A stretch of 64,000 bases of DNA. Origin: an uncultured Candidatus Saccharibacteria bacterium. Its GTDB lineage: Bacteria; Patescibacteriota; Minisyncoccia; Phycocordibacterales; UBA5272. The notes beneath the pieces were generated by a model, which saw nothing but the letters and a program-made list of their open reading frames with translations, did not search any database and was not told the DNA's origin. Position numbers and translations under genes: made by a program. This document shows positions 1 through 64,000 of the stretch, one piece after another. The stretch is from contig CAZEDG010000002.1 of the NCBI GenBank assembly GCA_964510805.1, positions 7,653-71,652 on the forward strand. Reading direction: 5' to 3'. Every line of letters starts with the position of its first letter. Position 1 is the stretch's first letter.

Positions 1-649
1 TTTCTTCATTTACTGTTGGTGAAGAGATAGGTACACCATCGAGGAAGATTGATACTTGCTTGCCGATATTTTCTTTTGTGATCTTCGCAAAGAGTTCAGT
101 TCCTTTATCATCAAAAGCAAGCTCGACGAGAGGTCTGTTCGAAGTCTGGTCGAACATAAGTGTTGCCTTCTTGAGGTACGTTCCTGTCAGTTCTGTTCTC
201 TCGAAATTATTGATAAGATCATAGATTGTAGAAGAAGCACTGAGTGGCTTCGCATCTTTTTTCTCAGTACGGAACTCAAGCACTGGGGTCTCGCCAATAA
301 GCTTCGCAGCTTGATCAGTATCAGAAACACCAGGAAGCTCAACCACAAGTCTCCACTCATTCGCAAGGCGACTATATGAGGTAGTCACCGTTGGTTCACG
401 CACCCCAAAGAGGTTCACGCGGCGCTCGATCACATCACGAAGTGATGACACGCTGTCTTCTACATTCACATCTTTTGGAAGTTGTGTAGTGTCTACAGAA
501 TACGTAAGTGCTGCACCCCCTGCAAGATCAAGACCGAGGACGAAGTCTTTTTTGAACTCACCCTTAAAGAGCGTGTCCCCTTTCCATAACCAAATACCGA
601 TAATACTAATAAAGAGAAGTACCCAAAATGCTTGTATTTTATGCTTCAT
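1..649 (-). CDS. secD: Protein translocase subunit SecD, N-terminal part; the gene continues beyond the window start.
   Basis: Reverse-strand translation from the ATG at 647-649 gives MKHKIQAFWVLLFISIIGIW...GLDLAGG...VSIFLDGVPISSPTVNEE, with a signal/TM segment and the SecD periplasmic domain pattern. The + ORF 56..379 is its antisense shadow. Confidence 0.7.
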   Translation of the reverse strand, partial: MKHKIQAFWVLLFISIIGIWLWKGDTLFKGEFKKDFVLGLDLAGGAALTYSVDTTQLPKDVNVEDSVSSLRDVIERRVNLFGVREPTVTTSYSRLANEWRLVVELPGVSDTDQAAKLIGETPVLEFRTEKKDAKPLSASSTIYDLINNFERTELTGTYLKKATLMFDQTSNRPLVELAFDDKGTELFAKITKENIGKQVSIFLDGVPISSPTVNEE

Positions 650-685
650 ACTAGGGGGATTCTACCATAAAGAGTAGATGAGAGA

Positions 686-935
686 CAACCAAAAGGGCCA
701 GATGTTAGAAGTTAGACTTTAGATGTTAGAAAATACAGATAAGTTAATAGTTTGTAGTTAATGGTTAATTGTAGAGAAAGAGGAGTGAGGAGCAAAATAC
801 AAGTTAATAGTTTATGGTTAATAGTTACTGGTAAATACAGGAACACAAGAGCGAGGCCGAAGGCCTCGCTCGTGTGTGTGTTGTGTTTTTATCTAAACTC
901 TAAAGTCTAACTTCTAACATCTAGAGGCTACCTAG
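686..935. repeat. MITE-like palindromic intergenic element, copy E1. Inverted AT-rich arms at 694-716 and 908-932; central GC hairpin at 849-871.
   Basis: The arm agatgttagaagttagactttag is the reverse complement of ctaaagtctaacttctaacatctag. The centre is gagcgaggcc-gaag-ggcctcgctc. It also contains ttaatagttaatgg-type subrepeats. Confidence 0.8.
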
Positions 936-2688
936 TCTTCGCCTCTGCGACACCAATCACTGATTCTTTGAGTGCAACAATCACTGAAGTAAGTGATTGT
1001 TTTGCGCTATCTAGAATAGCACTGAAGTTAAGGTTAACCGCTGGTGGGGTGGCAGGGACAACATCGAATGAAAGACCTCCAACATCAGTGTCATAATCTT
1101 GTGTATGCAGAGTATGGCCAGGAAACCCATACCAGTAATAACTAAGTGTTTGTCGTGTACCAAGTGTATGAGTTCCCGCCGAAGCTGGTGCAGTTAAACT
1201 AAAACTAAATGGAAGAGTATATATATCACCAGAACCAACAAATGTCGGGGAACCGAGATTGCCAGTATTTACAAAAAATAATCCTGGAGGTGGGTTACCA
1301 GCATCAAATGTCGAATTATACGCACCATCACAGTCCCCTTCATCAGAACCTCCATAACCCGCATCTGTTTCGAGCAAAAGACTTCCTGATACTGTCATAG
1401 AATCTCCTGGAGCATAAGTTGGGTTCGTGCCGATAGATATTGTACACCAAAAAGAAATCTCACCCATTCTCCCCCATGTCGAAGAATAAAGAGTAAGCGC
1501 CTCCCCCTTCCCCACCGACATCATACTCATCGCAAGGAAAAACATAGATACTGATGCAACCTTTGCAAGCTTGCCACCTGATACTTTGCGAATAATAAGT
1601 GAAGCGATAATGATAAGAGCAAGTACAGCAATAAGGATATACATAAGTGTTGTGTTATTAGATTGTGGAGTAACTTCTTTCTTAGCAACACGAATCACGG
1701 AGAAGTTATCGGTCTTCTGGTCGAGACGATTGTTATCTTTGTCAAAGAGAGCAAGCGTAATTGTACCCTCCTTACATGTCGCCTTAAGTGTATCTTCGAT
1801 CACAGGAGTATCAAGATCTTTGTGTCCTTGGCCACACGGTGCACCACTCTTGTCCTTAAGCGTATACGTTGCTTTTGACCCCTTAAAAGGAGAAGCTCGT
1901 ACTGTAGCAACAAGGTTGAGTCCGTCTTTACCTTCGGTAACAGCAAGACTCTTAATGATTCCGTATGCACCAGGAACAAATATGTTAGTAAGACTTGTCT
2001 CCTTGGTCTTCTCATCCTTCACTACGAACACTCCACGCTTCACATCACTCTTAAGTGTAAAAGTCTTAGTCTCTCCTTTCTTAACCGTTGTTGTAGCAGA
2101 GAGAAGCGCTGTAGGACTAAAGAGTGCTTCATACTCGGCATAAGAGATTGACGCATCAGCTTTGAAGGTACAGGTTACCTTAAGAGCATCTTTTACTTGA
2201 GCACAATCAATGATAGTGCTTGTATTCTTAGGAACAAGATCCTTTGCAAGAATAGACACAGAGTATCTAAGTCCAGCATCACTCTCAGCAACGAGAAGCA
2301 CTTGTACCTTAGACGCATTAAGAGGAGGAAGGGTGTAGGTAAAAGGCTTGTAGATCATCTCTCCTTCCTTAAGAGAAGGAACAATGCCAAGCCTCTCATA
2401 CGAAATCTGCTTATGGGTAGTCGTGTCCACAACCACAATACCGTACCCTATACCATTCTGCATTCCCATATTGCTCATGATATTGAATCCTCCAGTGTAG
2501 GTACCGTTGGATTCCTTGAAGGTAACATCAACCACACGTACATCAGCAATAACTGATACTTTTGTCTTAGACACCGCACCTGACGGTGGTTGAGGGGCTC
2601 TTGTTTGTTGTGCCGGCGCTTGCGCATACACAAACGATGTTGCTAATAATAGGTAGGTAGAAATAATAAAGGTTGTGGACTTTTTCAT
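928..2688 (-). CDS. Secreted/surface protein of unknown function, copy A (586 aa). It has a signal peptide and a central transmembrane segment.
   Basis: Long ORF. The N-terminus MKKSTTFIISTYLLLATSFVYAQAP looks like a signal peptide. It has a hydrophobic helix MYILIAVLALIIIASLIIRKV and a Gly/Ser/Thr-rich C-terminal domain. The + and - ORFs nested inside are shadow ORFs. Confidence 0.7.
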   Translation of the reverse strand: MKKSTTFIISTYLLLATSFVYAQAPAQQTRAPQPPSGAVSKTKVSVIADVRVVDVTFKESNGTYTGGFNIMSNMGMQNGIGYGIVVVDTTTHKQISYERLGIVPSLKEGEMIYKPFTYTLPPLNASKVQVLLVAESDAGLRYSVSILAKDLVPKNTSTIIDCAQVKDALKVTCTFKADASISYAEYEALFSPTALLSATTTVKKGETKTFTLKSDVKRGVFVVKDEKTKETSLTNIFVPGAYGIIKSLAVTEGKDGLNLVATVRASPFKGSKATYTLKDKSGAPCGQGHKDLDTPVIEDTLKATCKEGTITLALFDKDNNRLDQKTDNFSVIRVAKKEVTPQSNNTTLMYILIAVLALIIIASLIIRKVSGGKLAKVASVSMFFLAMSMMSVGKGEALTLYSSTWGRMGEISFWCTISIGTNPTYAPGDSMTVSGSLLLETDAGYGGSDEGDCDGAYNSTFDAGNPPPGLFFVNTGNLGSPTFVGSGDIYTLPFSFSLTAPASAGTHTLGTRQTLSYYWYGFPGHTLHTQDYDTDVGGLSFDVVPATPPAVNLNFSAILDSAKQSLTSVIVALKESVIGVAEAKTR

Positions 2689-2699
2689 ACTACTTAGTA

Positions 2700-2920
2700 T
2701 ATATGGAAGAAGATAAGATTAACGAGGAAGTTGTACACAGATGGTAATGAGAGTGAAGAATGAAGTTAAACTAGATGTTAGAAAAGCGGATAACAGACCG
2801 CTCCGCTACAGACAACAGATAATAGACAATACACACGAGCGAGGCCGAAGGCCTCGCTCGTGTGTGTGTTGTGTTTTTATCTAAACTCTAAAGTCTAACT
2901 TCTAACATCTAGAGGCTACC
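2700..2920. repeat. MITE-like element, copy E2. It has a variant left arm (acagataacag type). The hairpin at 2837-2859 and the right arm at 2896-2920 are identical to E1.
   Basis: gagcgaggccgaaggcctcgctc followed by ctaaactctaaagtctaacttctaacatctag is identical to 849-932. The left part carries a gcggataacagaccgc palindrome. Confidence 0.7.
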
Positions 2921-4676
2921 TAGTCTTCGCCTCTGCGACACCAATCACTGATTCTTTGAGTGCAACAATCACTGAAGTAAGTGATTGTTTTGCGCTATCT
3001 AGAATAGCACTGAAGTTAAGGTTAACCGCTGGTGGGGTGGCAGGGACAACATCGAATGAAAGACCTCCAACATCAGTGTCATAATCTTGTGTATGCAGAG
3101 TATGGCCAGGAAACCCATACCAGTAATAACTAAGTGTTTGTCGTGTACCAAGTGTATGAGTTCCCGCCGAAGCTGGTGCAGTTAAACTAAAACTAAATGG
3201 AAGAGTATATATATCACCAGAACCAACAAATGTCGGGGAACCGAGATTGCCAGTATTTACAAAAAATAATCCTGGAGGTGGGTTACCAGCATCAAATGTC
3301 GAATTATACGCACCATCACAGTCCCCTTCATCAGAACCTCCATAACCCGCATCTGTTTCGAGCAAAAGACTTCCTGATACTGTCATAGAATCTCCTGGAG
3401 CATAAGTTGGGTTCGTGCCGATAGATATTGTACACCAAAAAGAAATCTCACCCATTCTCCCCCATGTCGAAGAATAAAGAGTAAGCGCCTCCCCCTTCCC
3501 CACCGACATCATACTCATCGCAAGGAAAAACATAGATACTGATGCAACCTTTGCAAGCTTGCCACCTGATACTTTGCGAATAATAAGTGAAGCGATAATG
3601 ATAAGAGCAAGTACAGCAATAAGGATATACATAAGTGTTGTGTTATTAGATTGTGGAGTAACTTCTTTCTTAGCAACACGAATCACGGAGAAGTTATCGG
3701 TCTTCTGGTCGAGACGATTGTTATCTTTGTCAAAGAGAGCAAGCGTAATTGTACCCTCCTTACATGTCGCCTTAAGTGTATCTTCGATCACAGGAGTATC
3801 AAGATCTTTGTGTCCTTGGCCACACGGTGCACCACTCTTGTCCTTAAGCGTATACGTTGCTTTTGACCCCTTAAAAGGAGAAGCTCGTACTGTAGCAACA
3901 AGGTTGAGTCCGTCTTTACCTTCGGTAACAGCAAGACTCTTAATGATTCCGTATGCACCAGGAACAAATATGTTAGTAAGACTTGTCTCCTTGGTCTTCT
4001 CATCCTTCACTACGAACACTCCACGCTTCACATCACTCTTAAGTGTAAAAGTCTTAGTCTCTCCTTTCTTAACCGTTGTTGTAGCAGAGAGAAGCGCTGT
4101 AGGACTAAAGAGTGCTTCATACTCGGCATAAGAGATTGACGCATCAGCTTTGAAGGTACAGGTTACCTTAAGAGCATCTTTTACTTGAGCACAATCAATG
4201 ATAGTGCTTGTATTCTTAGGAACAAGATCCTTTGCAAGAATAGACACAGAGTATCTAAGTCCAGCATCACTCTCAGCAACGAGAAGCACTTGTACCTTAG
4301 ACGCATTAAGAGGAGGAAGGGTGTAGGTAAAAGGCTTGTAGATCATCTCTCCTTCCTTAAGAGAAGGAACAATGCCAAGCCTCTCATACGAAATCTGCTT
4401 ATGGGTAGTCGTGTCCACAACCACAATACCGTACCCTATACCATTCTGCATTCCCATATTGCTCATGATATTGAATCCTCCAGTGTAGGTACCGTTGGAT
4501 TCCTTGAAGGTAACATCAACCACACGTACATCAGCAATAACTGATACTTTTGTCTTAGACACCGCACCTGACGGTGGTTGAGGGGCTCTTGTTTGTTGTG
4601 CCGGCGCTTGCGCATACACAAACGATGTTGCTAATAATAGGTAGGTAGAAATAATAAAGGTTGTGGACTTTTTCAT
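2916..4676 (-). CDS. Secreted/surface protein, copy B. It is 100% identical to the protein encoded at 928..2688.
   Basis: The ORF-track translation is identical over all 586 aa. Nucleotides 2837-4733 are identical to 849-2745. Confidence 0.7.
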   Translation of the reverse strand: MKKSTTFIISTYLLLATSFVYAQAPAQQTRAPQPPSGAVSKTKVSVIADVRVVDVTFKESNGTYTGGFNIMSNMGMQNGIGYGIVVVDTTTHKQISYERLGIVPSLKEGEMIYKPFTYTLPPLNASKVQVLLVAESDAGLRYSVSILAKDLVPKNTSTIIDCAQVKDALKVTCTFKADASISYAEYEALFSPTALLSATTTVKKGETKTFTLKSDVKRGVFVVKDEKTKETSLTNIFVPGAYGIIKSLAVTEGKDGLNLVATVRASPFKGSKATYTLKDKSGAPCGQGHKDLDTPVIEDTLKATCKEGTITLALFDKDNNRLDQKTDNFSVIRVAKKEVTPQSNNTTLMYILIAVLALIIIASLIIRKVSGGKLAKVASVSMFFLAMSMMSVGKGEALTLYSSTWGRMGEISFWCTISIGTNPTYAPGDSMTVSGSLLLETDAGYGGSDEGDCDGAYNSTFDAGNPPPGLFFVNTGNLGSPTFVGSGDIYTLPFSFSLTAPASAGTHTLGTRQTLSYYWYGFPGHTLHTQDYDTDVGGLSFDVVPATPPAVNLNFSAILDSAKQSLTSVIVALKESVIGVAEAKTR

Positions 4677-4739
4677 ACTACTTAGTATATATGGAAGAAG
4701 ATAAGATTAACGAGGAAGTTGTACACAGATGGAAGGAGG

Positions 4740-4852
4740 TAACTAGATGTTAGATATTAGATATTAGACTTTAGATATTAGAAAATACAGATAAGTTAAT
4801 AGTTAATAGTAAACACAAGAACACAAGAGCGAGGCTGTAGGCCTCGCTCTTT
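4740..4852. repeat. MITE-like element, copy E3. This is a half element: a left arm and a hairpin with a tgta loop, with no right arm.
   Basis: ctagatgttagatattagatattagactttagatattagaaaatac ... gagcgaggctgtaggcctcgctc at 4827-4849. Confidence 0.65.
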
Positions 4853-5122
4853 GAAGTTAAGAAACCAGAGGGCTTGCCTCTCTGTTTCAATCGGGATTAA
4901 CCCATTTGTATTCTCAGTATATATCTTACAAGGTATTTGTCGAATTACTATTCTTCTCCTATTTTATCTTCTCCTATTTTAAAATAGTTTTCATAATATC
5001 GAGATTAAGTAAAAAAGCCCCCAACGAAGACGGAACTTCATAAGGGTCTTTTTCGTAGTGATGTAGGTAGTATACACCTATTTAGAAATAAAAAAGGATA
5101 TTCCACATGCTACAATAAAAAT

Positions 5123-5617
5123 ATGAAAAATAACTATGCTTTTATAGATAGTCAAAATGTTTATCTTTCTGTAAAAGAACAAGGGTGGCAAATAGACTGG
5201 AAAAAATTTCGTATTTATTTACGTTTTAAATATAATATTTCAAAAGCATATTTATGTATTGGTTATATTGAAGGTAATAGTGATCTTTACAAAGAATTAC
5301 AAGAAGCTGGTTTTATTTGTATTTGGAAAACAGTTTTAAAATATAAAGATGGAATGATTAAAGGAAATGTAGACGCAGAACTAGTTCTTAATACTATGAT
5401 TGAAAAAGATAATTTCAACAAGGCTGTTATTATTTCTGGTGATGGAGATTTTTTTTGTTTAATTGAACACCTTCTAAAAATAAATAAACTAGAAAAATTA
5501 CTTATACCTAACAAACAAAAATATTCTGCACTTCTTAAAAGAAAAGATATACGTGGTCACACAGACTTTATAAGTGATTTAAAAAATAAAATCGGCAATA
5601 CTAGAGCTAAAAAATAA
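5123..5617 (+). CDS. NYN-domain (LabA/NYN PIN-like) putative ribonuclease.
   Basis: FIDSQNVY ... GNVDAELVLNTM ... ISGDGDF follows the NYN/LabA acidic-residue pattern. The region is very AT-rich (about 28% GC) compared with its neighbours. Confidence 0.6.
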   Translation: MKNNYAFIDSQNVYLSVKEQGWQIDWKKFRIYLRFKYNISKAYLCIGYIEGNSDLYKELQEAGFICIWKTVLKYKDGMIKGNVDAELVLNTMIEKDNFNKAVIISGDGDFFCLIEHLLKINKLEKLLIPNKQKYSALLKRKDIRGHTDFISDLKNKIGNTRAKK

Positions 5618-5621
5618 AAAA

Positions 5622-5658
5622 AGGACCTTTCAGGCATATCATGCGTCCTGAAAGGTTA
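5622..5658 (+). terminator. Intrinsic terminator hairpin after the NYN gene.
   Basis: ggacctttcagg-catatcatgcgt-cctgaaaggt followed by tatcctttt. Confidence 0.55.
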
Positions 5659-5763
5659 TCCTTTTCGTTGGTGATATGTAAAGTATATCTAAATATAAAA
5701 CAATGTCAAGAATTACAAAACATAGAGAACATAAGAAGTCGACAAAAGCGTTAAGAAAAGCAC

Positions 5764-5792
5764 TTGACAAAACAAAAGGATTCGTGTATAAT
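5764..5792 (+). promoter_or_regulatory. Perfect sigma70 consensus promoter: TTGACA, 17-nt spacer, TATAAT.
   Basis: ttgaca at 5764-5769, a 17-nt spacer, and tataat at 5787-5792. It lies about 135 nt upstream of the GC-rich lipoprotein ATG at 5927, which has the SD gaaaggagg. Confidence 0.6.
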
Positions 5793-5926
5793 CTACTACA
5801 GACCTTGTTGGCTTTTCTGATAGCAATGTCTAAGAAGCCAAAAGGAGTCCTTCACAAGATATTCGCAAGAATATCGCGTGGAGTTCCTGCAATTTCTCAA
5901 TTTTCCAACTTCGAAAGGAGGCCACA

Positions 5927-6854
5927 CATGGCCACGTTCATCCGTCGCACCTTCGGCGCGACTCACTCCCTCATTGCAAAGATCCTTGTGATCTTCGCGC
6001 TGGGGATGATCCTCGTCGCCTGCGGTGGTGGCGGGTCCTCGACCCCGACGACCCCCACTCCGCCGGTCAAGACCCCGGTCGCCGGCGACTTCACGATGAC
6101 CCAGAACCCGTCGAACGGAGCAACCGGTGTCGCCGTGAACGTCAAGCCGACGATCACGATCAACGTGAAGGCCGGTACCTATGCCTCGGCGTCTTCGACC
6201 GAGACGTGCGCCGGGCAGACCGTCGAATCGGCGTTTGTTGCGCCGACAGTCTTCACCGGCACGGTTGAGCTTGCCTTGGTCAACAAGGCAAACTTGCCGT
6301 ATGCCACGACATGCGCGTGGAACGGCTCGGTGACTGTCGCTGGGATTGACGGTGGAGCTTCCTCCACCCAAAACTTCAGCCTCAGTTTCACCACCGAGAA
6401 CTGGTGGCCACCCAAGAAGGTGCTCGAGATCGGCGTGAAGGGTGGCGACACCCCTCCGCAAGAGATCCCGATGGAGACCAATCCGACCAACACCCCCGCC
6501 ATCGGCGGTGATGTATGGAAAGCGAAGGTTGCCGACACCACTATCCAAGGGTTCAAAGTTGGCATGAAGTTGACAGGCGTCAACAATGATGAGCTGTACG
6601 GCATGGTCTTTGTCAACCCATTGACGAAAAACCGTTGTGTTGCTCTTGTTTACGCGAAGGATGGTACCAGTATCTTCCAGGATCCTCGCAACTACGGAGG
6701 ATGCAGGACAACTATGTTCGATGCTTGGTGGGGAACCTCTGATGGGTATATCCTGCGTTACCCTTCACTCAGTAATCGCTGTTACAAGACAGTTTTCGTA
6801 CCCTCAAACGGTGGTTTCCAAGAAATCCTTCCTGACGTTCCTTGCCCAAATTAA
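5927..6854 (+). CDS. High-GC lipoprotein, probably acquired horizontally. It has a lipobox (LVAC), a Pro/Thr linker and Ig-like beta-rich domains.
   Basis: Start MATFIRRTF...ILVIFALGMILVACGGGGSSTPTTPTPPVKTP. GC is about 60% over 5927-6700 against a genome background below 40%. The ORF-track start at 5703 is rejected because the promoter and the AT-rich leader lie inside that extension. Confidence 0.65.
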
Positions 6855-6998
6855 GATCTGACCCAATAGTTAGATCTGACGCGCTATCTTCACCGATGGC
6901 GCGTTTCTTTTTATAAATAAGTGAATAACTGTACTTCATGATACTTATATGGTGCTATACTCCTTGTATAGCTTCTATATTTTTACTAATCACAATTT

Positions 6999-9900
6999 TT
7001 GTACATTAACATGATGAATTTTATTAACAAAGTTTTCCTGGGAAGTATGTTTGTAATCGCATTACTTCTTCTGTCATCTCATATTGAAATAGTCTATGCA
7101 GGCAATACAAAAACTGCAACATATGGAGACCCTCTACAACTTAACTATAATACTTCTGGAGTAAATAGTTGTAACAATATAGATGTTCCTGGAGGTGGCG
7201 GGTATGCACTAAATGGATCAGTTTCAGCAAACTCTTCGGGTAATTTTGATCCTGGCAACGCTTCTGTTGGTGGTATTTTTACTCTTACTTGTATAGCCAC
7301 AAACGGATCAGGCCCAGCGTCAGACTCTGCCACCCTCACCGTTAACCCTCTCTCTTGTTCCCCTGGTCAATACACCACAGGATCATCGTGTGTTAATTGT
7401 GGTCAAGGATACTACTGTCCCGGAGGAACAACAGCTCGACAAAATTGTGAACCAGGATATTACTGTCCAGGGACAACCGAATCAGATCACACCCCTTGCT
7501 TAGGAGGATGGTCATCTGGATGGAATTCTACCGTATGTAACCCACCATCATGTTACGCTGGAGAGTACTGGGGAGGTTCCTCGTGTCTCACTTGTACAGC
7601 AGGTAACTACTGTCCAGGAGATCAAACCTCTCACCCTTGTGCCGATGGATATACTTCTTCAGGAGGAGCGTCGAGCTGTTCTCCTCGTTGTACTCCAGGT
7701 AACTACTGGACCGGTGGATCAGGTGGATCCTGTGCAACATGCCCTCAAGGAAAAACATGTGATGGTACCACTACTCAGACACCCTGTCCTGCAGGAAAGA
7801 TATGTGATCTAGGTACTGCTCCTGGTGGCGGAACTCTCTGTACTGTAGGAAACTACTGTCCGTCTGGCACAACCCCTGGAGGAGGAGTTCAACCGCCACA
7901 AGCGTGCGGTGGCGGAATGACTTCTAACCCTGGTGCCACCAACTCTAGTCAATGTTTCCTCCCAAGTTGTTCTCCTGGGCAATACCTCAACGCTTCTTCT
8001 TGTGAGCAATGTACCGCAGGATACTGGTGTGATGGAAGTGGTTCACGTACTCCATGTTCAGCAGGAACATACTGTCCAGCAGGGACAGAACCAAGTGGAG
8101 TAAACGGTCCAAAAACATGCCCTCAAAATAGTTACTGTCCTGCACAATCAGGATCCCCTACTTCATGTGAAACTGTTGGTGCCGGATATGTAACCAATAG
8201 TGGAGGCGCAACCAACGCAGGACAATGTCACGCGCCGTCGTGTACTTCAGGTGACTATTGGAACGGATCATCCTGTACCACGTGTACCGCAGGATACTAT
8301 TGTGATGGAACAAGCGGAGGAAGAACTCCATGTCCGGAAAAATTCTATTGTGGACCAGGGACTACAGAACCAACTAATCCATCTAATCCTCCTCGGACAT
8401 GTACCGCTGGATATATGTGTGACGCAGGTACCACAGACTCTGGGGCAGGAAGTCCTACTCCATGTACTCAAGATCACTTCTGTACGGGGGGAAACTCAGG
8501 TCCAAGTGGATCAAACCCTCCAACGGCCTGCTCAACAATTGGTACGGACTTTGTAACAACTGGAACAGGCGCGACAGCGTCTACTGATTGTCATTTGCCA
8601 TATTGTCCATCTGGTAACTACTGGAATACAGGTACTCATGCTTGCGCTACTTGTCCAGAGGGAAAAATCTGTGACGGAACAAGTGCACCTCAACCATGTA
8701 CAGCAGGATATTATTGTCCAGCAGGAACAAAACCAAGTGGTGTAGATGGTCCAAGGAACTGTCCGGTAGGATCATGGTGTGATGGAAATGACGGTAGTGG
8801 TGGCGGTAACACTTCTAATAATGGTGGCTACCCTCCGCAACCATGTTTAGGAGGACTTACTTCTCCAGAAAACTCTATTTCTTCTGGTGCATGTCGTCCA
8901 CCGACATGTCCTTCTGGAGAATACTGGAATAGCACCGCTAGTTCATGTAAACCATGTACTTCTGGTAATTACTGTGGTGGAGATGGAACACAAACTCCAT
9001 GTCCTCCAGGATTCGTATGTGGTCCAACTACAACACAACCAGGTGGAACAAACCCGCCACACTCATGTCCTGCAGGATCTTCCTGTCCTGGTGGAAACAC
9101 CGATCCGGCAGACACTGACACTAACACCAATCCGCCTATCGTCTGTACTGCTAACCACTACTGTCCAACGGGACCAATTATTACCGATCCAGGAACAGAT
9201 AACCCTCTTCCTTGTCCAGAAGGCAAATGGTCAACCGTTGGATCTTCACAACTATCTGACTGTCAGTCATCTAACCCAAGTGGGCCAGACTTAACTATTG
9301 ATACTATCTATCCAACAACTGTGACATCAGGTGTAATGACTACCTTCTATACCACCATTGAGAACAGAGGTACGACTAATACCGGGGCATCATTCTATAA
9401 CCTTGTGTACTTTGCAGATCAAACAGATGGCAATGGAACTATTTCTACAACAACTCCATACAACGGTCTCTACCCTGCATACTATACCGGCAAGATGGGA
9501 ATACTTGGGGTAAGCGAAGCGACAACAACATCAGCACGTCACGCATTCACTGCACCTGGATCAGTAAAATTCTGTACAGACAAGCAAAACCAAAATGATG
9601 CGACCGGGCTTGTAAACGAAGGAACAGGAGAAAACAACAACTGTACCGGATGGATCAATATCGCCATCTCAGGAGTAAGTTCTTGTTCCCCTGGAATGTA
9701 TAACAACGGCAGTTGTGTTGCTTGTCCTCCAGGTAACTTCTGTTCAGGAGGAACTACTCCTTCCCCATGTCCTTCTAACACCTACTGTGACGGTGCTGGC
9801 CCTGGCGGAATCGGTAACACCCCTCCTGGTGGAATCTATCCTCCTGTATCATGTAGTGGTGGATTCGTCTCTCCGCAAGGATCAGGTAGTTCAGGATCTT

Positions 9901-10910
9901 GTGTCTCAGGCGGATCGCCATCTGGTACCCTTACCTCATCATCTAACTCATGTACTATTGCAACAGAAGACTCAACATGTGATGTAACCATGAGCTGGTC
10001 AACCAACTCACCTGTTGGTACAACAGAACTTATTCGCGACGGGCAGGTTGGAGCTCCTATTCCTGACGCTGTTGGTAATAACGTCTCTGATCAACTGATC
10101 CATGTTCCATACGAATCAGATGGTACAGTAGTCTACCAAATCTATAACAACAGTACGTCTCTTGCTTCGAAGTCAATCAATGTAAGTTGTGAGGCCGGAG
10201 CAAACAAATATGATACAGTATCAGGAACATGTGCTGACCCACAAGTGAACGGACTCATTGTAAGAGGTAACTACTATGATGACCCTGGTCATATCGAGTT
10301 CAAGTGTGGAGGATCAGATTCATACGAAGTAAGAATGGATCCAACTGGAGCAAACACTCTTGTACCTGGAGGAAGCGGAGTAAGTACTGGCGATAATCAA
10401 CTTCACAGTGTTTCGGTAAGCACAACACAGGATTATAAAATCATTTGTAAAAAAGGAAGTGTCGAAAAAACAATGACTACATCCTACACAAACCCAGCAG
10501 ACCGCCCACAGGTCGCACTCTCCTTCACCGCCGTGCCTAAGACTATTGAAGTTGGTGGCAAGGTAGTACTCAACTGGGATATCACCTATCCTGCACCTGC
10601 GTGTGTAATGACTGCACAAGTAGTATGTCCTAATGGTACCTGTAACCAGACACTGACAAGTTACCAGGCAGAGCTTAATGCAATGATTCAGTCAGGAAGA
10701 GTTGACCAAGTAGCAGGAAGTCAAACAACTCCAAGAACTATCGCGTCTTCTATCAGTACCGTAACCCCTGGTCACGAAACCACTGATCAGAAAGCAATCG
10801 GCAAGAAGACACTCAGTTCTGTACAAGGAACCACCGACTTCACGATTGACTGTGGAGGGAACAAGAAAGCATCTACTCGTGTCCGTGTTACAAGTAGCAA
10901 GGAGAACTAA
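6999..10910 (+). CDS. Giant secreted cysteine-rich repeat protein (1303 aa). It has about 20 CxxGxYC-type repeats of the ephrin-receptor-like/GCC2-GCC3 style, and C-terminal beta-rich (CARDB/Ig-like) domains.
   Basis: N-terminal signal/TM FLGSMFVIALLLLSS. Reiterated C-SPGQY..GSSC..C..GYYCPGGT units. PDLTIDTIYPTTVTSGVMTTFYTTIENRGTTNTG is CARDB-like. Confidence 0.7.
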   Translation: MYINMMNFINKVFLGSMFVIALLLLSSHIEIVYAGNTKTATYGDPLQLNYNTSGVNSCNNIDVPGGGGYALNGSVSANSSGNFDPGNASVGGIFTLTCIATNGSGPASDSATLTVNPLSCSPGQYTTGSSCVNCGQGYYCPGGTTARQNCEPGYYCPGTTESDHTPCLGGWSSGWNSTVCNPPSCYAGEYWGGSSCLTCTAGNYCPGDQTSHPCADGYTSSGGASSCSPRCTPGNYWTGGSGGSCATCPQGKTCDGTTTQTPCPAGKICDLGTAPGGGTLCTVGNYCPSGTTPGGGVQPPQACGGGMTSNPGATNSSQCFLPSCSPGQYLNASSCEQCTAGYWCDGSGSRTPCSAGTYCPAGTEPSGVNGPKTCPQNSYCPAQSGSPTSCETVGAGYVTNSGGATNAGQCHAPSCTSGDYWNGSSCTTCTAGYYCDGTSGGRTPCPEKFYCGPGTTEPTNPSNPPRTCTAGYMCDAGTTDSGAGSPTPCTQDHFCTGGNSGPSGSNPPTACSTIGTDFVTTGTGATASTDCHLPYCPSGNYWNTGTHACATCPEGKICDGTSAPQPCTAGYYCPAGTKPSGVDGPRNCPVGSWCDGNDGSGGGNTSNNGGYPPQPCLGGLTSPENSISSGACRPPTCPSGEYWNSTASSCKPCTSGNYCGGDGTQTPCPPGFVCGPTTTQPGGTNPPHSCPAGSSCPGGNTDPADTDTNTNPPIVCTANHYCPTGPIITDPGTDNPLPCPEGKWSTVGSSQLSDCQSSNPSGPDLTIDTIYPTTVTSGVMTTFYTTIENRGTTNTGASFYNLVYFADQTDGNGTISTTTPYNGLYPAYYTGKMGILGVSEATTTSARHAFTAPGSVKFCTDKQNQNDATGLVNEGTGENNNCTGWINIAISGVSSCSPGMYNNGSCVACPPGNFCSGGTTPSPCPSNTYCDGAGPGGIGNTPPGGIYPPVSCSGGFVSPQGSGSSGSCVSGGSPSGTLTSSSNSCTIATEDSTCDVTMSWSTNSPVGTTELIRDGQVGAPIPDAVGNNVSDQLIHVPYESDGTVVYQIYNNSTSLASKSINVSCEAGANKYDTVSGTCADPQVNGLIVRGNYYDDPGHIEFKCGGSDSYEVRMDPTGANTLVPGGSGVSTGDNQLHSVSVSTTQDYKIICKKGSVEKTMTTSYTNPADRPQVALSFTAVPKTIEVGGKVVLNWDITYPAPACVMTAQVVCPNGTCNQTLTSYQAELNAMIQSGRVDQVAGSQTTPRTIASSISTVTPGHETTDQKAIGKKTLSSVQGTTDFTIDCGGNKKASTRVRVTSSKEN

Positions 10911-10954
10911 GGCTAGTAATTCGTTATTAGTTATTCGTAATTAGTAAATACTAA

Positions 10955-11240
10955 TATAACAAAAGAGCGAGGCCTTCGGCCTCGCTCTTGTGTTATATTC
11001 TGCATTTTATCTTCATTCTTCATGCTTCATTCCTCTTTCTCTACCATTAACCATTAACTATAAACTATTAACCTTGTATTTTGCTCTTCATTCTTCATGC
11101 TTCATTCCTCTTTCTCTACCATTTACCATTCACTATAAACTCTTAACTTATCCGTATTTTCTAATCTCTAAAGTCTAACGTCTAATATCTAGTGTCTAGT
11201 GTCTAACCTCTAATATCTAAAGTCTAATATCTAGTCTTCC
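10955..11240. repeat. MITE-like element, copy E4, in opposite orientation (cttc loop). It has an internal tandem duplication of about 65 bp and an extended right arm.
   Basis: Hairpin gagcgaggccttcggcctcgctc at 10965-10987. Two tandem copies of cattcttcatgcttcattcctctttctctaccattaaccattaactataaactattaacc at about 11022-11150. ctaaagtctaacgtctaatatctag-type repeats at 11168-11235. Confidence 0.75.
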
Positions 11241-11293
11241 TCCCCTCTTCATTCTTCACTCTTCTCTCGTATCTTCTATGGTATACTTTTCTC

Positions 11294-11665
11294 ATGTTCA
11301 ACATCTGGCCATACTTACTTCGTCTTGCGGTAGCACTGTACTTCATCTACCCTCACGCGCTTGCCCTTTCTGAGGGTGTTAAGAAGGCCCGCATGGCTCT
11401 TTTCGAATGTCTCTATCAATCAATCAAGATCTCCGAAACTGTCACCTTCACCCTATGGCATGCATTCTTCATCTTTCTTGGTGTGCTTGTACTCATCTGG
11501 CCACGACCGATACTCCCTCTCCTTGTAGTACTTATTGTCCTTGCTTCCACACTCTACATTAACTTCTCTACTGGTAACTTCACAAGCGCAAACATGCTCA
11601 TCTTTGTCCTTATCTTAGTCACCCTCGCACTCATGATCTACAATGCACGACCACAGTTCAGATAG
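11294..11665 (+). CDS. Small multi-pass membrane protein, hypothetical.
   Basis: The ORF is 123 aa with 3-4 hydrophobic helices. Confidence 0.5.
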   Translation: MFNIWPYLLRLAVALYFIYPHALALSEGVKKARMALFECLYQSIKISETVTFTLWHAFFIFLGVLVLIWPRPILPLLVVLIVLASTLYINFSTGNFTSANMLIFVLILVTLALMIYNARPQFR

Positions 11666-11782
11666 CGATGAATATTTCTGTTTCCAAAAAAAAATTTGAC
11701 ACAAAATTAAATATATTGTAGTCTCTATTTAGGCCGTACACCTTTGATGAACCTGAACTCAAACTCGTAAGGAGGAAGAGCT

Positions 11783-12061
11783 ATGCCTAAAAAGGCAGAT
11801 ATGTCCTTCTGGAAAACCTCTAACAATCTAGTTAGATTCCTGCAAGGAGATGCAGAAGCGTCTTTAGACAGCTATCAAAAAGCACTTGAACAAAAGATGG
11901 AAAGTCATCGTCTTGCAAGTGAACACGAACTTGCAGAAAACCTTGCAAAACTTCTCAGTGAAGTCATAGCACTGCGTCAAATGCAGTTGCACTTATCAAT
12001 GACTCTTGTTGCCAAAGGAATGGAACCTTACACAGAAGATGTGACGACAGGGCTCCATTAA
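11783..12061 (+). CDS. Hypothetical small helical protein.
   Basis: The ORF is 92 aa and is preceded by a strong SD, aaggaggaagagct-ATG. Confidence 0.5.
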   Translation: MPKKADMSFWKTSNNLVRFLQGDAEASLDSYQKALEQKMESHRLASEHELAENLAKLLSEVIALRQMQLHLSMTLVAKGMEPYTEDVTTGLH

Positions 12062-12148
12062 CCATGCCAAGAGCAAGAAAACAACCCCTCCATAAAGAAG
12101 AGGGGTGTTTTGTTTTTTAAGAAAAGTATTATACTTAATAGTATTATG

Positions 12149-12514
12149 TCAATCGAACACACACCCACAAACACAAATGAAAAGGCTATTGAGCCTGTAC
12201 TCTCAAATAAAGTAGAAGCACAGAAACTGCTTCTAGAAATAGAAGAATTAAGAAGTCGTATCACATCATTAGAAGCGCAAACAGCATCTGCGACAATGGA
12301 ACTAGACAATGCGTTAGCTTCTAAGGATCGATCAAAAGTAGGGGCCCTTCAAAAAATTATTGCTCTAAATAATACTGAAAGAGGAAAGCTAAACCTTGAA
12401 CTTATTAAAAAAGAAGGAGAGTTACGAGAGAACACTGAAGCGCTTGATAGAAAATATGCAGTGAAGGAAAACGATATCTGGGCAGGGAGAGACACTGAGC
12501 GTAGAAGTAACTAA
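12149..12514 (+). CDS. Hypothetical coiled-coil protein.
   Basis: The ORF 12110..12514 has an internal ATG at 12149 (MSIEH...). LLLEIEELRSRITSLEAQ shows a heptad pattern. Confidence 0.45.
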   Translation, partial: SIEHTPTNTNEKAIEPVLSNKVEAQKLLLEIEELRSRITSLEAQTASATMELDNALASKDRSKVGALQKIIALNNTERGKLNLELIKKEGELRENTEALDRKYAVKENDIWAGRDTERRSN

Positions 12515-12528
12515 GAAAAGTAGCATTT

Positions 12529-15189
12529 GTGCAACTTAACTCAGAAGTAGCTTTACTTTCAAGACTAACCAAAGATCATGCATCTGGTCTTGCTCGTCTT
12601 TCGATTACCACAATCAAGGATTTGCTTTTTCACTTTCCTGTTCGTTATGCTGACATGCGAGAGATTGGAAGTACAAAGACACTTGCAAAAGGAGAAGCGG
12701 TTACACTCTTTGGCATACTCGAGAAGGTCACCGTCAAGCGAAGCTTCCGTGGCCATATTCCCATGACCGAAGCCAGGCTTCGTGATGCATCAGGAACACT
12801 TCGTCTTGTATGGTTCAACCAAGCCTACATTGGCAAGATGTACACCGATGATACAAAAGTAAAGATTCAAGGCATTATCCAAGAAGACTCGCGAGGATTC
12901 TTCTTGACCAACCCTAGCATAGAAAAGATACAAGCAATCCCAGAGCCAACTGAGAGTCTCTTTACAATAGATATAAGCGAAGACGGAAAATCAAAAGAAC
13001 AAGAACCTCTCTTCCTCACCCCTGTCTATCCAGAAACAAAAGGAGTTTCTTCGCTCTACCTCTACACACTTATCAAAAAAATTTTTACAAGTAATCTCAT
13101 AGACACACTAGAGGATCCAATACCAGAGGATATTCTCAAGAAGCTTCATCTTCCATCACTCAAAGATGCTCTCACGTATATACATTTTCCTAAAGAGCAC
13201 ACTCATACAGTTATAGCGAGAAAGCGATTTGCCTTCGAGGAGATCTTCTACCTTCAGATAAAACAAAACAAAGAAAAACAGGAAGCAAAGAACTCTCTTG
13301 CGTATCCAATCACTGTACAAAAAAAAGAGCTGAAGGAATTCATGGAGAGGTTTCCTTTTACACCAACACAGGGGCAATATAACGCAATTGACTCCATACT
13401 CTCTGATCTCAAGAAGACCGAGCCAATGGGAAGACTTCTTGAAGGAGATGTTGGAAGTGGCAAGACATTCGTCGCTGCGACTGTTGCATATATGACACTC
13501 CTTCATGCAAATGAAAGCTCTGGTAAGAGACTTCAGGTTGCTTACATGGCACCAACTGAGATACTCGCCAAGCAACACTTCGAGAGCTTCATAACCTATC
13601 TCCAGGGTACCGGTATCGAGATCGGACTTCTCACAGGATCCGGGTGCAAAAAATACCCAAGCAAAGGAGGAGATGAAGTAACCAATATATCAAAAGCACA
13701 GCTTCGCACATGGCTTCATGATGGCCGTGTCTCTATCGTCATAGGTACTCATGCGCTTATCCAAAAGACAATTACCTTCGACTCTCTCGCGCTCATCATT
13801 ATCGATGAACAGCATCGCTTCGGTGTTAAGCAACGTAAACTCTTAGCGCAGAAAGGACGCAGAAATAACGCAGAACAAGCGGAACAAGTAGAAGAATATA
13901 ACCATACTCTTCTTGATGAAAAAAAATCCAATCTTCTCTATGAGACTACAACATATACATTACGCGAAGCATTGTTTACAATAAAAAAAGAACTAGGCGG
14001 TGGCCACAAAGAGATAATCTACGAAAGAGCACTTGAAGAAGAACTAACACGAAAAGGAATACGTTTTTCTCGTCAAGTATCTCTACCTGTCCTATATCGT
14101 GATAAGCAAATTGGAACCTATAGACCTGACTTTATCATTGAAGATAGTATAATTCTTGAATTAAAAGCATTATCTTTTATTGGAGCAGAAGCAAAAAAAC
14201 AACTTTGGACTTATCTAAAAAATACAAAATATTCACTTGGTATTTTAGTGAACTTTTCTCCTACAGAATTACAAATTCAAAGAGTTGTGTACGACACAGC
14301 AAGAACTTCTTCCGCGTCAGTTCCGCCCAGTTCTGCGGTGTCTGCATATAAAATCCCTCACCTTCTCTCAATGACCGCAACACCTATTCCACGCACACTT
14401 GCGCTCACCATGTTCGGGGATCTTGATCTTACTGTGCTTGATGAAGTGCCAAAGGAACGCAAGCGTATCATAACCGAAATTGTACGATCATCTAAACGAA
14501 AAGAAATCTACGAAAAAGTGCGCGAAGAGTTACGAAGTGGTCGCCAAGTGTATGTTATTTGTCCACGTATCGAAGAGGATGACGAAGCGCTTGCAGATAA
14601 GCAAATGCTACGAAGTGTAAAAGAAGAAGCAAAGCGATTAAGTGATACTGTCTTCCCAGAATATGTGATCGATATCCTTCACAGCAAAATGAAGAAAGAA
14701 GAAAAAGAAGAAGTGATGCAAGATTTTCTTGATAAAAAATCAGATATCTTAGTTGCAACCTCAGTGGTTGAAGTTGGAGTGAATGTGCCGAATGCTTCTG
14801 TGATTATTATCGAGCACGCTGACCGCTTCGGCCTTGCACAGCTTCATCAGTTACGTGGTCGCGTCGGAAGAGCAGAACATCAATCATACTGTTACCTCTT
14901 CACCGAAGGAGTAAGTGAAGTTACGTATAACAGACTTATCTCTTTAGTAAAAGCAAAGAACGGCTTCGAGTTAGCTGAGATGGACATGCTTGCACGCGGT
15001 ATCGGCACCTTAAATGATGGCAAGCAATGGGGGCTAAGTGACTTAGCAATGGAAGCAATCAAGAATCCTAAGCTTGTTGAGATTGCACAACAAGAAGCAA
15101 AGTTACTCATAGAAAAAGATACAAGTCTTAACAATCACCCTCACCTTCGCGACCACATCAAGACACACAGTGATGTGCATATGGAGTAG
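12529..15189 (+). CDS. recG: ATP-dependent DNA helicase RecG carrying an in-frame GxxExxY-family PD-(D/E)XK domain insertion.
   Basis: LLFHFPVRYADM wedge-region motif. Helicase motif I GDVGSGKTFVA, motif II IIIDEQHRFG and motif III MTATPIPRTL. VATSVVEVGVNVP and QLRGRVGR are also present. An extra segment of about 167 aa lies between motifs II and III. Confidence 0.85.
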   Translation: MQLNSEVALLSRLTKDHASGLARLSITTIKDLLFHFPVRYADMREIGSTKTLAKGEAVTLFGILEKVTVKRSFRGHIPMTEARLRDASGTLRLVWFNQAYIGKMYTDDTKVKIQGIIQEDSRGFFLTNPSIEKIQAIPEPTESLFTIDISEDGKSKEQEPLFLTPVYPETKGVSSLYLYTLIKKIFTSNLIDTLEDPIPEDILKKLHLPSLKDALTYIHFPKEHTHTVIARKRFAFEEIFYLQIKQNKEKQEAKNSLAYPITVQKKELKEFMERFPFTPTQGQYNAIDSILSDLKKTEPMGRLLEGDVGSGKTFVAATVAYMTLLHANESSGKRLQVAYMAPTEILAKQHFESFITYLQGTGIEIGLLTGSGCKKYPSKGGDEVTNISKAQLRTWLHDGRVSIVIGTHALIQKTITFDSLALIIIDEQHRFGVKQRKLLAQKGRRNNAEQAEQVEEYNHTLLDEKKSNLLYETTTYTLREALFTIKKELGGGHKEIIYERALEEELTRKGIRFSRQVSLPVLYRDKQIGTYRPDFIIEDSIILELKALSFIGAEAKKQLWTYLKNTKYSLGILVNFSPTELQIQRVVYDTARTSSASVPPSSAVSAYKIPHLLSMTATPIPRTLALTMFGDLDLTVLDEVPKERKRIITEIVRSSKRKEIYEKVREELRSGRQVYVICPRIEEDDEALADKQMLRSVKEEAKRLSDTVFPEYVIDILHSKMKKEEKEEVMQDFLDKKSDILVATSVVEVGVNVPNASVIIIEHADRFGLAQLHQLRGRVGRAEHQSYCYLFTEGVSEVTYNRLISLVKAKNGFELAEMDMLARGIGTLNDGKQWGLSDLAMEAIKNPKLVEIAQQEAKLLIEKDTSLNNHPHLRDHIKTHSDVHME
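13950..14300 (+). other. GxxExxY (PDDEXK_3-like) nuclease-fold domain embedded in RecG.
   Basis: GGGHKEIIYERALEEELTRKGIRFSRQVSLPVLYRDKQIGTYRPDFIIEDSIILELKA...LGILVNF matches the GxxExxY family architecture: G-x-x-E-x-x-Y, then D...(D/E)xK. The segment is more AT-rich than the flanking recG sequence. Confidence 0.7.
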
Positions 15190-15194
15190 CTGGA

Positions 15195-15365
15195 AACTAG
15201 ATGTTAGATATTAGACTTTAGAGATTAGAAAACACGGATAAGTTAATGGTTAATAGTTAATGGTTAATAGTAAATACAAATACACAAAGAGCGAGGCCTT
15301 CGGCCTCGCTCTTGTATTTGTATTTTTATCTAGAGCCTAAAGTCTAATATCTAACATCTAGTTTA
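15195..15365. repeat. MITE-like element, copy E5. It is complete: left arm, hairpin at 15289-15311 and right arm at 15337-15361.
   Basis: ctagatgttagatattagactttagagattagaaaacac ... gagcgaggccttcggcctcgctc ... ctaaagtctaatatctaacatctag. Confidence 0.8.
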
Positions 15366-15419
15366 ACTTCACTCCTCATTCTCTACAATTAACCATTAAC
15401 TACTTTGTCGTACCTTATC

Positions 15420-15800
15420 CTCAAAGTGCATCCACCTGGACCAGGAACCTGCGGACCAGTCTTGTATACTAAGACGTATTTTTTATGCACTCCTGTCTTA
15501 TAAACATGGTGCGCCCACCTGGACTCGAACCAGGGACCAGTCGTGTATACTAAGTCGTATTTTGATTTCATTCGTACCTTATCCTCAAAGTGCATCCACC
15601 TGGACTCGAACCAGGGACCAGTCGTGTATAAGACGACGGCTCTACCAACTGAGCTATGGATGCACTTTGTTGACAATGTACTCATTTATCAAAATAAGAC
15701 GACGGCTCTACCAACAAAGCTTAGGCGCACTATGTTTATAATCCCCTCGTTTTCAAAAATAAGACGACGGCTCTATCTGCAAAACTTAAATCCAACAAAA
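15420..15800 (-). repeat. Cluster of partial tRNA copies around the tRNA above: two degenerate 3' halves and two degenerate 5' halves.
   Basis: 3'-half copies are at about 15430-15480 and 15505-15560; the latter reads ...CCTGGTTCGAGTCCAGGTGGGCGCACCA with an encoded CCA. 5'-half copies are at about 15700-15740 and 15755-15800 (aagacgacggctctacc...). ORFs 15389..15685 and 15543..15869 are artefacts of this array. Confidence 0.6.
15591..15663 (-). tRNA. tRNA with anticodon UAU (predicted tRNA-Ile, AUA-decoding; tentative isotype).
   Basis: The reverse complement folds as acceptor GCATCCA/TGGATGC, D-arm GCTC-AGTTGGTA-GAGC, anticodon stem GTCGT/ACGAC with loop CTTATAC, variable loop TGGTC, and T-arm CCTGG-TTCGAGT-CCAGG, with discriminator A. 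No CCA is encoded. Confidence 0.55.
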
Positions 15801-15987
15801 CCTTACAATCCTCACTCACAGAAAAGTAGTATATCAAAAAACAGCGTCTTTTTCTACATGAGCGACTAAACCAAATACCAACTTAAAAAATGCAGTTCTT
15901 CAGAGTCTATTGCAAAACTCTACAAAACCTTTATCATAGAAAGAGTCACCTCATACGAAGGTGATACAACACACTCAGGAGCAAGCA

Positions 15988-16212
15988 ATGGCAAAGAACT
16001 TGACCGCAGGAGATTCCTGCGATCGATTCCCTGGAGATATGCGCCAACTCATTCGAGAACAGGTGCGCTCACGGAACACCGAAGGAGTGCACGGCGGAAG
16101 CCATCTCTCGGACCATCGAGCCGTCGGCGCATCAACAAGTCCTGAAGACCGTGAGGCACTCAACCGCTTCATGGACCTCTCTTCAGGAAACAACCCTTGC
16201 TCACTGATGTGA
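15988..16212 (+). CDS. Small GC-rich ORF (75 aa) or structured small RNA of foreign composition. Coding status is uncertain.
   Basis: About 55-57% GC over about 250 bp in a genome below 40% GC. SD caggag is 6 nt before the ATG at 15988. A terminator ccccgcccc-acaa-gggcgg followed by ttctttat lies at about 16207-16235. Confidence 0.3.
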   Translation: MAKNLTAGDSCDRFPGDMRQLIREQVRSRNTEGVHGGSHLSDHRAVGASTSPEDREALNRFMDLSSGNNPCSLM

Positions 16213-16227
16213 GCAACACCCCGCCCC

Positions 16228-16440
16228 ACAAGGGCGGTTCTTTATATGACAGTTGCTAGTAAATAGTTACTAGTTAATAGTAAAAGAACACAAGAGCGAG
16301 GCCGAAGGCCTCGCTCTCTGTATTGATGCCCACCATTAACCATTAACTATAAACTATTAACCTGTATTTTGCTCTTCACTCTTTACACCTCATTCTTCAC
16401 TCTCTTCCTAACGTCTAATATCTAGTGTCTACCCCTACAC
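16228..16440. repeat. MITE-like element, copy E6.
   Basis: Hairpin gagcgaggccgaaggcctcgctc at 16294-16316. ccaccattaaccattaactataaactattaacc subrepeat. Right arm ctaacgtctaatatctagtgtctac. Confidence 0.75.
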
Positions 16441-18339
16441 CAACTCTTCTTTTTTCTTTGGAACGATACCATGAACCAAGAGAAGCTTTTCAAATTCTTC
16501 TCGTTCGATATTCTCAACTCTCATAAGCTCTTCAGCGATTGCAGTGAGCGCTTGTCGCTTTTCGATAATAATAAGTCTCGCTCTATTCCAAGCATCATCC
16601 ATAATACGCTTCACCTCATCATCTATCTTTTGTGCATACAACTCACTATGCTCCTTACCAACAAAGAAGCGTGAACCTTCCTGATCTGCAACAAAAGCAA
16701 CCGGACCAAGAGTACTCATTCCATATCTCGTCACCATTTGACGAGCCATTGCCGTAGCAACCTCAAGATCATTAGATGGGCCAGTAGTAAGATCTCCAAA
16801 TATTTCTTTTTCTGCAACATACCCACCGAGTGACATCGCAATATCATCTAAGAATGCAGACTTACTCATAAGTCTTCTTTCATCAAGTGGAAGCTTAAGT
16901 GTGTACCCACCAGCATGACCTCTTGCGATAATAGAAATCTTGTGTACCGGATCAGCGTCAGGAAGACATGATGCGACAAGCGCATGACCTGCTTCATGGT
17001 ACGCGGTGATTTTCTTTTCTTTATCGGAAAGCACGTGACTCTTACGCTCAGGTCCGAGCATTACCTTTTCGATAGATCGAATAAGGTCATACTGCGCAAC
17101 GCTTTTACGTCCTTCTCTCGCTGCGAGTATTGCACTTTCATTCATAAGAGAATAAAGATCGGCACCAGAGAATCCAGGAGTTCTTTCTGCAACAACACGA
17201 AGATTCACATCCTCAGCAAGAGGTTTGGACTTCACGTGTACAGCAAGTATCGCTTCACGGTCTGCTCTATCAGGAAGATCAAGTGTCACGCGACGATCGA
17301 ATCTTCCCGGTCGAAGAAGTGCCTTATCGAGTACATCTGGGCGATTTGTTGCAGCCATAACAATGAGATTCATTGTTGGCTCGAATCCATCCATCTCCAC
17401 AAGAATTTGATTAAGTGTCTGCTCACGTCCTTCACCTTGACCACTAATTGATGTCGCGCGAGTTCTTCCAACTGCATCAATCTCATCAATGAAGATAATT
17501 GCAGGCGCAGCTTTCTTGGCCATATCGAAAAGATCTCGCACACGAGATGCTCCAACTCCCACAAACATCTCTTCGAACTCACTTCCAGAAAGATGAAAGA
17601 ATGGCACTCCCGCTTCTCCCGCAACAGCTCGTGCGAGCATTGTCTTGCCTGTACCTGGTGCACCCATAAGAAGTACACCTTTTGGAATCTCTGCTCCAAT
17701 GTCTGTAAACTTCTTCGGTGCCCGCAAAAATTCTACAATCTCTTCGAGTTCTTCTTTTGCTTCCTTCGCACCAGCAACATCTTTGAAGGTGACACGCTCT
17801 TTTGCATCATCTGGATAAATAATTTTTGCTCGTGACTGACCAAATGATAGTGCTTGCATGTTAGCGCCTTTGATTCCCCTTCCAAGCCACCAAATCATTA
17901 ATCCTAAGAATATAATAGGAAGCACAATAGGGAGAAGCGCTCCCCAAAATGACATCCCGTGATCATTTTTTATTGATACCGTAGTTGAAGCAAGTGTTGT
18001 TGTACTTACCCCATATGCAGAAAGTGTAGAGAATACAGATGCACCTGCCTCCTTCTTCGTAACCACCTTTGTTTTGTCTCCTTTCTCCCCTGTAAGCTTA
18101 TCACCTTCAACTTGTACAGAAACAAGTGACCCGTCCTTTACCATTGTTGCAAATGACGAAAGAGGAACTTCTTCTACCTTTCCTTCTTCAAACAAAATAG
18201 AATATCCCCATGTAAGACACATAAAGATAATAAGCGCCCCGACAAGTTGTTGAGAAATACTTGCAGGCTTCTCTCTTTTCTTTCCTTTTTCTTTTGACTT
18301 TTCTTGTATGTTTAATTTTGGTAATTTCATCTTTTTCAT
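16435..18339 (-). CDS. ftsH: ATP-dependent zinc metalloprotease FtsH.
   Basis: N-terminal TM segments. AAA motif [13 protein letters not shown], the second region of homology, and the zinc motif HEAGHA. Confidence 0.9.
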
Positions 18340-18430
18340 TTGTCTATTCTAACACATGATACAATGTTCTAAGCTATTAGTATGTACTATTACTTTTTGG
18401 CAATATTGTAAAGACTAATAGCTAAGCATT

Positions 18431-18865
18431 ATGCGTCTTATCGAGAACAAAAAACTTCATCTTACCTATGTGGTAACCGACTCACTTTCTTCTGGTGTTG
18501 AGCTTTTTGGTTTTGAGGTAAAATCGTTACGTAGTAAGCATGGATCTCTCGAAGGGGCAAAGGTAATCGTACGAGGCGGTGAGGCTTTTTTGGTTGGAGT
18601 GTATATTCCTCCTTATCAACCAGAGAACACACCGAAGTCCTATGACCCCTACCGTACAAGGAGGCTTCTTCTTACAAAAGAAGAACTTTTCCGACTTGCT
18701 TCTCAAGAACAATCGAAGGTATTGACAATAGTACCTAATTCGTTGTATCTTAAAAATAACCTTATCAAGTGCGACATCGCACTTTGTAAGAAAAAAAATG
18801 CTCACGACAAGCGTGAAGATATCAAAAAAGATATTTCTCGTCGTGAGCTACGTGAAAAAGACTAG
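18431..18865 (+). CDS. smpB: SsrA-binding protein SmpB.
   Basis: The SmpB architecture is conserved (GVELFGFEVKSLR...RTRRLLL) and the protein is 144 aa. It is immediately followed by the tmRNA. Confidence 0.85.
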   Translation: MRLIENKKLHLTYVVTDSLSSGVELFGFEVKSLRSKHGSLEGAKVIVRGGEAFLVGVYIPPYQPENTPKSYDPYRTRRLLLTKEELFRLASQEQSKVLTIVPNSLYLKNNLIKCDIALCKKKNAHDKREDIKKDISRRELREKD

Positions 18866-18959
18866 AAATTCTTTACATCTGGTGTATGTTTTAGGGCTAA
18901 ACCATTCGCGGGCCCATGGCGAATGGTCGCCCGAACATTTTGGTTACAAAATGTTTTAG

Positions 18960-19351
18960 GGGGGGTGTACTTTGGCTTTGATAATAAGAATATGTCTTGT
19001 GTGCTGTATCGAGATCGCCTAAGCACTCGTTAACGTTTAGGTACCCATGTTGCAAAAACAACTGGCAAGGCTATTCCTTCACCATATATGGCAGGAATGG
19101 TTCCAGCATTCGCCTAAATTACTGGCCAATCTGGTGTCTCCTTCTATCGTATCTACGGATAGATTGTAGGCAATATAACAGTAGAGGTAGATTATCTTGT
19201 TGCATAGCAAAATAATCGAAATAATTATGCTATACCTATGATGCTTTTGTTTGCTTCTGATATCATGGCGCGAAACACACTAAGCAAACTATATACAGTA
19301 GAAACATTCTTCATACCTTGTTACACGCGGGTTCGAATCCCGCCACCTCCA
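18960..19351 (+). ncRNA. ssrA: tmRNA (SsrA).
   Basis: 5' GGGGGTG pairs with 3' CACCTCC and includes the G3:U wobble. The 3' tRNA-like end is GCGGGTTCGAATCCCGCCACCTCCA. An internal reading frame ...GKAIPSPYMAGMVPAFA-TAA at 19064-19117 is the putative tag, with a possible GCA resume codon at 19052. No CCA is encoded. ORF 18997..19215 is spurious. Confidence 0.8.
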
Positions 19352-19354
19352 CTG

Positions 19355-19408
19355 CTTCGCTAAAATCCGGATGAGCCTCTTAGGCTCATCCGGATTTTAG
19401 CTTCGCAG
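19355..19408 (+). terminator. Long perfect hairpin terminator after ssrA.
   Basis: gctaaaatccggatgagcc-tctta-ggctcatccggattttagc. Confidence 0.6.
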
Positions 19409-19555
19409 TGCGCGCACCGTAGATACGAACACAAAGACAAGGCCTCTTGAGAAATAAAAATCAAAACTAAAAGAAGCGGTGGACCCTGCGTAGCTTTACG
19501 CGAAGTATGGGCGGGTCCTGCGTAGCTTTAGCGAAGCAGGGTATATACTTACCTT

Positions 19556-19795
19556 ATGTACTATGTCTATATCTTACTAAGTCAGAAAGACAGCAGTCGA
19601 TATGTTGGAACAACAGAAGATTTAAAGAAGAGAATTAAGGAACATAATTCTGGCAATTCAAAGTATTCAAGCAGTAAAATGCCTTATATTTTGAAATGGT
19701 ACTGTGCATTTGATAATAAAGAAATGGCTTATAAATTTGAAAGATATCTTAAACAAGGGTCTGGCCATGCATTTACAAGTAAACACTTGATTTAA
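19556..19795 (+). CDS. GIY-YIG nuclease-domain protein (small, stand-alone).
   Basis: YYVYILLSQKDSSRYVGTTEDLKKRIKEH fits GIY...YIG with a following R...H/N. It is AT-rich. Confidence 0.6.
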   Translation: MYYVYILLSQKDSSRYVGTTEDLKKRIKEHNSGNSKYSSSKMPYILKWYCAFDNKEMAYKFERYLKQGSGHAFTSKHLI

Positions 19796-19936
19796 AGTAA
19801 GCCACATTTGTGACCGACTCTAGTGATTCGAACGAAAACATGCTCGCATCTTTGCTTCAAAAAAATATCTTCTACACTTATGTATTAAGCAACGGACAAA
19901 AAGAAAGGCCGTCACTTAGACGGCCTGGCGACAAAT

Positions 19937-20323
19937 TCAGTCATCCTGATCTTCAAGATCTTTGTCTGCCTGATCTGAGCAATAAGAGCGAACCACCACT
20001 CCGCCAGAAATAAAAACTTTTGGCTCTCTCGCTTTTTTTGCTTCCTCTGATTGTAAGTAGCGTCTTCCGTCAATCACAAAAAGCCTTCCTCTGTTCTTGT
20101 ATCTCTGATCCCTTGGATCCTTGAAAAAAGCTTCTGATAAAGCTTCACCACAACGAACCAGCTCATGTGAAAAGTGAAACTTCGGCTCTTCGGCACGAGG
20201 CGTAAAGTCTGGATTCCTTGCCCCAGTAGGAAGATACTGATCAAAATAATCTCTAATTGTTGGCCAGTTCTTAGGAAAGACAATACGAGTACCTTGACCT
20301 GTTTGGAAACGTTGAACGTACAT
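19937..20323 (-). CDS. Hypothetical protein.
   Basis: The ORF is 128 aa with no recognised motif. Confidence 0.4.
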   Translation of the reverse strand: MYVQRFQTGQGTRIVFPKNWPTIRDYFDQYLPTGARNPDFTPRAEEPKFHFSHELVRCGEALSEAFFKDPRDQRYKNRGRLFVIDGRRYLQSEEAKKAREPKVFISGGVVVRSYCSDQADKDLEDQDD

Positions 20324-20403
20324 GATACTTTCCTTTTCTTAAAAAAGCAGAATGAGCTTAGAAACGTCTACAATTATTTAACAAAAAATATAATTTGTCA
20401 AAT

Positions 20404-21162
20404 TTACCTCACCCTCTCCTCTTTAAGAACCACATTAAGTGTGCACTCTATACTCTTCGCGTCTTTTGGGGAAACTCCTTCTAGAACCGTCTCACTCTGA
20501 TACACATGATTCTTGTCATAGCTCAATTCACAAGACTCATTAAGAATAGAAAAAGTTTCTGGGTCAGCACCTTGTATTACAGTAGCATCAGCGTCCCCTC
20601 TTTTTGCAGAAATAATATATACCTGATGAGCATCAAGGCTATATTTTTTACTCAACACTTTAAAAGAGTTAGCATCAGAATGCGGAAGTATATCTTTTTT
20701 ATAAAAAACACTTGTTGCATCCTTTATAAAAGCACCAGTAGTCGAAGCAAGTGTAGAAGGATTGGCCAACACTTCATCAAGCGACCAATTACCGTCACGA
20801 TAGCGTTCATAATAAAACACACGATCTTTATCCTTATAATACCCAGAAAGAAAAGGTACCGCAGTAAACGTCGCGACATCGATAGAACTAGAAGCAACTC
20901 TATACCCTACACCACAAGAAGAAGTGAGAGACCCGAGAACTTTTTTACAATGAAAAAGCGTGCTACTGCTTTTACTGAAAAACTGATCAATAGTTGTCAC
21001 GTCTTCTTGCTCACTCTGATCTTCTGTAAGACTACTTGAACTTGCTTCTTCTAGAACGGAAGGTTTTTTGGATAGTTGCTCATGTATGCTATTTTTATTA
21101 TGAGTCAACAAAAGTGGTACAGTAAGCAAAAGAAAAAGGAGAAAAGGAACAGTGTACTTCAT
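20404..21162 (-). CDS. Secreted DKNYY-repeat protein.
   Basis: Signal peptide MKYTVPFLLFLLLTVPLLL. Repeated motifs YKDKDRVFYY, SVFYKKD, HQVYII and YDKNHVYQ. Confidence 0.5.
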   Translation of the reverse strand: MKYTVPFLLFLLLTVPLLLTHNKNSIHEQLSKKPSVLEEASSSSLTEDQSEQEDVTTIDQFFSKSSSTLFHCKKVLGSLTSSCGVGYRVASSSIDVATFTAVPFLSGYYKDKDRVFYYERYRDGNWSLDEVLANPSTLASTTGAFIKDATSVFYKKDILPHSDANSFKVLSKKYSLDAHQVYIISAKRGDADATVIQGADPETFSILNESCELSYDKNHVYQSETVLEGVSPKDAKSIECTLNVVLKEERVR

Positions 21163-21297
21163 GCAAATAAGTATACATCGATGTCGTGATTTTTTTGTAT
21201 ATCTTGTTATACTATGCTTGCTTTTTACATAAGTAGAGAGTTCTGTAATTCTAAGATACTATAAGAACTTATAAATATTTTGGTTACAAAATAATAT

Positions 21298-21900
21298 AGG
21301 GAGAAATGGCTGAGTGGGTCAAACGTAAACTGCTTTACGTTTAACGATAAGCATGAAGAGCTCTTCATGCGCAATCCGGCAAACACGAAGCCATTGTTCC
21401 GTAGGACGACAAATAGTCCCGAAGTAGTGCAAGGACTTATATTTGGAGAAATGGCTGAGTGGTTGAAGGCACCTGACTCGAAATCAGGCATAGGAGCAAT
21501 CCTATCGTGGGTTCAAATCCCACTTTCTCCGCAGATTGATACGCAGTGAAAATCTGCGGAGAAAGTGGTGCCATGCTCACAAGCATGGTACGTGGGATTT
21601 GAACGAAACGCCGGTCTACGAAAATGAGATGTAAAAATTGAGTGCAGTATTTTTACATCTCATTTTTGTCGACGTTTCTCGGGGTCGAGAAGTTGAGTGT
21701 TTTCTGAACAACAACGTTGTAAAAGAAAATACCAACTTGGTGACCAATCCCACTTTCTCCGCAAAATAATGAATCTGAAGCGAATGCTTCAGATGATTAT
21801 ATTTTGCGAGAGAAAGTGGGATTTGAACTGAGTCCGATGCGAAGCCGGTGTATGTCCTCATACATCGTGAGGACGAGGCTTAGGCGAAAGTTAAGAGTGT
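21298..21900. repeat. Array of partial copies of tRNA-Ser ends in both orientations around the intact tRNA-Ser.
   Basis: A 5'-end copy ggagaaatggctgagtgggtcaaacg at 21302-21327 carries a hairpin gcatgaagagctcttcatgc. The inverted T-arm copy gtgggatttgaac is at about 21590. A 3'-end copy aatcccactttctccgca is at about 21748. The inverted copy gagagaaagtgggatttgaactgagtcc is at about 21810. Confidence 0.6.
21445..21531 (+). tRNA. tRNA-Ser (anticodon CGA).
   Basis: GGAGAAA-TG-GCTG-AGTGGTTGAA-GGCA-CCTGACTCGAAATCAGG, a long variable arm, T-arm GTGGGTTCAAATCCCAC, acceptor TTTCTCC and discriminator G. Confidence 0.8.
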
Positions 21901-22057
21901 TTTTATGATGGTAAGCTTGTCGAACCAGAAATAAAAATACCTTAACAATCGACAAATCCTACTTTCTCACCATAGACAAAAACCAATTCTATTTGCTTCC
22001 CTTACTTAAGTATGGTATTGTATAGCTACACTATTATCACTATTTAAAAAACATCCC

Positions 22058-22570
22058 TTGGCAGAAAAAGTAAACATCAACAACAATATTCGTTCACCTA
22101 AGCTTCGTGTCATCGGAGCAAATGGAGACAATCTTGGCGTACTCACAAAAGAAGAAGCGCTCGAGCGAGCAAAAAAATCAAGTCTTGATCTTATTGAGGT
22201 CTCCCCTCAAGCAGACCCTCCTGTTGCACGTATCGCAGACTACGGAAAGTATATTTATGAACTTTCAAAAAAACTTAAGGAAGTAAAGGCAAAATCACAC
22301 GTTACCGAGACAAAAACAATTCAGATAAGTGTCGCAATTGGAGAAAATGACATAATGATTAAGGCTAAACAGGCTGCTGAATGGATCAAAGAAGGTCATA
22401 GAGTGAAGATAGACCTCCAGCTCAAAGGAAGAACTAAGTACATGGACGAAGGCTTCCTTCGTGAACGCATGGATAGAATTCTTGCTATTATTCCTGCTGA
22501 ATACAAAATTGCAGAACCTCTCAAGAAAATACCAAAATCAATGATGGTGGTTATCGAAAAAGCCAAATAA
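22058..22570 (+). CDS. infC: Translation initiation factor IF-3.
   Basis: IRSPKLRVIGANGDNLGVLTKEEALERAKKSSLDLIEVSPQADPPVARIADYGKY is the IF3 N- and C-domain pattern. It is followed by rpmI-rplT. Confidence 0.85.
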   Translation: MAEKVNINNNIRSPKLRVIGANGDNLGVLTKEEALERAKKSSLDLIEVSPQADPPVARIADYGKYIYELSKKLKEVKAKSHVTETKTIQISVAIGENDIMIKAKQAAEWIKEGHRVKIDLQLKGRTKYMDEGFLRERMDRILAIIPAEYKIAEPLKKIPKSMMVVIEKAK

Positions 22571-22721
22571 TCTCCTAAATACACTACACTAGACAGAAAG
22601 CCAATAAATCTCCAGGTTTGGAAGGTAGTCCTACAAAGCCAATATCGCTTGATATTCTTAATAATCCATGATATAATACGCCAACTATCGTAAAGGCGGT
22701 ACATAAATTCGGAACATTTTT

Positions 22722-22910
22722 ATGAAGACAAATAAATCATTCCTCAAACGACTAAAAGTTACAAAAAACGGTAAGATTATCGCGCGCAAGCCAGGTCTTA
22801 ACCACTTCAACGCTAAGGCATCTCGCCGTAAGCAACTTGGTAATAAGCGTGGACAAGACTTCGCTATGACAGGCAAAGAAAAGTCTCGTTTCCTTCCAGG
22901 ACTTCTATAA
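22722..22910 (+). CDS. rpmI: 50S ribosomal protein L35.
   Basis: MKTNKSFLKRLKVTKNGKIIARKPG, 62 aa. Confidence 0.85.
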   Translation: MKTNKSFLKRLKVTKNGKIIARKPGLNHFNAKASRRKQLGNKRGQDFAMTGKEKSRFLPGLL

Positions 22911-22964
22911 AAAAGCGAATTTTGTATTTTCCTTTATTACTAAATTTTTAATTATACAACTACC

Positions 22965-23309
22965 ATGTCACGAGTTAAGAGAAGTTTAATTGCAATGAAG
23001 CATCGTCGTAATGTACTTAGACGTGCTAAAGGATATCGCTTCGGAAGAAGTAAGAAAGAAGTCGAAGCAAAAGTTGCACTTCGTCATGCGGGAGCTCATG
23101 CGTTCGCTCACCGTAAGGACAAGAAGACTGATATGCGTCGCCTCTTTACTGTGCGTCTTAATGCGGGACTTCGTGCACTCGGCATGTCATACAGTGTCTT
23201 TATTGATAAGCTCGCAAAGAAAAATATCATCATCAATCGCAAGATGCTCTCTGAGCTTGCACAAAGCAACCCAGAAACATTTGAGCGTATTGTTGCACAA
23301 GTGAAGTAA
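22965..23309 (+). CDS. rplT: 50S ribosomal protein L20.
   Basis: MSRVKRS...RRAKGYRFGRSK...RHAGAHAFAHRKDKK. Confidence 0.9.
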   Translation: MSRVKRSLIAMKHRRNVLRRAKGYRFGRSKKEVEAKVALRHAGAHAFAHRKDKKTDMRRLFTVRLNAGLRALGMSYSVFIDKLAKKNIIINRKMLSELAQSNPETFERIVAQVK

Positions 23310-23312
23310 AGG

Positions 23313-23470
23313 TATAGAGTTTAGATATTAGACTTTAGATTTTAGGTAAACATAAGAGCGAGGCCTACGGCCTCGCTCTTATGTTCTTGTATTTACTATT
23401 AACTATTAACTATAAACTATTAACTTATCTACATTTCCTAATACCTAAAATCTAACGTCTAACATCTAGT
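23313..23470. repeat. MITE-like element, copy E7, lying between convergent genes.
   Basis: gagtttagatattagactttagattttagg ... gagcgaggcc-tacg-gcctcgctc at 23356-23378 ... ctaaaatctaacgtctaacatctag. Confidence 0.8.
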
Positions 23471-24046
23471 TTACAGCCTCATCTCCCTTTCACCGCTTCC
23501 TTCTTGGTCTTGTACCATTTTGATAAGCTTCTCGACTAGCACCTTCGGATCTTTTTCAAAAATAACATTAGGGTTAGTTCTATTACTATTCTTAATAATA
23601 TCCTTAATCACTTCATCCGTGGTCCATTCACCTTCTAGAATACCAAGTGGCATATTTGCCTCCCATGCAACAGTAAACTCATGAATAGTTCCTATTCTCC
23701 CACACCCAATCACAATTGCATCAGAAGATCTTACTAACATAAGATCTCTTCCAGGGAACCCGAAGCCTGTATAGATAACAGTATCCATCGCCTTAAGAGG
23801 AAGCCTGTAGACTTCTAGGTGTTCTTTCTTGCTCGCAGCAGGAGAAAGGCCAAAAGAAAAACCCCCTGCCTCCTTAGCTCCTTCCGCTGCGTAGAGAGGG
23901 AATCCACTCGTTGCTCCTGTAATAATTTGTGCACCTTGTCGTGCTATCTCTCTCCCTAACTCTTTAGCAATTGGGATAACAGAAGGTCCACAGTGGGCGA
24001 TTTCTGCCGCGCCAGACACACTGATTGTTATTCTCGCTGATTTCAT
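23471..24046 (-). CDS. LOG/TIGR00725-family Rossmann-fold nucleotide-binding protein.
   Basis: GIGTIHEFTVAWEA fits the LOG PGGxGTxxE-like motif. The protein is 191 aa. Confidence 0.5.
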   Translation of the reverse strand: MKSARITISVSGAAEIAHCGPSVIPIAKELGREIARQGAQIITGATSGFPLYAAEGAKEAGGFSFGLSPAASKKEHLEVYRLPLKAMDTVIYTGFGFPGRDLMLVRSSDAIVIGCGRIGTIHEFTVAWEANMPLGILEGEWTTDEVIKDIIKNSNRTNPNVIFEKDPKVLVEKLIKMVQDQEGSGEREMRL

Positions 24047-24049
24047 TCC

Positions 24050-24230
24050 ACTAGTATATAAGTACTAGAAGATAGTTACTAGTGGACAGGGAACAAATAC
24101 AGACAACAGACTGCTTCGCTTACAGATAACAGAATATAGATAAATACAAGACAAAGAGCAAAACCTTCAACCTCACTTGTGTATTTGTCTGTTATCTGTC
24201 TATCTATGTTCTCTGGTCTAATTTAATCTA
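24050..24230. repeat. Degenerate MITE-like element, copy E8.
   Basis: agagcaaaaccttcaacctcacttgt is a degraded hairpin. It is flanked by the inverted pair caaatacagacaacagac / gtatttgtctgttatctgtc. Confidence 0.5.
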
Positions 24231-25596
24231 TCTCAATCACCTGACCTCGTGTTGGCACTTCAACAGGAACATTATAGGTCTCATGAATTCTTTGACCAAG
24301 AAAGTACGAACCTTTTGCTTCTCCAAGAATAACGAACACCTTCTTGAGCGATTCCTTTGTCGAATCAACAAACTCAACAAGATGATCAGAATCTTTGTGT
24401 GCAGAGAACCCATGAATATTAACAACTCTCGCACGAACAGGAACCTTTACTCCTCTAATCGTAACCTCTTTCTCACCTTCTACGACATGTCTTCCGAGAG
24501 TATTCACAGCCTGATAACCAACAATCACAATACAACTATTAGGATCTGGGAGGTGCTCCATTTCATGATGGAGAATTCTTCCACCATTACTCATTCCACT
24601 TCCAGCAATAATTACTTTAGGTCGATGATCTTGCGCGATTGCTTTACTCTCCTCAGGAGTCGGAGTCATTATAAGCCCTTTGAACGCAAAGATGTCATCC
24701 CCGCTCTTAATAATACTTTCAGCATTTTCGTTGAACCAACTCTCATACTTCTTGTAGACTTTTGTAATATTAATACCAAGAGGCGAATTTAAGTACACAG
24801 GAACTTCTGGAATAAGTTTATGTTCCACAAGCTCATTGAAGGCAAGAAGGAGTTCTTGAGTTCTTTCTATAGAAAAGGCTGGGATAAGGACAGTGCCACC
24901 TTTTGCGATCGTAGAAGTTACCGCCTCCTTAAAAATATCTATACGCTTATCCTTGTCAGTATGATTGCGGTCACCGTAGACACTTTCCATAAAAAGATAC
25001 TCAATTCCTTTAAGCGGTGTTGTGTCTTTCATGAGCGGAGATGGTGTGTTGCCCAAGTCTCCTGTGAAGGCAAGTTTTTTACCTTTGTACTCTATTTCTA
25101 TCATTGCACTTCCTAAGATATGTCCAGCGTCATGGAAAGTAACTTTTGCATCACCATCATCAGTAGTAATTACATACTCTGTCTCATACGTTACGATTTC
25201 GCTCCAAAGATGCATAGACTCAAAAACATCTTTATCTTCGTAGAGAGGTACATCACCCATCTTGGTTGCTTCCTTATGAAGAATCCTAAAAGAATCAAGC
25301 ATTACAAGCTCAGCCATTTCTCTCGTCGGTTCAGTGCTCACAATCTTACCCTTAAACCCATCACGAACAAGCTTAGGTATTCTTCCAACATGGTCAAGGT
25401 GAGAGTGTGTAACAAAAAGATACTCTACAGAAGAAGGGTCGTAACTGAAGGCTTCGGCATTTATCGGTATCGAATATTTTTCCCCTTGGACAAGACCACA
25501 GTCGATAAGGATTTTTTTACCACCGAATTCTACCAAGAAGTTAGATCCTGTTGGCATCTCTGCACCACCTGCAAACGTAATTCGAAAGAGCGACAT
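24223..25596 (-). CDS. MBL-fold beta-CASP family ribonuclease (RNase J/CPSF-like).
   Basis: HSHLDHVG metallo-beta-lactamase motif. Downstream beta-CASP-like region. Confidence 0.7.
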   Translation of the reverse strand: MSLFRITFAGGAEMPTGSNFLVEFGGKKILIDCGLVQGEKYSIPINAEAFSYDPSSVEYLFVTHSHLDHVGRIPKLVRDGFKGKIVSTEPTREMAELVMLDSFRILHKEATKMGDVPLYEDKDVFESMHLWSEIVTYETEYVITTDDGDAKVTFHDAGHILGSAMIEIEYKGKKLAFTGDLGNTPSPLMKDTTPLKGIEYLFMESVYGDRNHTDKDKRIDIFKEAVTSTIAKGGTVLIPAFSIERTQELLLAFNELVEHKLIPEVPVYLNSPLGINITKVYKKYESWFNENAESIIKSGDDIFAFKGLIMTPTPEESKAIAQDHRPKVIIAGSGMSNGGRILHHEMEHLPDPNSCIVIVGYQAVNTLGRHVVEGEKEVTIRGVKVPVRARVVNIHGFSAHKDSDHLVEFVDSTKESLKKVFVILGEAKGSYFLGQRIHETYNVPVEVPTRGQVIEID

Positions 25597-25604
25597 AAGA
25601 AAAA

Positions 25605-26018
25605 TTATTTTTTATATAAAAAGTAAGCTACAAACGCACCAACCCCACCATTAAAAATATCAGAAAGCGTGTCAGGCCACCCTCCCCACTCTGAACCTCT
25701 CACCACATCGCTTAGTAGCTCATACAGTTCCCAACTAATCGCAACAAAAAGATAGGTAAGAAGTACATAGCTAAGCAAAGCAGGCTTCTTCTTGTAATGA
25801 ATAAGTGCAAGCGCAAGCGAAGCAACCCCGAACCCTCCCATGATATGCATCGGAATATCAAGCCACCAAATCTCATAATAAAGATGAGTTGGATCGAAGA
25901 CAAACTTAGAGAGCGCGAGAAGGATTCCGAGATATAGCGCTGAACTTATAATTGGTTTCATGTCTAAAAGTATACCATAGCCAGGCAGGAAACCCTGTAA
26001 GAGGAAAGACTCGTCCAC
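25605..26018 (-). CDS. Hypothetical 4-TM membrane protein.
   Basis: The ORF is 137 aa and hydrophobic. Confidence 0.45.
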   Translation of the reverse strand: MDESFLLQGFLPGYGILLDMKPIISSALYLGILLALSKFVFDPTHLYYEIWWLDIPMHIMGGFGVASLALALIHYKKKPALLSYVLLTYLFVAISWELYELLSDVVRGSEWGGWPDTLSDIFNGGVGAFVAYFLYKK

Positions 26019-26225
26019 GAAAAAACCGCCTCGTATAGGCGGATCTTTCGTAGGGTGTTAGGACATCTTCCTGATCATAATGCCAGGTGGGTAGGAAAAC
26101 GGAGAGACCTCGGCCTTTTCGCAATATTCCATAACCCTAAAGATGTTTATCCAGAAAAATACCTAAACACCCTGTTTCAATTATATGCCTCTCTCCAAAA
26201 AATGCAAATTTTTTTAAAAACAAAC

Positions 26226-26837
26226 CTATTCAGAAATTCCATCCAAGTTCACATCATAGAGCATCGCTTCGGTAACAAGTCGATAGTTCATGATTTCTTC
26301 AGAAGTGAACCAGAGGTCAACTTCTCTTTGGTATGCACCTTCACCGTCAGCAGGATCTGTACAGTGAATCAAGTTACGCATTCCGCGTGAGCCGTCAGTA
26401 TCACAAAGAAGATATGAGTCAATAGCATAATCACCACGAATAGTGCCAGTGTCCGCTGTTGCAGGCTCTGTGCCACCAACAAGACGCTTCACCACTGCTT
26501 GCGCGTTATTACCTTCGATAACAAGAGATACAACAGGTCCTGCACACATATAGTGCACCATAGCACGGATAATATCCTTACCGTACTCGATAGGTGCCTT
26601 ATCTACAACCATACCAAGAGACTTCTTATTCTCAGCAATTCTCTCACCTTTCTTGAGATACCAAGCATCATCCTTATTGTAATGCTTCCAAAGAGTATCT
26701 TCGTTAACCATGTGCATTTTCATTGCGACAAGCTTAAGACCGATACGCTCAAAACGCTTAACGATCTCACCAACAAGGCCTCGCTGTACCGCGTCTGGCT
26801 TAAGGATAACAAAGGTTCTTTCTTTTTTTGGATGCAT
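26226..26837 (-). CDS. ndk: Nucleoside diphosphate kinase with a C-terminal extension of about 60 aa.
   Basis: RTFVILKPDAVQRGLVGEIVKRFERIGLKLVAMK ... GTIRGDYA with the catalytic-His region. The protein is 203 aa against about 140 aa for a typical Ndk. Confidence 0.8.
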   Translation of the reverse strand: MHPKKERTFVILKPDAVQRGLVGEIVKRFERIGLKLVAMKMHMVNEDTLWKHYNKDDAWYLKKGERIAENKKSLGMVVDKAPIEYGKDIIRAMVHYMCAGPVVSLVIEGNNAQAVVKRLVGGTEPATADTGTIRGDYAIDSYLLCDTDGSRGMRNLIHCTDPADGEGAYQREVDLWFTSEEIMNYRLVTEAMLYDVNLDGISE

Positions 26838-26927
26838 AGAGTTAGTTACTAGTTAATGATTATTAGTTAATAGTTCCATACTAGCAAAAATAATAATAAT
26901 TGCAAAAAATAAGTTAAGAAACAAAAG

Positions 26928-26956
26928 CGACTTCGTAAGAAGTCGCTTTTGTATTT
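26928..26956. terminator. Bidirectional hairpin terminator.
   Basis: aaagcgacttc-gtaa-gaagtcgcttt followed by tgtatttt. Confidence 0.5.
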
Positions 26957-27106
26957 TGTTTAGAGAAATATCTTTTCTTTCTTGCTAAACGTTTAAAAGT
27001 GTTTTGAATGCGAGGCGGAGGAAATTTTTTCGACCAAAATGTACAAGTAGTACATTGCGGGAGAGAAAATTTCCTCTAACGAAGCAAGCGAAATACTTTT
27101 AGACGT

Positions 27107-27310
27107 TTAGTGTGCAACGTATGGGAGGAGCCCCATAAAGCGTGCACGCTTCACAGCGTTTGCAAGTGCACGCTGATTCTTCGCGGTAAGACCTGTCTTA
27201 CGACGATTGAGAATACGAGCATGTGGGTTCAAGAACTTCACAAGAATTTCTGTATCCTTGTAATCGATGAACTTAATGTTATTTGCATTAAAGTGATCTT
27301 GTTTTTTCAT
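27107..27310 (-). CDS. rpsR: 30S ribosomal protein S18.
   Basis: [51 protein letters not shown]. Confidence 0.9.
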
Positions 27311-27431
27311 TTTTTTAATTAAAATTTAGTAATAGTCAGTAATTGTATTAACAACTTTGATAATCAAGGTATGCGACACTCTGTATTTGTTCTGCGTTCT
27401 TCCGCGTTTAGTCCGCGGTATTCTGCGCTGT

Positions 27432-27884
27432 CTAGAATGGGATGTCGTCTAGATTCACATCAGCATCTCCATAATCAATGGTATCGAGATCAGGAACTCC
27501 TCCGCCTTTTGGCACCTCAGCTTGTGATTCAGCTGGTTGTGGAGCAGATCCTCCTGACTTAGGACCGAACTGTACAGAGTCTGCCACTATTTCTGTTCTG
27601 TACTTTTTCTCACCTGTTGTCTTGTCGTCCCATGATCTTGTCTGAATACGTCCTTCAATGAGCACTCCTTGACCTTTCTTTAAGTACTGTGCACTTGTCT
27701 CTGCTTGGCGTCCGAATACAACAATATTGTGATATTCTGCTTGCTCTTGTTTTGCACCATTTGCATCTTTATAGATACGGTTGGTTGCAAGAGAAAATGA
27801 AGTTACTTTGTTACCGTTTGGAAGAGAACGCATTTCTGGGTCTCTGGTAAGGTTACCGAAAAGAAAAGTCTTGTTAAGATACAT
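27432..27884 (-). CDS. ssb: Single-stranded DNA-binding protein.
   Basis: OB-fold MYLNKTFLFGNLTRDPEMR. Acidic tail ending in DDIPF. Confidence 0.9.
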   Translation of the reverse strand: MYLNKTFLFGNLTRDPEMRSLPNGNKVTSFSLATNRIYKDANGAKQEQAEYHNIVVFGRQAETSAQYLKKGQGVLIEGRIQTRSWDDKTTGEKKYRTEIVADSVQFGPKSGGSAPQPAESQAEVPKGGGVPDLDTIDYGDADVNLDDIPF

Positions 27885-27957
27885 ATTTTGTAGTGATTGG
27901 TGTTACTCGCTAATGGTTACTAGTGTAAACCTTATACCAAAATAATCCAAATACTTT

Positions 27958-28434
27958 TTATTTTACCGCTTCTACAGTTGATGCTTCTACAACAGGAGCA
28001 ACGTCTTCATCTGACGTAGTGTCGATGTCAACTTCATTCTCTGCAAGTGTTTCAGCTTTTACAACTGGAGCACGCTTGGTGTACACCGTGTTCTCACGAA
28101 CAGTAGATACCACAAGAAAACGAACAACTTCCTCATCGAACTTAAGAACCTTCTCAAGATCTTTGATCTTAGCTGGAGTAATTTCGAACTTAATCCATCC
28201 GAAATACCCTTCATTAAAACGAACGTTCACATTATTAACAACGCGAATCATTTCATAAGCGAGCTCACGCATATACGGAGCTTCTTCTGAAATGAAGCTA
28301 CCTCCTAGGGTAGCAATAGATTGCTTGAGTGCGTTACTCTTTTCAAGCGCCATGTCTTCACTAAGTTTATTATCAAAGATAAAAGAAACTTCATAAATAC
28401 GGCTATCTACCATGGTTTCATTACTTTCAGTCAT
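27958..28434 (-). CDS. rpsF: 30S ribosomal protein S6.
   Basis: YEVSFIFDNKLSEDMALEKSNALKQSI. It sits in the S6-SSB-S18 arrangement. Confidence 0.8.
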   Translation of the reverse strand: MTESNETMVDSRIYEVSFIFDNKLSEDMALEKSNALKQSIATLGGSFISEEAPYMRELAYEMIRVVNNVNVRFNEGYFGWIKFEITPAKIKDLEKVLKFDEEVVRFLVVSTVRENTVYTKRAPVVKAETLAENEVDIDTTSDEDVAPVVEASTVEAVK

Positions 28435-28503
28435 AGGCTACGATTATACCATAGAATGCATAAAAAGAAAAGGCCACCATGCGGTAACCTTCTTAGGCAA
28501 CAA

Positions 28504-28746
28504 TTACGTGCCCGCATCAAGCGCATGAAGCACTTGGTGATTCTGAGGATTCGCAATCACTTTACGAACCCTTAATTGTCTTGGAGACGTGAAGCTTCTT
28601 GCTTGGGTATATTCAAGGAAGAGAATCGCAAAGCATCTTTCCTTCCCCAAAGAAGCCATGTCAACATCTTCTCTCACTGGAAAAAGTTGACCATTTGCCC
28701 GGATACACCCACCTTCATTCCTTACCGACCCAACAAAGACTCTCAT
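28504..28746 (-). CDS. Hypothetical small protein.
   Basis: The ORF is 80 aa, upstream of rpsF. No motif was recognised. Confidence 0.35.
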   Translation of the reverse strand: MRVFVGSVRNEGGCIRANGQLFPVREDVDMASLGKERCFAILFLEYTQARSFTSPRQLRVRKVIANPQNHQVLHALDAGT

Positions 28747-28875
28747 ATTCCCTTTCCATTAAAAGTCCATCATCTACTCTACTCCTTGAGTACTTATTTT
28801 GCAAGCATTCAATAAACAAAAACCGGAGATGGGGCGCTTCTTCTCCGGTTTCTTTTTCCCCCTTTTTCACTCTGG

Positions 28876-29145
28876 TCACCTCTTGATCAGGTACATTGGC
28901 TGATATCGCTCGAGAATCTCATTAGTGACCGTGCGTCCTGTCTCGATCATGCGCATCAGCTTGATTCTTGGGCAATCATAGACTGCAAGAATTTCACCAT
29001 CAGAAACGACCACAAGCAGATTACGACCGACAACAATCCTGGTAAGACCAGGATCATTAGGGCGAACATGTATCTCAGCATCACGAGTCTTGATTGTCCC
29101 TGGACGATTAGACCCGACTATGACACCACAGAGAAAACTCTTCAT
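28876..29145 (-). CDS. Hypothetical small beta-rich protein.
   Basis: The ORF is 89 aa. Confidence 0.4.
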   Translation of the reverse strand: MKSFLCGVIVGSNRPGTIKTRDAEIHVRPNDPGLTRIVVGRNLLVVVSDGEILAVYDCPRIKLMRMIETGRTVTNEILERYQPMYLIKR

Positions 29146-29199
29146 GATGACCTCCTATGACGGATCAATGAACCTCCACCTTAATCATGGCACCTTATA

Positions 29200-30051
29200 C
29201 TAAAAAGTCAAATCAAATATCCTCTTTGTGTTCTCAAGAAGTTGTATACGCACCTCCTCAAAAGGTTCGTTACGAAGTACTGCGATCTTAGCAACAACTT
29301 CTTGTACATACATTGGTGAATTACGTTCACCTCTAAAAGGCGCAGGCGTTGCATAAGGACTATCTGTCTCTGCAAGAATCATCGTACTTGGAAGATATCT
29401 CACCACATCATCATAGTCCTTAGTGAAGGTGATCACTCCTGAGAAGCTCATTGTAAAACCAAGTTCTACAAACCTACGCGCAATTTCAATATTCCCAACA
29501 AAAAAATGTGCATTCCCTCGCAACTTCGTGCCGTATTCTTTTTTGAGATTTTCTAGAATATGAAGCATATCCTCGTACGCGTCCATACTCCCCTTACTTG
29601 GCCTTCCGTGAAGCATAAGCGGGAGATTGTGAGCACATGCGAATCTCACTTGTTGTTCGAAGATTTCCTGTTGTCGATCTACCTCAGCATCTTTGTTGTG
29701 GGTAAGTCCTTTTTCTGCTTTATCTCTTTCAAAAAAAGTATGAATATAGTGATAATCGAGACCGCATTCACCTATTGCAACAATTTTTTTAGAAGTATGA
29801 AAAAGCTCTTCGTAGGCATGTTCATCAAAAGACTCAGTGACATTATCAGCAGGATGCAGTCCAATTGTTGCATAGACGTGGGGGTGTTTCTCTGCAAGCG
29901 CAACTGCTTCCTTGCTATGATCAAGATCCGTGCCGACAGTGATCGTTGCAACACCGTACCCTTTCATCTCTTCTAAGACCTTATCACAATCAGAAGTGAA
30001 GGCCTTGTCGTGCATATGTGAATGGATATCAAAAAAAGCGTAGTTACTCAT
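29200..30051 (-). CDS. tatD: TatD-family metal-dependent hydrolase.
   Basis: FDIHSHMH ... AIGECGLDYHY ... HGRP fits the TatD pattern. Confidence 0.85.
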   Translation of the reverse strand: MSNYAFFDIHSHMHDKAFTSDCDKVLEEMKGYGVATITVGTDLDHSKEAVALAEKHPHVYATIGLHPADNVTESFDEHAYEELFHTSKKIVAIGECGLDYHYIHTFFERDKAEKGLTHNKDAEVDRQQEIFEQQVRFACAHNLPLMLHGRPSKGSMDAYEDMLHILENLKKEYGTKLRGNAHFFVGNIEIARRFVELGFTMSFSGVITFTKDYDDVVRYLPSTMILAETDSPYATPAPFRGERNSPMYVQEVVAKIAVLRNEPFEEVRIQLLENTKRIFDLTF

Positions 30052-30301
30052 ATAATTTACTGTGTGTACCTATGTGTGTAAATAAAATTCTATGTTCATT
30101 CTTTTCGTAGATTGCACAATAATCTCCTGTGATATTAATACTTCTAGCATTAGTATATGTTGGGTGAACAGAATGATTACGTAACAATGGATGAAAATAG
30201 TCGGAACAAAATAACAAAAATCTTTCCTCAAATTTTTTCTGAATAGACAAAGGGAGTTTAGCGAACTGTTTTTTAAAATTAGTATTAAACTCAATCTTCA
30301 T
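30044..30301 (-). CDS. Type II toxin, RelE/ParE superfamily.
   Basis: The ORF is 85 aa with the pattern KIEFNTNFKKQFAKLPLSIQKKFEERF. It lies directly downstream of a small antitoxin-like ORF. Confidence 0.55.
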   Translation of the reverse strand: MKIEFNTNFKKQFAKLPLSIQKKFEERFLLFCSDYFHPLLRNHSVHPTYTNARSINITGDYCAIYEKNEHRILFTHIGTHSKLYE

Positions 30302-30580
30302 TTATTTTGTATGAAGCCAACGCAAAGCGTCCTTTGGGTTATCAAAACCTGGTGACGTATTACGTCCTAGTTTAGCATCAAGGACAGCTTTTTTAATCTC
30401 TTGCAATGTCTTCTCATTAACTTGCTCGACAATCTCAACTTTTTTTGTACCTTCTGCAAACTCTGCTAAGGCAACATTAAGATACTGGGATAACGTAATA
30501 CCTTGCTTCTTAGCGTTTGCCATTGCGCGTGCTTTTATTTTTGGATCGGTGTTAAAAATTACTCTCGTAGTCATATGCAT
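30302..30580 (-). CDS. Antitoxin (RHH/RelB-DinJ-like) partner of the RelE-like toxin.
   Basis: The ORF is 92 aa. Its stop abuts the toxin start. TLSQYLNVALAEFAEG looks like a ribbon-helix-helix. Confidence 0.5.
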   Translation of the reverse strand: MHMTTRVIFNTDPKIKARAMANAKKQGITLSQYLNVALAEFAEGTKKVEIVEQVNEKTLQEIKKAVLDAKLGRNTSPGFDNPKDALRWLHTK

Positions 30581-30627
30581 AGTATATATATATTATATAT
30601 ATGAGTCAAGAAAGAATACTTACACTT

Positions 30628-31248
30628 CTAAACAATAATCTCTTCTAACATTTTTTCGTTAAGTGACTGTATTAAAGAAAATAACTCTGGAAATTCTTCA
30701 CCGCAAAGATTTTTGTATACCGTAAATTGTTTTTCAAAATGTTCCTTTATTTCATCTCGAGTTGTGCCAAGTGCACGAAGTGCGGCACCTTTATTATGAA
30801 TATTAGTGATACGAGTCATCGCTTTATCCAAAGTCTTCACAAAGCGTGCCTCTGGTACACTTTTACTTTCATACAAAGCAATAGTCTCTGGTAACCACGG
30901 ATATATATCTTCAAACTGAGATGTAATACGCGTCAACGACTCAGTTTCCCTCCTCTCTTTGTCTTCCCTATTTTTATCACCAAGATTAATGGAGTTTGTA
31001 TCATGGGCGTGAACCTCAACAAGATCATGAACAATAGCAAACTGCGCAACAAGTCCAATATCAAGCTTGTCGTTATAAAACTTTGAAGCAACGGCACACG
31101 CACACACTGATAGCATAACCGTATGATCAGTATCAGACTCGTATCTCACACCATCTTCATGCATGGTCACTCTATTAACACGAGCAAACTGAAGTGCCAT
31201 TTCTCCAAGTGCAAGCAACCCATCAACATGTTTTTGTTCATCACTCAT
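30628..31248 (-). CDS. HD-domain phosphohydrolase (YfbR-like 5'-deoxynucleotidase family).
   Basis: H...HD motif region ESDTDHTVMLS ... IVHDLVEVHAHD. Confidence 0.65.
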   Translation of the reverse strand: MSDEQKHVDGLLALGEMALQFARVNRVTMHEDGVRYESDTDHTVMLSVCACAVASKFYNDKLDIGLVAQFAIVHDLVEVHAHDTNSINLGDKNREDKERRETESLTRITSQFEDIYPWLPETIALYESKSVPEARFVKTLDKAMTRITNIHNKGAALRALGTTRDEIKEHFEKQFTVYKNLCGEEFPELFSLIQSLNEKMLEEIIV

Positions 31249-32723
31249 TACGGTAAACGATTAAAAATCGGTTTCTCGGGCATCTTGTTCTCACGGATAC
31301 ATTCTAGAATCTTGGAAGCCGTGCCAGGAAGAAATAGTTGTAATGAAGAAGCAATCAGATAAAGCTCATCAATAAGCTCTTTGATACTCTTTTTACCTTT
31401 TTCTTCGTCTACTTTGATTACTTTGAACGGTTCTTCTGCTTGAATCTTTTTATCGAGCATATGTACACGCGCCATAACAGTCTCTAAACTTTTTTTGACA
31501 TCAAATACTTCGAGTTCTCTGTCTTCCGCTAACACATCCTGCAAAGAACTCGCGGTAACCGACGCGGTAATCGCCATTTTCATAATACGATTAGTAAGAT
31601 TGCCAATACCATTTTGAAGATATGCTGTGTAGGACGTCTTAATAGAATCCATGGTAATATCACCATCTTCAAAAGAAGAAATGTCATGGAGTACCACAAA
31701 ACGAAGTACATCTTCTGGAAACTCTGTATATGGCGCAAAAGTTTTAATAATATCAAATGGAGAAATCACGTTACCGAGTGACTTACTCATCTTCTGTCCG
31801 CCTGAAGTAATGAACCCGTCGATGATGATATGGCGAGAATTTGGAAGACCTGATGCCATAAGCATTGCCTGCCACATTGCAGACTGCTGACGAAGATTAT
31901 CCTTACCGCAATATTGCACAGGAGTTCCTTCTTTCCAAAAATCAAAGTAAGCATCATCAGTCCCCCATCCAAGAGTTGAGATATAGCTAGTGAGTGCATC
32001 GAACCATACATACATCACATGTTCTTCATCGCCAGGTACTTCTATCCCCCATGGCATTTTTTCTTTGAGGCGTGAAATAGAAAAATCTTCAAGTCCTCGC
32101 TCTACGAATGCCTTAATCTCATTAAAACGAAAATCTGGAACAACAAAGTCTGGCGTTTTTGCATAGAACTGAAGAAGAGGTTTCTCAAAAGCTGACCATT
32201 TAAAAAAATAATTTTCTTCATCAATAAGCACAACATCTCGATTTGGATGGATAGGACACTTACCATGTTCGAGCTCGCTATCAGTCTTGTTAAGCTCACA
32301 CCCAACACAATACTTCGTTTGGTATGTTTTTTTATAAATATAACCATTATCATAACAACGCTTCCACATCTCTTTGGCAGAAAGAATATGCTTTTCGTCT
32401 GTAGTACGAATAAAATGCACATCCTTGATAGCAAGTGCTTTTGTAAGCTCTCTAAACTTAGATGCATAACCATCTACATATGCCTGAACATTAAGACCTT
32501 GCTTGACCGCGTTTTCGTAAATTTTTGCACCATGCTCATCTGTACCGGTATTAAAAAACACATCATACCCAAGAGCTCGCTTATATCGCGCGATAACGTC
32601 AGCACGAATAATTTCCATAGCAAAACCAATATGAGGGTCTGAATTCACATACGGTAGCGTTGTGGTAAGATAAAACTTTTTCTGAGTATTATGAGACATG
32701 ACCTTTTCTTTTATTAATATCAT
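31248..32723 (-). CDS. metG: Methionyl-tRNA synthetase.
   Basis: YVNSDPHIGFAMEIIRADV is the HIGH-region equivalent. KMSKSLGNVI. Zinc knuckle CVGCE. Confidence 0.9.
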   Translation of the reverse strand: MILIKEKVMSHNTQKKFYLTTTLPYVNSDPHIGFAMEIIRADVIARYKRALGYDVFFNTGTDEHGAKIYENAVKQGLNVQAYVDGYASKFRELTKALAIKDVHFIRTTDEKHILSAKEMWKRCYDNGYIYKKTYQTKYCVGCELNKTDSELEHGKCPIHPNRDVVLIDEENYFFKWSAFEKPLLQFYAKTPDFVVPDFRFNEIKAFVERGLEDFSISRLKEKMPWGIEVPGDEEHVMYVWFDALTSYISTLGWGTDDAYFDFWKEGTPVQYCGKDNLRQQSAMWQAMLMASGLPNSRHIIIDGFITSGGQKMSKSLGNVISPFDIIKTFAPYTEFPEDVLRFVVLHDISSFEDGDITMDSIKTSYTAYLQNGIGNLTNRIMKMAITASVTASSLQDVLAEDRELEVFDVKKSLETVMARVHMLDKKIQAEEPFKVIKVDEEKGKKSIKELIDELYLIASSLQLFLPGTASKILECIRENKMPEKPIFNRLP

Positions 32724-33735
32724 CTGCTAGTTCCATTAAGATAGAGGCGAGCGGAACAGCAAGAAGTACACCCCAAAGACCTGCAAACTTTCCTCCAACA
32801 ATAAGCGCAATAATAATAATCACCGAAGGAACGCCGACCATTTTGTTCATTATTTTTGGATACAAAATATTACTTTCTAACTGACCGACAACAAAATAGA
32901 CAAGTGCGACAATTCCAAGTAACGACAGACCTCCATGAGTCCATGCAAGTAAAAGTGCTGGTATCGTTGCAACAGTAAGACCGACAACAGGAACAAGCTC
33001 TCCGAAAAATGCAAGAATAGCAAGTAATGTTGCGTATGGCATATCAAGAACAAGAAGTGGAACATACACAAGAAGCGAAACAACAAGAGAAAGGATGAGC
33101 TGTCCTTGCATCCATAGTCCAATCTTTTTTTGTGCCCTAGCCCAAAGATCCGAAATATACTCTTCTTGATGACGCGCAACAATAAGCCGTAGGAATTTTT
33201 GTACACCATGCTCTTCAAGTGCTAGATAAAATGCAAGAACAAAAGTAATTACAAAATTAACAACACTACTTACAACAACCGATGTTGTTGCAAAGAAACT
33301 TCCTGATCCAAGAAAGGCAGTCTTGAGGATAGTCAGAATCTGCCCTTTAGAAATATCTCTTGAGAGGCTTTGTACATAAAGCGCCATATCCTTGAACCCC
33401 ATATCTCTACCGAAGATTCTCACCGAATCAAGCACCTTAGGGAGATTTTTTACGAAAAGTGCAATATCATCTGCAAGCGGAGGAATAAAGACAAGTACGA
33501 TGGTAGCGAGAATACTAATCAGAAGCAAAAAGATCAAAGAAACAGAAACAGCTCTTGGTATCCCTTTTTTTGCAAGAGCACTTACCGGAAGCTCAAGAGA
33601 AGATGCAAGCACTACAGACACAAGAAGCGCCACAATAAAATCACTGATGTAAAAAAGGCCTGCAAAGAGAATGAGAATAACGACAGTTCTTATAATCGTC
33701 CCTGTTGACACAGAAACAGTAATACGTTCTTTCAT
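32689..33735 (-). CDS. AI-2E family (PerM-like) transporter.
   Basis: The ORF is 348 aa with about 8 TM helices and the topology typical of the family. Confidence 0.6.
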   Translation of the reverse strand: MKERITVSVSTGTIIRTVVILILFAGLFYISDFIVALLVSVVLASSLELPVSALAKKGIPRAVSVSLIFLLLISILATIVLVFIPPLADDIALFVKNLPKVLDSVRIFGRDMGFKDMALYVQSLSRDISKGQILTILKTAFLGSGSFFATTSVVVSSVVNFVITFVLAFYLALEEHGVQKFLRLIVARHQEEYISDLWARAQKKIGLWMQGQLILSLVVSLLVYVPLLVLDMPYATLLAILAFFGELVPVVGLTVATIPALLLAWTHGGLSLLGIVALVYFVVGQLESNILYPKIMNKMVGVPSVIIIIALIVGGKFAGLWGVLLAVPLASILMELADDINKRKGHVS

Positions 33736-33947
33736 AGTCTCTTCATTCTAGCATAAATCACCGAATCGAAAAGAATGCATCTCTTGTTATACCGTTCCCA
33801 ATTAATGCTTCCGAATGAGTATCTTTCTTATTTTTTAACGAAAAACCTTGTCGGAACAGAAATCATATAAATCTATGATGATAGTGAGACAAGTGTTTTG
33901 CAATAAAAAATAAGAAAGATACCCGAAATTGTTAATTAGGAATGGTG

Positions 33948-35834
33948 TTACCTTCCCACAACCAAAGATGGGTTCTCAGGCCACATTTCTGCCTGAAGTG
34001 CAGTAGTAAGAGGAGAAAGCATAGTTCTAAGATGAGCTCTTGAAACATCTTCATCTGCATCAAGAACAATCTTAGAGGTGATCGAAGGAGATGCTCCCAC
34101 ATGACTCATAGAAGGCTTAACAGCAAGACCTATATCAACAGAAGTAACCGCTCCTTGTGGAAGTGCTCCAGGTGTCCAAGTTACCGTTCTTGTTTTTGAA
34201 TCATATGACACAGAAGGATTAGAAGTGACCCCTCGCCATGTTACATACGCAGGAAGTGTAAACGACACTCTTGAGGTGCTGATTGTATTTTGAACAGAAA
34301 GCGTAAAACGTGCTGTATACGTAGTTACTTCGTTAGGCACAGGAGGAATAGGACCACTATTTTCAAAAGAGGAATTTTTGTACTGAGTTGTGGCAATAAG
34401 TGTCACAATTCCTTGAACCCCCCACTTCTTGCTAAGTGTGCTCGCAACCGCATCAGAGCCTTTTACGGTACCACTCCCCATAAAGGTTGTCATAAGAACA
34501 GGAGAATTCTCACCTTTATCAATAATAGGAACAGTAACACGAAGTGTACCGCGAGCACCCGGTGCAAGCACAGCAAGATCAGGTATCATTGCCTTGTTCC
34601 ACGTGATTGTTTTTTTGTTCGAATCATAGTATCCATTCTCAGGATCAATTCCTTGGAACATAGGAGCATCTCCTCCTACCTTAAGCACAAGCTCAACATC
34701 TTCTAGCGCCTGACTACTTGTATTCTCATAAGAAAGAGTGATGTCTGCTCTATCGTTGTAACGAATCGCTTCGCTTCCGCCTTTTTCTGAAGTAAGTGTT
34801 GTAGTAAGCGTAATAGGAGAGGCCTTGAGTGCGACATCTTTTGTATCCTGAGCATACACAAGACCTATAGTTGTTCGGTTTTCTCCTACGGAACCAATCT
34901 TCGCGAGAAGCGTTGCCCCTTCTCCCTGCTTGCCCTCAAAAGAACCAGTAATAACAATCTTAACCTCTTCACCAGAAAGAAGTGCCTTGATTGGAAACGT
35001 GGTTGATCGTGCAATAGGCTTAGGTGAAGCATCAATAACAGAAAAACTATTAGGTAACGTAAGTGTAAGGAGACTTGGAACAGATGTGGTCGCAGAATTA
35101 TTTTTTACAACAAAAGTATAGGATGACTCTTGTCCCAAAGACATTGTCGATGGTCCATCGATATGCACTGAAACAGGTGGGGTACGGAGAATCACCTGTG
35201 AGGTGATCACTTTACTAAACACAGCATTTGATCCTGCAACTTTATACTCAAGCTTAAGTGTTACAGGTCTTGTTTCTCCTTCTGCCCCATAAAAAGAAAG
35301 TGAAAAATCTTGTTTCTTATACTCATTCGCAACTATGTTACCGAGCTCCTTTTTTTCTTGAACTTTTTCTTGTTCATCTTGAGACCCATTTCCTTCTTTG
35401 TAGAGTACGGTAACACTTACATTTTGGAGAGGTGCAGTGTTGCGATTACGAAGAGTAAAGAGAAGCGGAACTGTTTCTCCTCCTTCTACATACTGAGCAA
35501 TATCTGCCGACATATCGATATTGTTAGAAGAAACAACATTACGCATTGACACCATACGCCAAATAGAAAACGAAACTGCACAAATAAGGAAAATAAAAGA
35601 AAGCATAAGAAGCTTTCCACCAAAAGAAAAACCACTTTCTTTTTTGCTTTCGGTAAGAACAGGAGATCCGTCTCCCCATGAATTAGGGAGATTAAGGTCT
35701 CGATGTTTTTTTGCAGTATGTATCTCTATCCCCCCTACTGAAGACTTAGGGTTATAGAGTTCGTGCTCTATTGCATCAATTGCACTTCGTTCATTGTCTT
35801 GTTCACTCATGGGATCTAGTATAGCAGATGCCAA
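33948..35834 (-). CDS. Hypothetical membrane-anchored protein: N-terminal cytoplasmic region, one TM, and a large beta-rich ectodomain.
   Basis: The ORF is 628 aa with TM LLMLSFIFLICAVSFSIW. Confidence 0.55.
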   Translation of the reverse strand: MASAILDPMSEQDNERSAIDAIEHELYNPKSSVGGIEIHTAKKHRDLNLPNSWGDGSPVLTESKKESGFSFGGKLLMLSFIFLICAVSFSIWRMVSMRNVVSSNNIDMSADIAQYVEGGETVPLLFTLRNRNTAPLQNVSVTVLYKEGNGSQDEQEKVQEKKELGNIVANEYKKQDFSLSFYGAEGETRPVTLKLEYKVAGSNAVFSKVITSQVILRTPPVSVHIDGPSTMSLGQESSYTFVVKNNSATTSVPSLLTLTLPNSFSVIDASPKPIARSTTFPIKALLSGEEVKIVITGSFEGKQGEGATLLAKIGSVGENRTTIGLVYAQDTKDVALKASPITLTTTLTSEKGGSEAIRYNDRADITLSYENTSSQALEDVELVLKVGGDAPMFQGIDPENGYYDSNKKTITWNKAMIPDLAVLAPGARGTLRVTVPIIDKGENSPVLMTTFMGSGTVKGSDAVASTLSKKWGVQGIVTLIATTQYKNSSFENSGPIPPVPNEVTTYTARFTLSVQNTISTSRVSFTLPAYVTWRGVTSNPSVSYDSKTRTVTWTPGALPQGAVTSVDIGLAVKPSMSHVGASPSITSKIVLDADEDVSRAHLRTMLSPLTTALQAEMWPENPSLVVGR

Positions 35835-35911
35835 GCTTAAAGAGTGGGGTTAAATAAAAAGGCATGCTGTTTTTGAATGAAATTGTTATACTGTTTATTG
35901 TATAGAAATAC

Positions 35912-36625
35912 ATGCAAGAAAAAGAACCAGCACCAGAAAATCAACACAAACATCAAGATCTCAAAAAAATTACCATCACCTCTGCAGAAGAAGAAATTTT
36001 TACTGTAGAACCGCATGCTTACTTTTCTGCGTGTAAAAAACATGGTGTTATTTATAAAATAACGAGAAGAAGTAGGTTTAGCGAAAATGGAGGATTCACT
36101 GATTATGCACTTAGAGATACTATTGACGGGGAGGACTTTATCTTTAGGGTTGTTAAATCTTTTGGTTATGGCGCAGGTGTCTATTCTATAGATTTTATAT
36201 CTGAAAAATATAGTTATGCGCTTATGGAATTTAATCGTGAAGGAATCCATAACCTTGAAGAGGTTATTCTTTCTTTTATCCAAACGGTACTTGTGACAGA
36301 TCAAAATGTAAAAACACTAAAATTCACAGGCGCTCCAAGTAATTATTCAAAAAAAGATGTCGAAGATGCGAGAACACTGCTTATCCAAAAAGGACACCCT
36401 GCAAAAGAACTAAATTCACTTGACCCCAATGAACTTAGGGGCTTACTTTATCGTTGTGATATACAAGGTACAGAGCTTCAAAACGCAGACAACAACTATG
36501 AACAAAAAAGGCTTGATGTTTTTACCTATCGTCTTGGCAAACTTTTTTCAAAATATAAACTACCTTACTCTGTAAGAAAAGATGAGTTAACTTCTGATGT
36601 TTTTATTGAAAGAATAGATATATAA
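35912..36625 (+). CDS. Hypothetical protein.
   Basis: The ORF is 237 aa. Confidence 0.5.
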   Translation: MQEKEPAPENQHKHQDLKKITITSAEEEIFTVEPHAYFSACKKHGVIYKITRRSRFSENGGFTDYALRDTIDGEDFIFRVVKSFGYGAGVYSIDFISEKYSYALMEFNREGIHNLEEVILSFIQTVLVTDQNVKTLKFTGAPSNYSKKDVEDARTLLIQKGHPAKELNSLDPNELRGLLYRCDIQGTELQNADNNYEQKRLDVFTYRLGKLFSKYKLPYSVRKDELTSDVFIERIDI

Positions 36626-36631
36626 CTATCA

Positions 36632-37186
36632 CTACAACTGCATCTCTTTAAGAACATGCTGAAGATGGGTGCGGACTACCTTTTCGTTAAGCACTAATCT
36701 TGTATAGAGTTCATCAAGTGAAAGCGTGTGATATTCTTGTATCCCTTTAACCCCAAGCGTTGTAATATCGATATACCCAAGATCAGCAAGAATAATACAA
36801 TAAAGAAGGGTTCTAGCGAACAAGTCACCGTAGGAAGAACTTCCTTTAAAAAAAGAAAGCAATCTATCATAAAGTAAGCTGTGTGATCCTTCACCCTTGA
36901 TAAATCTTTTAAGAAGCTGAGTTCCTTCCTGAAGGTATCTAAAACTTTGACTATCTTTTTCGGCACCAACAATTCTCCAAACCTCTTTACCTTTTACAAG
37001 AGTAAGTAGCGTCACCGAACGAGGAAGCACATGCGGGCGTAACTTACTCTCAAGTTTCCTGATACTCTTGGCGTGACACATAAGAAGTCCGAACTCTCGT
37101 GTAAAAATCTTAAACACACGATCATGTTCTCCTTGATCGTACATCTCAAGCACAATACCCTGTGTCACATATTTCTCAATCGCCAT
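36632..37186 (-). CDS. recO: DNA repair protein RecO (short form).
   Basis: The N-terminal OB-fold pattern QGIVLEMYDQGEHDRVFKIFTREFGLL fits RecO. Confidence 0.6.
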   Translation of the reverse strand: MAIEKYVTQGIVLEMYDQGEHDRVFKIFTREFGLLMCHAKSIRKLESKLRPHVLPRSVTLLTLVKGKEVWRIVGAEKDSQSFRYLQEGTQLLKRFIKGEGSHSLLYDRLLSFFKGSSSYGDLFARTLLYCIILADLGYIDITTLGVKGIQEYHTLSLDELYTRLVLNEKVVRTHLQHVLKEMQL

Positions 37187-40100
37187 GACCTAAGGTAAGT
37201 GAAGCGAACACAGAAGAAGATGAAAGCTCGATTACTTTACCTTTACAATCTTTGTCATAGATAATCTCTTCTGCGCGAACTACTTTCTTAAGATCATATA
37301 TTTCTTCATCAGAAAGTTCTATAGAAAGCGCAATTGAATTAACCGTTTCTGAGGAAGAAAGATTATGCTCCTTACGTAACTCTTGTAACCCTCGCTGAAT
37401 CTTACGAATATCACCTTCTCGCTTAAGCGCTTCTGTGATTGTTACATCAAGCACAACATCTTCTTTTTGATTTTTATCATAGAACACTTCCTTTACGTTG
37501 AGCTCTTCTTCAATAAGGAAGATAAGTTCTGGGTCAACTTCTTTGTTAAAAGTAACAGAGCTAAGTGGTTGCTTAACAGAGAGCTTATGTTCTGTACGCT
37601 TCATCAACCCAAGAGAGACAAGCTCTCGCACCTCTTTCATAGAAGCAATAAGTTCTTTATCAATAAATCCCTGCTCTGGCCACTTCTCAAGATGTACTGA
37701 TGCATAATCACCGCGAAGTTCTTGATATGTTCTTTCTGCAAGAAAAGGCAATACTGGGGCAACAGTCTTAGCAAGCGTAAGAAGTACATAACGAAGTGTG
37801 CTGTACGCTTCATACTCATCTTCTTCACCAGTTAAGCCTTTGAGGCGATCACGAGAACGTCTTGTATACCAGATAGAGAGATCGTCAACAATTTGATCAA
37901 TACCCTTGGTTGCTTCGTCTAACTTGTACGCATCATATCCGTCTGTTGCTTCCTTCACAAGCTCATGAACTCTACTTATCATCCATCTATCCAAAGGATT
38001 AGATGATGACGTTCCTGCTTGCACTTGCACGTTACCCATCTTGTAAAGCGCTACCACGTTATCAAATCGCATGATACATCGCTTGTATACTTCATCAAGT
38101 TCTTTATCACTGAAGTTAATCGACTCACCTTTTACAACAGGAGAAGACATGAGGTACAAGCGAAAAGCGTCAGCGCCAAATCTCTCCACAAGAAGCATCG
38201 GATCTGTATAATTATTAAGACTCTTACTCAACTTCTTTCCATCAGATGCATTGATTAGACCATTACAAATCACGTGCTTGTACGGCGCAATATCGAAAAG
38301 TCCTACACCTAAGTTAATAAGTGAATAGAACCATCCTCTTGTCTGATCCATACTCTCAGCAATAAATGTAGCTGGATACGCCTCCTTAAAGAGATCTTTG
38401 TTTTCGAATGGATAATGAATAGAAGCAAAAGGCATAGACCCAGACTCGAACCAACAATCGAATACATCAGAAATTCTTGTATACACTTCTCCACCTACAA
38501 TAAGCTCCACTCCATCGATATAAGGACGATGAAGATTGATTGCGCCAGTTGCGTCACGTGGCACAGAAGCCGGCACAAAACTAATCACTTGACCATTGTG
38601 TACATTAAGCCCCTCTTCTTTGTGCTTATTTGCAATAATCTCTTCGCTTGTTGCAAGCTCTGCTTCATGAATACCCATATATACCATAGAGCCATGTGTC
38701 ACAAAAAGTATCTTCTTGCCTTCATATTTCTCTTCACATGACGCAACCACTTGCATAAATCTATGTGCCCCATCTCTAAATGATTCACCTCCAGGAACTC
38801 TCTCATTAAGATGCTCATGAATACTTCTTATAGAACGAAAAGTTGTCGCGTTCATTGATTCATATTCTCCAAAATGGAACTCTCGCAACCTCTCATCAAC
38901 CACGATAGTTGCCTGTGTTCCTTTTGCAATAATTGCTGAAGTTTCTCTTGTACGAAGAAGTGGTGAAGTGATGATGACATCGACACCAAGCTCTTGTATC
39001 TTATTACCCGCAAGCACTGCTTGCTCAATACCTTTCTCAGTAAGTGTATTAGTCTCATCTCCAAGACTATCCAATCTATCAAGCACATTGAACACCGACT
39101 CGCCGTGACGCATTGCAAAGTAGGTATTCTTAGGTTTCTTGGTTGCACATGAAGCAAGCTCCTTGAGGGAACCAACTACGTGAACCTTACTTCCATCATG
39201 ATTCTTCCACACAGGAAGAGGTGCTCCCCAATACCTCGAACGAGACACCGCCCACTCACGAGCGCCTTCTAACCACTTACCAAATCGTCCATCACGAATA
39301 TGCTCAGGAGTCCATCCGATTGCACTATTTTCTTTGAGAAGCTTTTCTTTCATCTTAGGCACATCAACAAACCATGATGATGTAGCGTAGTTAAGAAGCG
39401 GAGTCTTACATCTCCAACAAAGTGGATATGAGTGCACAATCTTATGCTTCTCAAAAAGTTTTCCATTATGGGCAAGCCATTTAATAATCTCAACATCAGT
39501 TGACTGAGTATCTCCTGCTTTCTTAACCTTAAGCCCTTTAAAATCTTCTACATCATCAGTAAATGTTCCATCCATCTTCACATGCTTGATAACAGGAATA
39601 TTATGTTCCTTTGCAAGTTGCATGTCCTCATCACCAAACGCAGGAGCTTCATGCGCAATACCGGTACCAGCATCTTCGGTAATAAAATCTGCATGCCAAA
39701 TCTTCCAAATGTTTTCTTTGTGTTCAAGTTCTTTATCTTTAAAATACGGAAACAACGGGAGATACTTCTTGCCAACAAGAGTGCTTCCTGGAAATTCACC
39801 AACAATCTCCTTTGATTCGTTATCTTTAAAATATTCTTCGACTTTACTCTTTGCAAGAATATAACACTTCGTGATTCCTTCTTGTGTACTTTTTACTTTT
39901 ACATACACAATATCTTTATGAAGTGCAAGCGCTGTATTACCTGGAAGTGTCCATGGGGTTGTTGTCCACGCAAGCACGTACGTTCCCTTTTCTTCTTCGA
40001 GTTCAAATTCTGCTGTCACAGAAAGATCAGTCACATCAGTATACTCAAGACCAACCTCTGATTGTGCAAGAGGAGTCTCACACCTCGGACAGATATGCAT

Positions 40101-40643
40101 CATCTTGCTTCCTTCATAGGCAAGCTTCTTCTCATAGAGAGACTTCCAGGCAAACCAGATACTCTCCGTATAGGTTGCGTCCATTGTCTTATATGGATGA
40201 CTCATGTCAGCCCATCTTCCAAGACGAGGAATTATTTTTTTCCATTCCTCTTCATACTGAAGCACACTTGCGTATGCATCAGCATTGAACTTATCGATAC
40301 CAAACGCTTCGATGTCTTTTTTGCTTGCAAGACCGAGCTTCTTCTCAATGAGATTCTCAATCGGAAGACCATGACAATCCCACCCCCATACACGACGAAC
40401 CGAATTACCTCTCATTGTCTGATAGCGAGGGATGAGATCCTTCACTGTTCCTGCCATAAGAGAACCATGATGAGGAAGACCTGTTGCAAATGGAGGACCA
40501 TCATAAAAAGAAAAAGTTCCTTGTGGTTCACCTCCTCCCGGCTGTTCGATAGACTTCTCGAAAATATGATTCTCTTCCCAAAAGCGAAGTGCCTTCTCTT
40601 CTTTTTCTGAAACAGAGAGTGGTTTTTGGTTATTGTCTTGCAT
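37176..40643 (-). CDS. ileS: Isoleucyl-tRNA synthetase (type 2) carrying an inserted histidine-phosphatase (PGAM-like) domain.
   Basis: PHHGS (HIGH). CP1 editing region WTTTPWTLPGNTALA. KLSKS-type KMSKS region GKKLSKSLNN. HRPYID. The ORF-track start at 40685 is TTG inside the leader terminator; the ATG at 40641-40643 (MQDNNQ) is preferred. Confidence 0.85.
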   Translation of the reverse strand: MQDNNQKPLSVSEKEEKALRFWEENHIFEKSIEQPGGGEPQGTFSFYDGPPFATGLPHHGSLMAGTVKDLIPRYQTMRGNSVRRVWGWDCHGLPIENLIEKKLGLASKKDIEAFGIDKFNADAYASVLQYEEEWKKIIPRLGRWADMSHPYKTMDATYTESIWFAWKSLYEKKLAYEGSKMMHICPRCETPLAQSEVGLEYTDVTDLSVTAEFELEEEKGTYVLAWTTTPWTLPGNTALALHKDIVYVKVKSTQEGITKCYILAKSKVEEYFKDNESKEIVGEFPGSTLVGKKYLPLFPYFKDKELEHKENIWKIWHADFITEDAGTGIAHEAPAFGDEDMQLAKEHNIPVIKHVKMDGTFTDDVEDFKGLKVKKAGDTQSTDVEIIKWLAHNGKLFEKHKIVHSYPLCWRCKTPLLNYATSSWFVDVPKMKEKLLKENSAIGWTPEHIRDGRFGKWLEGAREWAVSRSRYWGAPLPVWKNHDGSKVHVVGSLKELASCATKKPKNTYFAMRHGESVFNVLDRLDSLGDETNTLTEKGIEQAVLAGNKIQELGVDVIITSPLLRTRETSAIIAKGTQATIVVDERLREFHFGEYESMNATTFRSIRSIHEHLNERVPGGESFRDGAHRFMQVVASCEEKYEGKKILFVTHGSMVYMGIHEAELATSEEIIANKHKEEGLNVHNGQVISFVPASVPRDATGAINLHRPYIDGVELIVGGEVYTRISDVFDCWFESGSMPFASIHYPFENKDLFKEAYPATFIAESMDQTRGWFYSLINLGVGLFDIAPYKHVICNGLINASDGKKLSKSLNNYTDPMLLVERFGADAFRLYLMSSPVVKGESINFSDKELDEVYKRCIMRFDNVVALYKMGNVQVQAGTSSSNPLDRWMISRVHELVKEATDGYDAYKLDEATKGIDQIVDDLSIWYTRRSRDRLKGLTGEEDEYEAYSTLRYVLLTLAKTVAPVLPFLAERTYQELRGDYASVHLEKWPEQGFIDKELIASMKEVRELVSLGLMKRTEHKLSVKQPLSSVTFNKEVDPELIFLIEEELNVKEVFYDKNQKEDVVLDVTITEALKREGDIRKIQRGLQELRKEHNLSSSETVNSIALSIELSDEEIYDLKKVVRAEEIIYDKDCKGKVIELSSSSVFASLTLGHGD
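38540..39150 (-). other. Histidine phosphatase (phosphoglycerate-mutase-like, RHG motif) domain inserted in IleRS.
   Basis: FAMRHGESVFN...ITSPLLRTRETS...FVTHGSMV. About 205 aa lie between ...IGSLKEL and DxHRPYID, where typical IleRS has a linker of about 15 aa. Confidence 0.65.
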
Positions 40644-40659
40644 GGTGTTTGTAGTATCG

Positions 40660-40885
40660 ATAAAAATAATAAAGCCCTCACACAAAGACTATCTTTGTGC
40701 AAGGACGAGTGAGATCGTGGTACCACCTTGCTTTACTTCTCTTCGAAGTCTTATTTAGTCGGGTTCTACTTGTCTTACATAGGACTTATGTATTAGTCCT
40801 GTTACAAAAATAGTAAGAGGTTCTTCCCACACCAAGGAGTGATTAGTTCCTTCATCGTGTATATATCTTTATACTAACAAAAAGA
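40660..40885 (-). promoter_or_regulatory. T-box-like riboswitch leader of ileS.
   Basis: On the minus strand: a GA-motif stem I region gatgaagg; the T-box-like box gcaaGGTGGTACCAcg (RC of 40716-40731); a terminator cacaaaga-tag-tctttgtg with extended stem (RC of 40676-40704) followed by a U-tract about 20 nt before the ATG. Confidence 0.5.
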
Positions 40886-40891
40886 AAAAAA

Positions 40892-40920
40892 GACGCAAGC
40901 AGAATCGCCCTGCTTGCGTC
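40892..40920 (-). terminator. Terminator of the upstream minus-strand gene.
   Basis: gacgcaagcag-aatcgcc-ctgcttgcgtc with an adjacent T-tract on the minus strand. Confidence 0.5.
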
Positions 40921-40921
40921 T

Positions 40922-41221
40922 TTAGTGGATGATGCCGTCCTTTGAAAGAAAGACAATTACCACTGAATTATCTTCTTCAGATGACGAATAAGAGAGATTG
41001 CCTTTAAGCATTTCTAGCGCCAAACGATCTGCGATATAATGCATAAGCACTTCATCAGGAATCTTTTCAAAAGCTTTGAGACTTCTCATCTTTTCGGAAA
41101 GTCCTTCAAAAGTAAGAGTCTCTTGTTGGTTGCATCTTGCTTTTTCAAGAATTGTACTCAAACTAACAGAGAGACAATGCTCGAGATGCGTTCTTTCTTC
41201 ATCAGTGTTCATGTTAAGCAC
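40922..41221 (-). CDS. Hypothetical protein.
   Basis: The ORF is 99 aa. Confidence 0.4.
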   Translation of the reverse strand: MLNMNTDEERTHLEHCLSVSLSTILEKARCNQQETLTFEGLSEKMRSLKAFEKIPDEVLMHYIADRLALEMLKGNLSYSSSEEDNSVVIVFLSKDGIIH

Positions 41222-41759
41222 CCCCTACCGAAACAAGCTCAAACACTCTGGAAGAATTCTTTACAATCAACCCTTGTCCTTCAAGAGACTCAAGCGCAAG
41301 CAAAGCTTCTTCTTTTGTAAAATTTCTTGCCTTTCCAACTCCCGCAAGGAACACTTCTAGATCAAAAGGTTCTTTGCTCTTCTTGAGTCCTTCGAAGTGA
41401 ACAGTAAGCGCCTCTTCTGCCAAAATAAGAAGCTCATTACTTACTTGATACTCGTAGTAATAAGGATTGTCTTTGGGCTCATCTCTAGAGCGTCGAATCT
41501 TGCCATCTTCAAGGAGATGTGCAATAGCATTAAGAACAAAGTCGTACCGCACCGGTGAATTTCTCACAAAACGAAAATGCTCTTTGAGTGCATCTTCAAT
41601 CTCTGGCGCAGTCCAGTCTTTTCCAGATCTTTTATGCTTTGCAAAAATATCAAGAATAGCTCCTTCGAGCTCTTCTTGTTGTTCTTTTCTTGAGACAAAC
41701 CTCCATCCAAGAAAACAAGAAAAGATGATACACATAAGAGCAACCATAACAACTTTCAT
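41214..41759 (-). CDS. Hypothetical N-terminally anchored protein.
   Basis: The ORF is 181 aa with an N-terminal TM helix. Confidence 0.45.
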   Translation of the reverse strand: MKVVMVALMCIIFSCFLGWRFVSRKEQQEELEGAILDIFAKHKRSGKDWTAPEIEDALKEHFRFVRNSPVRYDFVLNAIAHLLEDGKIRRSRDEPKDNPYYYEYQVSNELLILAEEALTVHFEGLKKSKEPFDLEVFLAGVGKARNFTKEEALLALESLEGQGLIVKNSSRVFELVSVGGA

Positions 41760-41855
41760 ACACGAACCTCCATATAGTTAATAATCATCTTCATACGATA
41801 CTACACCAAAAGAAACGATTGGTCTAGAACCAAATTAAACTGAATCAAATCATTG

Positions 41856-43556
41856 TTACATCCTCTCTGGTTGATCTATACCAAGCACATAAAGACCGTG
41901 TGCAAGAATTTGTTTTGTAGCACTGGCAAGCATAACATAGTAACGACTTGTATCAACTGATTCTTGGTTAACAATTTGTACTCGTGCATACATACTATTG
42001 AACACTCTAGTAAGGAGAAGCAAGTGTTGCACAATATGCTGAGGACCAAGGTCTGTATACGCTCTCTTAAGCACTTCACTGTATCCGATAATCACCTTCT
42101 CAAGTTCTGCTTCAGGATGATCAACAACATATCCGTGTTCAAAATCAATCTGTGCTTCTTCTGCTTTATCAAGAAGTGCACACAATCTTGCGTGGGTGTA
42201 TTGCAAGTATGGACCAGAGTCGCCTTCAAAAGAAATTGATTTTTCGAAATCAAATATAATATCTTTCCCTGGAGCAATTTTAAGAATAGAAAACTTAATC
42301 GCCCCAACCGCAATAGAAGTAAGAAGCTCTTCTTTTTTTGCATCAGGAACTCTCATGTCTTCTATCTTACTTCGAACATGTTCTCGTATCTCATTAAGAA
42401 GCTCTTCGCCTCCGATCACATTTCCTGTTCGTGATGACATCTTGCCACTTGTAAGTCGAAGCATGCCGTGACTTACATGGGTAAGTTTACCAACAAGATC
42501 AGTATGAATTTTTTCTGCAACTGTGTTGATCACTTTGAAATATTCTTTTTGTTCACTTGCAGTAATCACAACATAGTGAGATGCCTCCGGAAGAAGCTTG
42601 AGCTTCTTTTCATAATTACCAAGTTCTTTTGCTTCATAGGTTGGAAGACCTTCCTTGTTCACAAACACACGTGTGTGTAGTCCGTCCTGTTCACCTTTAT
42701 AGACAATCGCCCCTTCTGATTCTTCGAAGACACCACGCGCAAGATACTCGCGAACAAGAGTAAGTCCAGGGTCTGCAACTTCTGATTCATAAATAAAAGC
42801 ATCAAATGTTGTCCCAAGATTCTTATACAAAGAAGCAAAGTACGCAAGCGAAAGCTCTCTTCCCTCTCTATACACCTCCATGACAGAAGCATCGGTTCCT
42901 CCATAGATCGCTTTGTTAACTTCTATGATTTCTTTTTTTGCTTCGTCACTCTTCTCGAACTGTTCGTTGGCGTACGCATAACACTTACCTAAGAATGCAA
43001 CTTTTTCTTGAAGTGTTGCAGACGAAGTAGGTTTTTCGCTTTCCTTTTGTATCACACCCCAAACACCCATCGCAACATTACGACCGATATCAGATGGATA
43101 ACATACTCGTGTAACATCATATCCATACATCTCATAGATACGAGAAATAGATTCACCAATTGCATTTGCCATCAAATGACCAATATGGAACACCTTGAAA
43201 CAGTTAGGGTCAGTATACTCAACAAGCGCTTGTTCATTGCGCAGTGGTCTTCGTATTCCGTACATTGCAATATCTTCTACCTCATCAGTACGCACATCAC
43301 TTTTTAAATACAAGTTAATAAAGCCAGGGCCAGCGACTTCGATTTTTTCAACAACGGTATCTAATTTTTCTCTAAGAGTCGCCACAAGTTCCTCTGCGCA
43401 CACTTTTGGGCTTACATTCTTTTTCTTAGCAAATGGAAAAGCAATGTTTGTTGCATAATCACCATGAGCAAGTTCCTCTGGTTGAGTAAGCGAAAAAGAA
43501 ACCCCTTCTCCCGCGATTTCTTGTAACACACTTATAATCGTATCGTATGCATTCAT
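41856..43556 (-). CDS. argS: Arginyl-tRNA synthetase.
   Basis: Class I HIGH region FHIGHLMANAIGESISR. ArgRS N-terminal add-domain. The protein is 566 aa. Confidence 0.85.
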   Translation of the reverse strand: MNAYDTIISVLQEIAGEGVSFSLTQPEELAHGDYATNIAFPFAKKKNVSPKVCAEELVATLREKLDTVVEKIEVAGPGFINLYLKSDVRTDEVEDIAMYGIRRPLRNEQALVEYTDPNCFKVFHIGHLMANAIGESISRIYEMYGYDVTRVCYPSDIGRNVAMGVWGVIQKESEKPTSSATLQEKVAFLGKCYAYANEQFEKSDEAKKEIIEVNKAIYGGTDASVMEVYREGRELSLAYFASLYKNLGTTFDAFIYESEVADPGLTLVREYLARGVFEESEGAIVYKGEQDGLHTRVFVNKEGLPTYEAKELGNYEKKLKLLPEASHYVVITASEQKEYFKVINTVAEKIHTDLVGKLTHVSHGMLRLTSGKMSSRTGNVIGGEELLNEIREHVRSKIEDMRVPDAKKEELLTSIAVGAIKFSILKIAPGKDIIFDFEKSISFEGDSGPYLQYTHARLCALLDKAEEAQIDFEHGYVVDHPEAELEKVIIGYSEVLKRAYTDLGPQHIVQHLLLLTRVFNSMYARVQIVNQESVDTSRYYVMLASATKQILAHGLYVLGIDQPERM

Positions 43557-43661
43557 TTCTCTATACTACCGTATTTTAAGAAAGAATAAAACTTTCTCTA
43601 AATACTTCTGTATAGTAGAATAGACCTGGATTCCATACATGAGCAAACTGGAGAATAAAGA

Positions 43662-44240
43662 ATGATCGACTCAAAACGTATCGCACTTATTGGTGCACAC
43701 ACCAAGGACTCATTGTCTTACGGGCTTGGTAATGGTATGCCATGGCCTCGTGGAGCACTTAAGAAAGACATGCTTGAGAGATTCAAGCCAATCACTTTAG
43801 GTGCACCAGAAGGCAAAAAAAATCTTCTCATTGCCGGCAATAGCACCTTCGTTGCTATGGGAGGGAAACCTCTCCCAGGAAGATACATGATTGGTGTATC
43901 AAGAAAGGTGGAAGAACCTGTTACGCTTCCTAGCGGTGCAGTACTTGTACCCAGTTTTGGAGAAGCGCTTCGTTATGCGGAAACACTCACAGATCTACAC
44001 AAAGTATTCTTTATCGGAGGAAAAAGCTCTTGGGAAGAAGGGTTCCGTCACGCATCAGAAGCATTCATCACCGTTGTTCATAAAGAAGTAGAACGAGATG
44101 ATCTTATCACACTCGACCAGTCACTTGAGGTAATGGCAAAAGCTTCTGGATTTGTCATGATAAGCCAAGAACATACAGTTGATGAATGGGGTGGACCAGT
44201 GCGAGTTGATTTCCTAGAATATTTTAAAGACAGGAGTTAG
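43662..44240 (+). CDS. folA: Dihydrofolate reductase-like protein.
   Basis: IALIGAHTKDSLSYGLGNGMPWP is a DHFR N-terminal-like motif. It lies in a thymidylate cluster. Confidence 0.6.
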   Translation: MIDSKRIALIGAHTKDSLSYGLGNGMPWPRGALKKDMLERFKPITLGAPEGKKNLLIAGNSTFVAMGGKPLPGRYMIGVSRKVEEPVTLPSGAVLVPSFGEALRYAETLTDLHKVFFIGGKSSWEEGFRHASEAFITVVHKEVERDDLITLDQSLEVMAKASGFVMISQEHTVDEWGGPVRVDFLEYFKDRS

Positions 44241-44267
44241 AAGAAGCGAGGCAATGCCTCGCTTTAT

Positions 44268-44687
44268 TTATTTCCCTGTACTTCCAAAACCCCCTTCTCC
44301 ACGCACAGTGTCGCTTAATTCATCAACTTCGATCACGTCACATAACTCCACTTTTTGAATAAGCATTTGGGCAACTTTTTGACCATGAAGAAATGTATAT
44401 GACTCATGAGTAAGGTTATGCATGATTACCTGAACCTCTCCACGATACCCGGCATCCACAACACCACCAAGAGTCTTTAGTCCTTTTGAACCAATTGATG
44501 ACTTATCCCAAATAAGTCCAACATACCCGACTTCCATTTCTAGCGCAACACCAACAGGAATCTTTTTTGTCTCCCCTCCTTGGATTACATGACTACCATA
44601 TGCATAGAGATCAATCCCTGCATCCTCCTTGTGCGCACGAGTTGGAATCACCGCATCTCTATAGAGTTTTTTTATCTGTAGTTTCAT
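44268..44687 (-). CDS. dut: dUTP diphosphatase.
   Basis: AGIDLYA...GLIWDKSSIG...GVVDAGYRGEV...RGEGGFGSTG are the dUTPase motifs. Confidence 0.9.
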   Translation of the reverse strand: MKLQIKKLYRDAVIPTRAHKEDAGIDLYAYGSHVIQGGETKKIPVGVALEMEVGYVGLIWDKSSIGSKGLKTLGGVVDAGYRGEVQVIMHNLTHESYTFLHGQKVAQMLIQKVELCDVIEVDELSDTVRGEGGFGSTGK

Positions 44688-44803
44688 TATCTATAATTGT
44701 AGCACAAGGTGATTCACTATATTTTGACAAAACCTATCAAAAACGTAGAATGACGCTAGACCTCAATTGGGGAGCAGTACTATTTAACAACAAGGAGTAT
44801 CGT

Positions 44804-45274
44804 ATGCAAGATCTCAGCAATACTCGCTCAAGCGAGATGCGTGAACGAATGGTCTTACTTCAGGAAAATGGCTGGTGTCTTTTCTGTCAGCAAGGTTTTA
44901 CGCTCATGAAAAAAACAAAACTCCATGATGGAAAGCATTGGTATGTGACCGTAAATGACGCTGCCTACCAAGGAGCAACTACTCATGTTATGGCGGTACC
45001 CAATCGACACATAACAGACCCTGTAGAGATGACAACCGAGGAGCTCGTAGAGCTTTTTCAGGTCGTGGTTCCATGGCTCCGTAAAGAACTTAACATGAGA
45101 GGTCTGAGTGGACTATTTCGTTTTGGTGACACTAAACGAACCGGCTCAACCATTCATCATCTTCACTTTCACTTTGTTGAAGGTGAGGAGCGTGTTGATC
45201 ACAACCATCCACCAGTTTGGGCTGTTGTCGGCTTTCAGACTGGATATGAACCACCCCCTCAAGGAGAACTTTGA
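44804..45274 (+). CDS. HIT-family (histidine triad) nucleotide-binding protein.
   Basis: CLFCQ N-terminal motif. Histidine triad HHLHFHFV. The start is at the ATG at 44804, which has SD aaggag; the longer ORF-track start overlaps dut. The stop overlaps the thyA-like ATG in an ATGA-type junction. Confidence 0.6.
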   Translation: MQDLSNTRSSEMRERMVLLQENGWCLFCQQGFTLMKKTKLHDGKHWYVTVNDAAYQGATTHVMAVPNRHITDPVEMTTEELVELFQVVVPWLRKELNMRGLSGLFRFGDTKRTGSTIHHLHFHFVEGEERVDHNHPPVWAVVGFQTGYEPPPQGEL

Positions 45275-46188
45275 TGATTGATCTCGGTTATATTTCGTAC
45301 CTTCCTCCTCATGAGCGGAAGATTGATACTCAGTACTACGACCTGATGAAAGAGGTATACCTTCACGGAAAAATCGTGAAACCGATTCAGGGTGGCGAAG
45401 CACGAATGGTTGCCGGAGCGCAACACCATTACCGCGCAGAGAATGGGTTCATCATGGAAACCATGAGAGACCTATCTGGCTCACTTATTGGATCACTTGC
45501 TGAACATATGGGTTTCTTGAATGGATGCGAAACATTAGAAGAACTTGTTGCGTTCGGTATGCCGCGTGTCTGGTGGGAGCGTTGGGTGACTGCTCAAAAA
45601 TGTGCAGACTTTAACCTCCCTTCAGGAAGCCTCGGAACTGCTTCATACGGCCCCGTCTGGACGAAAATGCCAACTCGTGATGGTGGCACCTTCAACCAGG
45701 TTGACGCACTACAAGACGGCATCAAAGCACGGCCTCATTTGAGAACATGGAGACTTTCTCCGTGGTTTGCTCCTGAAGTCATTGGACCGTTCGGAACCCG
45801 TCGAGTTGTGGTTGCACCGTGTCATGGAGAAATCCACGCACTTGCTGATCCTTTAACGAAGGAACTAACCATTCATCACTGGCAACGAAGTGGTGATCTA
45901 CCTGTTGGGGTGAAGTTCAACCGAATGCAGTACTTTGCATTCGGGATGATGCTTGCGAAGATTATGGGGTATAAGTTCGTTGAACTTATCTATACCTTCT
46001 CAGATGCTCACATCTATGAAGAACAGTACCCGTATGTAGAAGAACTACTCTCGCGTGAACCCAGGATTTATCCGACGGTAACGATCGAAGCTAATCATGA
46101 GCGTTTGCAACAATTCCGTCCAAGAGATTTCAAACTCGGTGATGACTACAACCCTCATCCGAAAATGAATATTCCAACACCTACTTGA
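45274..46188 (+). CDS. thyA: Thymidylate synthase ThyA-family enzyme (divergent; dUMP-type Asn retained).
   Basis: Active-site VAPCHGEIH aligns with PCH. QRSGDLPVGVKFN aligns with QRSCDVFLGLPFN. The C-terminal DYNPHP aligns with YDPHP. GC is about 48%, above background. Confidence 0.7.
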   Translation: MIDLGYISYLPPHERKIDTQYYDLMKEVYLHGKIVKPIQGGEARMVAGAQHHYRAENGFIMETMRDLSGSLIGSLAEHMGFLNGCETLEELVAFGMPRVWWERWVTAQKCADFNLPSGSLGTASYGPVWTKMPTRDGGTFNQVDALQDGIKARPHLRTWRLSPWFAPEVIGPFGTRRVVVAPCHGEIHALADPLTKELTIHHWQRSGDLPVGVKFNRMQYFAFGMMLAKIMGYKFVELIYTFSDAHIYEEQYPYVEELLSREPRIYPTVTIEANHERLQQFRPRDFKLGDDYNPHPKMNIPTPT

Positions 46189-46220
46189 AGAATCTTTTAG
46201 TAATCTGTAAAAGATAACAA

Positions 46221-46289
46221 GACCCCCAACCATTCGGTTGGGGGTCTATTTTATATAAAAGAAAAATCGGCGCATGCGCCGATTTCATG
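46221..46289. terminator. Convergent terminator pair.
   Basis: gacccccaacc-attc-ggttgggggtc followed by tatttt on the + strand for thyA. atcggcgc-atgc-gccgat followed by a T-tract on the minus strand for the deaminase-like gene. Confidence 0.55.
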
Positions 46290-46297
46290 TTGCCGAG

Positions 46298-47131
46298 CTA
46301 CAATTCGACATATATTAATTCAACACCATGGGAACGAAGGGTTTTCTGACCATTCAGATTCGAATAACCGCCCGTAAAAAAAACTTTCCTGAACCCAGCA
46401 ACAACAACGGGTGGTGCGCACAAGTTACAAGGGAATGTAGTTACGTAAAGCTCAGCACCTTCAAGCGAAATACCACGTTTTGCAGCTTCCGCAATAAGCG
46501 CTTGCTCACCATGAAGTGCACTTGTCACTTCAATGAACTCACCAGGCTTGAAACTGTCCCTCGGATCACCATCCATATATGGGACGTATTCATGTGGGTA
46601 ATGCTTGTTATAAGCAACCAAACAAACATTATCTGAAGTGATTGCCATTGCTCCAACCTGTCGCCACCAATCAGAGCTTCGCCTTGCAAGGCGAAGCAAG
46701 TTTTGCATACAAATACTGCAATGAGCATACTCCGGATCTCCTTTTCGTACAACACGATCAGCTTCCGGTTGTACAAAACCAACCGCTGAGGATTTACTCC
46801 AATCCCAGCGAAGAAATGCACTTCCCCAAATTACTTCTCTGGTAAAAGAAAGACTTCTTGTAACATCGTCTTCTGGTACATAAATCTGAGTTTCATGCGG
46901 AAACTGGTTTTCATGAAAATCAGAAAAAGGTAATACCTTGTACCCGAGAGGAGCCAAGCATACAGCAAGCTCTTTTAGGTCAAGTGAGCGTATTTCTCGT
47001 ACAAGATGAGGAAAGCTGGGCACGTCAGATGCTTGCACAATATAGATTGTGTCAGAATTAGTTGATGCAAGATAATCGAGATACCCGCGATGAATCACGG
47101 GCATATAAGCAATTACAATATTTTTGCTCAT
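46298..47131 (-). CDS. Two-domain protein: an unknown N-terminal domain fused to a C-terminal cytidine/dCMP deaminase-like zinc-binding domain.
   Basis: HGEQ...(26 aa)...PCNLC matches the H(A/G)E-x(n)-PCxxC deaminase zinc motif. The N-terminal 170 aa are unassigned. Confidence 0.5.
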   Translation of the reverse strand: MSKNIVIAYMPVIHRGYLDYLASTNSDTIYIVQASDVPSFPHLVREIRSLDLKELAVCLAPLGYKVLPFSDFHENQFPHETQIYVPEDDVTRSLSFTREVIWGSAFLRWDWSKSSAVGFVQPEADRVVRKGDPEYAHCSICMQNLLRLARRSSDWWRQVGAMAITSDNVCLVAYNKHYPHEYVPYMDGDPRDSFKPGEFIEVTSALHGEQALIAEAAKRGISLEGAELYVTTFPCNLCAPPVVVAGFRKVFFTGGYSNLNGQKTLRSHGVELIYVEL

Positions 47132-47141
47132 ACCAAACCTT

Positions 47142-47816
47142 TCAACTCTTATTTAGACCTTCAATATGAGTTTCCGCAAGCACGTGCAGTTCTTGTGGTA
47201 AACCGGAAAGAAGTTGGGCGACCTGCACAACTTTTTCTTCAACAAGTTTGGTGACTGATTTTGCAAGTGGGGTAGCGCCATCGATTGCGAGCAAACGAAT
47301 GCGAGCGCTACTAGATGTTTCGGCTTGCGGAAGAAACACTTTGATACGTCCTACGTGTTGAGCAATAACATCGCGCTGTTCTGCAGAAATATCCCCCGTA
47401 CTTGTTGAGAGGATGCACACATCTGGATGTAACGCCTTATTGATATATTCCTTGTCTTTTGTGTGCTCATCAAGATCGCGAACGATCACGATATCAGCAG
47501 ACACCAAATGGCACACCATTTGGATACGTTCACTTTCAGGCACCACCGGACGACTTGGTCCTTTACGATGCTTTACCAGCTGATCAGAATCAACCACCAC
47601 AACTAAGATCTGACACTCTGCTTTTGCAAGGCGCAAGTACCTGGCATGACCGAGATGGATAAGGTCCCAAACACCACCCACTACACCAACTTCATATCCA
47701 GCAGACTTCAATTGAGCAACCAATGCCACAGCGTCAGTAAAATTCAAATAACGCCTTTCTGGAGAGCATTGAGGTGAAAGAATTTCCCTCATTGTGACAC
47801 CAACAGCTTGTTCCAT
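47142..47816 (-). CDS. HxGH nucleotidyltransferase (NadD-like nicotinate-nucleotide adenylyltransferase family).
   Basis: GVVGGVWDLIHLGHARYL fits GGxFDxxHxGH. ETSSSARIR fits the ISSTxIR-like motif. Confidence 0.5.
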   Translation of the reverse strand: MEQAVGVTMREILSPQCSPERRYLNFTDAVALVAQLKSAGYEVGVVGGVWDLIHLGHARYLRLAKAECQILVVVVDSDQLVKHRKGPSRPVVPESERIQMVCHLVSADIVIVRDLDEHTKDKEYINKALHPDVCILSTSTGDISAEQRDVIAQHVGRIKVFLPQAETSSSARIRLLAIDGATPLAKSVTKLVEEKVVQVAQLLSGLPQELHVLAETHIEGLNKS

Positions 47817-47879
47817 GTCGTACTCCTTGTATGTGAATTAACATCCCTATTCGGGTCTAAAAATAGACTACACTCCAAA

Positions 47880-47912
47880 ACAAAAAACCGCAATATTGCG
47901 GTTTTTTGTTTT
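47880..47912. terminator. Bidirectional terminator after rplK.
   Basis: aaaaaaccgcaatattgcggttttttgtttttg. Confidence 0.5.
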
Positions 47913-47920
47913 TGTGGTGA

Positions 47921-48334
47921 TTACACCACCTTGATTCCGATTGAACGAGCTGTTCCTTCGATAATCTTCATTCCTTGCTCTACAGTGTGAGCAGAAAGAT
48001 CTTTAAGCTTAAGGGTAGCGATCTCTCGAACCTTATCCTTAGAAAGGGTTCCAGCTTGCCCTCGTGAGTTACCTTTTGCTACGTTCGCTGCTTTCATCAC
48101 AAGTGATGTTGCGGTAGGAGTCTTGATAACGAAATCATAGGTACGATCTTCGTATACATAAATCTTAACAGAAAGACGCCCCTGCTGACCCTGAGTTGCT
48201 GCGTTAAACTTGTTAACGAAGTCACCGATCTGAACACCAGCTTGACCAAGTGCTGGACCAAGTGGTGGAGCAGGAGTAGCTTTACCTGCTTCGATCTGAA
48301 CCTTTACATATTTTGTAATTTTTTTAGCTGCCAT
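47921..48334 (-). CDS. rplK: 50S ribosomal protein L11.
   Basis: PAPPLGPALGQAGVQIGDFVNKFN. Confidence 0.9.
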   Translation of the reverse strand: MAAKKITKYVKVQIEAGKATPAPPLGPALGQAGVQIGDFVNKFNAATQGQQGRLSVKIYVYEDRTYDFVIKTPTATSLVMKAANVAKGNSRGQAGTLSKDKVREIATLKLKDLSAHTVEQGMKIIEGTARSIGIKVV

Positions 48335-48529
48335 ATACGTTTTTTTAAAGTTTGCTTATTCTAACACGGTTTTTATTGAATTTCAAGATTTCCTAAAGAA
48401 GTTTATAAAAAGTTAAAAATTGCTTTAGCTACGCGAAGCTTAGAAATTTTTCGAAGACGGTATAGTAGACCTCGGAGCGACAGAGAAAAATTTCGTAGCG
48501 ACAAAGTAGATGAAGTAGTTTTTAGCTTT

Positions 48530-49075
48530 TTAGATTTTCTTAATTTGAAGGAAATCTAGCTCTACCGGAGTCTCACGACCAAACATATTCACAAGAACCT
48601 TGAGCTTGCCTCGCGCTTTATCAACCTCAGAAACCTTCCCTTCAAAGTCCTTGAATGGTCCATCGATGATACCGACGAGCTCACCTACATCAATAGTAAT
48701 TTCGTGTTCAACTTCTCCGGTGTTCATACGACTGAAGAGAAAATCAATTTCCTTCTGAGAAAGAGGAACAGGTGTTGTTCCTGCGCCAACGAAACCTGTC
48801 ACTCGAGGAGTATTACGAACAACGTACCAACTATTATCATCTACAATCATATCCACAAGGACATATCCTGGATAGATTTTTTCCTCAACTTCTACACGCT
48901 TAGTTCCTTTTACTTTGATCTTCTTCTCAAGAGGAACGACGACACTAAAAATCTTGTCTTGCATTCCAAGAGACTCGATGCGTTGCTTTAAGTTACGCAT
49001 AACCGCATTCTCATAACCACTGTACGTGTGAATTGCATACCAATGACGCTCCCCTGTAAATTCTTGTTTAGCCAT
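48530..49075 (-). CDS. nusG: Transcription termination/antitermination factor NusG.
   Basis: WYAIHTYSGYENAV NGN domain. C-terminal KOW motif GELVGIIDGPFKDFEGKV. Confidence 0.9.
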   Translation of the reverse strand: MAKQEFTGERHWYAIHTYSGYENAVMRNLKQRIESLGMQDKIFSVVVPLEKKIKVKGTKRVEVEEKIYPGYVLVDMIVDDNSWYVVRNTPRVTGFVGAGTTPVPLSQKEIDFLFSRMNTGEVEHEITIDVGELVGIIDGPFKDFEGKVSEVDKARGKLKVLVNMFGRETPVELDFLQIKKI

Positions 49076-49121
49076 ATATTTTAGATACTAGTTAACAATA
49101 TAATAATAGTAAAAGAGACAC

Positions 49122-49304
49122 CTAGCGAGCAATAACCTTTGCAAGGAGTTCACGAAGACCAAGATCAATTCCAGAAAGCATAAGTGCAACAGCAACAGAA
49201 ATGACAATTACAAGCATCGCAAACATTGTTGTTGTAGAAAAGGTTGGGAAGGTTACCTCCTTGAGTTCACTTTTGGTTTCTTTTAAGTATTGGAGAAGTT
49301 TCAT
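49122..49304 (-). CDS. secE: Preprotein translocase subunit SecE.
   Basis: The ORF is 60 aa with a single TM helix, upstream of nusG in the conserved secE-nusG-rplK order. Confidence 0.75.
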   Translation of the reverse strand: MKLLQYLKETKSELKEVTFPTFSTTTMFAMLVIVISVAVALMLSGIDLGLRELLAKVIAR

Positions 49305-49497
49305 AATAAGTAGTTATAACTATGGGTAGAGTATACCGTAATACTCGCTAATTCTAAAAAACGCCCTCCAAGAAGGAGTAGCATTCGTATGCATATACGA
49401 TACCATAGAACAAGATTTTTTGCAAATCACCTTATTTTATAAGGACTATTTTTTTGTATTAGACCGGACTATTAAAGGGTGCACTGCCTAAACAAAA

Positions 49498-49527
49498 AGA
49501 AAAGAAGGCGTATGCCTTCTTTTCTTG
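49498..49527. terminator. Hairpin terminator.
   Basis: gaaaagaaggcgtatgccttcttttctt. Confidence 0.45.
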
Positions 49528-49542
49528 TGATCGTTACAAAAT

Positions 49543-50325
49543 CTACTTAATCGTGTACGTAATAGTCACATGTGACTTGATTACGTTTTCTCCTTGCGGA
49601 AGAGACACTTTTGATTCCGCTACTCCACCTACTGACATTGCGTCAGCTCTTGCATACATCATAGGATAGTACCCTCCATTATCCTCACTAAAGGAAAGCA
49701 CGGTTCCTAGAGATACACCAAGTGCATCAGCTTGAACCTTAGCCTTTTCTTTTGCGTCAGCAATTGCGAGTGCTTTTGCGTTTTCTTTTACCTTATCCAT
49801 ATCATCCACAGTAAAGTTAGGTCCGCTAATATCGGTGATGTTAACTTTACCAAGAATTCCAAAAACTTCCCCTGCTTGGTCAACTTTTCTTACCTTAACA
49901 CTCACTGACTGTCGCACCTCATAACCATTCACTACTGAAGTCTGTGGAGGGCATGCGTATGCAGTACATACACCCGTCATCTTGGTCTCATAGTGAGGAT
50001 TCACGGTATAGGAAAGGGTCTTTACATCTTTCTTGTCGACACCAAGAGTAGAAAGATCTTTGAGTGCTTGAGCAACCTTCGCTTCAGCAAGCTTCTGAGC
50101 TTCTGGGACAGTCTTAGCATTCTCGTTTACCGTGAAAGTTACCTCTGCAATATCCGGCACTGCAGTTACCTCACCGTCACCCTGCACAGAAATAGAAGCA
50201 ATCTGACCACTTGGATGATTCACCGCATCAAGGTTCTGAATTCCAAATGCAAGAGAAGCAAAGGCAAGCGCAACAAGAGCAGTAGTGCCTGCCATCCAAG
50301 TATATTTTTTATAGTTATTTTCCAT
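49543..50325 (-). CDS. SIMPL-domain (BP26/OMP28-like, DUF541) periplasmic protein.
   Basis: N-terminal signal/TM and alternating beta-alpha SIMPL topology. The similarity is recognised by pattern, not from a search. Confidence 0.5.
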   Translation of the reverse strand: MENNYKKYTWMAGTTALVALAFASLAFGIQNLDAVNHPSGQIASISVQGDGEVTAVPDIAEVTFTVNENAKTVPEAQKLAEAKVAQALKDLSTLGVDKKDVKTLSYTVNPHYETKMTGVCTAYACPPQTSVVNGYEVRQSVSVKVRKVDQAGEVFGILGKVNITDISGPNFTVDDMDKVKENAKALAIADAKEKAKVQADALGVSLGTVLSFSEDNGGYYPMMYARADAMSVGGVAESKVSLPQGENVIKSHVTITYTIK

Positions 50326-50379
50326 AGTTACTAGTTTTTGTTAGGGAATCTGTACGCGTACAGATTCTTTATAATTCGT

Positions 50380-51579
50380 TTATAATCGGCCGTTACTGTA
50401 CATATAGCCAAGTATTAGCAGTATAGCAACTAGCATAACGCCTGCCAACATAACAAGCGACTCATCTCCTTTTGTCATTGGGACCGCTTCAGCAACAATC
50501 TCTTCTTCATGAGGAGTTACAGGGAGTGCTTGAGCAATAGTATTCTTAGGAGAAGGTTGCACAGGGCTCACCTGCTTTTCTTTTTCTTGGGAACTGTTAT
50601 TTTTTTCTTCTCCATGAAAAACTTTTTTATATTTTCCAAAAGACCACACATGTGGCGACGACTCAAAAGGAAGAAGTGGTAGATCAAGAGGAGGTTCTAC
50701 TTCTTTTGGTTTTTTTGAAGAAGGCTCCGATGTAACGAGAGATTCTTTTGAGTCATGTTTTTCTGGGCTAACCTTAAGCACCGAACTCTGAGCAAACACA
50801 TCAGTTCTGTGTACAGCAAATTCTTCTGTGTTTTTACCTTCATTTGGCAAGCGTTCTACCGGAGGAAGAATTTTTACAGGCTCTTGTTTTACTTCTTTCT
50901 TTTCAACAAGAACAGGCTTTGCTTCTTGTTTTTGTTGTATTGTGCTATTTTCTTGTAAGGATTCTTTTTGTATCTCCTTTTGTGCAACAGTTTCTTCTTT
51001 TGGTTTCTGATCCAAAGAAGAAGTGATACTTTTTTCTTCTTTTTTCTTTATTTCTTCTGGTTGAGTAAAAGAAATATCTTTAACGAGATCAAAAGAAGGA
51101 AGCTTTATTGCTAAAGAAGGATCTTTTTTAGGAGTATCTTCTTTAACTTCTTTAGGAATATCATTAACAAATGTAACTTCTGGAAGAGAAAAAGAAGTTT
51201 GCAAAAATCCCTCTTTTTTTGTTTCTACGGTATCAGTACTTTTTTGTTCTAAGCCTGGTTTCTGTTTAGGTATATCCTCGCGCACGACTTTATTTTCTGG
51301 TTCTGTTATTTTTGGAAGATTCTTTTCTTCTGCACCATCTTTTTGATAGTACACAATTGGACCAGAAGACGCAGTCTGTTGTTCTCTTGCTTTTTTTTCT
51401 TGAACCAACTGAAAAAGTGAGCCATCCTTTTCTTTTTGCTTAAAAAGAACTACAGCATCCTTGATTGCTTTATCTTCCCATCCAGAAGCATCAAGTAAAG
51501 TCTCTAAAAGATTTACCGTAAGAGGGTCATGACGAACAGCAAGTTCTTCTACGATGGTTTGTATTTCGGTAAGGGTCAT
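50380..51579 (-). CDS. Hypothetical tail-anchored protein with a low-complexity K/E/P-rich spacer.
   Basis: The ORF is 399 aa with a C-terminal TM helix LVMLAGVMLVAILLILGYMY. Confidence 0.5.
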   Translation of the reverse strand: MTLTEIQTIVEELAVRHDPLTVNLLETLLDASGWEDKAIKDAVVLFKQKEKDGSLFQLVQEKKAREQQTASSGPIVYYQKDGAEEKNLPKITEPENKVVREDIPKQKPGLEQKSTDTVETKKEGFLQTSFSLPEVTFVNDIPKEVKEDTPKKDPSLAIKLPSFDLVKDISFTQPEEIKKKEEKSITSSLDQKPKEETVAQKEIQKESLQENSTIQQKQEAKPVLVEKKEVKQEPVKILPPVERLPNEGKNTEEFAVHRTDVFAQSSVLKVSPEKHDSKESLVTSEPSSKKPKEVEPPLDLPLLPFESSPHVWSFGKYKKVFHGEEKNNSSQEKEKQVSPVQPSPKNTIAQALPVTPHEEEIVAEAVPMTKGDESLVMLAGVMLVAILLILGYMYSNGRL

Positions 51580-51640
51580 AACAAGTAAGGTAACCCTCTA
51601 TCGTGACCACCTAAGAACACACAGTGAGGGTCAGTGGTGA

Positions 51641-53698
51641 TTATTTTTTCTTTGTAGGTGCCTTCTTGGTAGAATCTGTCGTCGTTACAGGTTGTGCCGT
51701 ACTACTCACAGGTGCAAGCGAAGCCATGAATTTTTCAAGATCTGCATTGCCTGGATTTCTCTTAAGAAGTTCATCTGCAAGTGGTTTAGCGAGATCCCCT
51801 CTACCACCATCACGAAGTGAAAGTGCTAAGAAATATGCAATATTTGCATTATTAGGATCTTTTTCGAGTGCAGTCTTAAGGGCAAGTACAGCATCAACAT
51901 AGTCACGCTTACCGTAGAAGAGAAGTCCTGCTTGAGTGTAAACCGCTGGGTCATTAGGTGCGCTTTGGATAGCTTGCACTGCATAAGTAATCGCTTCATC
52001 TATTTTGTTCTCAGAAGCTTCTAGCTGACTCATGAGATAGAGTGCATCAGCAAAATTCTGCTTCTTGCGAAGTGCTTCAGTAAGATTTTGACGAACTCCT
52101 TCTTTTGTTCCTGCAGAAGTTTCAAGACGAGCAAGCATGAGATAAATATAAGGATTATCTGGGAAAAGCTTCGCTGCTTCTTCGTAAGATTTCTTAGCAT
52201 TTGCAAATGCGCCATCCTTATCAAAAGGAACTGCAAGCTCGTAAGCTCTACCAAGCGTTACATAGTTCTGATAATTATCAGGATTAACTTTAACTGCTTC
52301 CTTACCTGCGTCTACCGCAATTTTTGCCTTTCTAAGGTACTCATTCTTAAACTGCTCCTGGTCTTGAGAAACAGATGCAACAAGTTTCTGATTATAGGTG
52401 ATCGCATACTCAACCAAAGTTCTATAAAATCCATCGTACTTATATGAGCGAGATGCTTCCTGTACGAGCTTTTCTGCTTGTGCGAGATCAGAAGAAGTCT
52501 GAGCTTGAGCAAAAAGAGAGAATGCATGTGCTTTGACCACAGTACTTACACTGTTCACTATAAGCAAAAGTGCAACTGGAACAAAAAGATATGCAAGTTT
52601 TTTGCTTGGATGGAATTCATTGAGGCGAGCTTTTGCAACACCAAGACCTCCAATACACATCCAAAGAACAAGCATTCCATAAGAAAGAGGAACAACAAAT
52701 GAAATAACAGTAAGGTATGCAAGCGTAAGAAGAAGGACTGTTACAATAGTATGTTCTGATCCTTCTCTTTTTTCTCTAAAAGTAGTATAGGTACTAAGAA
52801 GTGAAGATAGGATAAGGAGAATAAAGCTTACTAGACCAACAATACCGATAGTTACAAACAATGTTGATACTGTACTCGAACCTTGGCTAAAATCAAAACC
52901 AAAGTAAGGTGAATTAATTACATCTGGTGTTCTATAGAGTTGCCATGCGCGAGAAAAGTTCCCTGCACCGATACCAAATATTGTATTATGCACAAGAACT
53001 TTTTTACCAACGATGAGCGAACCTTGGAAACTCGGCTTAATACCATCTTGTGATGCGAGTGCTACAAGAAGCGCGATAAGCACCATAGCAGAAGAAGCAA
53101 CAAAAAACTTCCACTTTTTTGCAATCCTTCCTTTCACTAAATAAAGAAAACATCCGACCGTAAAGATGCCAAGATATGAAGCAAAAGAAACTGAACTAGA
53201 AAAACCTCCAAACAAAGACTTAGCGAAGCCGAACAAACTTCCCCCTATCATAAGCGCTGTCACAAAAATAAAAGCACTTACCGAAAGAACTACCGCCATA
53301 ACCATTTTTAGTGTGTGGCGCAATTTTTCTGGAAGAGAACGAACAAGGTACATAATCGCAGGGAGTGCGAGAAGTGCTGCGCCAGAAAACATATTGAATC
53401 CATCACCAAAGAAAATAATTCCTGGATTCTTAGAAAAAAGCGCTGAGAGCCCCACAGAGATAGAAAAAGCAAAATACGCGAAGAATTCAAGACGAGACAC
53501 AGTATGCCATGTTCTTGTAAGAATCGCATTGATAACATAAGCAAGGAGTGCCACTCCAACGAGAACCATCATGATGATGTGATAGGTCGCCTCCCCTGTA
53601 AAACTAGTTTTTGGAATAAAAAGAAGCGGAGAACCTACAACGATGACTGCGGTTGTATACTGATACACTCTTGATAAGATGGTTGTTAAAAACTTCAT
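51641..53698 (-). CDS. O-antigen-ligase-like polytopic membrane protein with a C-terminal TPR-repeat domain.
   Basis: About 10 N-terminal TM helices. C-terminal repeats of the form YEEAAKLFPDNPYIYLMLARL... AIQSAPNDPAVYTQAGLLF. Confidence 0.6.
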   Translation of the reverse strand: MKFLTTILSRVYQYTTAVIVVGSPLLFIPKTSFTGEATYHIIMMVLVGVALLAYVINAILTRTWHTVSRLEFFAYFAFSISVGLSALFSKNPGIIFFGDGFNMFSGAALLALPAIMYLVRSLPEKLRHTLKMVMAVVLSVSAFIFVTALMIGGSLFGFAKSLFGGFSSSVSFASYLGIFTVGCFLYLVKGRIAKKWKFFVASSAMVLIALLVALASQDGIKPSFQGSLIVGKKVLVHNTIFGIGAGNFSRAWQLYRTPDVINSPYFGFDFSQGSSTVSTLFVTIGIVGLVSFILLILSSLLSTYTTFREKREGSEHTIVTVLLLTLAYLTVISFVVPLSYGMLVLWMCIGGLGVAKARLNEFHPSKKLAYLFVPVALLLIVNSVSTVVKAHAFSLFAQAQTSSDLAQAEKLVQEASRSYKYDGFYRTLVEYAITYNQKLVASVSQDQEQFKNEYLRKAKIAVDAGKEAVKVNPDNYQNYVTLGRAYELAVPFDKDGAFANAKKSYEEAAKLFPDNPYIYLMLARLETSAGTKEGVRQNLTEALRKKQNFADALYLMSQLEASENKIDEAITYAVQAIQSAPNDPAVYTQAGLLFYGKRDYVDAVLALKTALEKDPNNANIAYFLALSLRDGGRGDLAKPLADELLKRNPGNADLEKFMASLAPVSSTAQPVTTTDSTKKAPTKKK

Positions 53699-53956
53699 AG
53701 ATTAATTGCTTTTTCTAAAATTACTAATGATACTCGAAGTATAACGCTTTTTTTTACTATTTTAGAGAGCAGACTGTGGACATGATAAAGATAAAACAAG
53801 CACTGTTTCGCGATATACTAGTAGAATCTATGGAAAACGCTTTACCACAAGAGGAATTACCCCACAAAAAAAACATATACCCGACACTGCGACATTTTAT
53901 CCTTATCATGTTTGTTCTTCTGTGTGTGTGCATCCTTTTACTTTTAATTCTTCAAA

Positions 53957-55534
53957 ATGGAAGAATGGTCTACGAGCATGGCATCTAATTTATTCAACAG
54001 AATCCCTCCTCTTTTTTCTGATCTAGCAAAAATCCTTGCCGGAGAAATTGATTGTTCCATCGAAACCCTTACTCGCTATAGCAGAGATGCTTCTTCGTAT
54101 CACATCCCTCCTCAAGCAGTTATCTATCCAAAGAACAGCACCGACATCAAGCATGTACTTGGACTTGCAAGGGAGTATGGTATTCCAGTAACTACTCGTG
54201 GTAGCGGTAGAAGTACAAGCGGTGGAAGCATAGGTGAAGGAATCATCCTCGACATGTCTCGCTATTTTACGTATATACGTGGAATTAATTTTATTGAGAA
54301 CACTATTTCTGTAGATGCAGGGGTTCCTGTTGGAGAACTCCTTGACCGTCTTAATGACATGCAAGTAGATATCCCCTACCTGCACGGTCTTAACAGGGCT
54401 TCAAGTATCGGTTCTGTTGTTGCCACTCGTCCAGTAAGCGCTTCTTCTTTTTTGTATGGAAGTATTCGCGAATGGGTCGAAGGCATGACTGTTGTTGTTG
54501 ATAACGGAGAAGAACATCACATACAAGACGGCATCACTCCAAGCGGAAGACTTCTTGGTATTTATCAGTCAGTGTTTCCTTTTATTACAAAAGAGAGTGC
54601 ACTTATTCGCGCAGGTAAGCCAAAAGTTCATGACGATCCGACAGGATACACTCTTTGGAGTAGCTCAATAGGACCAAGACAACTCTTAGATGAGCTCGTT
54701 GGATCAGAAGGCACGCTCGCTATTATTACTCAAATAACCCTTCGTCTTACACCTTACAAAGAACATAGTGCGGTAACATGCATCCCTATCGCACACGAAA
54801 AAGAAATTCCTGCTTATGTCGCCATTGCAAAACATCACACTTGTGAACAAGTATTTCTTTTTGATGAAACAACTCTCACCCTAGCAAGAAGGGAGCTTCC
54901 TCACCTTGTACCTACCTACAAAAACGCACCTTACACGCTTCTTGTGACACATAAAGCAAAAGACTCTAAGACATTACACAAGCTTATCTCTTCATTTAAA
55001 AAAGCATGCTCTTTCCCTTATGATCTCTACACAATAGAACAACGAGAATATGTAGACAAGTTCACAAGCGAAACCTACCTTGATCATCTGTATCATAATT
55101 ATTCAAATGGAGCACTTCGAGCAAGTACGCTCACTCGTGGCATTATTGTTCCATTACATCTTGTACCGCTCTTTATAGAAGAAGCTACCCACTACCTCAA
55201 CAGAACAGGATATATGTACTCTTGCACCGGATACATTGGTTCAGGAAATGTCATGATTACAATACTCTTCGATCCACTCTCAAAAAAATATGACACTGAT
55301 AGTTACATTCTCGCCAAGGAACTCTTTTTAATTGCAAAAAAATACCACGGAGGAATAAGTGCCGTCTCTGGTGAAGGCATAGAAAAAACACCTTTCTTAC
55401 CTTGTATATATACAAAAGATACGCTCGCACTTTTTAGATCAATAAAAGCAATGTGGGACCCTCTTCATATCCTCAACCCAGGAAAAAAAACAGGGACACA
55501 GGTGGACTATTTACAAAAACATCTACAATACTAA
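53957..55534 (+). CDS. FAD-binding oxidoreductase (PCMH-type FAD-linked oxidase/dehydrogenase).
   Basis: GIPVTTRGSGRSTSGGSIGEGIILDMSR FAD-binding motif. The protein is 525 aa. Confidence 0.7.
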   Translation: MEEWSTSMASNLFNRIPPLFSDLAKILAGEIDCSIETLTRYSRDASSYHIPPQAVIYPKNSTDIKHVLGLAREYGIPVTTRGSGRSTSGGSIGEGIILDMSRYFTYIRGINFIENTISVDAGVPVGELLDRLNDMQVDIPYLHGLNRASSIGSVVATRPVSASSFLYGSIREWVEGMTVVVDNGEEHHIQDGITPSGRLLGIYQSVFPFITKESALIRAGKPKVHDDPTGYTLWSSSIGPRQLLDELVGSEGTLAIITQITLRLTPYKEHSAVTCIPIAHEKEIPAYVAIAKHHTCEQVFLFDETTLTLARRELPHLVPTYKNAPYTLLVTHKAKDSKTLHKLISSFKKACSFPYDLYTIEQREYVDKFTSETYLDHLYHNYSNGALRASTLTRGIIVPLHLVPLFIEEATHYLNRTGYMYSCTGYIGSGNVMITILFDPLSKKYDTDSYILAKELFLIAKKYHGGISAVSGEGIEKTPFLPCIYTKDTLALFRSIKAMWDPLHILNPGKKTGTQVDYLQKHLQY

Positions 55535-55554
55535 CCCTGTAGAGTCACAAAAAA

Positions 55555-55959
55555 CTACTTCTCGTCTTTAATAAGGTGCCTCACTTGATCCTTAGGGTCA
55601 TAGCTTTCGCGAACCACTTGTCGTGCCCAAATTCTAAATTCCTTTCCCCATTCTCCTTTTACCCTAAATCCGATCGCAATAATGACATCAGTGTTATACA
55701 CAAAAATTTTTCTCGCCACTTTCTTCTTACCTTCCTTTTGTGTCACCATAAGTTCCCTCTCTGACTCTATACGATTAAGCTCTTTCTCTTTATAAATTTT
55801 TTTCAAATGATCGTTAATCGTTGGGACTGATCTTCCGTAAATTCGAGCAATTCTTTTTTGTGTACTCCATACTTCATCATCAAAAACAAATACCCCCTCT
55901 TTTACAAGGTGTGGCTGGTTATCAATATGAATACGTGGAAGCGATGGATGAGAATTCAT
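55555..55959 (-). CDS. RhuM-family protein, N-terminal domain only (truncated).
   Basis: VWSTQKRIARIYGRSVPTINDHLKKIYKEKEL and NTDVIIAIGFRVKGEWGKEFRIWA match the conserved RhuM N-terminal block. The protein is 134 aa against about 330 aa for a typical RhuM. Confidence 0.5.
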   Translation of the reverse strand: MNSHPSLPRIHIDNQPHLVKEGVFVFDDEVWSTQKRIARIYGRSVPTINDHLKKIYKEKELNRIESERELMVTQKEGKKKVARKIFVYNTDVIIAIGFRVKGEWGKEFRIWARQVVRESYDPKDQVRHLIKDEK

Positions 55960-55977
55960 ATAACGAAGTATACAGGA

Positions 55978-56631
55978 CTATGCGAGTTTTTTCACTGCCT
56001 TCTTTTCCTCAGGAACAAAAAAAGTATAGTCAAGATGGAAAAGCTTAAGAGAGATATGGTAAATACTATACGTGATAAAAAATGCCGAGAATACATCTAT
56101 CGAATAGTGTAAATGCGAGAGAAGCACTATGACACCGAAGACAACCGAAGAGGACAGAAACAGCGTTCTTACGTATACATGATCCCAGAAGATAAGTGCG
56201 ATAAGAAACGGTAATCCTGTATGCCCAGAAAAGAAAAGGTCATTACCTGAGGTAATGAAGTTAAGCATATTAGATTGTAGCTCAAGCTTAAGAGGAAATG
56301 GACCAATGTGGGTAAGCGACACGAATCCTGCACGTATAAGAATAAAAAGAGAGACAGTCTTAAGAAGAAAAGGTGCCATCATTCTAAAACGAAATGCGAG
56401 CACAACAACAAAAAGACAAAGTGCAATTGCTCCTTGGACAAAGATAAGTTCAAAATCAAAGACCGGGGTATTGCTCAGGATAATATCATCCACGTAATTA
56501 CTTGCACGAATCGTAGCGTACGCACTTGCAAAATGTGTAGCAAACACACTTGCAATAAAAAGAATCACCGCTTCAAGAAGTGAAGCATAGTAACGAAGAT
56601 GAGAAACTTTTTTAGGAAGAACTTTTGTCAT
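55978..56631 (-). CDS. PAP2-superfamily membrane phosphatase-like protein.
   Basis: Multi-TM with FSGHTG and SHLHYSIDV (PSGH / SRxxxxxHxxxD-like). Confidence 0.5.
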   Translation of the reverse strand: MTKVLPKKVSHLRYYASLLEAVILFIASVFATHFASAYATIRASNYVDDIILSNTPVFDFELIFVQGAIALCLFVVVLAFRFRMMAPFLLKTVSLFILIRAGFVSLTHIGPFPLKLELQSNMLNFITSGNDLFFSGHTGLPFLIALIFWDHVYVRTLFLSSSVVFGVIVLLSHLHYSIDVFSAFFITYSIYHISLKLFHLDYTFFVPEEKKAVKKLA

Positions 56632-56708
56632 TACGTATTTAACAAGCAGTATATCAGAATATTTTTATATACTCTTGTTAATAAAACCTTTTCTTTGAGA
56701 AGAGATTG

Positions 56709-57404
56709 CTAATCTTGTAACAAAAATCCGTAATGAGAAAGTGTTTTAATAAAAGAATGCTTACCGAGTTTCTTACGAAGATTGAACACATGATGATTAA
56801 GTGCGTATGACTTTTCTTTAATTGAAGGAGAAAGGTAGTGAGCAAGATGATCATTGGAGGTTGGTCGATTTTTGTTGAGAAATAAATGAAAAAGAATACT
56901 ATACTCTGTCTTTGTAAGATGTATCCTTTCTTTGTCACTTGTTACAACATGATCTTTGATATCAATAGTTACCCCTTGTGAACTTAGTATCGTAGAAGAA
57001 AAAAGAGTCTCATTACTTCTTTGCAAAAGCTTTGTGACCTTAAGTGTAAATTCATCCCAAGAAAAAGGACTCTGGACACAACCATCCACACCAGCATTGA
57101 TAAGTAATTCACGGTATGAAGACGAACATGCGTTACCACACACAAGAAAAAGTGGGACTTTGGAGTTACTTGCACGTAATGTTTCTACAAGAAGTGCATC
57201 ATCTTTACCTTCTCCTTCAAAAAGACGATCAATAAGAACAAGCGAAGAAGATTGAATAAGTGTCTTCGTAAGAAGCGCTCCTTCACAGACAGAAATCACT
57301 GCCGAAGGAAAAAGTTCTCTTAGGTGTGCATCAAGCGTGCTTTCTTTTTTTGTGCGAATACATACAATCTGCATATACCAAGATACTACACAGGAAGCGC
57401 TCAA
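56709..57404 (-). CDS. OmpR/PhoB-type winged-helix regulator with an atypical receiver domain.
   Basis: The C-terminus has the OmpR-type wHTH pattern (TKTEYSILFHLFLNKNRPTS...FIKTLSHYGFLL). The receiver domain is divergent. Confidence 0.55.
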   Translation of the reverse strand: MSASCVVSWYMQIVCIRTKKESTLDAHLRELFPSAVISVCEGALLTKTLIQSSSLVLIDRLFEGEGKDDALLVETLRASNSKVPLFLVCGNACSSSYRELLINAGVDGCVQSPFSWDEFTLKVTKLLQRSNETLFSSTILSSQGVTIDIKDHVVTSDKERIHLTKTEYSILFHLFLNKNRPTSNDHLAHYLSPSIKEKSYALNHHVFNLRKKLGKHSFIKTLSHYGFLLQD

Positions 57405-57507
57405 AAAATGCAGAGCAAAAGGTAATATTTTTATAAAATTAAGATAAAATTTTGTTTCCTTTTTGGCCCATTGTTTTTAAGGCTTTTTTGCGATATACTA
57501 TTGACTA

Positions 57508-58179
57508 ATGCGCGTATTAGTCGTTGAAGATGAAGAAGGGATTGCTAAGTTTTTAAAAGCGGGCATCGAGTCCGAGTATTTTGCTGTTGATGTTGCAGAA
57601 GATGGAGAACGTGGAGTATACCTCGCAAAAACGAATGACTATGACATTATTATCCTTGATTACATGCTTCCAAAAAAAGATGGAGCAGTGGTCTGCGAAG
57701 AAATCAGACGAGAAGGCAAAACAACCCCGATCATCATGCTTTCAGCTAGAGGAGAAATGACAACGAAAGTAGATCTCCTTAATAAAGGGGCTGACGACTA
57801 CATCACAAAACCTTTTTCTCTTGAAGAGCTTCTTGCGAGAATGCGAGCGCTTCTTAGAAGACCGTCTCAGGTAGCTTCGGATATTCTTTCTATTGATGAT
57901 CTTGTACTTGATACCAAGCGCCATATCGTAACAAGAAAAGATAAAGAAATTTACCTCACAAGAAAAGAGTTTATGCTTCTTGAGTTTCTTCTTCGTAATC
58001 AAGGCATCCCTGTTTCTCGAGGAAAAATCATAGACCATGTATGGGATATTAACGTAGACCCTTTTTCTAATACTATCGAATCTCATATTCTCAACTTACG
58101 CAAAAAAATTAATCTTCGTGGATGCAAAAATCTTATTCATACACTTCCTGGTGTTGGTTACAAGATCAGTCTTCAGTAA
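57508..58179 (+). CDS. OmpR-family response regulator.
   Basis: MRVLVVEDEEGIAKFL...IIILDYMLPKKDG...TKPFSLEELLARMRALLRR, then a wHTH ending PGVGYKI. Confidence 0.85.
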   Translation: MRVLVVEDEEGIAKFLKAGIESEYFAVDVAEDGERGVYLAKTNDYDIIILDYMLPKKDGAVVCEEIRREGKTTPIIMLSARGEMTTKVDLLNKGADDYITKPFSLEELLARMRALLRRPSQVASDILSIDDLVLDTKRHIVTRKDKEIYLTRKEFMLLEFLLRNQGIPVSRGKIIDHVWDINVDPFSNTIESHILNLRKKINLRGCKNLIHTLPGVGYKISLQ

Positions 58180-58314
58180 TTTTTGTCTTTAGAAAAAATT
58201 TATTCCAAACTAGAACTTACGCTATTCTGTTTTTAATTAATACAAGAAAAGGTTTTATTACACTTTCTGGTGGACCTTAAATGGATCTTGATCATTCACA
58301 AAAGAGGTGTCGTA

Positions 58315-59052
58315 ATGAGTCAACAAGCTACAGTAAACTGGGAATCTTACGCTCGTGATTACGATGCGCTAAACGCCTTAAACCCTTACCATGAAATGCT
58401 TAAGCTTGTCACTTCCTATGTGCCCAAAAATGGAAAACTTCTTGATGCATCTTGTGGAACAGGCAACCTTGAAATAAGGCTACCAAATGATAGCCTCATT
58501 CAAGTAACCGGGGTTGATTCTTCTCAAGAAATGCTTGCACGTGCAAAACAAAAACATAAAGAAAATCAAAACTTTTCTTTTGTATTTGGGGACCTTAATA
58601 AGCAACTTGATTTTCCTCATAATTTCTTTGATTCGATTGCTTGTGTTAATACGCTCTATGCTGTTGATGATCCTATTTTTACTCTCAGGGAATTCAAGAG
58701 GGTTTTAACACCTAACGGGACCCTGGTTGTGGTTACACCAAAAGTAGGCTTTGAAAATGGAATTATTCTCAAAGCTCACTGCCGGAGTGCTGAAGAGGAT
58801 GAGCATTGGGCAAATGTTCATTCTTCTGAAGAAAGAGAGCGTACACTTATAACAGAAGCCCTTGGAGAAACAGAAGATGCAGAAGCAATGCTTAGAGTTG
58901 CTTCGCATAATAGACTTATTCGTGGCAGGAACTATCATTTCTTCAAACAAGCAGAACTGCTGAACCTGATCCGATTACTTGGATTCAAAATTGTTTTCAA
59001 AGATTTCACGTACGGAAATCAGGCGCTTTTTTTTGTCGCAACGAAAGAGTAA
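58315..59052 (+). CDS. Class I SAM-dependent methyltransferase.
   Basis: LDASCGTGNLE motif I. The SD aaagagg precedes the ATG at 58315, so this start is preferred over the ORF-track start. Confidence 0.7.
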   Translation: MSQQATVNWESYARDYDALNALNPYHEMLKLVTSYVPKNGKLLDASCGTGNLEIRLPNDSLIQVTGVDSSQEMLARAKQKHKENQNFSFVFGDLNKQLDFPHNFFDSIACVNTLYAVDDPIFTLREFKRVLTPNGTLVVVTPKVGFENGIILKAHCRSAEEDEHWANVHSSEERERTLITEALGETEDAEAMLRVASHNRLIRGRNYHFFKQAELLNLIRLLGFKIVFKDFTYGNQALFFVATKE

Positions 59053-59066
59053 CCTAGGAGAATACA

Positions 59067-59747
59067 ATGCTTCAACACGGAAGTAGTATTGTCACAAAAG
59101 GAAGTCAACAAAAAATCTTCCCATGGCAAAATCTTCAATTTATTCACGCTCTACAAAACCCTGTTCGTCCAATAGAAGGAACAGATCTTAGTTTCTGTAT
59201 CCTCTCCACAGAAGATGAGCTTGACCAGGCATTCAAAAAACGCTACCAAGTATTCTGTGAAGAACAGAGAATTGCCCCGGTTGAAAACTACCCAGACAAA
59301 AAAGAAACAGATGACTACGACAGCAATTCCATACACACCGCAGTGTTGCGTGGCGACGAAATCTTGGCATACACAAGACTTGTACTCCCTTGCGAACAAT
59401 TCCCTATGGAGAGAACAAACTTTCTTCCCGAAGACCGCTTTGAAAGGTCTCGTTCAGTTGAAGTGTCGCGAGCACTTACGGATCAGTTAGTCCGAAAAGA
59501 CAGGAATCAGATTCTTCTCTCTAAGGACCTTATATGGCATCTCTTCAACGGTATCTACTGTATTTGCCAGGAAGCTGAGGTCGATGCAATCTTGAGTTTC
59601 TCAACTGCTGTCATGAATAATGGATATCGTAAACGAGGCGTTCCGATGCGTTACGTTGGGGAACAGGTCCTTTATCACGGCCACCCGAGCTTCCCTCTTA
59701 TTATCGATGTTGACCGAGAGCGTACACCAAGTTTCTTGTTGCACTAA
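59067..59747 (+). CDS. GNAT-fold N-acyltransferase of the FeeM/LuxI-like (N-acyl amino acid / autoinducer synthase) type.
   Basis: FKKRYQVFCEEQRIAPVENYPDKKETDDYD...HTAVLRGDEILAYTRLVLP resembles the RxxVF(xxE) core of acyl-amino-acid and acyl-HSL synthases. Confidence 0.45.
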   Translation: MLQHGSSIVTKGSQQKIFPWQNLQFIHALQNPVRPIEGTDLSFCILSTEDELDQAFKKRYQVFCEEQRIAPVENYPDKKETDDYDSNSIHTAVLRGDEILAYTRLVLPCEQFPMERTNFLPEDRFERSRSVEVSRALTDQLVRKDRNQILLSKDLIWHLFNGIYCICQEAEVDAILSFSTAVMNNGYRKRGVPMRYVGEQVLYHGHPSFPLIIDVDRERTPSFLLH

Positions 59748-59817
59748 AATCTTTGTCTTTACAGTCTCACATTGTGGGGCTGTTTTTCTTTTGCAAGAAG
59801 AGATACACTATACTGTA

Positions 59818-61756
59818 ATGTTTTTTTTAGGCATACTTATTTTCGTTTTAAATCTTAGTCTTGGTTTTGTTACGTTTTATCAAAAAAGAACCCTAGAAGC
59901 AAAAATTTTTAGTACTTTTGCTGTCGGTTTTGGTGTTTGGGCTTTCAGTGTGTACAGGACAATCGAAACCTCTTCATTATTTTGGGGAAGAACCGCTTTC
60001 GCTGGAGCAATAACTGGAATAGGTTCTATTTTTTTGTTTTCTTTAATTTTTCCAGGCAATAAAGCTATATCAAAAAAAATCCTATTCTTTATCTCTCTCC
60101 CCACTGTTTTACTCCTTGTTGCAACGTATACGAATCTAATGATAACTTCTGTAAAAGTTTTAAATGGAGCAATTAGTGGAACCTTTGGACCTCTCATGAA
60201 ACTCTATCAATTTTTTGCACCTATTTATATCTTTGGTAGTCTTTTTGTTATTTTCAAAAAATATAAAAAAGCATACAGGGAAGAAAAAATTAAAATAATG
60301 TATGCCTTTATTGGTATTTCTTTATTTGTCGGCCCAGCAGTGATAACCAATGCAGTCCTCCCCCTTTGGTTTAATATTTATTCACTCAATACAATTGGGC
60401 CGATCTTTTCTATCTGTATGGTTAGTTTTATTTCATACGCCATCATTCGCCATCAATTCTTAGATATAAAAATTATTATCCAAAGAGGTCTTGTCTACTC
60501 TGTACTTTTTTCCTTCATCGTCATTCTCTACATAAGTACACTCTTTACAGTCGAACACCTTCTTCCGATTGATCACGACAGAACTCTTCTCCTTGTCTCG
60601 ATTATCACTACTGCATTTGGAATATTTACTGTACCTTATCTTAACCGACTTCTCGAAAAAGTTACCGATCCAATCTTCTTCAAAGGAAGATATAACTACG
60701 CCGATACTGTCGCTCTTCTTACAAAAACACTCAATGACACAATCTCACTTACAAGTATTGTCAAAAAAACAACCAGTATCCTCAAAGAAAAACTAAAAGT
60801 GAGCGAAGTCATCTTTGATCTTTCGCAAGATAAAGAAAAAAAAATATAATGAAATGCTTTCTTTCTCTATTACGAGTAATCGTAAACATATAGGAACGCT
60901 GTATCTTGGTGATAAAAAATCAGGTGACCCTTACTCAAAAACAGATATCCTTCTTCTTGAAACGTTCACCAAACAAGCAGGGATAGCCCTCGAAAAAGCT
61001 AACCTCTATGACAAAATAAAAGAACATGCGAGCACCCTCGAACAAAAAGTAAGTGAACGCACTAAAGAGCTTGAAGTCCTCCAAAGAGAAAAAGAACTTC
61101 TTATGCTTGAGATTTCTCACGGTCTACAAACCCCTCTTACTATTATTAAAGGAGAGCTCTTCTTCCTCAAAAAGGAAGGAGCTGATGAATCAAGACTTGT
61201 GACTGTTGATAGTTCAATTGATCGTATTTCTCATTTTATCTATCGACTTCTTAGTCTTGCACATGTAGAAAAGCAAGAGAAAAAAGAGCTTGCACTTCTT
61301 CCTCTTAACGAAGTAATCGAAGATACTCTGTCACTCTTTGAAGCTAATATAGAAGAAAATGCAATCAACTTACATATGTCACTTGAAGAAAATGTTGTAA
61401 TAGAAGGCAACAAAAATGATCTTGATGAACTTATCTCCAACCTCATCAGTAACGCGATTAAATACATTGGTTCTACGGTAAATAAAACAATTACACTAAC
61501 GCTTACAAAAAAAGGCAAACAAGCAATACTTACCATACAAGATACAGGTATTGGCATGGATGAAGATGAGCTCAAGCATCTCTTCGAAAAATTCTATCGT
61601 GTAAAAAATAGCGAAACAAAAGGTATCAAAGGCACAGGCCTTGGTCTTGCAATAGCAAAGAAGATTATAGAAAACCACAGAGGGACAGTTCAAGTGATGA
61701 GCGCAAAAGGTATAGGCACCACCTTTACTATCACCTTCCCTCTTGCAAAAGAGTAA
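59818..61756 (+). pseudogene. Sensor histidine kinase (polytopic sensor, GAF-like, DHp, HATPase_c) interrupted by a frameshift in an A9 homopolymer at 60836-60844.
   Basis: ORF 59620/59818..60849 is the N-terminal multi-TM sensor ending ...DKEKKI-stop. ORF 60815..61756 carries the H-box EISHGLQTP and G-boxes and ends with GTGLGLAIAK. Deleting one A joins ...DKEKK to YNEMLSFS... in a single frame. Confidence 0.6.
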
Positions 61757-61796
61757 CAACAAAAAAACTACTTACAGAAAGTAAGTAGTTTTTTTG

Positions 61797-62909
61797 TTAT
61801 AAAGCAACCACTTCTTTTTGTTCTTGCTTTCTTGCTTCTAAGATACGATCTCGTACTAAGATGAGCGCGACAACATACATACTCTCTGCCCACCCAAGAG
61901 GAATATTGTCGTTTGGTTGTGTTGTGTGTGAATACCAGAGTTCAGGAATAAGACCATCTTGATTAATCGTGTTACCTGCTCGCATGAGATACTCTTTTGC
62001 TTTTAGAAGATCACCTCGCTTGGCATAAATAATTGCAAGCCATGCAAGCCCCATAGACCACTCAGCTTCTTCACTATATCCATCTTCGTTCTTATTGTAA
62101 TAACGATCATTACGATATCTGATAATCCCTTGATCGCGGAGCAAAAAGTACTCGACATTATCAAGAATCTTTCTTGTCTCTTCTTCCGTAGTTACCTCAA
62201 AAGGAAAAATAAGGGTAAGGAGAGCGAGATCACAAAACCTAGTCTTGGTTTCTCTTGGAAGAAGATCACGAAGTGCTTGTTCACCTTTTTCTATCATTCC
62301 TTCTGGAACAGTGACATAAGGAAGTGCTTTTGCGGTGATAAGTGCCCGTACCACAGAACCAATTGATGAAGCTCTTACTTCTTGATTCTCTTCCCAAATA
62401 CCAGAATCAGGATCATGCCAATACTCGATAGTATTGAGATAGTTCACAATAAGCTGTACCACTGCACGTTCCTCATCATTGTATGCAACGGTGTATCCTT
62501 CGAGCTCACACTGTGCGATAAGATAAAGCACTTCTCCTACCGCATCGTGTTGCTTATTCCCCCACTCTTCCCAATACTCCTCAAAAGTCTCAGGATTATA
62601 CCGAGCATGAATAAATTGCCAGGTTTCGTACGGTCTATTCTCTACCGCCCAATTAATTTTATCTTTATGTTTAAGAATGATAAGAAGGAGTGCTCTTGCA
62701 GTCTCTTGTACTGTCGTCATTTCACCATTAAAACGAAATCCGAGTGTCATAAAATACACATCTCTAAGCCATGCTTTGTTGTACCCTGTTGCAACATCAT
62801 GTGCAGACGCAGTAAAAAGCCCTGTCGAAGTACGAAGTCTTCTCACTTGATCAAGGTGCCACTTGATGGCTGGTTCAAACTCAAATTTTTCAAAGTACTG
62901 TTCGATCAT
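61797..62909 (-). CDS. Glycoside hydrolase family 15-like (glucoamylase/glucodextranase-like) protein.
   Basis: YNKAWLRDVYF and GIWEE are GH15-type catalytic-region motifs. The protein is 370 aa. Confidence 0.55.
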   Translation of the reverse strand: MIEQYFEKFEFEPAIKWHLDQVRRLRTSTGLFTASAHDVATGYNKAWLRDVYFMTLGFRFNGEMTTVQETARALLLIILKHKDKINWAVENRPYETWQFIHARYNPETFEEYWEEWGNKQHDAVGEVLYLIAQCELEGYTVAYNDEERAVVQLIVNYLNTIEYWHDPDSGIWEENQEVRASSIGSVVRALITAKALPYVTVPEGMIEKGEQALRDLLPRETKTRFCDLALLTLIFPFEVTTEEETRKILDNVEYFLLRDQGIIRYRNDRYYNKNEDGYSEEAEWSMGLAWLAIIYAKRGDLLKAKEYLMRAGNTINQDGLIPELWYSHTTQPNDNIPLGWAESMYVVALILVRDRILEARKQEQKEVVAL

Positions 62910-62923
62910 AGATTTTGTTTATA

Positions 62924-63379
62924 TTATCCTGTTTGCTTCACCAAAAACTTCTCATCATTCGCTGAATCTTTTGTTACCCCACCCGGAGAAGTAACTCTTT
63001 CTACTAATGAAGCAATTAAAGCTGGTTTTACATTAAGTGCTTTCATTTCTCCAACAATAAGAGCAAGTGCCTGCACAGCATTAAGAGCTTCTAGAATCTT
63101 TGCTCCGCCCTGCTGTTCTCTGTAACCTTCTTGATTACTGAGGTACTCTTGAGTTAATCGTGTCGCTTCTTGTATCTCTGCCATTGTGCGATCAAATTCT
63201 GTAGTCACAGGATAACCTCTTCCATTTACCTCAAACATCTTATATGGTTCTTTTTTTGCTTCTAATTGTAATTCTATGTGACGAAAACCATCGCTGATTG
63301 CTTGAGCAAGCTTTTCCTTTGGATTATATTCCTGTTTTTGAGGAGATTGCGATACTTGTGGAGCTTGATTAAAATGCAT
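62924..63379 (-). CDS. Hypothetical protein.
   Basis: The ORF is 151 aa. Confidence 0.45.
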   Translation of the reverse strand: MHFNQAPQVSQSPQKQEYNPKEKLAQAISDGFRHIELQLEAKKEPYKMFEVNGRGYPVTTEFDRTMAEIQEATRLTQEYLSNQEGYREQQGGAKILEALNAVQALALIVGEMKALNVKPALIASLVERVTSPGGVTKDSANDEKFLVKQTG

Positions 63380-63441
63380 ATATCGTAAGTATACACCCTT
63401 TCCACGAGAAGTTAAGCGGATACACTTTTTACAAAAACATG

Positions 63442-63699
63442 TTATTTACCAAGCACTTTATGAACCTCCGTCCAAGGACCGCAATCAGTGACATCTGTAA
63501 AACCAAGTGACACAAGCATACTTTTTGCAAAAGCACTTCTTCTACCTGACGCACAACATGTTGCAAGCGGTGTATCTTTTGAAAGATTTTGTACATATCC
63601 TTCCAACGTTCCAAGTGGAACGTTGACTGCACCTTCTGCGTGCCCTCCATCATATTCTTCTTTTTCTCTCACATCAAAACAAATGACTTCTTTTTTCAT
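63442..63699 (-). CDS. Rhodanese-domain sulfurtransferase (single domain).
   Basis: Active-site loop CCASGRRS. The protein is 85 aa. Confidence 0.75.
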   Translation of the reverse strand: MKKEVICFDVREKEEYDGGHAEGAVNVPLGTLEGYVQNLSKDTPLATCCASGRRSAFAKSMLVSLGFTDVTDCGPWTEVHKVLGK

Positions 63700-63774
63700 A
63701 TACCTTTAAGTATAACGTACTCTGTGAATACAAAAAATAACTCATGCTATGCTACAACTTCTGACACACTTTTT

Positions 63775-64000
63775 TATGATGGATCAAGAATCTTTTTATG
63801 ACTCATTTGCACCTTGGTATGACATCTACTGTGAATCACAGTCATTAAAAAAATTACTTAATGAGGAAATAAAAATACTAGCATCCCTTCATCCAAAAAA
63901 AATATTAGAGCTTGGCATGGGTACTGGCAGATTTGCAAGAGAATATCTTAATCGATATCCAAAAACTACTTATATCGGCATTGATTCGTCGATTCAAATG
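63775..64000 (+). CDS. SAM-dependent methyltransferase, 5' part; the gene continues past the window end.
   Basis: Translation from the ATG at 63775 gives MMDQESFYDSFAPWYDIY...ILELGMGTGRFAREYL with motif I, and no stop before 64000. Confidence 0.55.

Follow-up and report, generated by a model that had tools for sequence, protein, structure and literature searches.

Palindromic heptamer-armed repeats with putative two-way terminator cores in a Saccharibacteria-like chromosome

The first 24.3 kb of the analysed window, a 64-kb stretch of a Saccharibacteria-like (CPR) chromosome, carry a genuine, dispersed family of palindromic intergenic repeats. Our best reading, to which we give a probability of roughly one half, is that these elements are bidirectional intrinsic terminators embedded in a palindromic repeat that resembles either rRNA intervening sequences (IVS) or REP/BIME repeats, and that the repeat has spread by recombination. 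Both heptamer tandem repeats (STRR, TAACTGA-type) and rRNA IVS are old puzzles, being widespread and patchy, with no accepted function or mode of spread. The locus described here joins heptamers and IVS-like stems with a terminator hairpin, and does so in a very small genome, a setting that normally sheds useless DNA.

Core hairpins and heptamer arms

The sequence GAGCGAGGCC occurs 13 times on the two strands of the window, compared with 0.05 occurrences expected for 64 kb at 40% GC, and this number was reached in none of 100 shuffled sequences. From these occurrences come six hairpins whose 10-bp stems are perfect and whose loops are 3 nt long (Table 1). A seventh hairpin, in E3, has the first arm GAGCGAGGCT with one G·U pair, and E8 is a decayed eighth copy, whose core remnant GAGCAAAACCTTCAACCTCACTT departs from the consensus at seven plus-strand positions (six G-to-A, one C-to-T). 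The original prediction of at least eight copies with a perfect 10-bp stem was therefore right about the family, but the stem is perfect in six copies only. All copies lie within 1-24.3 kb, and none was found between 24.3 and 64 kb of the window. They are 110-320 bp long, eight in 24 kb, occur in both orientations as predicted, and are non-coding: no element-specific ORF of at least 30 aa was found.

The core measures 23 nt and begins with (A/C)GAGCGA. Its loop, previously described as variable and 3-4 nt long, is always 3 nt; a 4-nt-loop version of the core pattern had zero matches in the window. Loop variation is minimal, with two alleles only, GAA/TTC and GTA/TAC, each in both orientations. 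Identical stems with two loop alleles show recent common descent instead of the structural selection that had been proposed from them; for compensatory changes, orthologous sites in relatives are the one source that is relatively free of bias.

Table 1 Elements and related features of the window (window coordinates; A to E, arm module types)
Feature	Position	Core (loop)	Composition	Context
E1	698-924	849-871, perfect (GAA)	A heptamers (TAGANNT type), spacer, B heptamers (GTTAATR), reverse-complement C module, B, inner arm, core, inner arm, A' arm	3' of ORF586 copy 1 (928-2688, minus strand); 5' of minus-strand gene starting near 649
E2	2771-2912	2837-2859, perfect (GAA)	One terminal A heptamer, E-type arm (ACAGAYA units), core, A' arm the same as in E1; inner arms acacac/gtgtgt perfectly complementary	Between two ORF586 copies
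E3	4743-4851	4827-4849, GAGCGAGGCT-GTA-GGCCTCGCTC, one G·U (GTA)	Half element: A arm, spacer, B, core; right arm absent	Between divergent ORF586 copy 2 and NYN-domain gene
E4	10914-11234	10965-10987, perfect (TTC)	D heptamers (TAGTAAT/TCGTAAT), core, C-B'-C-B' (75-nt internal duplication), long A' arm (10.6 heptamers)	3' of 1303-aa CARDB-domain gene
E5	15197-15361	15289-15311, perfect (TTC)	Fullest basic unit (165 nt): A arm, spacer, B, inner arm, core, inner arm, A' arm	Between RecG stop codon (15189) and convergent tRNA cluster
E6	16251-16432	16294-16316, perfect (GAA)	TAGTTAM heptamers, core, B', C, short A' arm	Between FtsH stop codon (16435-16437, minus strand) and older small hairpin (16221-16237)
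E7	23315-23469	23356-23378, perfect (TAC)	A arm, core, B', spacer, A' arm	Fills gap between convergent L20 (plus strand) and LDcluster4 (minus strand) genes
E8	24090-24215	24156-24178, remnant	Decayed copy; E-type arms on both sides	Between co-directional beta-CASP and LDcluster4 genes; identical in strain L171
Related architecture, other core	26843-26957	ACAAAAGCGACTTC-GTAA-GAAGTCGCTTTTGT (26921-26952)	TAGTTAA-type heptamers (26843-26875), then hairpin	
Perfect 1896-bp tandem repeat (minus strand)	849-4732		849-2744 = 2837-4732	Links E1-E3

The copies have a layered anatomy, in which outer heptamer arms and A/T-rich inner arms enclose the GC-rich hairpin. AT-rich inverted arms built from short units had been predicted. 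Arm motifs are indeed far above chance (CTAACATCTAG with at most one mismatch, 12 found and 1.4 expected; TTAATAGTTAATGG with at most two mismatches, 22 found and 0.8 expected), but the units proved to be tandem 7-nt repeats in mirror orientation, for which TRF reported period 7 (also 14, 21 and 28) at every element. They form phased arrays with conserved TAG(A) and variable last positions. At least five unit types are present, not the two arm subfamilies initially distinguished. The outer arms, 27-39 nt long, show 87-93% complementarity; in E5, which is followed by additional C/B' modules at 15362-15400, the outer 28 bp pair perfectly. Predicted long-hairpin folds have z-scores of -12.0 (E5), -9.7 (E1) and -8.6 (E7).

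A check for a consensus with consistent termini gave a positive result: ten element ends (four left, six right) are CTAGATGTTAGA or its complement, and an arm block of ~80 nt with the non-repetitive junction TTAGAAAATACAGATAAGTTAATAGTTT is common to five copies. The copies are ~80% identical (E7 over its full length 79% to E5 and 80% to E1), and their module content differs at nearly every copy. Since the locus at 26843-26957 has a different core, the "heptamers plus terminator" design extends beyond the GAGCGAGGCC family.

The first base of the 1896-bp repeat is also the first base of a core. The repeat contains an A' arm, ORF586 and the region upstream of this ORF; ORF586 codes for a secreted or membrane protein (signal peptide and membrane segment) and not for a transposase. 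The three left arms that flank the repeat copies all differ, which makes the cores recombination (or assembly) junctions. The perfect 1.9-kb repeat could be an assembly artefact. E4, E7 and E8 are matched base for base in independent assemblies from other samples (L046, L047, L170, L172-L174).

Gene ends and terminator-like features

Seven of the eight copies directly follow stop codons. The claim that the elements always sit at gene 3' ends therefore needs one exception, E3, which lies between divergent genes and has no right arm. Placement between convergent genes, predicted for some copies, was found for E5 and E7, and for E6 as well provided that the 83-aa ORF at 15961-16212 is genuine. 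In a terminator scan of the window the cores were the top-ranked terminator-like sites on both strands, with E1-E7 named as the strongest, and E2, E4 and E5 were called as terminators on both strands. The core is flanked by an A-rich tract on one side and a T-rich tract on the other, so that the hairpin could work as a terminator in both directions. We infer that the cores are bidirectional intrinsic terminators, at which transcription arriving from either side would end. The U-tracts that follow the cores are interrupted (for example UUGUGUUAU and GUGUGUGUGUUGUG), which counts against this role.

The heptamer arms would pair only in RNA reading through the hairpin. In such RNA they could form a duplex of 30-60 bp, like the rRNA IVS stems that are cut by RNase III, and judging from the sequence, a cut at this place may act as a backup that severs read-through and antisense RNA. 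In line with a terminator role, the single decayed core, that of E8, sits between two co-directional genes; the E8 arms persist there.

Turnover in relatives and the question of mobility

Strain-level variants and orthologous sites allow a direct comparison of the elements. Relatives have hairpins at orthologous sites with other stems and genome-specific heptamers, sharing the design of a 3-nt GAA/TTC loop, an A-tract and a T-tract: L044 has aaaaGCGCGACCgaaGGTCGCGCtttt in the L20/LDcluster4 gap, and L043 has GAGCGAGGTCgaaGACCTCGCTC, with a compensatory pair, at the RecG end. At the FtsH 3' end the core is GAGCGAGGCC in the window, GAACGGCCGC in L176 and GTGGAAGC in L043, and plain terminators are found in L044 and L177; the sole terminator at this site in L044 is the small hairpin that neighbours E6 in the window (16221-16237). 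Many sites of one genome share a single core and a single heptamer type. Between close strains the arms differ as well. In L048 the sequence runs at 99.4% identity as far as the L20 stop codon, directly followed by an E-type arm in place of the A-type arm, and in L171, with a flanking gene 99.5% identical, ~7 of 40 arm positions differ and one extra heptamer is present.

The different arm type at the L20 site of such a close strain, together with the genome-specific heptamers, indicates that the copies evolve in concert and turn over fast. Recombination or gene conversion between copies may keep them alike within a genome and exchange them between strains, slippage of 7-nt units and symmetrization of the palindrome may add further change, and spread would not involve any transposase encoded nearby. 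The reading of the elements as recombining two-way terminators predicts that transcription ends at the core in both directions, that RNase III cuts read-through RNA within the duplex of the arms, and that the arms of one genome evolve in concert. The boundary of the L048 arm swap lies exactly at the unique flank, which is hard for gene conversion to explain.

A less likely, though possible, explanation is that the elements are true MITEs or REPIN-like units, which a transposase or RAYT from another part of the genome would mobilize in trans and which would prefer sites just after stop codons or at terminators, with any terminator activity as a by-product. The MITE label given in the original prediction is only partly supported, as the elements are small, multi-copy inverted repeats. 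Their consistent termini at ten ends and the fixed orientation of the A...A' arms in unrelated metagenomes, where the partner tract lies downstream in 29 of 103 cases and upstream in 2 of 104, would be expected of a transposable element whose ends are defined. This explanation also draws on the asymmetric basic unit of ~160 nt found in both orientations, on presence or absence varying among relatives at the FtsH and RecG sites, on the arm type being swapped exactly at a stop codon, and on contigs that end inside elements (L047, L048).

We doubt the label because it implies transposition, yet apart from the palindromic terminal CTAG we saw no target-site duplication. Direct repeats are lacking in the flanks (ggaaa|...|tttaac for E5 and agggc|...|aggct for E1, for example), and no duplication was evident at palindromic units from metagenome loci either, with the reservation that one within the palindromic terminal CTAG or TA could be hidden. 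Nor did an autonomous parent emerge. Pfam searches of the ~50 window ORFs found no transposase, integrase or RAYT domain, in agreement with the prediction for the window, and Y1_Tnp had no matches in the scanned window ORFs. A transposase elsewhere in the genome is possible, as 64 kb were examined. Among 118 metagenomic arm occurrences, no A...A' pair with the partner arm 0.4-4 kb away encloses a transposase; the sole pair at this distance belongs to an rRNA operon, and the ORF between its arms is of IVP type. Furthermore, the cores lack the head of REPs (see below), the copies have diverged to ~80% identity with different modules, and elements at orthologous sites persist over genus-level divergence while the core sequence changes.

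We consider a function at the DNA level improbable. The palindromes would extrude as cruciforms or fold on single-stranded DNA, the phased NTAGANN units would serve as a binding-site array for a nucleoid, replication or recombination protein, and the terminator features would be secondary. Stems perfect over 10-28 bp exceed what termination needs, the phased arrays conserve TAG(A), and every site of a given genome has the heptamer type specific to that genome, as expected if this type co-evolved with a trans-acting binder; in addition, cores coincide with the recombination junction of the 1896-bp repeat. Against this, we identified no protein as a candidate binder, the same arms lie inside rRNA genes, where they are necessarily transcribed and removed as RNA, the positions follow gene 3' ends and not any replication-related pattern, and the E8 core has decayed between co-directional genes while its arms remain. 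Finally, although the identical 20-base stem pair is present in 41 stretches from many phyla, mostly in ordinary-looking terminators and many from high-GC genomes, in which chance matches are likelier, the idea of unrelated simple terminators sharing a GC-rich stem by chance is refuted for practical purposes by the excess of the stem sequence in a 40% GC window (13 against 0.05), by homology running ~80 nt past the stem through non-repetitive junctions, and by the full-length identity of 79-80%.

Relation to rRNA intervening sequences and other repeats

The A-type arm motif was found in more than 120 unrelated metagenome contigs in fixed orientation. The arms are thus not private terminal inverted repeats but NTAGANN heptamer tracts of many unrelated organisms. 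In metagenomic contigs, A-type arms of identical motif make up the stems of insertions within helix 6 of 16S rRNA and within 23S rRNA, of which the 23S insertions carry IVP/bAvd-like ORFs (arms inside rRNA genes: L051, L079, L090, L109, L129, L140, L147 and L165). The IVS in helix 45 of Coxiella burnetii 23S rRNA has a 28-bp terminal stem with GACAGAT heptamers that vary in number by strain, and RNase III cuts it at the first repeat (PMC4990558). The window elements likewise have long terminal inverted repeats, at least about 25 bp with tandem heptamers, and their E-type unit ACAGAYA resembles GACAGAT; rRNA IVS are regarded as selfish elements of unknown mobility. Unlike IVS, the window copies sit between protein-coding genes, no rRNA gene being found in the window, and they carry a terminator hairpin instead of an IVP (S23p) ORF; rRNA IVS are excised by RNase III, whereas cleavage of the window elements is a prediction. 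Overall, the design is closer to rRNA IVS than to a classical miniature transposon.

It is conceivable, if rather unlikely, that the window elements, the heptamer-stemmed 16S/23S IVS and the heptamer tracts by tRNAs in rRNA operons are one cross-phylum class of self-propagating hairpin elements, which would colonize terminators, variable rRNA helix tips and tRNA flanks and spread without a conventional transposase. The NTAGANN arrays would then be the module recognized by the machinery, for example palindrome recombination or repair, or an RNA-mediated step. If the elements are indeed mobile without a transposase, this would be a new propagation mechanism.

Proteobacterial REP/BIME/REPIN repeats are also short GC-rich extragenic palindromes, mostly after genes, that form mosaics with other short motifs differing from locus to locus, form larger hairpins and act as terminators, mRNA 3' stabilizers or recombination points. 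The 23-nt core, extended by its arms, corresponds to such a multi-copy extragenic palindrome of 20-40 nt forming larger hairpins. REPs have a conserved GT[AG]G tetranucleotide at the palindrome 5' end; the window cores have neither GTAG nor GTGG there and start as given above. Further differences are that no RAYT was found in the window ORFs, that the mosaic partners are tandem 7-nt arrays, and that the repeats reside in the small genome of a CPR bacterium.

Bacterial MITEs (Correia/NEMIS of Neisseria, RUP and BOX of pneumococcus, Nezha of cyanobacteria) share with the window elements a size of 100-300 bp, non-coding and multi-copy nature, terminal inverted repeats with consistent ends, both orientations, and an intergenic position with the ability to supply terminators. 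They differ in that a target-site duplication is not demonstrable for the window elements, neither the window ORFs nor the 118 metagenomic arms yielded a parent IS whose ends match, the window arms are heptamer microsatellites common to unrelated organisms, and window-type copies hold the same sites across genus-level divergence.

STRR and TAACTGA repeats are, like the arms, tandem 7-nt units in intergenic DNA with several unit types per genome, patchy phylogenetic distribution, unknown function and frequent assembly breaks. TAACTGA repeats are present in Beggiatoaceae, Cyanobacteria and Bacteroidetes (PMC4679880), and cyanobacterial STRR are reported to occur inside RNase P RNA genes too (Vioque 1997). 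Their unit sequences are different, and they form direct arrays just upstream of start codons, whereas the window tracts are mirrored arms around a conserved hairpin at gene 3' ends. Assemblies of CPR metagenome bins break at the arms, which makes these of use as a practical marker.

Integron attC sites, which combine R''/R' core sites with extrahelical bases and an unpaired spacer and belong to same-orientation cassette arrays with IntI, were considered and rejected: the outer stems of 27-39 nt with 87-93% complementarity lack a bulged L box, housekeeping genes of either orientation adjoin the elements, and the window ORFs contain no integrase. The sequence GTTAGAT/ATCTAAC does fit the degenerate GTTRRRY consensus.

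Organization of the repeat family in the window

Counting both strands, the window contains 13 copies of the 10-mer GAGCGAGGCC, compared with 0.05 expected, and none of 100 shuffles came near this number. Its matches combine to give six perfect hairpins, each a 10-bp stem closed by a 3-nt loop; E3 contains a seventh core and E8 a decayed one, and no element copies were found in the 24.3-64 kb part of the window. The original prediction of a variable loop of 3-4 nt needs correction: a 4-nt-loop pattern matched nothing in the window, so all loops are 3 nt long, with two alleles (GAA/TTC and GTA/TAC), each present in both orientations.

Positions of element cores and neighbouring features in the window (nt)
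Feature	Position	Description	Setting
E1 core	849-871	perfect	3' of an ORF586 copy
E2 core	2837-2859	perfect	3' of an ORF586 copy
E3 core	4827-4849	first arm GAGCGAGGCT, giving a G·U pair in RNA	between divergent genes; element without right arm
E4 core	10965-10987	perfect	3' of 1303-aa CARDB-domain gene
E5 core	15289-15311	perfect	3' of RecG
E6 core	16294-16316	perfect	3' of FtsH
E7 core	23356-23378	perfect	between convergent L20 and LDcluster4 genes
E8 core	24156-24178	decayed copy, GAGCAAAACCTTCAACCTCACTT	3' of beta-CASP gene
Tandem repeat	849-2744 = 2837-4732	1896 bp, perfect	duplication 849-4732
RecG	12529-15189	PF13366 (PDDEXK_3) at residues 474-586	
Nested tRNA-Ile(UAU)	15405-15800	minus strand	
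Intact tRNA-Ile(UAU)	15663-15590	25-nt leader-trailer stem	within anticodon loop of second tRNA-Ile
Second tRNA-Ile, 5' half	~15741-15694		
Second tRNA-Ile, 3' half	~15560-15514		
tmRNA	18961-19354		
Palindrome	19350-19410	29-nt arms, 90% complementary, 3-nt loop	directly after tmRNA gene
tRNA-Ser(CGA)	21445-21531		region 21445-21830
tRNA-Ser(CGA) 3'-end copies	21551-21568, 21728-21770, 21810-21828	direct and inverted	region 21445-21830
Isoleucyl-tRNA synthetase	37176-40685	1169 aa; PF00300 at residues 524-679	

Motifs of the flanking arms are likewise in excess of chance (12 vs 1.4 and 22 vs 0.8 expected). Instead of the two arm subfamilies proposed originally, Tandem Repeats Finder identified arrays of 7-nt units of at least five types: A (TAGATNT/TAGACTT), B (GTTAATR), C (TCTTCAT with a polypyrimidine tail), D (TAGTAAT/TCGTAAT) and E (ACAGAYA). 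The basic unit of the family is asymmetric and ~160 nt long (165 nt in E5, 155 nt in E7), with the order A arm, spacer, B, inner arm of the ATACAAA/ACACAA type, core, inner arm and A' arm, the inverted partner of A. The B and C modules form blocks that separate the core from one of the A arms. These blocks stand to the left of the core in E1, E3 and E5 and to its right in E4, E6 and E7, so the unit occurs in both orientations, as had been noted originally. CTAGATGTTAGA or its complement is present at ten element ends, five arms can be aligned over ~80 nt including the non-repetitive junction TTAGAAAATACAGATAAGTTAATAGTTT, and over its full length E7 shares 79% identity with E5 and 80% with E1. 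The outer arms (27-39 nt) are 87-93% complementary, and the predicted folding of the long hairpins gave z-scores of -12.0 for E5, -8.6 for E7 and -9.7 for E1. The elements belong to one dispersed repeat family that is real and has definite termini; a chance likeness among simple terminators is ruled out by the 10-mer count, the ~80-nt alignment and the full-length identities.

The window is chromosomal DNA and encodes RecG, FtsH, SmpB and tmRNA, IF3-L35-L20, SSB, S6, NusG, L11 and several aminoacyl-tRNA synthetases. FtsH is 84% identical to its counterpart on the Candidatus Saccharibacteria metagenome-assembled genome (MAG) CAZNVC01, and NusG is 73.5% identical to that of the Saccharibacteria MAG CAYZZT01. 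A stop codon directly precedes seven of the eight elements; the claim that the elements always occupy gene 3' ends thus holds for seven and fails for E3. In a consensus scan for terminator-like sites the cores ranked highest, in several cases on both strands. At Rfam gathering thresholds, only tmRNA and two tRNAs were recognized in the window, and the elements fell into no known RNA family. Directly after the tmRNA gene stands a separate palindrome, and a similar hairpin with a 20-bp stem follows SmpB in a relative (L175, 1706-1748); judged by its sequence, this palindrome seems to provide tmRNA with a long, conserved terminator or processing stem.

Element sites in relatives and strains

E4, E7 and E8 are exactly matched in independent assemblies from other samples (L046, L047, L170, L172-L174), and therefore the elements are not assembly artefacts. 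The decayed E8 sequence is identical in strain contig L171. Read on the plus strand, the E8 core departs from the consensus by G-to-A at six sites and C-to-T at one, with six of eight G positions altered, a strand asymmetry that would fit cytosine deamination on the opposite strand.

In relatives with ~85% FtsH identity, the orthologous positions also hold hairpins built in this way, but their sequences differ. The RecG 3' end of locus L043 carries ggcaaaatacaaacGAGCGAGGTCgaaGACCTCGCTCgtttgtattttgcc, which differs from the window by one compensatory pair and lacks A arms. The gap between L20 and LDcluster4 in L044 contains TTAGCNN heptamers and TAAATACAAAA, followed by GCGCGACC-gaa-GGTCGCGC. 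The FtsH 3' end varies: in L176 a GAACGGCCGC-GAA hairpin occupies the E6 position, upstream of the small older hairpin that the window also has, in L043 there are TAGTAGN heptamers with GTGGAAGC-aaa-GCTTCCAC, and in L044 and L177 there is a plain terminator only. Covariation among hairpins retrieved by a perfect-palindrome search is ascertainment-biased, and only such synteny-defined sites provide fair evidence.

In any one genome, one core and one heptamer flavour are common to many sites: TTAGANN with GAGCGAGGCC in the window, GTAGTGA with GAGCGAGGCC and a compensated GAGCGAGACC variant in CAYZZT01, TTAGGGA with GAGCGAGGCC in CAZNVC01, and AGCTNNN in L044 and L175. This indicates that either the copies evolve in concert or the terminator sites have been recolonised repeatedly. 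Among strains, contig L048 matches the window at 99.4% identity as far as the L20 stop codon, after which it has an E-type arm in place of the window's A-type arm. The flanking gene of L171 shows 99.5% identity, but ~7 of 40 arm positions differ and one extra heptamer is present. Contigs L047 and L048 terminate within the element, as would be anticipated with a repeat in several copies.

Proposed termination, arm pairing in read-through RNA and spread of the elements

We consider a single account, to which we assign a probability of about 0.5, that combines a terminator core, a duplex of the arms in read-through RNA and spread by recombination. To judge from its sequence, its position and the plain terminators that occupy these sites in relatives, the core, with an A-rich flank on one side and a T-rich flank on the other, would act as a bidirectional intrinsic terminator. 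As a terminated transcript carries only one arm, the heptamer arms would pair only in read-through RNA, where they could form a 30-60-bp duplex of the kind that RNase III removes from rRNA precursors. By this analogy, a predicted RNase III backup could plausibly cut antisense RNA as well as read-through RNA where genes lie close together. Concerted evolution, arm swaps and a core-bounded duplication, together with the lack of a transposase in the window and of target-site duplications in the printed flanks, suggest that the family spread and was homogenised by recombination or gene conversion among copies, probably with further contributions from slippage of the 7-nt units and symmetrisation of the palindrome.

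The duplication is the 1896-bp perfect tandem repeat, which starts at the first base of a core. Since, in addition, the three left arms bordering its copies are all different, the cores are recombination or assembly junctions. The 100% identical copies carry ORF586, a 586-aa secreted or membrane protein without a Pfam match; a resolved perfect repeat of this length is unusual for a metagenome assembly, and the duplication may be real, having arisen via recombination between element cores, or an assembly artefact.

The main rival to recombinational spread, which we regard as unlikely, is true transposition driven by an enzyme whose gene lies in another part of the genome. Consistent termini, the fixed arm orientation and an arm swap ending exactly at unique sequence fit transposition better than gene conversion. 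Yet, in line with the original claim, no transposase, integrase or RAYT domain was found in ~50 ORFs of the window. ORF586, flanked by elements and tandemly duplicated, was rejected as a hidden transposase; with a signal peptide, a membrane segment and no Pfam match, it looks like a surface protein. When A...A' pairs 0.4-4 kb apart were searched for in the 120 metagenome loci listed, none enclosed a transposase; the sole such pair lies in an rRNA operon and encloses an IVP-type ORF, that is, an ORF of the rRNA intervening sequence (IVS) type. No target-site duplications were seen in the printed flanks of the metagenome loci, where the palindromic CTAG ends could hide one. A BLAST search of E5 against plasmids returned trivial B-tract matches only (Borreliella, Phaeobacter).

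A role at the DNA level, in which the arms act as phased protein-binding arrays or the palindromes as cruciforms, is improbable. The provision of stop codons in all three frames before the hairpin is a weak reason for the NTAGNNN units: the arms contain 147 inward-reading and 93 outward-reading stop triplets, with ~112 expected from composition, and in either direction 12 of 13 arms have stops in every frame, in copies that are not independent. A cyanobacterial heptamer origin is unlikely because HIP1 (GCGATCGC) is missing from the window, and a reading as integron attC sites was rejected given outer stems without a bulged L box, housekeeping neighbours and no integrase.

The elements would work like REP/BIME mosaics and terminator-bearing MITEs and are built like rRNA IVSs. 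The designation as MITE-like fits only in part: the family is multi-copy and has defined ends, but no parent element was found among the ~50 window ORFs and the 120 listed metagenome loci. The cores lack the GT[AG]G head of REP sequences and the window has no RAYT; as the elements do not lie in rRNA, they are not IVSs in the strict sense. We therefore file them as palindromic mosaic repeats that lie between the genes of a CPR bacterium and whose arms are heptamer arrays. In the literature on REP, MITE, hairpin repeats or the arm sequences in Saccharibacteria, Patescibacteria and CPR, we found no description of these elements.

Heptamer arrays elsewhere and neighbouring insertions

A scan of the species-representative genomes placed the exact stem pair in 41 stretches. 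Ordinary-looking terminators in unrelated, often high-GC organisms accounted for many of these, and about a dozen were in low-GC CPR genomes. The recurrence of the 10-bp stem across phyla is probably largely chance among terminator hairpins, except in the Saccharibacteria CAZNVC01 and CAYZZT01, where it is multi-copy and heptamer-flanked. The A-arm pattern CTAGATGTTAGANNTTAGANNTTAG was found in at least 120 stretches from metagenomes of many environments, on contigs with 28% to 67% GC among the matches listed. Among these matches, an inverted partner tract lay within 400 nt downstream in 29 of 103 usable cases and upstream in 2 of 104, so the CTAG-outward orientation is fixed.

In unrelated metagenomic organisms, CTAGATG/TTAGANN heptamer arrays form the stems of rRNA insertions. 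Insertions in 16S rRNA helix 6 consist of arms with a central GC hairpin, placed between gcaagtcgaacgg and agtggcggacggg (L051 5618-5774, L079 from 306, L165 and L147), and those in 23S rRNA (L090, L129, L140 and L109) enclose IVP/bAvd-like ORFs. Heptamer tracts also adjoin tRNAs in rRNA operons of metagenome loci. The 23S IVS of Coxiella burnetii has a 28-bp terminal stem and tandem GACAGAT heptamers in strain-variable number, is cut by RNase III at the first repeat, and is of unresolved origin (PMC4990558). Intergenic heptamer arrays of unknown function have been described in Beggiatoaceae, Cyanobacteria and Bacteroidetes (PMC4679880). In four loci from higher-GC organisms (L054, L074, L086 and L089), the heptamer palindrome ends directly at CCTCCTT, which on the other strand places the ribosome-binding site AAGGAGG straight after the element; this recalls the TAACTGA repeats of Beggiatoaceae, described just upstream of start codons.

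An intact tRNA-Ile(UAU) is nested between the halves of a second tRNA-Ile with matching acceptor and leader/trailer sequences, and a third, degenerate pair of halves lies outside both. In L043 (4190-4560) the outer halves are perfect (GCGCCCA.../...TGGGCGC), the 3' half equals that of the window over 46 nt and the spacers are ~80% identical. From its sequence, this arrangement could be a still-functional split or nested tRNA, or integration-site debris. tRNA-Ser(CGA) is followed by copies of its own 3' end, which look like remnants of integration at a tRNA gene, and by small unannotated ORFs.

RecG contains an in-frame PD-(D/E)XK domain between the helicase lobes; RecG of L044, L175 and L176 has this insert too, whereas the 717-aa RecG of L043 does not. 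Immediately upstream of RecG, L044, L175 and L176 carry an IVP/bAvd-type gene (PF05635); PDDEXK_3 and IVP/bAvd families are typical cargo of rRNA IVSs. The window ORF upstream of RecG showed no homology to the relatives' IVP/bAvd gene at that position. A foreign domain is also inserted in a second housekeeping enzyme, isoleucyl-tRNA synthetase, in this case a histidine phosphatase domain.

Follow-up and report, generated by a model that had tools for sequence, protein, structure and literature searches.

An exact head-to-tail duplication of a predicted surface-protein gene with both ends in palindromic repeat elements of a Saccharibacteria genome

In the genome of an uncultured Candidatus Saccharibacteria bacterium, two adjacent direct copies of a unit encoding a predicted cell-surface protein of 586 amino acids are identical over 1896 nt, and the end-points of the duplication both lie inside members of a dispersed family of intergenic palindromic elements. 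The sequence analyzed, referred to here as the window, is a stretch of 64,000 nucleotides (GCA_964510805.1, CAZEDG010000002.1:7653-71652), and all positions are counted from its first letter. We regard the head-to-tail duplication of a whole chromosomal transcription unit, in at least two copies, as genuine. The history that we favor, with a probability of roughly 0.55, is an element-mediated tandem duplication that is older than the divergence of the strains, the identity of the two copies being owed to gene conversion or to the assembler.

Anatomy and chromosomal setting of the duplicated unit

Direct comparison showed that positions 849-2744 and 2837-4732 are exactly the same, at an offset (period) of 1988, and an exact repeat of 1.9 kb cannot be chance. 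The original prediction, which had placed the identical segments at 849-2745 and 2837-4733 (1897 bp), was right about the exact repeat but one base over, as 2745 is T and 4733 is A. Past this right end, 2746 and 4734 agree (A) and the alignment ends thereafter; the right edge of identity is the start of an element arm. The joint between the copies, counted by the earlier reader as 91 nt, is strictly 92 nt long (2745-2836). It was also described as unique, which is true of the whole joint, found once in the window, but it is made of modules of the repeat family. The left edge of identity falls, as had been proposed, on the first base of a hairpin (849 and 2837). The flanking bases at 848 (A) and 2836 (C) differ, and the ACACA at 843-847 matches the 5 nt before the left edge of the second copy because both arms end in the ACACA motif of the element.

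Both copies of the unit (849-2744 and 2837-4732, minus strand) comprise the hairpin, the right arm of an element, the gene and a promoter stretch, in agreement with the earlier claim that the full 586-aa gene, hairpin and right arm are present in each. The ORFs occupy 928-2688 and 2916-4676 and the promoter stretches 2689-2744 and 4677-4732, all on the minus strand. Each unit resembles a complete minus-strand transcription unit, in which a -10-like box precedes the 586-aa ORF and a terminator-like hairpin, rich in GC, follows it. The two copies are arranged head to tail with a novel join-point between them, and no third copy of the unit was found within the 64-kb window.

The putative -10 box, TATACT, is 7 nt away from the ATG, placed as in leaderless mRNAs. 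The gene's promoter was not flagged by a scan for the sigma-70 consensus; the box was recognized by comparing the gene with its orthologue and with other genes. The same TATACT-N7-ATG layout is seen at the orthologue in a related genome (L003), and many genes of the window, as well as the orthologue, have -10 boxes 6-10 nt ahead of the ATG.

The array is embedded in housekeeping chromosome, with RecG, FtsH, SmpB/tmRNA and aminoacyl-tRNA synthetases encoded in the window. Downstream of it lies the 5′ part of secD (1-649, minus strand), cut by the start of the window, whose product shares 77.8% amino acid identity over 216 aa with the SecD of a related genome; the Pfam domains SecD_1st and SecDF_P1_head were found on the same gene in contigs L001 and L042. 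The conserved neighbor on the other side is a gene for an NYN-domain protein (5123-5617, plus strand). The orthologue of the 586-aa gene is present in single copy and adjoins secD in L003 (41% amino acid identity) and L043 (30%), one of these genomes being named Candidatus Saccharibacteria. Judged by this shared place beside secD in two other genomes, the gene is a resident of the locus. In all, it is single copy in three of the three other genomes examined, as assembled, a state that could itself represent a collapsed repeat.

The palindromic heptamer-array elements and the joint

The 23-nt hairpin GAGCGAGGCC-GAA-GGCCTCGCTC is found at 849-871 and 2837-2859, and the hairpin pattern has seven sites in the window, against zero expected from shuffled sequences. 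Homologous arms of the element family are about 80% alike. Element A starts with a left arm (700-848) of TAGANNT and GTTAATN heptamer arrays, a canonical member of the dispersed family, followed by the hairpin (849-871), which has a 10-bp stem and the tail TTGTGTTCCT and resembles a minus-strand terminator for copy 1. Its right arm (872-925), built of TCTAANN heptamers, is inside the duplicated unit, has its counterpart in copy 2 at 2860-2913, and pairs with the left arm in a perfect 24-bp outer stem. Element B is a hybrid whose left arm is the joint (2745-2836), here called J, and whose hairpin (2837-2859) is extended by ACACAC/GTGTGT flanks to a stem of 16-18 bp that is terminator-like on both strands. 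Element C consists of a canonical left arm (4733-4826) and a hairpin with the loop TGTAG (4827-4849), without a right arm, and is located between the divergently oriented copy 2 and NYN genes. Each of elements A and B folds into a long palindrome (z = -10.0 for A, z = -8.5 for B), and the hairpins score as terminator-like and sit 3′ of genes.

More matches to the element were found upstream of the window, in L042. A scan of metagenomes for the hairpin returned 32 loci, mostly unrelated and of high GC content, and the architecture of hairpin plus heptamers was seen only in L039 and L015. The elements had been called MITE-like, which is a tentative label. The long inverted arms and the seven hairpin sites in the window fit terminal inverted repeats and dispersed copies. 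No transposase or integrase was found among the scanned ORFs of the window (Pfam, at least 120 aa), target-site duplications were not obvious when the element ends were read by eye, and the hairpins occupy terminator positions.

A closer inspection of J revealed a mosaic, with canonical modules in nt 1-40 and an ACAGA-type module in nt 44-74 (numbered from 2746). Aligned with the left arm of element C, it gives 57 matches out of 92 with several gaps, and other full-length arms of the family give 56-58 matches.

J is flanked on both sides by sequence of the unit in two other assemblies, each with 100% identity: contig L001 (JGI 3300045348), which covers positions 1-2891 of the window, and contig L002 (Logan SRR12487046), which covers 2715-4732. 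The JGI and Logan data sets may come from the same sample. L002 is a circular-looking unitig (unit, joint and a 30-nt overlap; a path of 1988 nt) and fits any copy number of at least two, or a circle. The outer junctions were likewise recovered, that between the left arm of A and the unit in L001 and L042 and that between the unit and the left arm of C in L004 and L006, and all four junction types are thus present in contigs. The supporting contigs are all from short reads and end inside or at the repeat. Contig L004 (sample 3300045345) reads from the gene through to the left arm of C with no break at the end of the unit, and differs by 21 substitutions confined to a patch of 111 nt, with none in the other ~2,100 nt; strain variants do occur in the same samples.

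Origin of the array and competing explanations

The original prediction implicated the repeat elements in the duplication, by recombination or by replication slippage at the hairpin. The involvement of the elements stands, with both edges located in them, but simple crossover or slippage involving the hairpins now present on the two sides of the gene does not: it predicts that J equals the arm at 4733-4826, and only 57 of the 92 positions align. Because J is no closer to the flanking arms than to other members of the family, the comparison lends no support to a fresh crossover at these hairpins. Rapid decay of a fresh joint is also unlikely, as the left arm of C is the same in three other assemblies (identical in L004 and L005, with the same module order in L006).

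Most likely, unequal recombination between copies of the dispersed element that flanked the gene gave rise to the array, and such recombination would leave a hybrid element (J, hairpin and right arm) at the join. The event probably predates the strain divergence observed, since J is unlike the flanking arms and these arms are stable between strains. For the zero divergence of the copies, the three options offered earlier, a recent event, gene conversion and an assembly artefact, are in our judgment the right ones. Under an old element-mediated duplication, the identity over 1896 nt may be upheld by gene conversion between the copies, or else a short-read assembler may have drawn both copies from one graph edge; if the source assembly was made from short reads, the two would be identical by construction. 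Against this explanation, old copies patched by conversion would less typically be identical right up to both limits of the alignment than copies made by one recent event or collapsed by the assembler, and the explanation does not cover the origin of J in detail.

A duplication only generations old, with no time for substitutions to accumulate, is unlikely, although it still deserves some weight. It would have to proceed by an event more complex than a hairpin-by-hairpin crossover, either crossover with the chromosome of another strain bearing a J-type arm or homologous integration of an excised circle made of the unit and J. The homologous segment is identical out to its last base at either end, as one event predicts, and a circle of this kind integrating anywhere in the unit would yield the observed order of A left arm, unit, J, unit and C left arm; the circular-looking path of L002 and the evidence of recombination of the gene in the population, given by the mosaic patch in L004, are compatible with these routes. 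However, the donor would need J next to the gene on one side or both, and no such donor is among the contigs found, all of which have the left arm of A beside secD and the left arm of C beside the NYN gene. The donor unit would, moreover, have to be identical to that of the recipient.

It is distinctly unlikely that the array is an assembly artefact, either because the assembler followed a loop in the graph that matches no tandem array in any one genome or because the true copy number is other than two. Such a loop could arise where strains that differ in their element arms are mixed, or where a single copy in the chromosome coexists with a separate circle. The 1.9-kb repeat exceeds short-read inserts, the closest genome is a short-read co-assembly MAG, and the strain variants mentioned above exist in the same samples. 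In addition, exactly this protein is recorded for an NCBI contig of 79,764 nt, yet independent short-read assemblies break here, 55 nt and 30 nt into the repeat. On the other side are the contigs with all four junction types and the finding of J with sequence of the unit on both sides in two other assemblies: J between units implies two copies of the unit in any linear or circular genome, unless J occurs twice, which is less economical.

Copy-number variation of the surface protein was also proposed as a possible dosage or phase-variation mechanism. In such a device, frequent RecA-dependent expansion and contraction of perfect 1.9-kb direct repeats would leave cells with different copy numbers of a host-interaction surface protein. 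This is pure conjecture, and we consider it very unlikely. Perfect tandem repeats as long as this one are always unstable substrates for recombination, as is known from bacterial gene amplification; the protein evolves fast and has a mosaic variant patch in another sample, and the unbroken passage of L004 from the gene into the left arm of C is compatible with a single-copy strain. Such instability is, however, a by-product of any duplication and not evidence of a device, and the gene is single copy in all the other genomes examined. No on/off switch was found either: the heptamer arrays overlap neither the ORF nor the duplicated promoter stretch of 56 nt, and no inverted promoter was found.

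A mobile cassette, integron-like or a composite unit bounded by MITEs, inserted twice has a negligible chance of being correct: the unit is bounded by hairpin-bearing repeats and closes with J into a 1988-nt circle on paper, but the copies lie side by side rather than dispersed, orthologues in two other genomes occupy the same site by secD, the scanned ORFs of the window yielded no integrase, transposase or reverse transcriptase, and plasmids gave no match. An integron gene cassette was rejected in particular, with no integrase found by Pfam in the window and the gene syntenic beside secD in relatives. A diversity-generating retroelement target was likewise rejected, the 21 substitutions of the L004 patch involving all bases rather than being A-specific and no reverse transcriptase having been found in the window.

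The encoded protein, related systems and significance

The 586-aa product is predicted to be a cell-surface protein with a signal peptide, a membrane anchor and extracellular Ig-like domains. Its hydrophobic N-terminus ends in VYA-QA, and further hydrophobic segments are at residues ~346-368 and 376-392. In the AlphaFold model (mean pLDDT 75) there are four beta-sandwich domains. Three of them are predicted to follow the signal peptide, and the fourth comes after a transmembrane helical hairpin and before a C-terminal helix. Foldseek comparison with the PDB gave only generic beta-sandwich arrays of the macroglobulin/FN3 type, and sequence-profile searches of Pfam, NCBIfam and the PDB returned no family match. 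A word-indexed protein search gave only one homologue, and an exhaustive HMM search was needed to reach the family, which comprises ~190 clusters. The protein had no relative in a scan of the metagenome collection, a scan of the genome collection returned only the MAG already found, and paralogy with the neighboring 383-aa and 1303-aa proteins was tested with none detected. The 41% identity to the L003 orthologue, against 78% for the adjacent SecD, indicates fast evolution. With a putative promoter and a terminator-like hairpin for each copy, the duplication would roughly double the expression capacity for this fast-evolving protein.

Tandem duplication with its ends in repeats is ordinary, textbook bacterial genome dynamics. 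In Salmonella and E. coli, REP/BIME-mediated tandem chromosomal duplications have their join-points inside repetitive extragenic palindromes. Like these, the elements described here are GC-rich palindromes of a dispersed family, intergenic and 3′ of genes, with the join-point inside an element, a hybrid element at the joint and an array prone to RecA-dependent expansion, loss and conversion. Unlike the short REP/BIME palindromes, they are much longer (~110-300 nt) and consist of lineage-specific heptamer arrays that form inverted arms to the left and right of the hairpin. The window showed no RAYT-type transposase, and the arm at the joint does not match the present flanking arms. The tufA and tufB genes of Salmonella are duplicated genes that undergo concerted evolution by gene conversion, and there, as here, two copies agree throughout their region of homology but have different flanks. 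The present copies, in contrast, are directly adjacent and conversion is one candidate cause of their identity, collapse by the assembler being expected to look alike.

Short tandemly repeated repetitive (STRR) sequences of heterocystous cyanobacteria are heptamers that similarly fill intergenic regions in tandem and vary in sequence between lineages. They belong to another phylum, however, and the arrays described here form the two inverted arms of a palindrome centered on a terminator-like hairpin; we found no literature linking STRR heptamers to Saccharibacteria. With MITEs such as the Correia elements of Neisseria, the elements share small size, lack of coding capacity, dispersal, inverted ends, frequent location beside promoters or terminators and the ability to promote rearrangements. 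They differ from MITEs in that no target-site duplications were evident by eye and no transposase was found in the window, and any mobility is putative.

Our literature search on repeats or duplications in Saccharibacteria gave nothing useful, and both the protein family, which has no annotation, and the element family are worth describing. In practical terms, the locus is flagged for a read-level check of what is likely a metagenome-assembled genome. The lifestyle of Saccharibacteria is one of attachment to host bacteria, and the obvious candidates for recognizing the host are their surface proteins; to our knowledge, almost all of these are uncharacterized. Provided that the array is real, a rapidly evolving surface-protein gene, elsewhere a single-copy neighbor of secDF, has been doubled in this lineage, and the duplication would also show how gene content in these small genomes can be reshaped by their abundant intergenic palindromic elements. 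We also entertain, as an improbable extension, that Saccharibacteria carry an undescribed family of palindromic heptamer terminator elements, with heptamers that vary between lineages in the same architecture, which would serve as substrates for recombination and repeatedly duplicate and homogenize adjacent genes. If this were true, the outcome at the present locus would be copy-number variation of the fast-evolving, secD-linked surface protein, which could matter for attachment to the host bacterium.

The duplicated unit and its repeat elements

Direct comparison showed that positions 849-2744 and 2837-4732 of the window are exactly identical over 1896 nt, at an offset of 1988 nt. The original prediction had located this duplication to within one base, its final base being mismatched (T at 2745, A at 4733); one further base is equal before homology ends, and on the left side 848 differs from 2836. 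Each copy of the unit contains a 23-nt hairpin (GAGCGAGGCC-GAA-GGCCTCGCTC), a 54-nt TCTAANN heptamer array, a minus-strand ORF of 586 aa (928-2688 in copy 1 and 2916-4676 in copy 2) and 56 nt before the ATG. There is no third copy in the window. The GC content is 43% for the unit and 40.6% for the window.

Seven occurrences of the hairpin were counted in the window, all in the first 24 kb, and none in shuffled sequences. It is surrounded by inverted arms made of heptamer arrays (TAGANNT, GTTAATN, GAATGAA; the first two are found across 700-23475), and long-palindrome folding gives z = -10.0 for element A (695-927) and -8.5 for element B (2746-2915). Canonical arms are ~80% alike, which identifies a true dispersed family, and the overlapping contig L042 has further matches upstream of the window start. 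Heptamer arms around a GC-rich hairpin are common to related genomes, the heptamer sequence being lineage-specific: ACAGAnn and GCTnCGC in the related Saccharibacteria MAG L003 (8970-9100, 9740-9960, 11706-11860) and GTAGTGA in contig L039 (around 4445); contig L015 has the same architecture around 2371. We also noticed that the element after a 1303-aa CARDB protein (10965-11240) has a right arm of ~250 nt (10988-11240) that contains 10.6 copies of TCTAANN and in which 75 nt are repeated in tandem (11005-11072 and 11080-11147, 93% alike).

A TATACT box ends 7 nt before the ATG of the 586-aa gene, and TATACT-N7-ATG is also found at the orthologue. Many window genes have a -10 box (TAGAAT, TATACT, TATAAT, TACAAT), often extended (TGn), 6-10 nt before the ATG, for example at 650-670, 5100-5122, 11275-11293, 18340-18360, 28435-28455 and 33736-33756, and they lack a Shine-Dalgarno sequence. 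Such an arrangement points to leaderless or near-leaderless mRNAs, and the sequence suggests that these are widespread in this genome. By score the hairpins resemble terminators, and for element B, with its stem of 16-18 bp, this holds on both strands; five of the seven lie just 3' of an ORF, and the one at 4827 lies between divergent genes. With a near-ATG -10 box and a terminator-like hairpin, each copy has a putative promoter and terminator of its own, and we infer that it forms a complete transcription unit.

The protein family and its genomic setting

No family in Pfam or NCBIfam matches the 586-aa protein. Its N-terminal segment resembles a signal peptide, and further on come a strongly hydrophobic helix (~346-368) and, after a short basic loop, a second hydrophobic segment (376-392); these features agree with the signal-peptide and transmembrane protein first proposed, still as a prediction. 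The AlphaFold model (24 family members as input, mean pLDDT 75) has three β-sandwich domains (45-330), a helical hairpin (345-389), a fourth β-sandwich (397-543) and a terminal helix, and Foldseek matched it to generic macroglobulin and fibronectin-III arrays only. A surface protein is thus a reasonable prediction; nothing more specific is assignable. An exhaustive profile search brought up ~190 cluster representatives, of which 49 fell below 1e-30, and some longer members have extra CARDB, TSP1 or Big_2 domains. Shorter members comprise either the N-terminal half and first helix only (~380 aa) or the second helix and C-terminal domain only (~180-200 aa); the 586-aa form may be a fusion, or the shorter entries fragments.

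The window is housekeeping chromosome (secD, RecG, FtsH, SmpB and tmRNA, IF3, S6, SSB, MetRS, IleRS, ArgRS, NusG, L11), and the sole close genome found is L003, a MAG named uncultured Candidatus Saccharibacteria, with which it has in common the gene order CARDB protein, 355-aa protein, NYN, homologue, secD, secF. The family member lies directly upstream of secD-secF in three genomes (window 928-2688, L003 10001-11710, and 8001-9698 in the genome L043). The comparison of copy number in related genomes that had been suggested gave a single copy in L003 (41% identity), in L043 (30%) and in the genome of a more distant member at a different location. Between the window and L003, identity is 78% in SecD and 41% in the adjacent 586-aa protein, which therefore evolves fast.

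At the same locus L003 has two NYN genes and a 187-nt direct repeat (8905-9091 and 9658-9844, 93% alike, spacing 753) spanning the start of each NYN gene and an ACAGA-type heptamer element, so that local duplication is linked to heptamer elements here for a second time. Elsewhere in the window, IleRS (37176-40685, minus) has a His_Phos_1 (histidine-phosphatase) domain inserted at residues 524-679, and RecG (12529-15189, plus) a PD-(D/E)XK nuclease domain at residues 474-586, also found in RecG of L003. The single tRNA-Ile(UAU) gene (15590-15663) sits amid tandem partial self-copies (15411-15790, minus), with two 3'-half-like units downstream (81-nt period, 77-79% alike) and two 5'-half-like units upstream (65-nt period, ~80% alike); a tRNA score is obtained for the central copy alone, and the others could be traces left by repeated local duplication or by integration at the tRNA.

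Origin of the duplication

Our preferred reading, with a probability of about 0.55, is a real tandem duplication with its ends in the palindromic terminator-like elements and with a join that is not a recent product of the present flanking elements; the copies would then owe their identity to gene conversion, to assembler collapse or to a combination of the two. J (2745-2836), the joint, is a mosaic element arm: its first 40 nt, numbered from 2746, are canonical modules, and nt 44-74 agree at 30 of 32 positions with the L003 element that comes after the stop codon of the orthologue, and match other L003 elements too. The original prediction invoked recombination or slippage at the hairpin. Taken as a crossover of the present flanking hairpins, this predicts that J equals the arm at 4733-4826 (C-left), and it fails, as the two match at just 57 of 92 aligned nt, with gaps, compared to 56-58 for J against other full-length family arms. 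Contigs L004 and L005 have an identical C-left, and in L006 the order of its modules is conserved, so the arms appear too stable for a fresh joint to be unrecognisable. The right arm of the unit pairs best with A-left (700-848) distally (24 bp perfect) and with J beside the hairpin; neither outer arm is thus assignable as the original partner. We consider a very recent complex event unlikely, and a mis-resolved assembly loop somewhat less likely still.

All four junction types are present in public data: L001 (JGI 3300045348) covers window 1-2891 at 100% identity with A-left, the unit, J and the first 55 nt of the unit that follows; L002 (Logan SRR12487046) covers 2715-4732 at 100% identity as a k=31 graph loop of unit, J and a 30-nt overlap; L042 (JGI 3300045345) runs from 1558 down to 1 and past the window start, linking secD, A-left and unit; L004 (also JGI 3300045345) covers 3828-6038, linking unit, C-left and the NYN-domain gene; and L006 (ENA ERZ4216102, window 4728-6351) begins with the last 5 nt of the unit and runs through C-left. 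The J-bearing contigs have unit sequence on both sides of J, which requires two copies in any genome with a single J, although contigs show junctions and not copy number, and both J-bearing data sets may come from one sample. NCBI has the exact 586-aa protein on a contig of 79,764 nt; if this was assembled from short reads, the two copies trace to a single edge of the graph and their identity follows by construction.

Comparison of L004 with the window gave 21 differences, which all fall in 3883-3993 (codons 228-265) and change 8 amino acids; the remaining ~2,100 nt have none, and the contig starts 55 nt before the first difference. This 111-nt patch (L004 56-166, equivalent to 1895-2005 in copy 1) lies in the third β-sandwich domain, in a strain from a sister sample. 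It is a recombination patch from a divergent allele; a DGR is ruled out, as the substitutions are not adenine-specific. Identity to L004 stops abruptly at ~6038, inside an unannotated 383-aa ORF (5703-6854) beside the NYN gene (5123-5617, plus); beyond it, at 2212-4316, L004 has other genes (419 aa, 119 aa), and contigs L007 and L008 end near the same point. The 383-aa gene is a strain-variable breakpoint.

That the duplication is a dosage or phase-variation device is improbable. A mobile cassette is scarcely credible. The scanned window ORFs of at least 120 aa include no transposase, integrase or reverse transcriptase, so the label 'MITE' is not established for the elements.

Tandem duplication ending in palindromic elements has its closest known parallel in REP-mediated tandem duplication in enterobacteria, and the present case is a fresh instance of a known phenomenon. 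Its main value is to draw attention to two Saccharibacteria families, one of surface proteins that lack annotation and one of elements that are undescribed.

What the first reader, a model, noticed from the sequence alone, without database searches (positions are those of the whole stretch)
4860..6900. Composite foreign island: AT-rich NYN-domain gene followed by a high-GC lipoprotein gene under a textbook sigma70 promoter
Two adjacent genes show opposite compositional anomalies. The NYN (LabA/PIN-like) putative RNase gene at 5123-5617 is about 28% GC. The lipoprotein gene at 5927-6854 is about 60% GC over its first 770 nt, decaying toward the 3' end, and has a high-GC-organism style signal, lipobox and PT linker (ILVIFALGMILVACGGGGSSTPTTPTPP). 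The lipoprotein is preceded by a perfect TTGACA-17-TATAAT promoter (5764-5792) and the strong SD gaaaggagg, an unusually ideal expression context for this genome. The island sits between a half MITE-like element (E3) and the giant Cys-rich protein gene. This suggests recent horizontal acquisition, possibly a chimeric gene whose 5' part was captured from a high-GC donor, and active expression. NYN nucleases are recurrent components of defence and RNA-processing systems.
Basis: partly seen in the sequence, partly recalled or inferred. Interest (0 to 1): 0.65.

Follow-up and report, generated by a model that had tools for sequence, protein, structure and literature searches.

The report
Imported surface lipoprotein allele beside NYN RNase
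In a small-genome (Patescibacteria-like) bacterium, a surface lipoprotein gene at a conserved position carries the codon usage of a high-GC organism, so it was probably swapped in from another phylum; the AT-rich NYN nuclease gene next to it is a separate accessory gene.

Summary
NYN ORF 5123-5617 has 24.8% GC and GC3 0.12 (-3.8 sd). The lipoprotein ORF (true ATG 5928, stop 6854) has 57% GC and GC3 0.70 (+6.7 sd), against GC3 0.33 for 48 other ORFs. TTGACA-17-TATAAT at 5764-5792 is the only perfect match in 64 kb.

It is not one composite island.

- The lipoprotein is a positional orthologue. Sister Patescibacteria contigs keep lipoprotein, giant CARDB/Cys-rich protein, 123-aa protein and RecG in that order. 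Each has a near-consensus promoter and a 125-215 nt leader.
- Flanking genes are 65-85% identical. The lipoproteins are 20-32% identical and fall into three deep subfamilies.
- The window's allele is closest to a gene on a 70%-GC contig: 52% overall, and 84% nucleotide identity over 75 nt.
- It uses host-rare codons. Ribosomal protein genes have normal GC3, so high expression does not explain this.
- The last ~35 codons look host-like, which fits a mosaic gene.
- In sister strains the gene is broken just after the lipobox, where it joins a fragment of an 11-kb circular 56%-GC plasmid-like element.

The best reading is allele replacement by cross-phylum transfer at a hypervariable surface locus. 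NYN is a separate, widespread accessory RNase gene. Interest is moderate.

The parts
4740..4853 (.). Intergenic repeat element: TAGATATTAGA-type short repeats plus a hairpin, AAGAGCGAGGC...GCCTCGCTCTT. It marks the left edge of the unique DNA that carries NYN.
   Evidence: BLAST of 4677-5122 against the window finds at least 6 further copies at 700-930, 2689-2918, 10926-11243, 15192-15363, 16265-16348 and 23310-23468. The hairpin is also reported as a terminator-like site.
5123..5617 (+). NYN/LabA-like (PIN-type) predicted endoribonuclease, 164 aa. It is AT-rich: GC 24.8%, GC3 0.12.
   Evidence: Pfam PF01936, E=6.5e-11, 43.4 bits against a cut-off of 24.2. More than 7,900 homologues, 60-83% identical, occur in Paceibacterota/Parcubacteria, Saccharibacteria, Ignavibacterium and Emticicia. 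D9, N12, D84, G106-D107-G108-D109 are invariant in a 12-sequence alignment.
5616..5665 (+). Hairpin followed by T-rich sequence, between NYN and the lipoprotein unit. Probably the NYN terminator.
   Evidence: Inverted repeat I8: arms 5616-5634 and 5647-5665, 79% complementary, 12-nt loop.
5764..5792 (+). Consensus sigma-70 type promoter, TTGACA-17-TATAAT. GC is host-like.
   Evidence: 12/12 match. It is the only perfect match in the window. Equivalent TTGACA-16/17-TATAxT promoters sit upstream of the homologues in L009, L012, L013, L019 and L021.
5799..5927 (+). Inferred 5' leader of about 130 nt, ending in SD GAAAGGAGG (5913-5921). There is no Rfam match and no consensus structure. It lies inside the stop-free in-frame stretch 5703-5927 that gene callers add to the ORF.
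   Evidence: Sequence. No Rfam hit near any gathering score. RNAalifold predicts 0 pairs on 4 leaders. Leader GC is 0.40. The transcription start is inferred, not shown.
5928..6038 (+). Type II (lipoprotein) signal peptide MATFIRRTFGATHSLIAKILVIFALGMILVAC plus GGGGS. The Cys codon is 6021-6023. Position 6038 is the breakpoint at which sister-strain contigs switch to plasmid-derived DNA.
   Evidence: Translation. L001 and L004 are identical to the window up to 6038 and then diverge. An 8-nt core GCGGGTCC is shared by the window, L001 and the circular element L017.
6039..6398 (+). PT-rich linker and Ig-like beta-sandwich domain (residues about 50-157). This is the hypervariable part of the family. 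GC3 is 0.80.
   Evidence: AF2 model with a 26-sequence alignment: mean pLDDT 86, above 90 over this domain. Foldseek hits to the LdtMt2 Ig-like domains and CopC, E 4e-5 to 6e-4. Pfam Big_5 is sub-threshold: E=0.0016, 19.6 bits against 23.6.
6399..6854 (+). Conserved C-terminal domain of the family: WWPP...IGG..W...TG..LTG...C..LVY..DG...GGC.T..FD...GT.DG.I...P...C......CP. It has four conserved Cys and no known family. GC3 falls from 0.84 to about 0.4 along it.
   Evidence: Family alignment. No Pfam hit at E<=1. No PDB sequence hit. 84% nucleotide and 92% amino-acid identity to the 70%-GC homologue over residues 166-190. The tail (residues 273-307) is closer to the Patescibacterial L009 gene.
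6878..6913 (+). GC-rich hairpin plus T-run: intrinsic terminator of the lipoprotein gene. It marks the right edge of the GC-rich block.
   Evidence: Terminator scan: 11 pairs, 6 of them GC, tail TCTTTTTATA. GC down-shift change point at about 6905.
6999..10910 (+). Giant Cys-rich/CARDB-like surface protein gene, the conserved downstream neighbour of the lipoprotein. GC3 is host-like at 0.30.
   Evidence: Weak CARDB hit. tblastn homologues lie downstream of the lipoprotein homologue in L009, L013, L019 and L021.

Best explanation
The segment holds two independent units in the variable cell-surface neighbourhood of a Patescibacteria-like genome of about 40% GC.

(1) A stand-alone NYN/LabA-type PIN-fold RNase gene with its own terminator. 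It is an accessory gene from a very widespread, strongly conserved and intrinsically AT-rich family. It sits in the slot upstream of the lipoprotein promoter, which in sister genomes holds PemK or HicAB RNase toxin genes.

(2) A strongly expressed surface lipoprotein gene. It consists of a consensus promoter, a leader of about 130 nt, a strong SD, a Lgt/LspA-type signal peptide with lipobox LVAC, a G4S/PT linker, an Ig-like domain, and a conserved disulfide-containing C-terminal domain of unknown fold family.

The gene's position is ancestral. It lies directly upstream of the giant CARDB/Cys-rich protein, the 123-aa membrane protein and RecG. The allele in that position is replaced over time. 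In this genome, about 830 bp from the SD to roughly codon 275 was imported from a high-GC lineage. It recombined under the resident promoter and leader, and near the 3' end into the resident gene's conserved C-terminal domain. The result is a mosaic.

The same gene in sister strains has recombined, right after the lipobox-G4S codons, with an 11-kb circular 56%-GC plasmid-like element. That shows high-GC mobile DNA physically reaches this locus.

Shown: the composition, the synteny, the phylogenetic incongruence and the two alleles.

Inferred: the direction and mechanism of import, surface exposure, high expression, RNase activity, and that the window and the sister contigs are Patescibacteria.
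For: Composition and codon usage:
- Lipoprotein GC3 is 0.70 against 0.33 +/- 0.055 for the host.
- It prefers codons that are rare in the host. Lipoprotein/host use, in %: CCG 48/11, GCC 42/6, GTC 43/8, TCG 33/7, CTG 19/2, TGC 71/9.
- Ribosomal protein genes S6, L11 and L1 have GC3 0.31-0.36. High expression therefore does not raise GC3 in this genome.

Closest relative:
- The best of only 53 hits among 1.84 billion representatives is P0001, at 52% identity.
- P0001 lies on a 70%-GC contig and has its own lipobox.
- Nucleotide identity reaches 84% over residues 166-190.

Synteny:
- L019/L020, L021 and L013 place the family member upstream of giant-protein homologues. L019-L021 also carry the 123-aa protein (77% identical), RecG (65-75%) and FtsH (85%).
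- The lipoproteins at that position are only 20-32% identical.
- They fall into three deep subfamilies in an NJ tree. The window groups with the 70%-GC sequence.

GC switch: about 5917 at the SD and about 6905 after the terminator. Promoter and leader are host-like.

Mosaic tail: residues 276-308 are 47% identical to the Patescibacterial P0123 but 23% to P0001, with host-like GC3.

Not an assembly artefact:
- L002 spans 4782-7246 at 100% identity.
- L003 and L005 cover the left junction.
- The 383-aa ORF is on record for the 79.7-kb NCBI contig.

Second allele:
- L001 and L004 carry the same junction at 6038.
- L001 2190-4197 matches L017 825-2834 at 98.6%.
- L017 is circular (77-nt terminal overlap) and 56% GC. 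It encodes Prim-Pol/D5_N, a tyrosine integrase and ParA.

NYN:
- Pfam hit above the cut-off, with invariant acidic residues.
- It is AT-richer than its flanks in L007, L008 and L013 as well.
- It is absent from the equivalent slot in L019 (PemK) and L021.
Against: - All Patescibacterial positional orthologues examined also have raised GC3 (0.52-0.62 against 0.26-0.37). In every case the GC-rich block coincides with the CDS. That is awkward for independent imports with random breakpoints. It could instead indicate a process limited to the CDS, either selective or conversion-driven.
- The true donor has not been sampled. 52% protein identity to P0001 is not a recent donor-recipient pair.
- The mosaic-tail signal rests on about 30 residues.
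- The family also occurs with lower GC3 than its host (L022: 0.44 against 0.65). The direction of transfer is therefore not settled.
- The taxonomic assignment of the window and of L006 is inferred, not demonstrated.
- L001 and L004 may come from the same sample, so allele B may rest on one library assembled twice.
Confidence: 0.6

Rival explanations
1. The compositional bias is intrinsic and limited to the CDS. The lipoprotein is vertically inherited and evolves fast. Its high GC3 is maintained in this gene family by GC-biased gene conversion at a recombination hot spot, or by selection on the mRNA. Such selection could favour resistance to AU-preferring RNases, including the NYN, PemK and HicA enzymes encoded just upstream.
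For: - Five Patescibacterial positional orthologues all show raised GC3, with the same 5'-to-3' decline.
- The GC block is co-extensive with the CDS in each.
- The family members are so diverged (20-40% identity) that a single old import would have ameliorated.
- RNase genes lie directly upstream in three genomes: NYN in the window, PemK in L019/L020, and HicA in the L013-L016 contigs that carry the same lipoprotein.
Against: - The neighbouring giant protein is equally fast-evolving but has host-like GC3 of 0.30-0.32.
- The window's allele is far closer to a gene in a 70%-GC contig than to its positional orthologues, with 84% nucleotide identity locally.
- The codon preferences are a general GC shift towards host-rare codons.
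- In a 55%-GC background the family member is GC-poorer than its host. That fits a mobile gene better than a host-specific bias.
Confidence: 0.22
2. NYN and the lipoprotein together form one recently acquired composite foreign island that brought its own ideal promoter.
For: - The two compositional outliers are adjacent and lie between a repeat element and the giant gene.
- The NYN family is spread across phyla at more than 60% identity, which suggests mobility.
Against: - The lipoprotein position, the promoter type and the long leader are conserved in sister genomes that lack NYN at this spot.
- The two genes deviate in opposite directions and are separated by a terminator and host-like DNA.
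- NYN is AT-rich in every genome examined.
Confidence: 0.08
3. This is an assembly artefact. The GC-rich block was stitched into a Patescibacterial contig from a co-occurring high-GC organism.
For: - The window comes from a metagenome-derived contig.
- The same community yields contigs in which the gene's 5' end continues into unrelated high-GC DNA (L001, L004).
Against: - The block is embedded, with host DNA on both sides.
- L002 spans both junctions at 100% identity. L003 and L005, from other datasets, agree.
- Sister genomes have a homologue at the same place.
- The allele B junction shares only 8 identical bases with the plasmid, too few for a de Bruijn graph join.
Confidence: 0.03

Closest known systems
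LabA/DUF88 NYN-domain proteins (Pfam PF01936)
   Same: Single-domain protein of about 160 aa. The Pfam score is above the gathering threshold and the PIN/NYN acidic residues are conserved (D9, D84, D107, D109).
   Different: No function is known for this Patescibacteria-dominated subfamily. No partner gene (antitoxin or defence component) was found next to it. GC3 of 0.12 is unusually low even for its host.
Replacement-type flexible genomic islands for cell-surface structures, such as O-antigen or capsule loci with persistently atypical GC. This comparison is from general knowledge and was not tested here.
   Same: The chromosomal position is conserved and the flanks are conserved. The occupants are extremely divergent or non-orthologous between close relatives. 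The composition deviates from the genome in every strain.
   Different: Here the unit is a single lipoprotein CDS rather than a multi-gene glycan cluster. The deviation is towards high GC in a low-GC genome. The promoter and leader stay resident.
Variable surface lipoproteins of Mollicutes (Vsp/Vlp type). This comparison is from general knowledge.
   Same: A fixed expression region and lipoprotein signal peptide is joined to a highly variable mature part. The host is a reduced-genome, surface-dependent organism.
   Different: There is no multi-copy cassette array or invertible promoter. tblastn finds no second family copy in the 64 kb. Variation is seen between strains and genomes, not shown within a cell.
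Small Prim-Pol/P4-type primase plasmids and integrative plasmids of Gram-positive bacteria, such as the 8.4-kb Thermaerobacter plasmid NZ_CP037897.1 and Streptomyces plasmids
   Same: The element recombined with this gene in sister strains (L017) encodes a Prim-Pol/D5_N primase-helicase. It is 34% identical to the Thermaerobacter plasmid protein over 98% of its length. The element also encodes a tyrosine integrase and ParA, and it is circular at about 11 kb.
   Different: Relatives are only 28-34% identical and its host is unknown. Only about 2 kb of the element is seen joined to the chromosome. The junction lies about 2 kb from the integrase gene. It could therefore be microhomology-mediated capture rather than att-site integration.
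Big_5 / SbsA-type bacterial Ig-like domains (PF13205)
   Same: The N-terminal mature domain is a beta-sandwich. It carries the P..NGATGV...I.I motif, and the alignment covers profile positions 10-105 of 105.
   Different: The score is below the Pfam cut-off (19.6 against 23.6 bits). The attached C-terminal domain has no Pfam or PDB relative.

Membership tests
NYN domain (PF01936, LabA/DUF88) | Match to the family HMM above the curated gathering score | tested here: met
   43.4 bits against a cut-off of 24.2, E=6.5e-11, residues 7-127 on profile positions 5-124 of 145.
NYN domain (PF01936, LabA/DUF88) | Conserved acidic residues of the PIN-like active site: N-terminal D, central D, and the GDGD motif | tested here: met
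   D9, N12, D84, G106-D107-G108-D109 are invariant in a 12-sequence alignment that includes a 44%-identical member.
NYN domain (PF01936, LabA/DUF88) | Metal-dependent ribonuclease activity | not testable with these tools
   Needs biochemistry.
Anti-phage defence system component (PADLOC families) | Significant match to a defence-system HMM, with the system's partner genes adjacent | tested here: not met
   Only weak hits: HEC-09 E=1.4e-4 and NYN E=4.4e-4 over part of longer profiles. No partner genes were found. The neighbours are a repeat element and the lipoprotein.
Type II toxin-antitoxin toxin | Small adjacent antitoxin gene in an operon with the nuclease | tested here: not met
   ORFs of at least 40 aa in the NYN flanks 4854-5122 and 5618-5700 were listed. 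On the NYN strand these are only two overlapping AT-rich ORFs of 43 and 45 aa (4851-4982, 4906-5043). They were not searched against any family library and do not look like genes. The slot holds PemK or HicBA in sister genomes, but that is positional evidence only.
Bacterial lipoprotein (Lgt/LspA substrate) | N-terminal basic n-region, hydrophobic h-region, and lipobox [LVI][ASTVI][GAS]C | tested here: met
   MATFIRRTF...ILVIFALGMILVAC: lipobox L-V-A-C with Cys32, followed by GGGGS. The ACGGGG motif is present in most of the 26 aligned family members and in every full-length member that keeps its signal peptide.
Bacterial lipoprotein (Lgt/LspA substrate) | Lgt and LspA present in the genome, and lipidation shown | not tested
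   Not searched for in the window. Lipidation needs experiment.
Big_5 bacterial Ig-like domain (PF13205) | HMM match above the gathering score | tested here: not met
   E=0.0016, 19.6 bits against a cut-off of 23.6, though the match runs nearly the full profile length. The fold is Ig-like by AF2 and Foldseek. It is a resemblance only.
Horizontally acquired gene (compositional plus phylogenetic criteria) | Codon usage significantly different from the host's and not explained by expression level | tested here: met
   GC3 is +6.7 sd. Host-rare codons dominate. Ribosomal protein genes have GC3 0.31-0.36.
Horizontally acquired gene (compositional plus phylogenetic criteria) | Gene tree incongruent with the flanking core genes, and nearest relative in a distant lineage | tested here: met
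   Over the C-terminal domain the window's allele is 63% identical to the gene on the 70%-GC contig L006. It is 20-30% identical to the positional orthologues L019 and L021, whose RecG, 123-aa protein and FtsH are 65-85% identical. The taxonomy of L006 is inferred from GC alone.
Horizontally acquired gene (compositional plus phylogenetic criteria) | Absence from the same position in close relatives (a true insertion) | tested here: not met
   A family member occupies the same position in L013, L019/L020 and L021. This is allele replacement, not a novel insertion.
Site-specific integration of the 11-kb element (tyrosine recombinase att site) | Identical core shared by attB, attP and the junction; both junctions (attL and attR) present; whole element inserted | tested here: inconclusive
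   An 8-nt identical core GCGGGTCC lies within an imperfect match of about 24 nt. Only one junction is seen. L001 follows the element for about 2.0 kb and then departs into sequence found neither in the element nor in the window.

The most novel reading that the evidence does not exclude
The locus is a fixed expression and secretion platform: a consensus promoter, a long leader and an SD, always upstream of the giant surface protein gene. Coding cassettes of a rare, GC-rich and so far unannotated lipoprotein family are repeatedly swapped into it. These cassettes are shared between Patescibacteria and higher-GC bacteria, possibly their hosts. Small high-GC plasmids such as the 11-kb element seen recombining at the lipobox would act as vehicles. 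If so, the lipoprotein allele and the plasmid would be molecular tracers of which host a given episymbiont lives on.
Probability: 0.2. Interest if true: 0.75.

Novelty: new member of a known kind. Interest (0 to 1): 0.45.

Why it matters

This locus gives three things:
- a surface lipoprotein whose coding region carries high-GC codon usage and whose best relative is in a 70%-GC bacterium;
- strain-level evidence that a 56%-GC circular replicon recombines with the same gene;
- a rare two-domain lipoprotein family with no annotation, confidently modelled by AlphaFold2, that always sits next to the giant Cys-rich surface protein.

Together they offer a concrete and testable handle on gene flow between an episymbiont and higher-GC neighbours, and on the turnover of its cell surface. 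The general phenomenon, horizontal replacement of surface genes, is well known.

Tried and rejected
Searches that found nothing:
- Genome contigs scanned with the lipoprotein alignment: no relative.
- Genome contigs scanned with NYN: only 2 loci, and the source genome was not found.
- Viral contigs scanned with the lipoprotein, with the 419-aa plasmid protein and with NYN: nothing.
- Metagenome contigs scanned with the exact 27-mer of the leader and lipobox region, and with a 6-sequence alignment: nothing. That collection evidently lacks the relevant samples.
- A profile search of the 5.8-billion-cluster database with the 26-sequence alignment returned only 3 proteins, probably because poly-Gly words swamped the candidate list.
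- blastn of the allele B DNA against phages: no match.
- Rfam search of 4600-7100: nothing near any gathering score.
- RNAalifold on four leaders: no consensus structure.

Ideas rejected:
- High GC3 as translational optimisation of a highly expressed gene. Ribosomal protein genes have normal GC3.
- The 383-aa ORF starting at 5703 as the real protein. The promoter lies inside it, the SD and ATG are at 5913-5930, and homologues start at the signal peptide.
- A significant direct repeat flanking NYN as a cassette boundary. It is only about 70% identical over about 45 nt of AT-rich DNA, and the gapless motif search found nothing.
- Silent paralogous cassettes for antigenic variation. There is no second copy in the window.
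- A DGR mechanism. No reverse transcriptase was seen among the window ORFs that were scanned, but the window was not searched exhaustively.
Full report

Yes. The window averages about 40% GC.

- The NYN ORF 5123-5617 has 24.8% GC and GC3 0.12.
- The lipoprotein ORF has 57.1% GC and GC3 0.70. GC3 is 0.80-0.90 through about codon 180 and falls to 0.43 and 0.22 in the last two bins.
- Measured against 48 other ORFs of at least 120 aa (GC3 0.330 +/- 0.055), the two genes lie at -3.8 and +6.7 sd.
- GC change points are at about 5917 and about 6905.
- TTGACA-17-TATAAT at 5764-5792 is a 12/12 match and the only perfect one in 64 kb.
- The SD GAAAGGAGG is at 5913-5921.
- The ATG is at 5928, not 5927.
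- A GC-rich hairpin with a T-run follows at 6878-6913.
- NYN passes the Pfam gathering threshold.

**2. NYN**

The protein has more than 7,900 relatives, most of them 60-70% identical. The named ones are Paceibacterota, Minisyncoccia, Parcubacteria and Zambryskibacteria. Others come from Emticicia, an Ignavibacterium MAG and a Saccharibacteria MAG.

The PIN/NYN acidic residues are invariant, so the protein is probably an active RNase.

The gene is AT-richer than its flanks in the three other genomes examined. Low GC is therefore a family habit, although GC3 of 0.12 is extreme.

NYN is followed by its own hairpin. PADLOC gives only weak hits, and no antitoxin-like partner is visible.

In sister genomes the equivalent slot upstream of the lipoprotein promoter holds other genes:
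- PemK in L019/L020;
- NYN of another subfamily (46% identical) followed by HicB-HicA in L013;
- nothing in L021.

I read NYN as an independent accessory gene in a small hot spot for nuclease and toxin-type genes. It is not part of the lipoprotein unit.

**3. The lipoprotein family**

No Pfam, NCBIfam or PHROG family matches. An exhaustive HMMER scan of 1.84 billion representatives finds only 53 relatives.

Members share four features:
- a lipobox followed by poly-Gly (L.ACGGGG);
- a Pro/Thr linker;
- a hypervariable N-terminal domain;
- a conserved C-terminal domain of about 150 aa with four conserved Cys.

With a 26-sequence alignment AlphaFold2 gives mean pLDDT 86. The N-terminal domain is an Ig-like sandwich. 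It gives Foldseek hits to the LdtMt2 Ig domains and CopC, and Big_5 is just below threshold. The C-terminal domain has no Pfam or PDB-sequence relative. Foldseek gave nothing specific for it.

**4. Position is conserved, occupant is not**

Contigs carrying family members show the same neighbourhood as the window.

- L019/L020: PemK, lipoprotein, 1,678-aa giant protein, 123-aa protein, IVP-like protein, RecG with a PDDEXK_3 insert, Ddl.
- L021: lipoprotein, CARDB protein, 123-aa protein, RecG, FtsH.
- L013: NYN, HicBA, lipoprotein, giant protein.

By tblastn the window's 123-aa protein, RecG and FtsH are 77%, 65-75% and 85% identical to those loci. The lipoproteins are only 20-32% identical.

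In an NJ tree of the C-terminal domain the positional orthologues fall into three deep subfamilies. The window's allele pairs with P0001 (63% over this domain), which lies on a uniformly 70%-GC contig.

Nucleotide identity to that gene reaches 84% (92% amino-acid identity) over residues 166-190.

This is incongruent with vertical descent. It fits allele replacement at a hypervariable surface locus.

**5. The expression context is native**

The homologues in L009, L012, L013, L019 and L021 each have TTGACA-16/17-TATA(A/C/G)(T/C) followed by a 125-215 nt leader and a strong SD.

In the window the promoter and leader have 37-40% GC, which is host-like. The switch to high GC occurs at the SD.

The 'textbook promoter' is therefore a conserved trait of this gene, implying high expression. 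It is not a signature of foreign DNA.

The leader has no Rfam match and no detectable conserved structure.

**6. Why the high GC?**

Expression level does not explain it. S6, L11 and L1 have GC3 0.31-0.36, while the lipoprotein prefers codons the host rarely uses: CCG, GCC, GTC, TCG, CTG and TGC.

The 3' decline in GC3 is shared with the 70%-GC homologue (0.91, 0.84, 0.66 by thirds) but is steeper here. In addition, the last ~35 residues resemble a Patescibacterial homologue more than P0001 (47% against 23%; 54% against 31% at nucleotide level), with host-like GC3.

That suggests a mosaic. A tract of about 830 bp was imported, from the SD to about codon 275, and joined to a resident 3' end.

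One observation does not fit comfortably. Every Patescibacterial orthologue examined has raised GC3 (0.52-0.62 against 0.26-0.37 for neighbours), and the GC-rich block always coincides with the CDS. In a 55%-GC background (L022) the family member is GC-poorer than its host (0.44 against 0.65).

Either the family is continually exchanged among hosts of different GC, or a process limited to the CDS maintains its composition. I favour the first and keep the second as the main rival at 0.22.

**7. A second allele and a plasmid**

L001 (JGI 3300045345) and L004 (SRR23702464) are 100% identical to the window from 3994 to 6038. They then switch, in frame, immediately after the ...LVACGGGGS codons, to different high-GC DNA.

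That DNA matches positions 825-2834 of L017 at 98.6%. L017 is a 10,996-bp circular contig (77-nt terminal overlap) of 56% GC. It encodes a Prim-Pol/D5_N primase-helicase, a tyrosine integrase, ParA and membrane proteins. L018 is an 82%-identical relative.

The three sequences share only an 8-nt identical core, GCGGGTCC, within an imperfect match of about 24 nt. That is too short for a de Bruijn graph artefact. It is compatible with either att-type recombination or microhomology-mediated recombination.

Only one junction is visible. L001 leaves the element after about 2 kb and ends in low-GC sequence absent from the window.

The primase's nearest plasmid relatives (28-34% identical) are from Thermaerobacter and Streptomyces.

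Whatever the mechanism, high-GC mobile DNA reaches exactly this gene in this population.

**8. Artefact check**

- L002 (SRR12487046) spans 4782-7246 at 100% identity.
- L003 (ERZ4216102) and L005 (JGI 3300045348) agree across the left junction. L003's apparent 30-nt gap is a run of N.
- The 383-aa ORF is recorded on the 79.7-kb NCBI contig.

**9. Verdict**

The segment is not a composite island. It is an accessory NYN RNase gene next to a conserved, strongly expressed surface-lipoprotein locus. The current allele at that locus is most likely a mosaic import from a high-GC lineage.

The phenomenon, horizontal replacement of surface genes, is of a known kind. The new elements are an unannotated protein family, the cross-GC exchange in a CPR-like genome, and the plasmid junction. 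Interest is 0.45.

Noticed in passing
window 12529-15189 (+): RecG carries an inserted PD-(D/E)XK nuclease domain between its helicase lobes (PDDEXK_3, aa 474-586, E=1.8e-33). The same insert is in the L019/L020 orthologue (881 aa). It is absent from the L021 orthologue (734 aa).
   Followed up: partly
window 928-2688 and 2916-4676 (-): Two tandem genes of 586 aa, about 98% identical, encode secreted or membrane proteins. Differences between strains (window against L001) cluster in 3883-3993, which suggests a variable patch or conversion between the copies.
   Followed up: partly
window ~4740-4853; also 700-930, 2689-2918, 10926-11243, 15192-15363, 16265-16348, 23310-23468: An intergenic repeat family made of TAGATATTAGA-type short repeats plus a GC-rich hairpin (MITE-like or terminator-bearing). 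Copies occur in both orientations.
   Followed up: partly
L013 ~6660-6800 and L012 ~400-560: About 11 copies of TCCGCRT, spaced 11 nt apart (one helical turn), lie immediately upstream of the -35 box of the lipoprotein promoter in two sister contigs. They look like an array of regulator binding sites. The window has no such array.
   Followed up: no
L017 1-11073 (JGI 3300020577); related L018: A circular, plasmid-like element of 10,996 bp and 56% GC. It encodes a Prim-Pol/D5_N primase-helicase, a tyrosine integrase, ParA, a lipobox-bearing 138-aa protein, and a 419-aa membrane protein with a C-terminal zinc ribbon. A 2-kb piece is fused to the window's lipoprotein gene in sister strains.
   Followed up: partly
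window 11294-11665 (+): A conserved 123-aa polytopic membrane protein gene, 77% identical in L019 and L021. It is the second-strongest positive GC3 outlier in the window (0.54, +3.8 sd). It has no Pfam family.
   Followed up: no
window 15590-15663 (-): A tRNA-Ile gene with anticodon TAT (UAU). From general knowledge this is uncommon in bacteria, which usually read AUA with a lysidine-modified CAU tRNA.
   Followed up: no
L006 ~925-945: In the 70%-GC homologue, a run of about 13 G directly after the lipobox Cys codon breaks the reading frame. It is either a homopolymer sequencing error or a slipped-strand phase-variation tract.
   Followed up: no
window 5703-5927; L013 6596-6949; L012 318-716; L019 10001-10348: The DNA upstream of the real start codon is free of in-frame stop codons for 75 to about 133 codons in several family members. 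Gene callers therefore predict long N-terminal extensions that contain the promoter. The TCCGCRT arrays explain part of this; the rest is unexplained.
   Followed up: partly
L022 232-3729 (-): A family homologue in a 55%-GC contig lies near an RT-Cas1 fusion gene (1,165 aa). In that contig the lipoprotein is GC-poorer than its neighbours (GC3 0.44 against 0.65).
   Followed up: no
window 5048-5092 and 5651-5695: Imperfect direct repeats of about 45 nt and about 70% identity (CTTTT.CGT.GTGAT.TGTA..AGTATA...) follow hairpins on both sides of the NYN gene. A related ...AGTATAC motif precedes the lipoprotein upstream region in L013 and L019. The signal is weak and its significance is unclear.
   Followed up: partly
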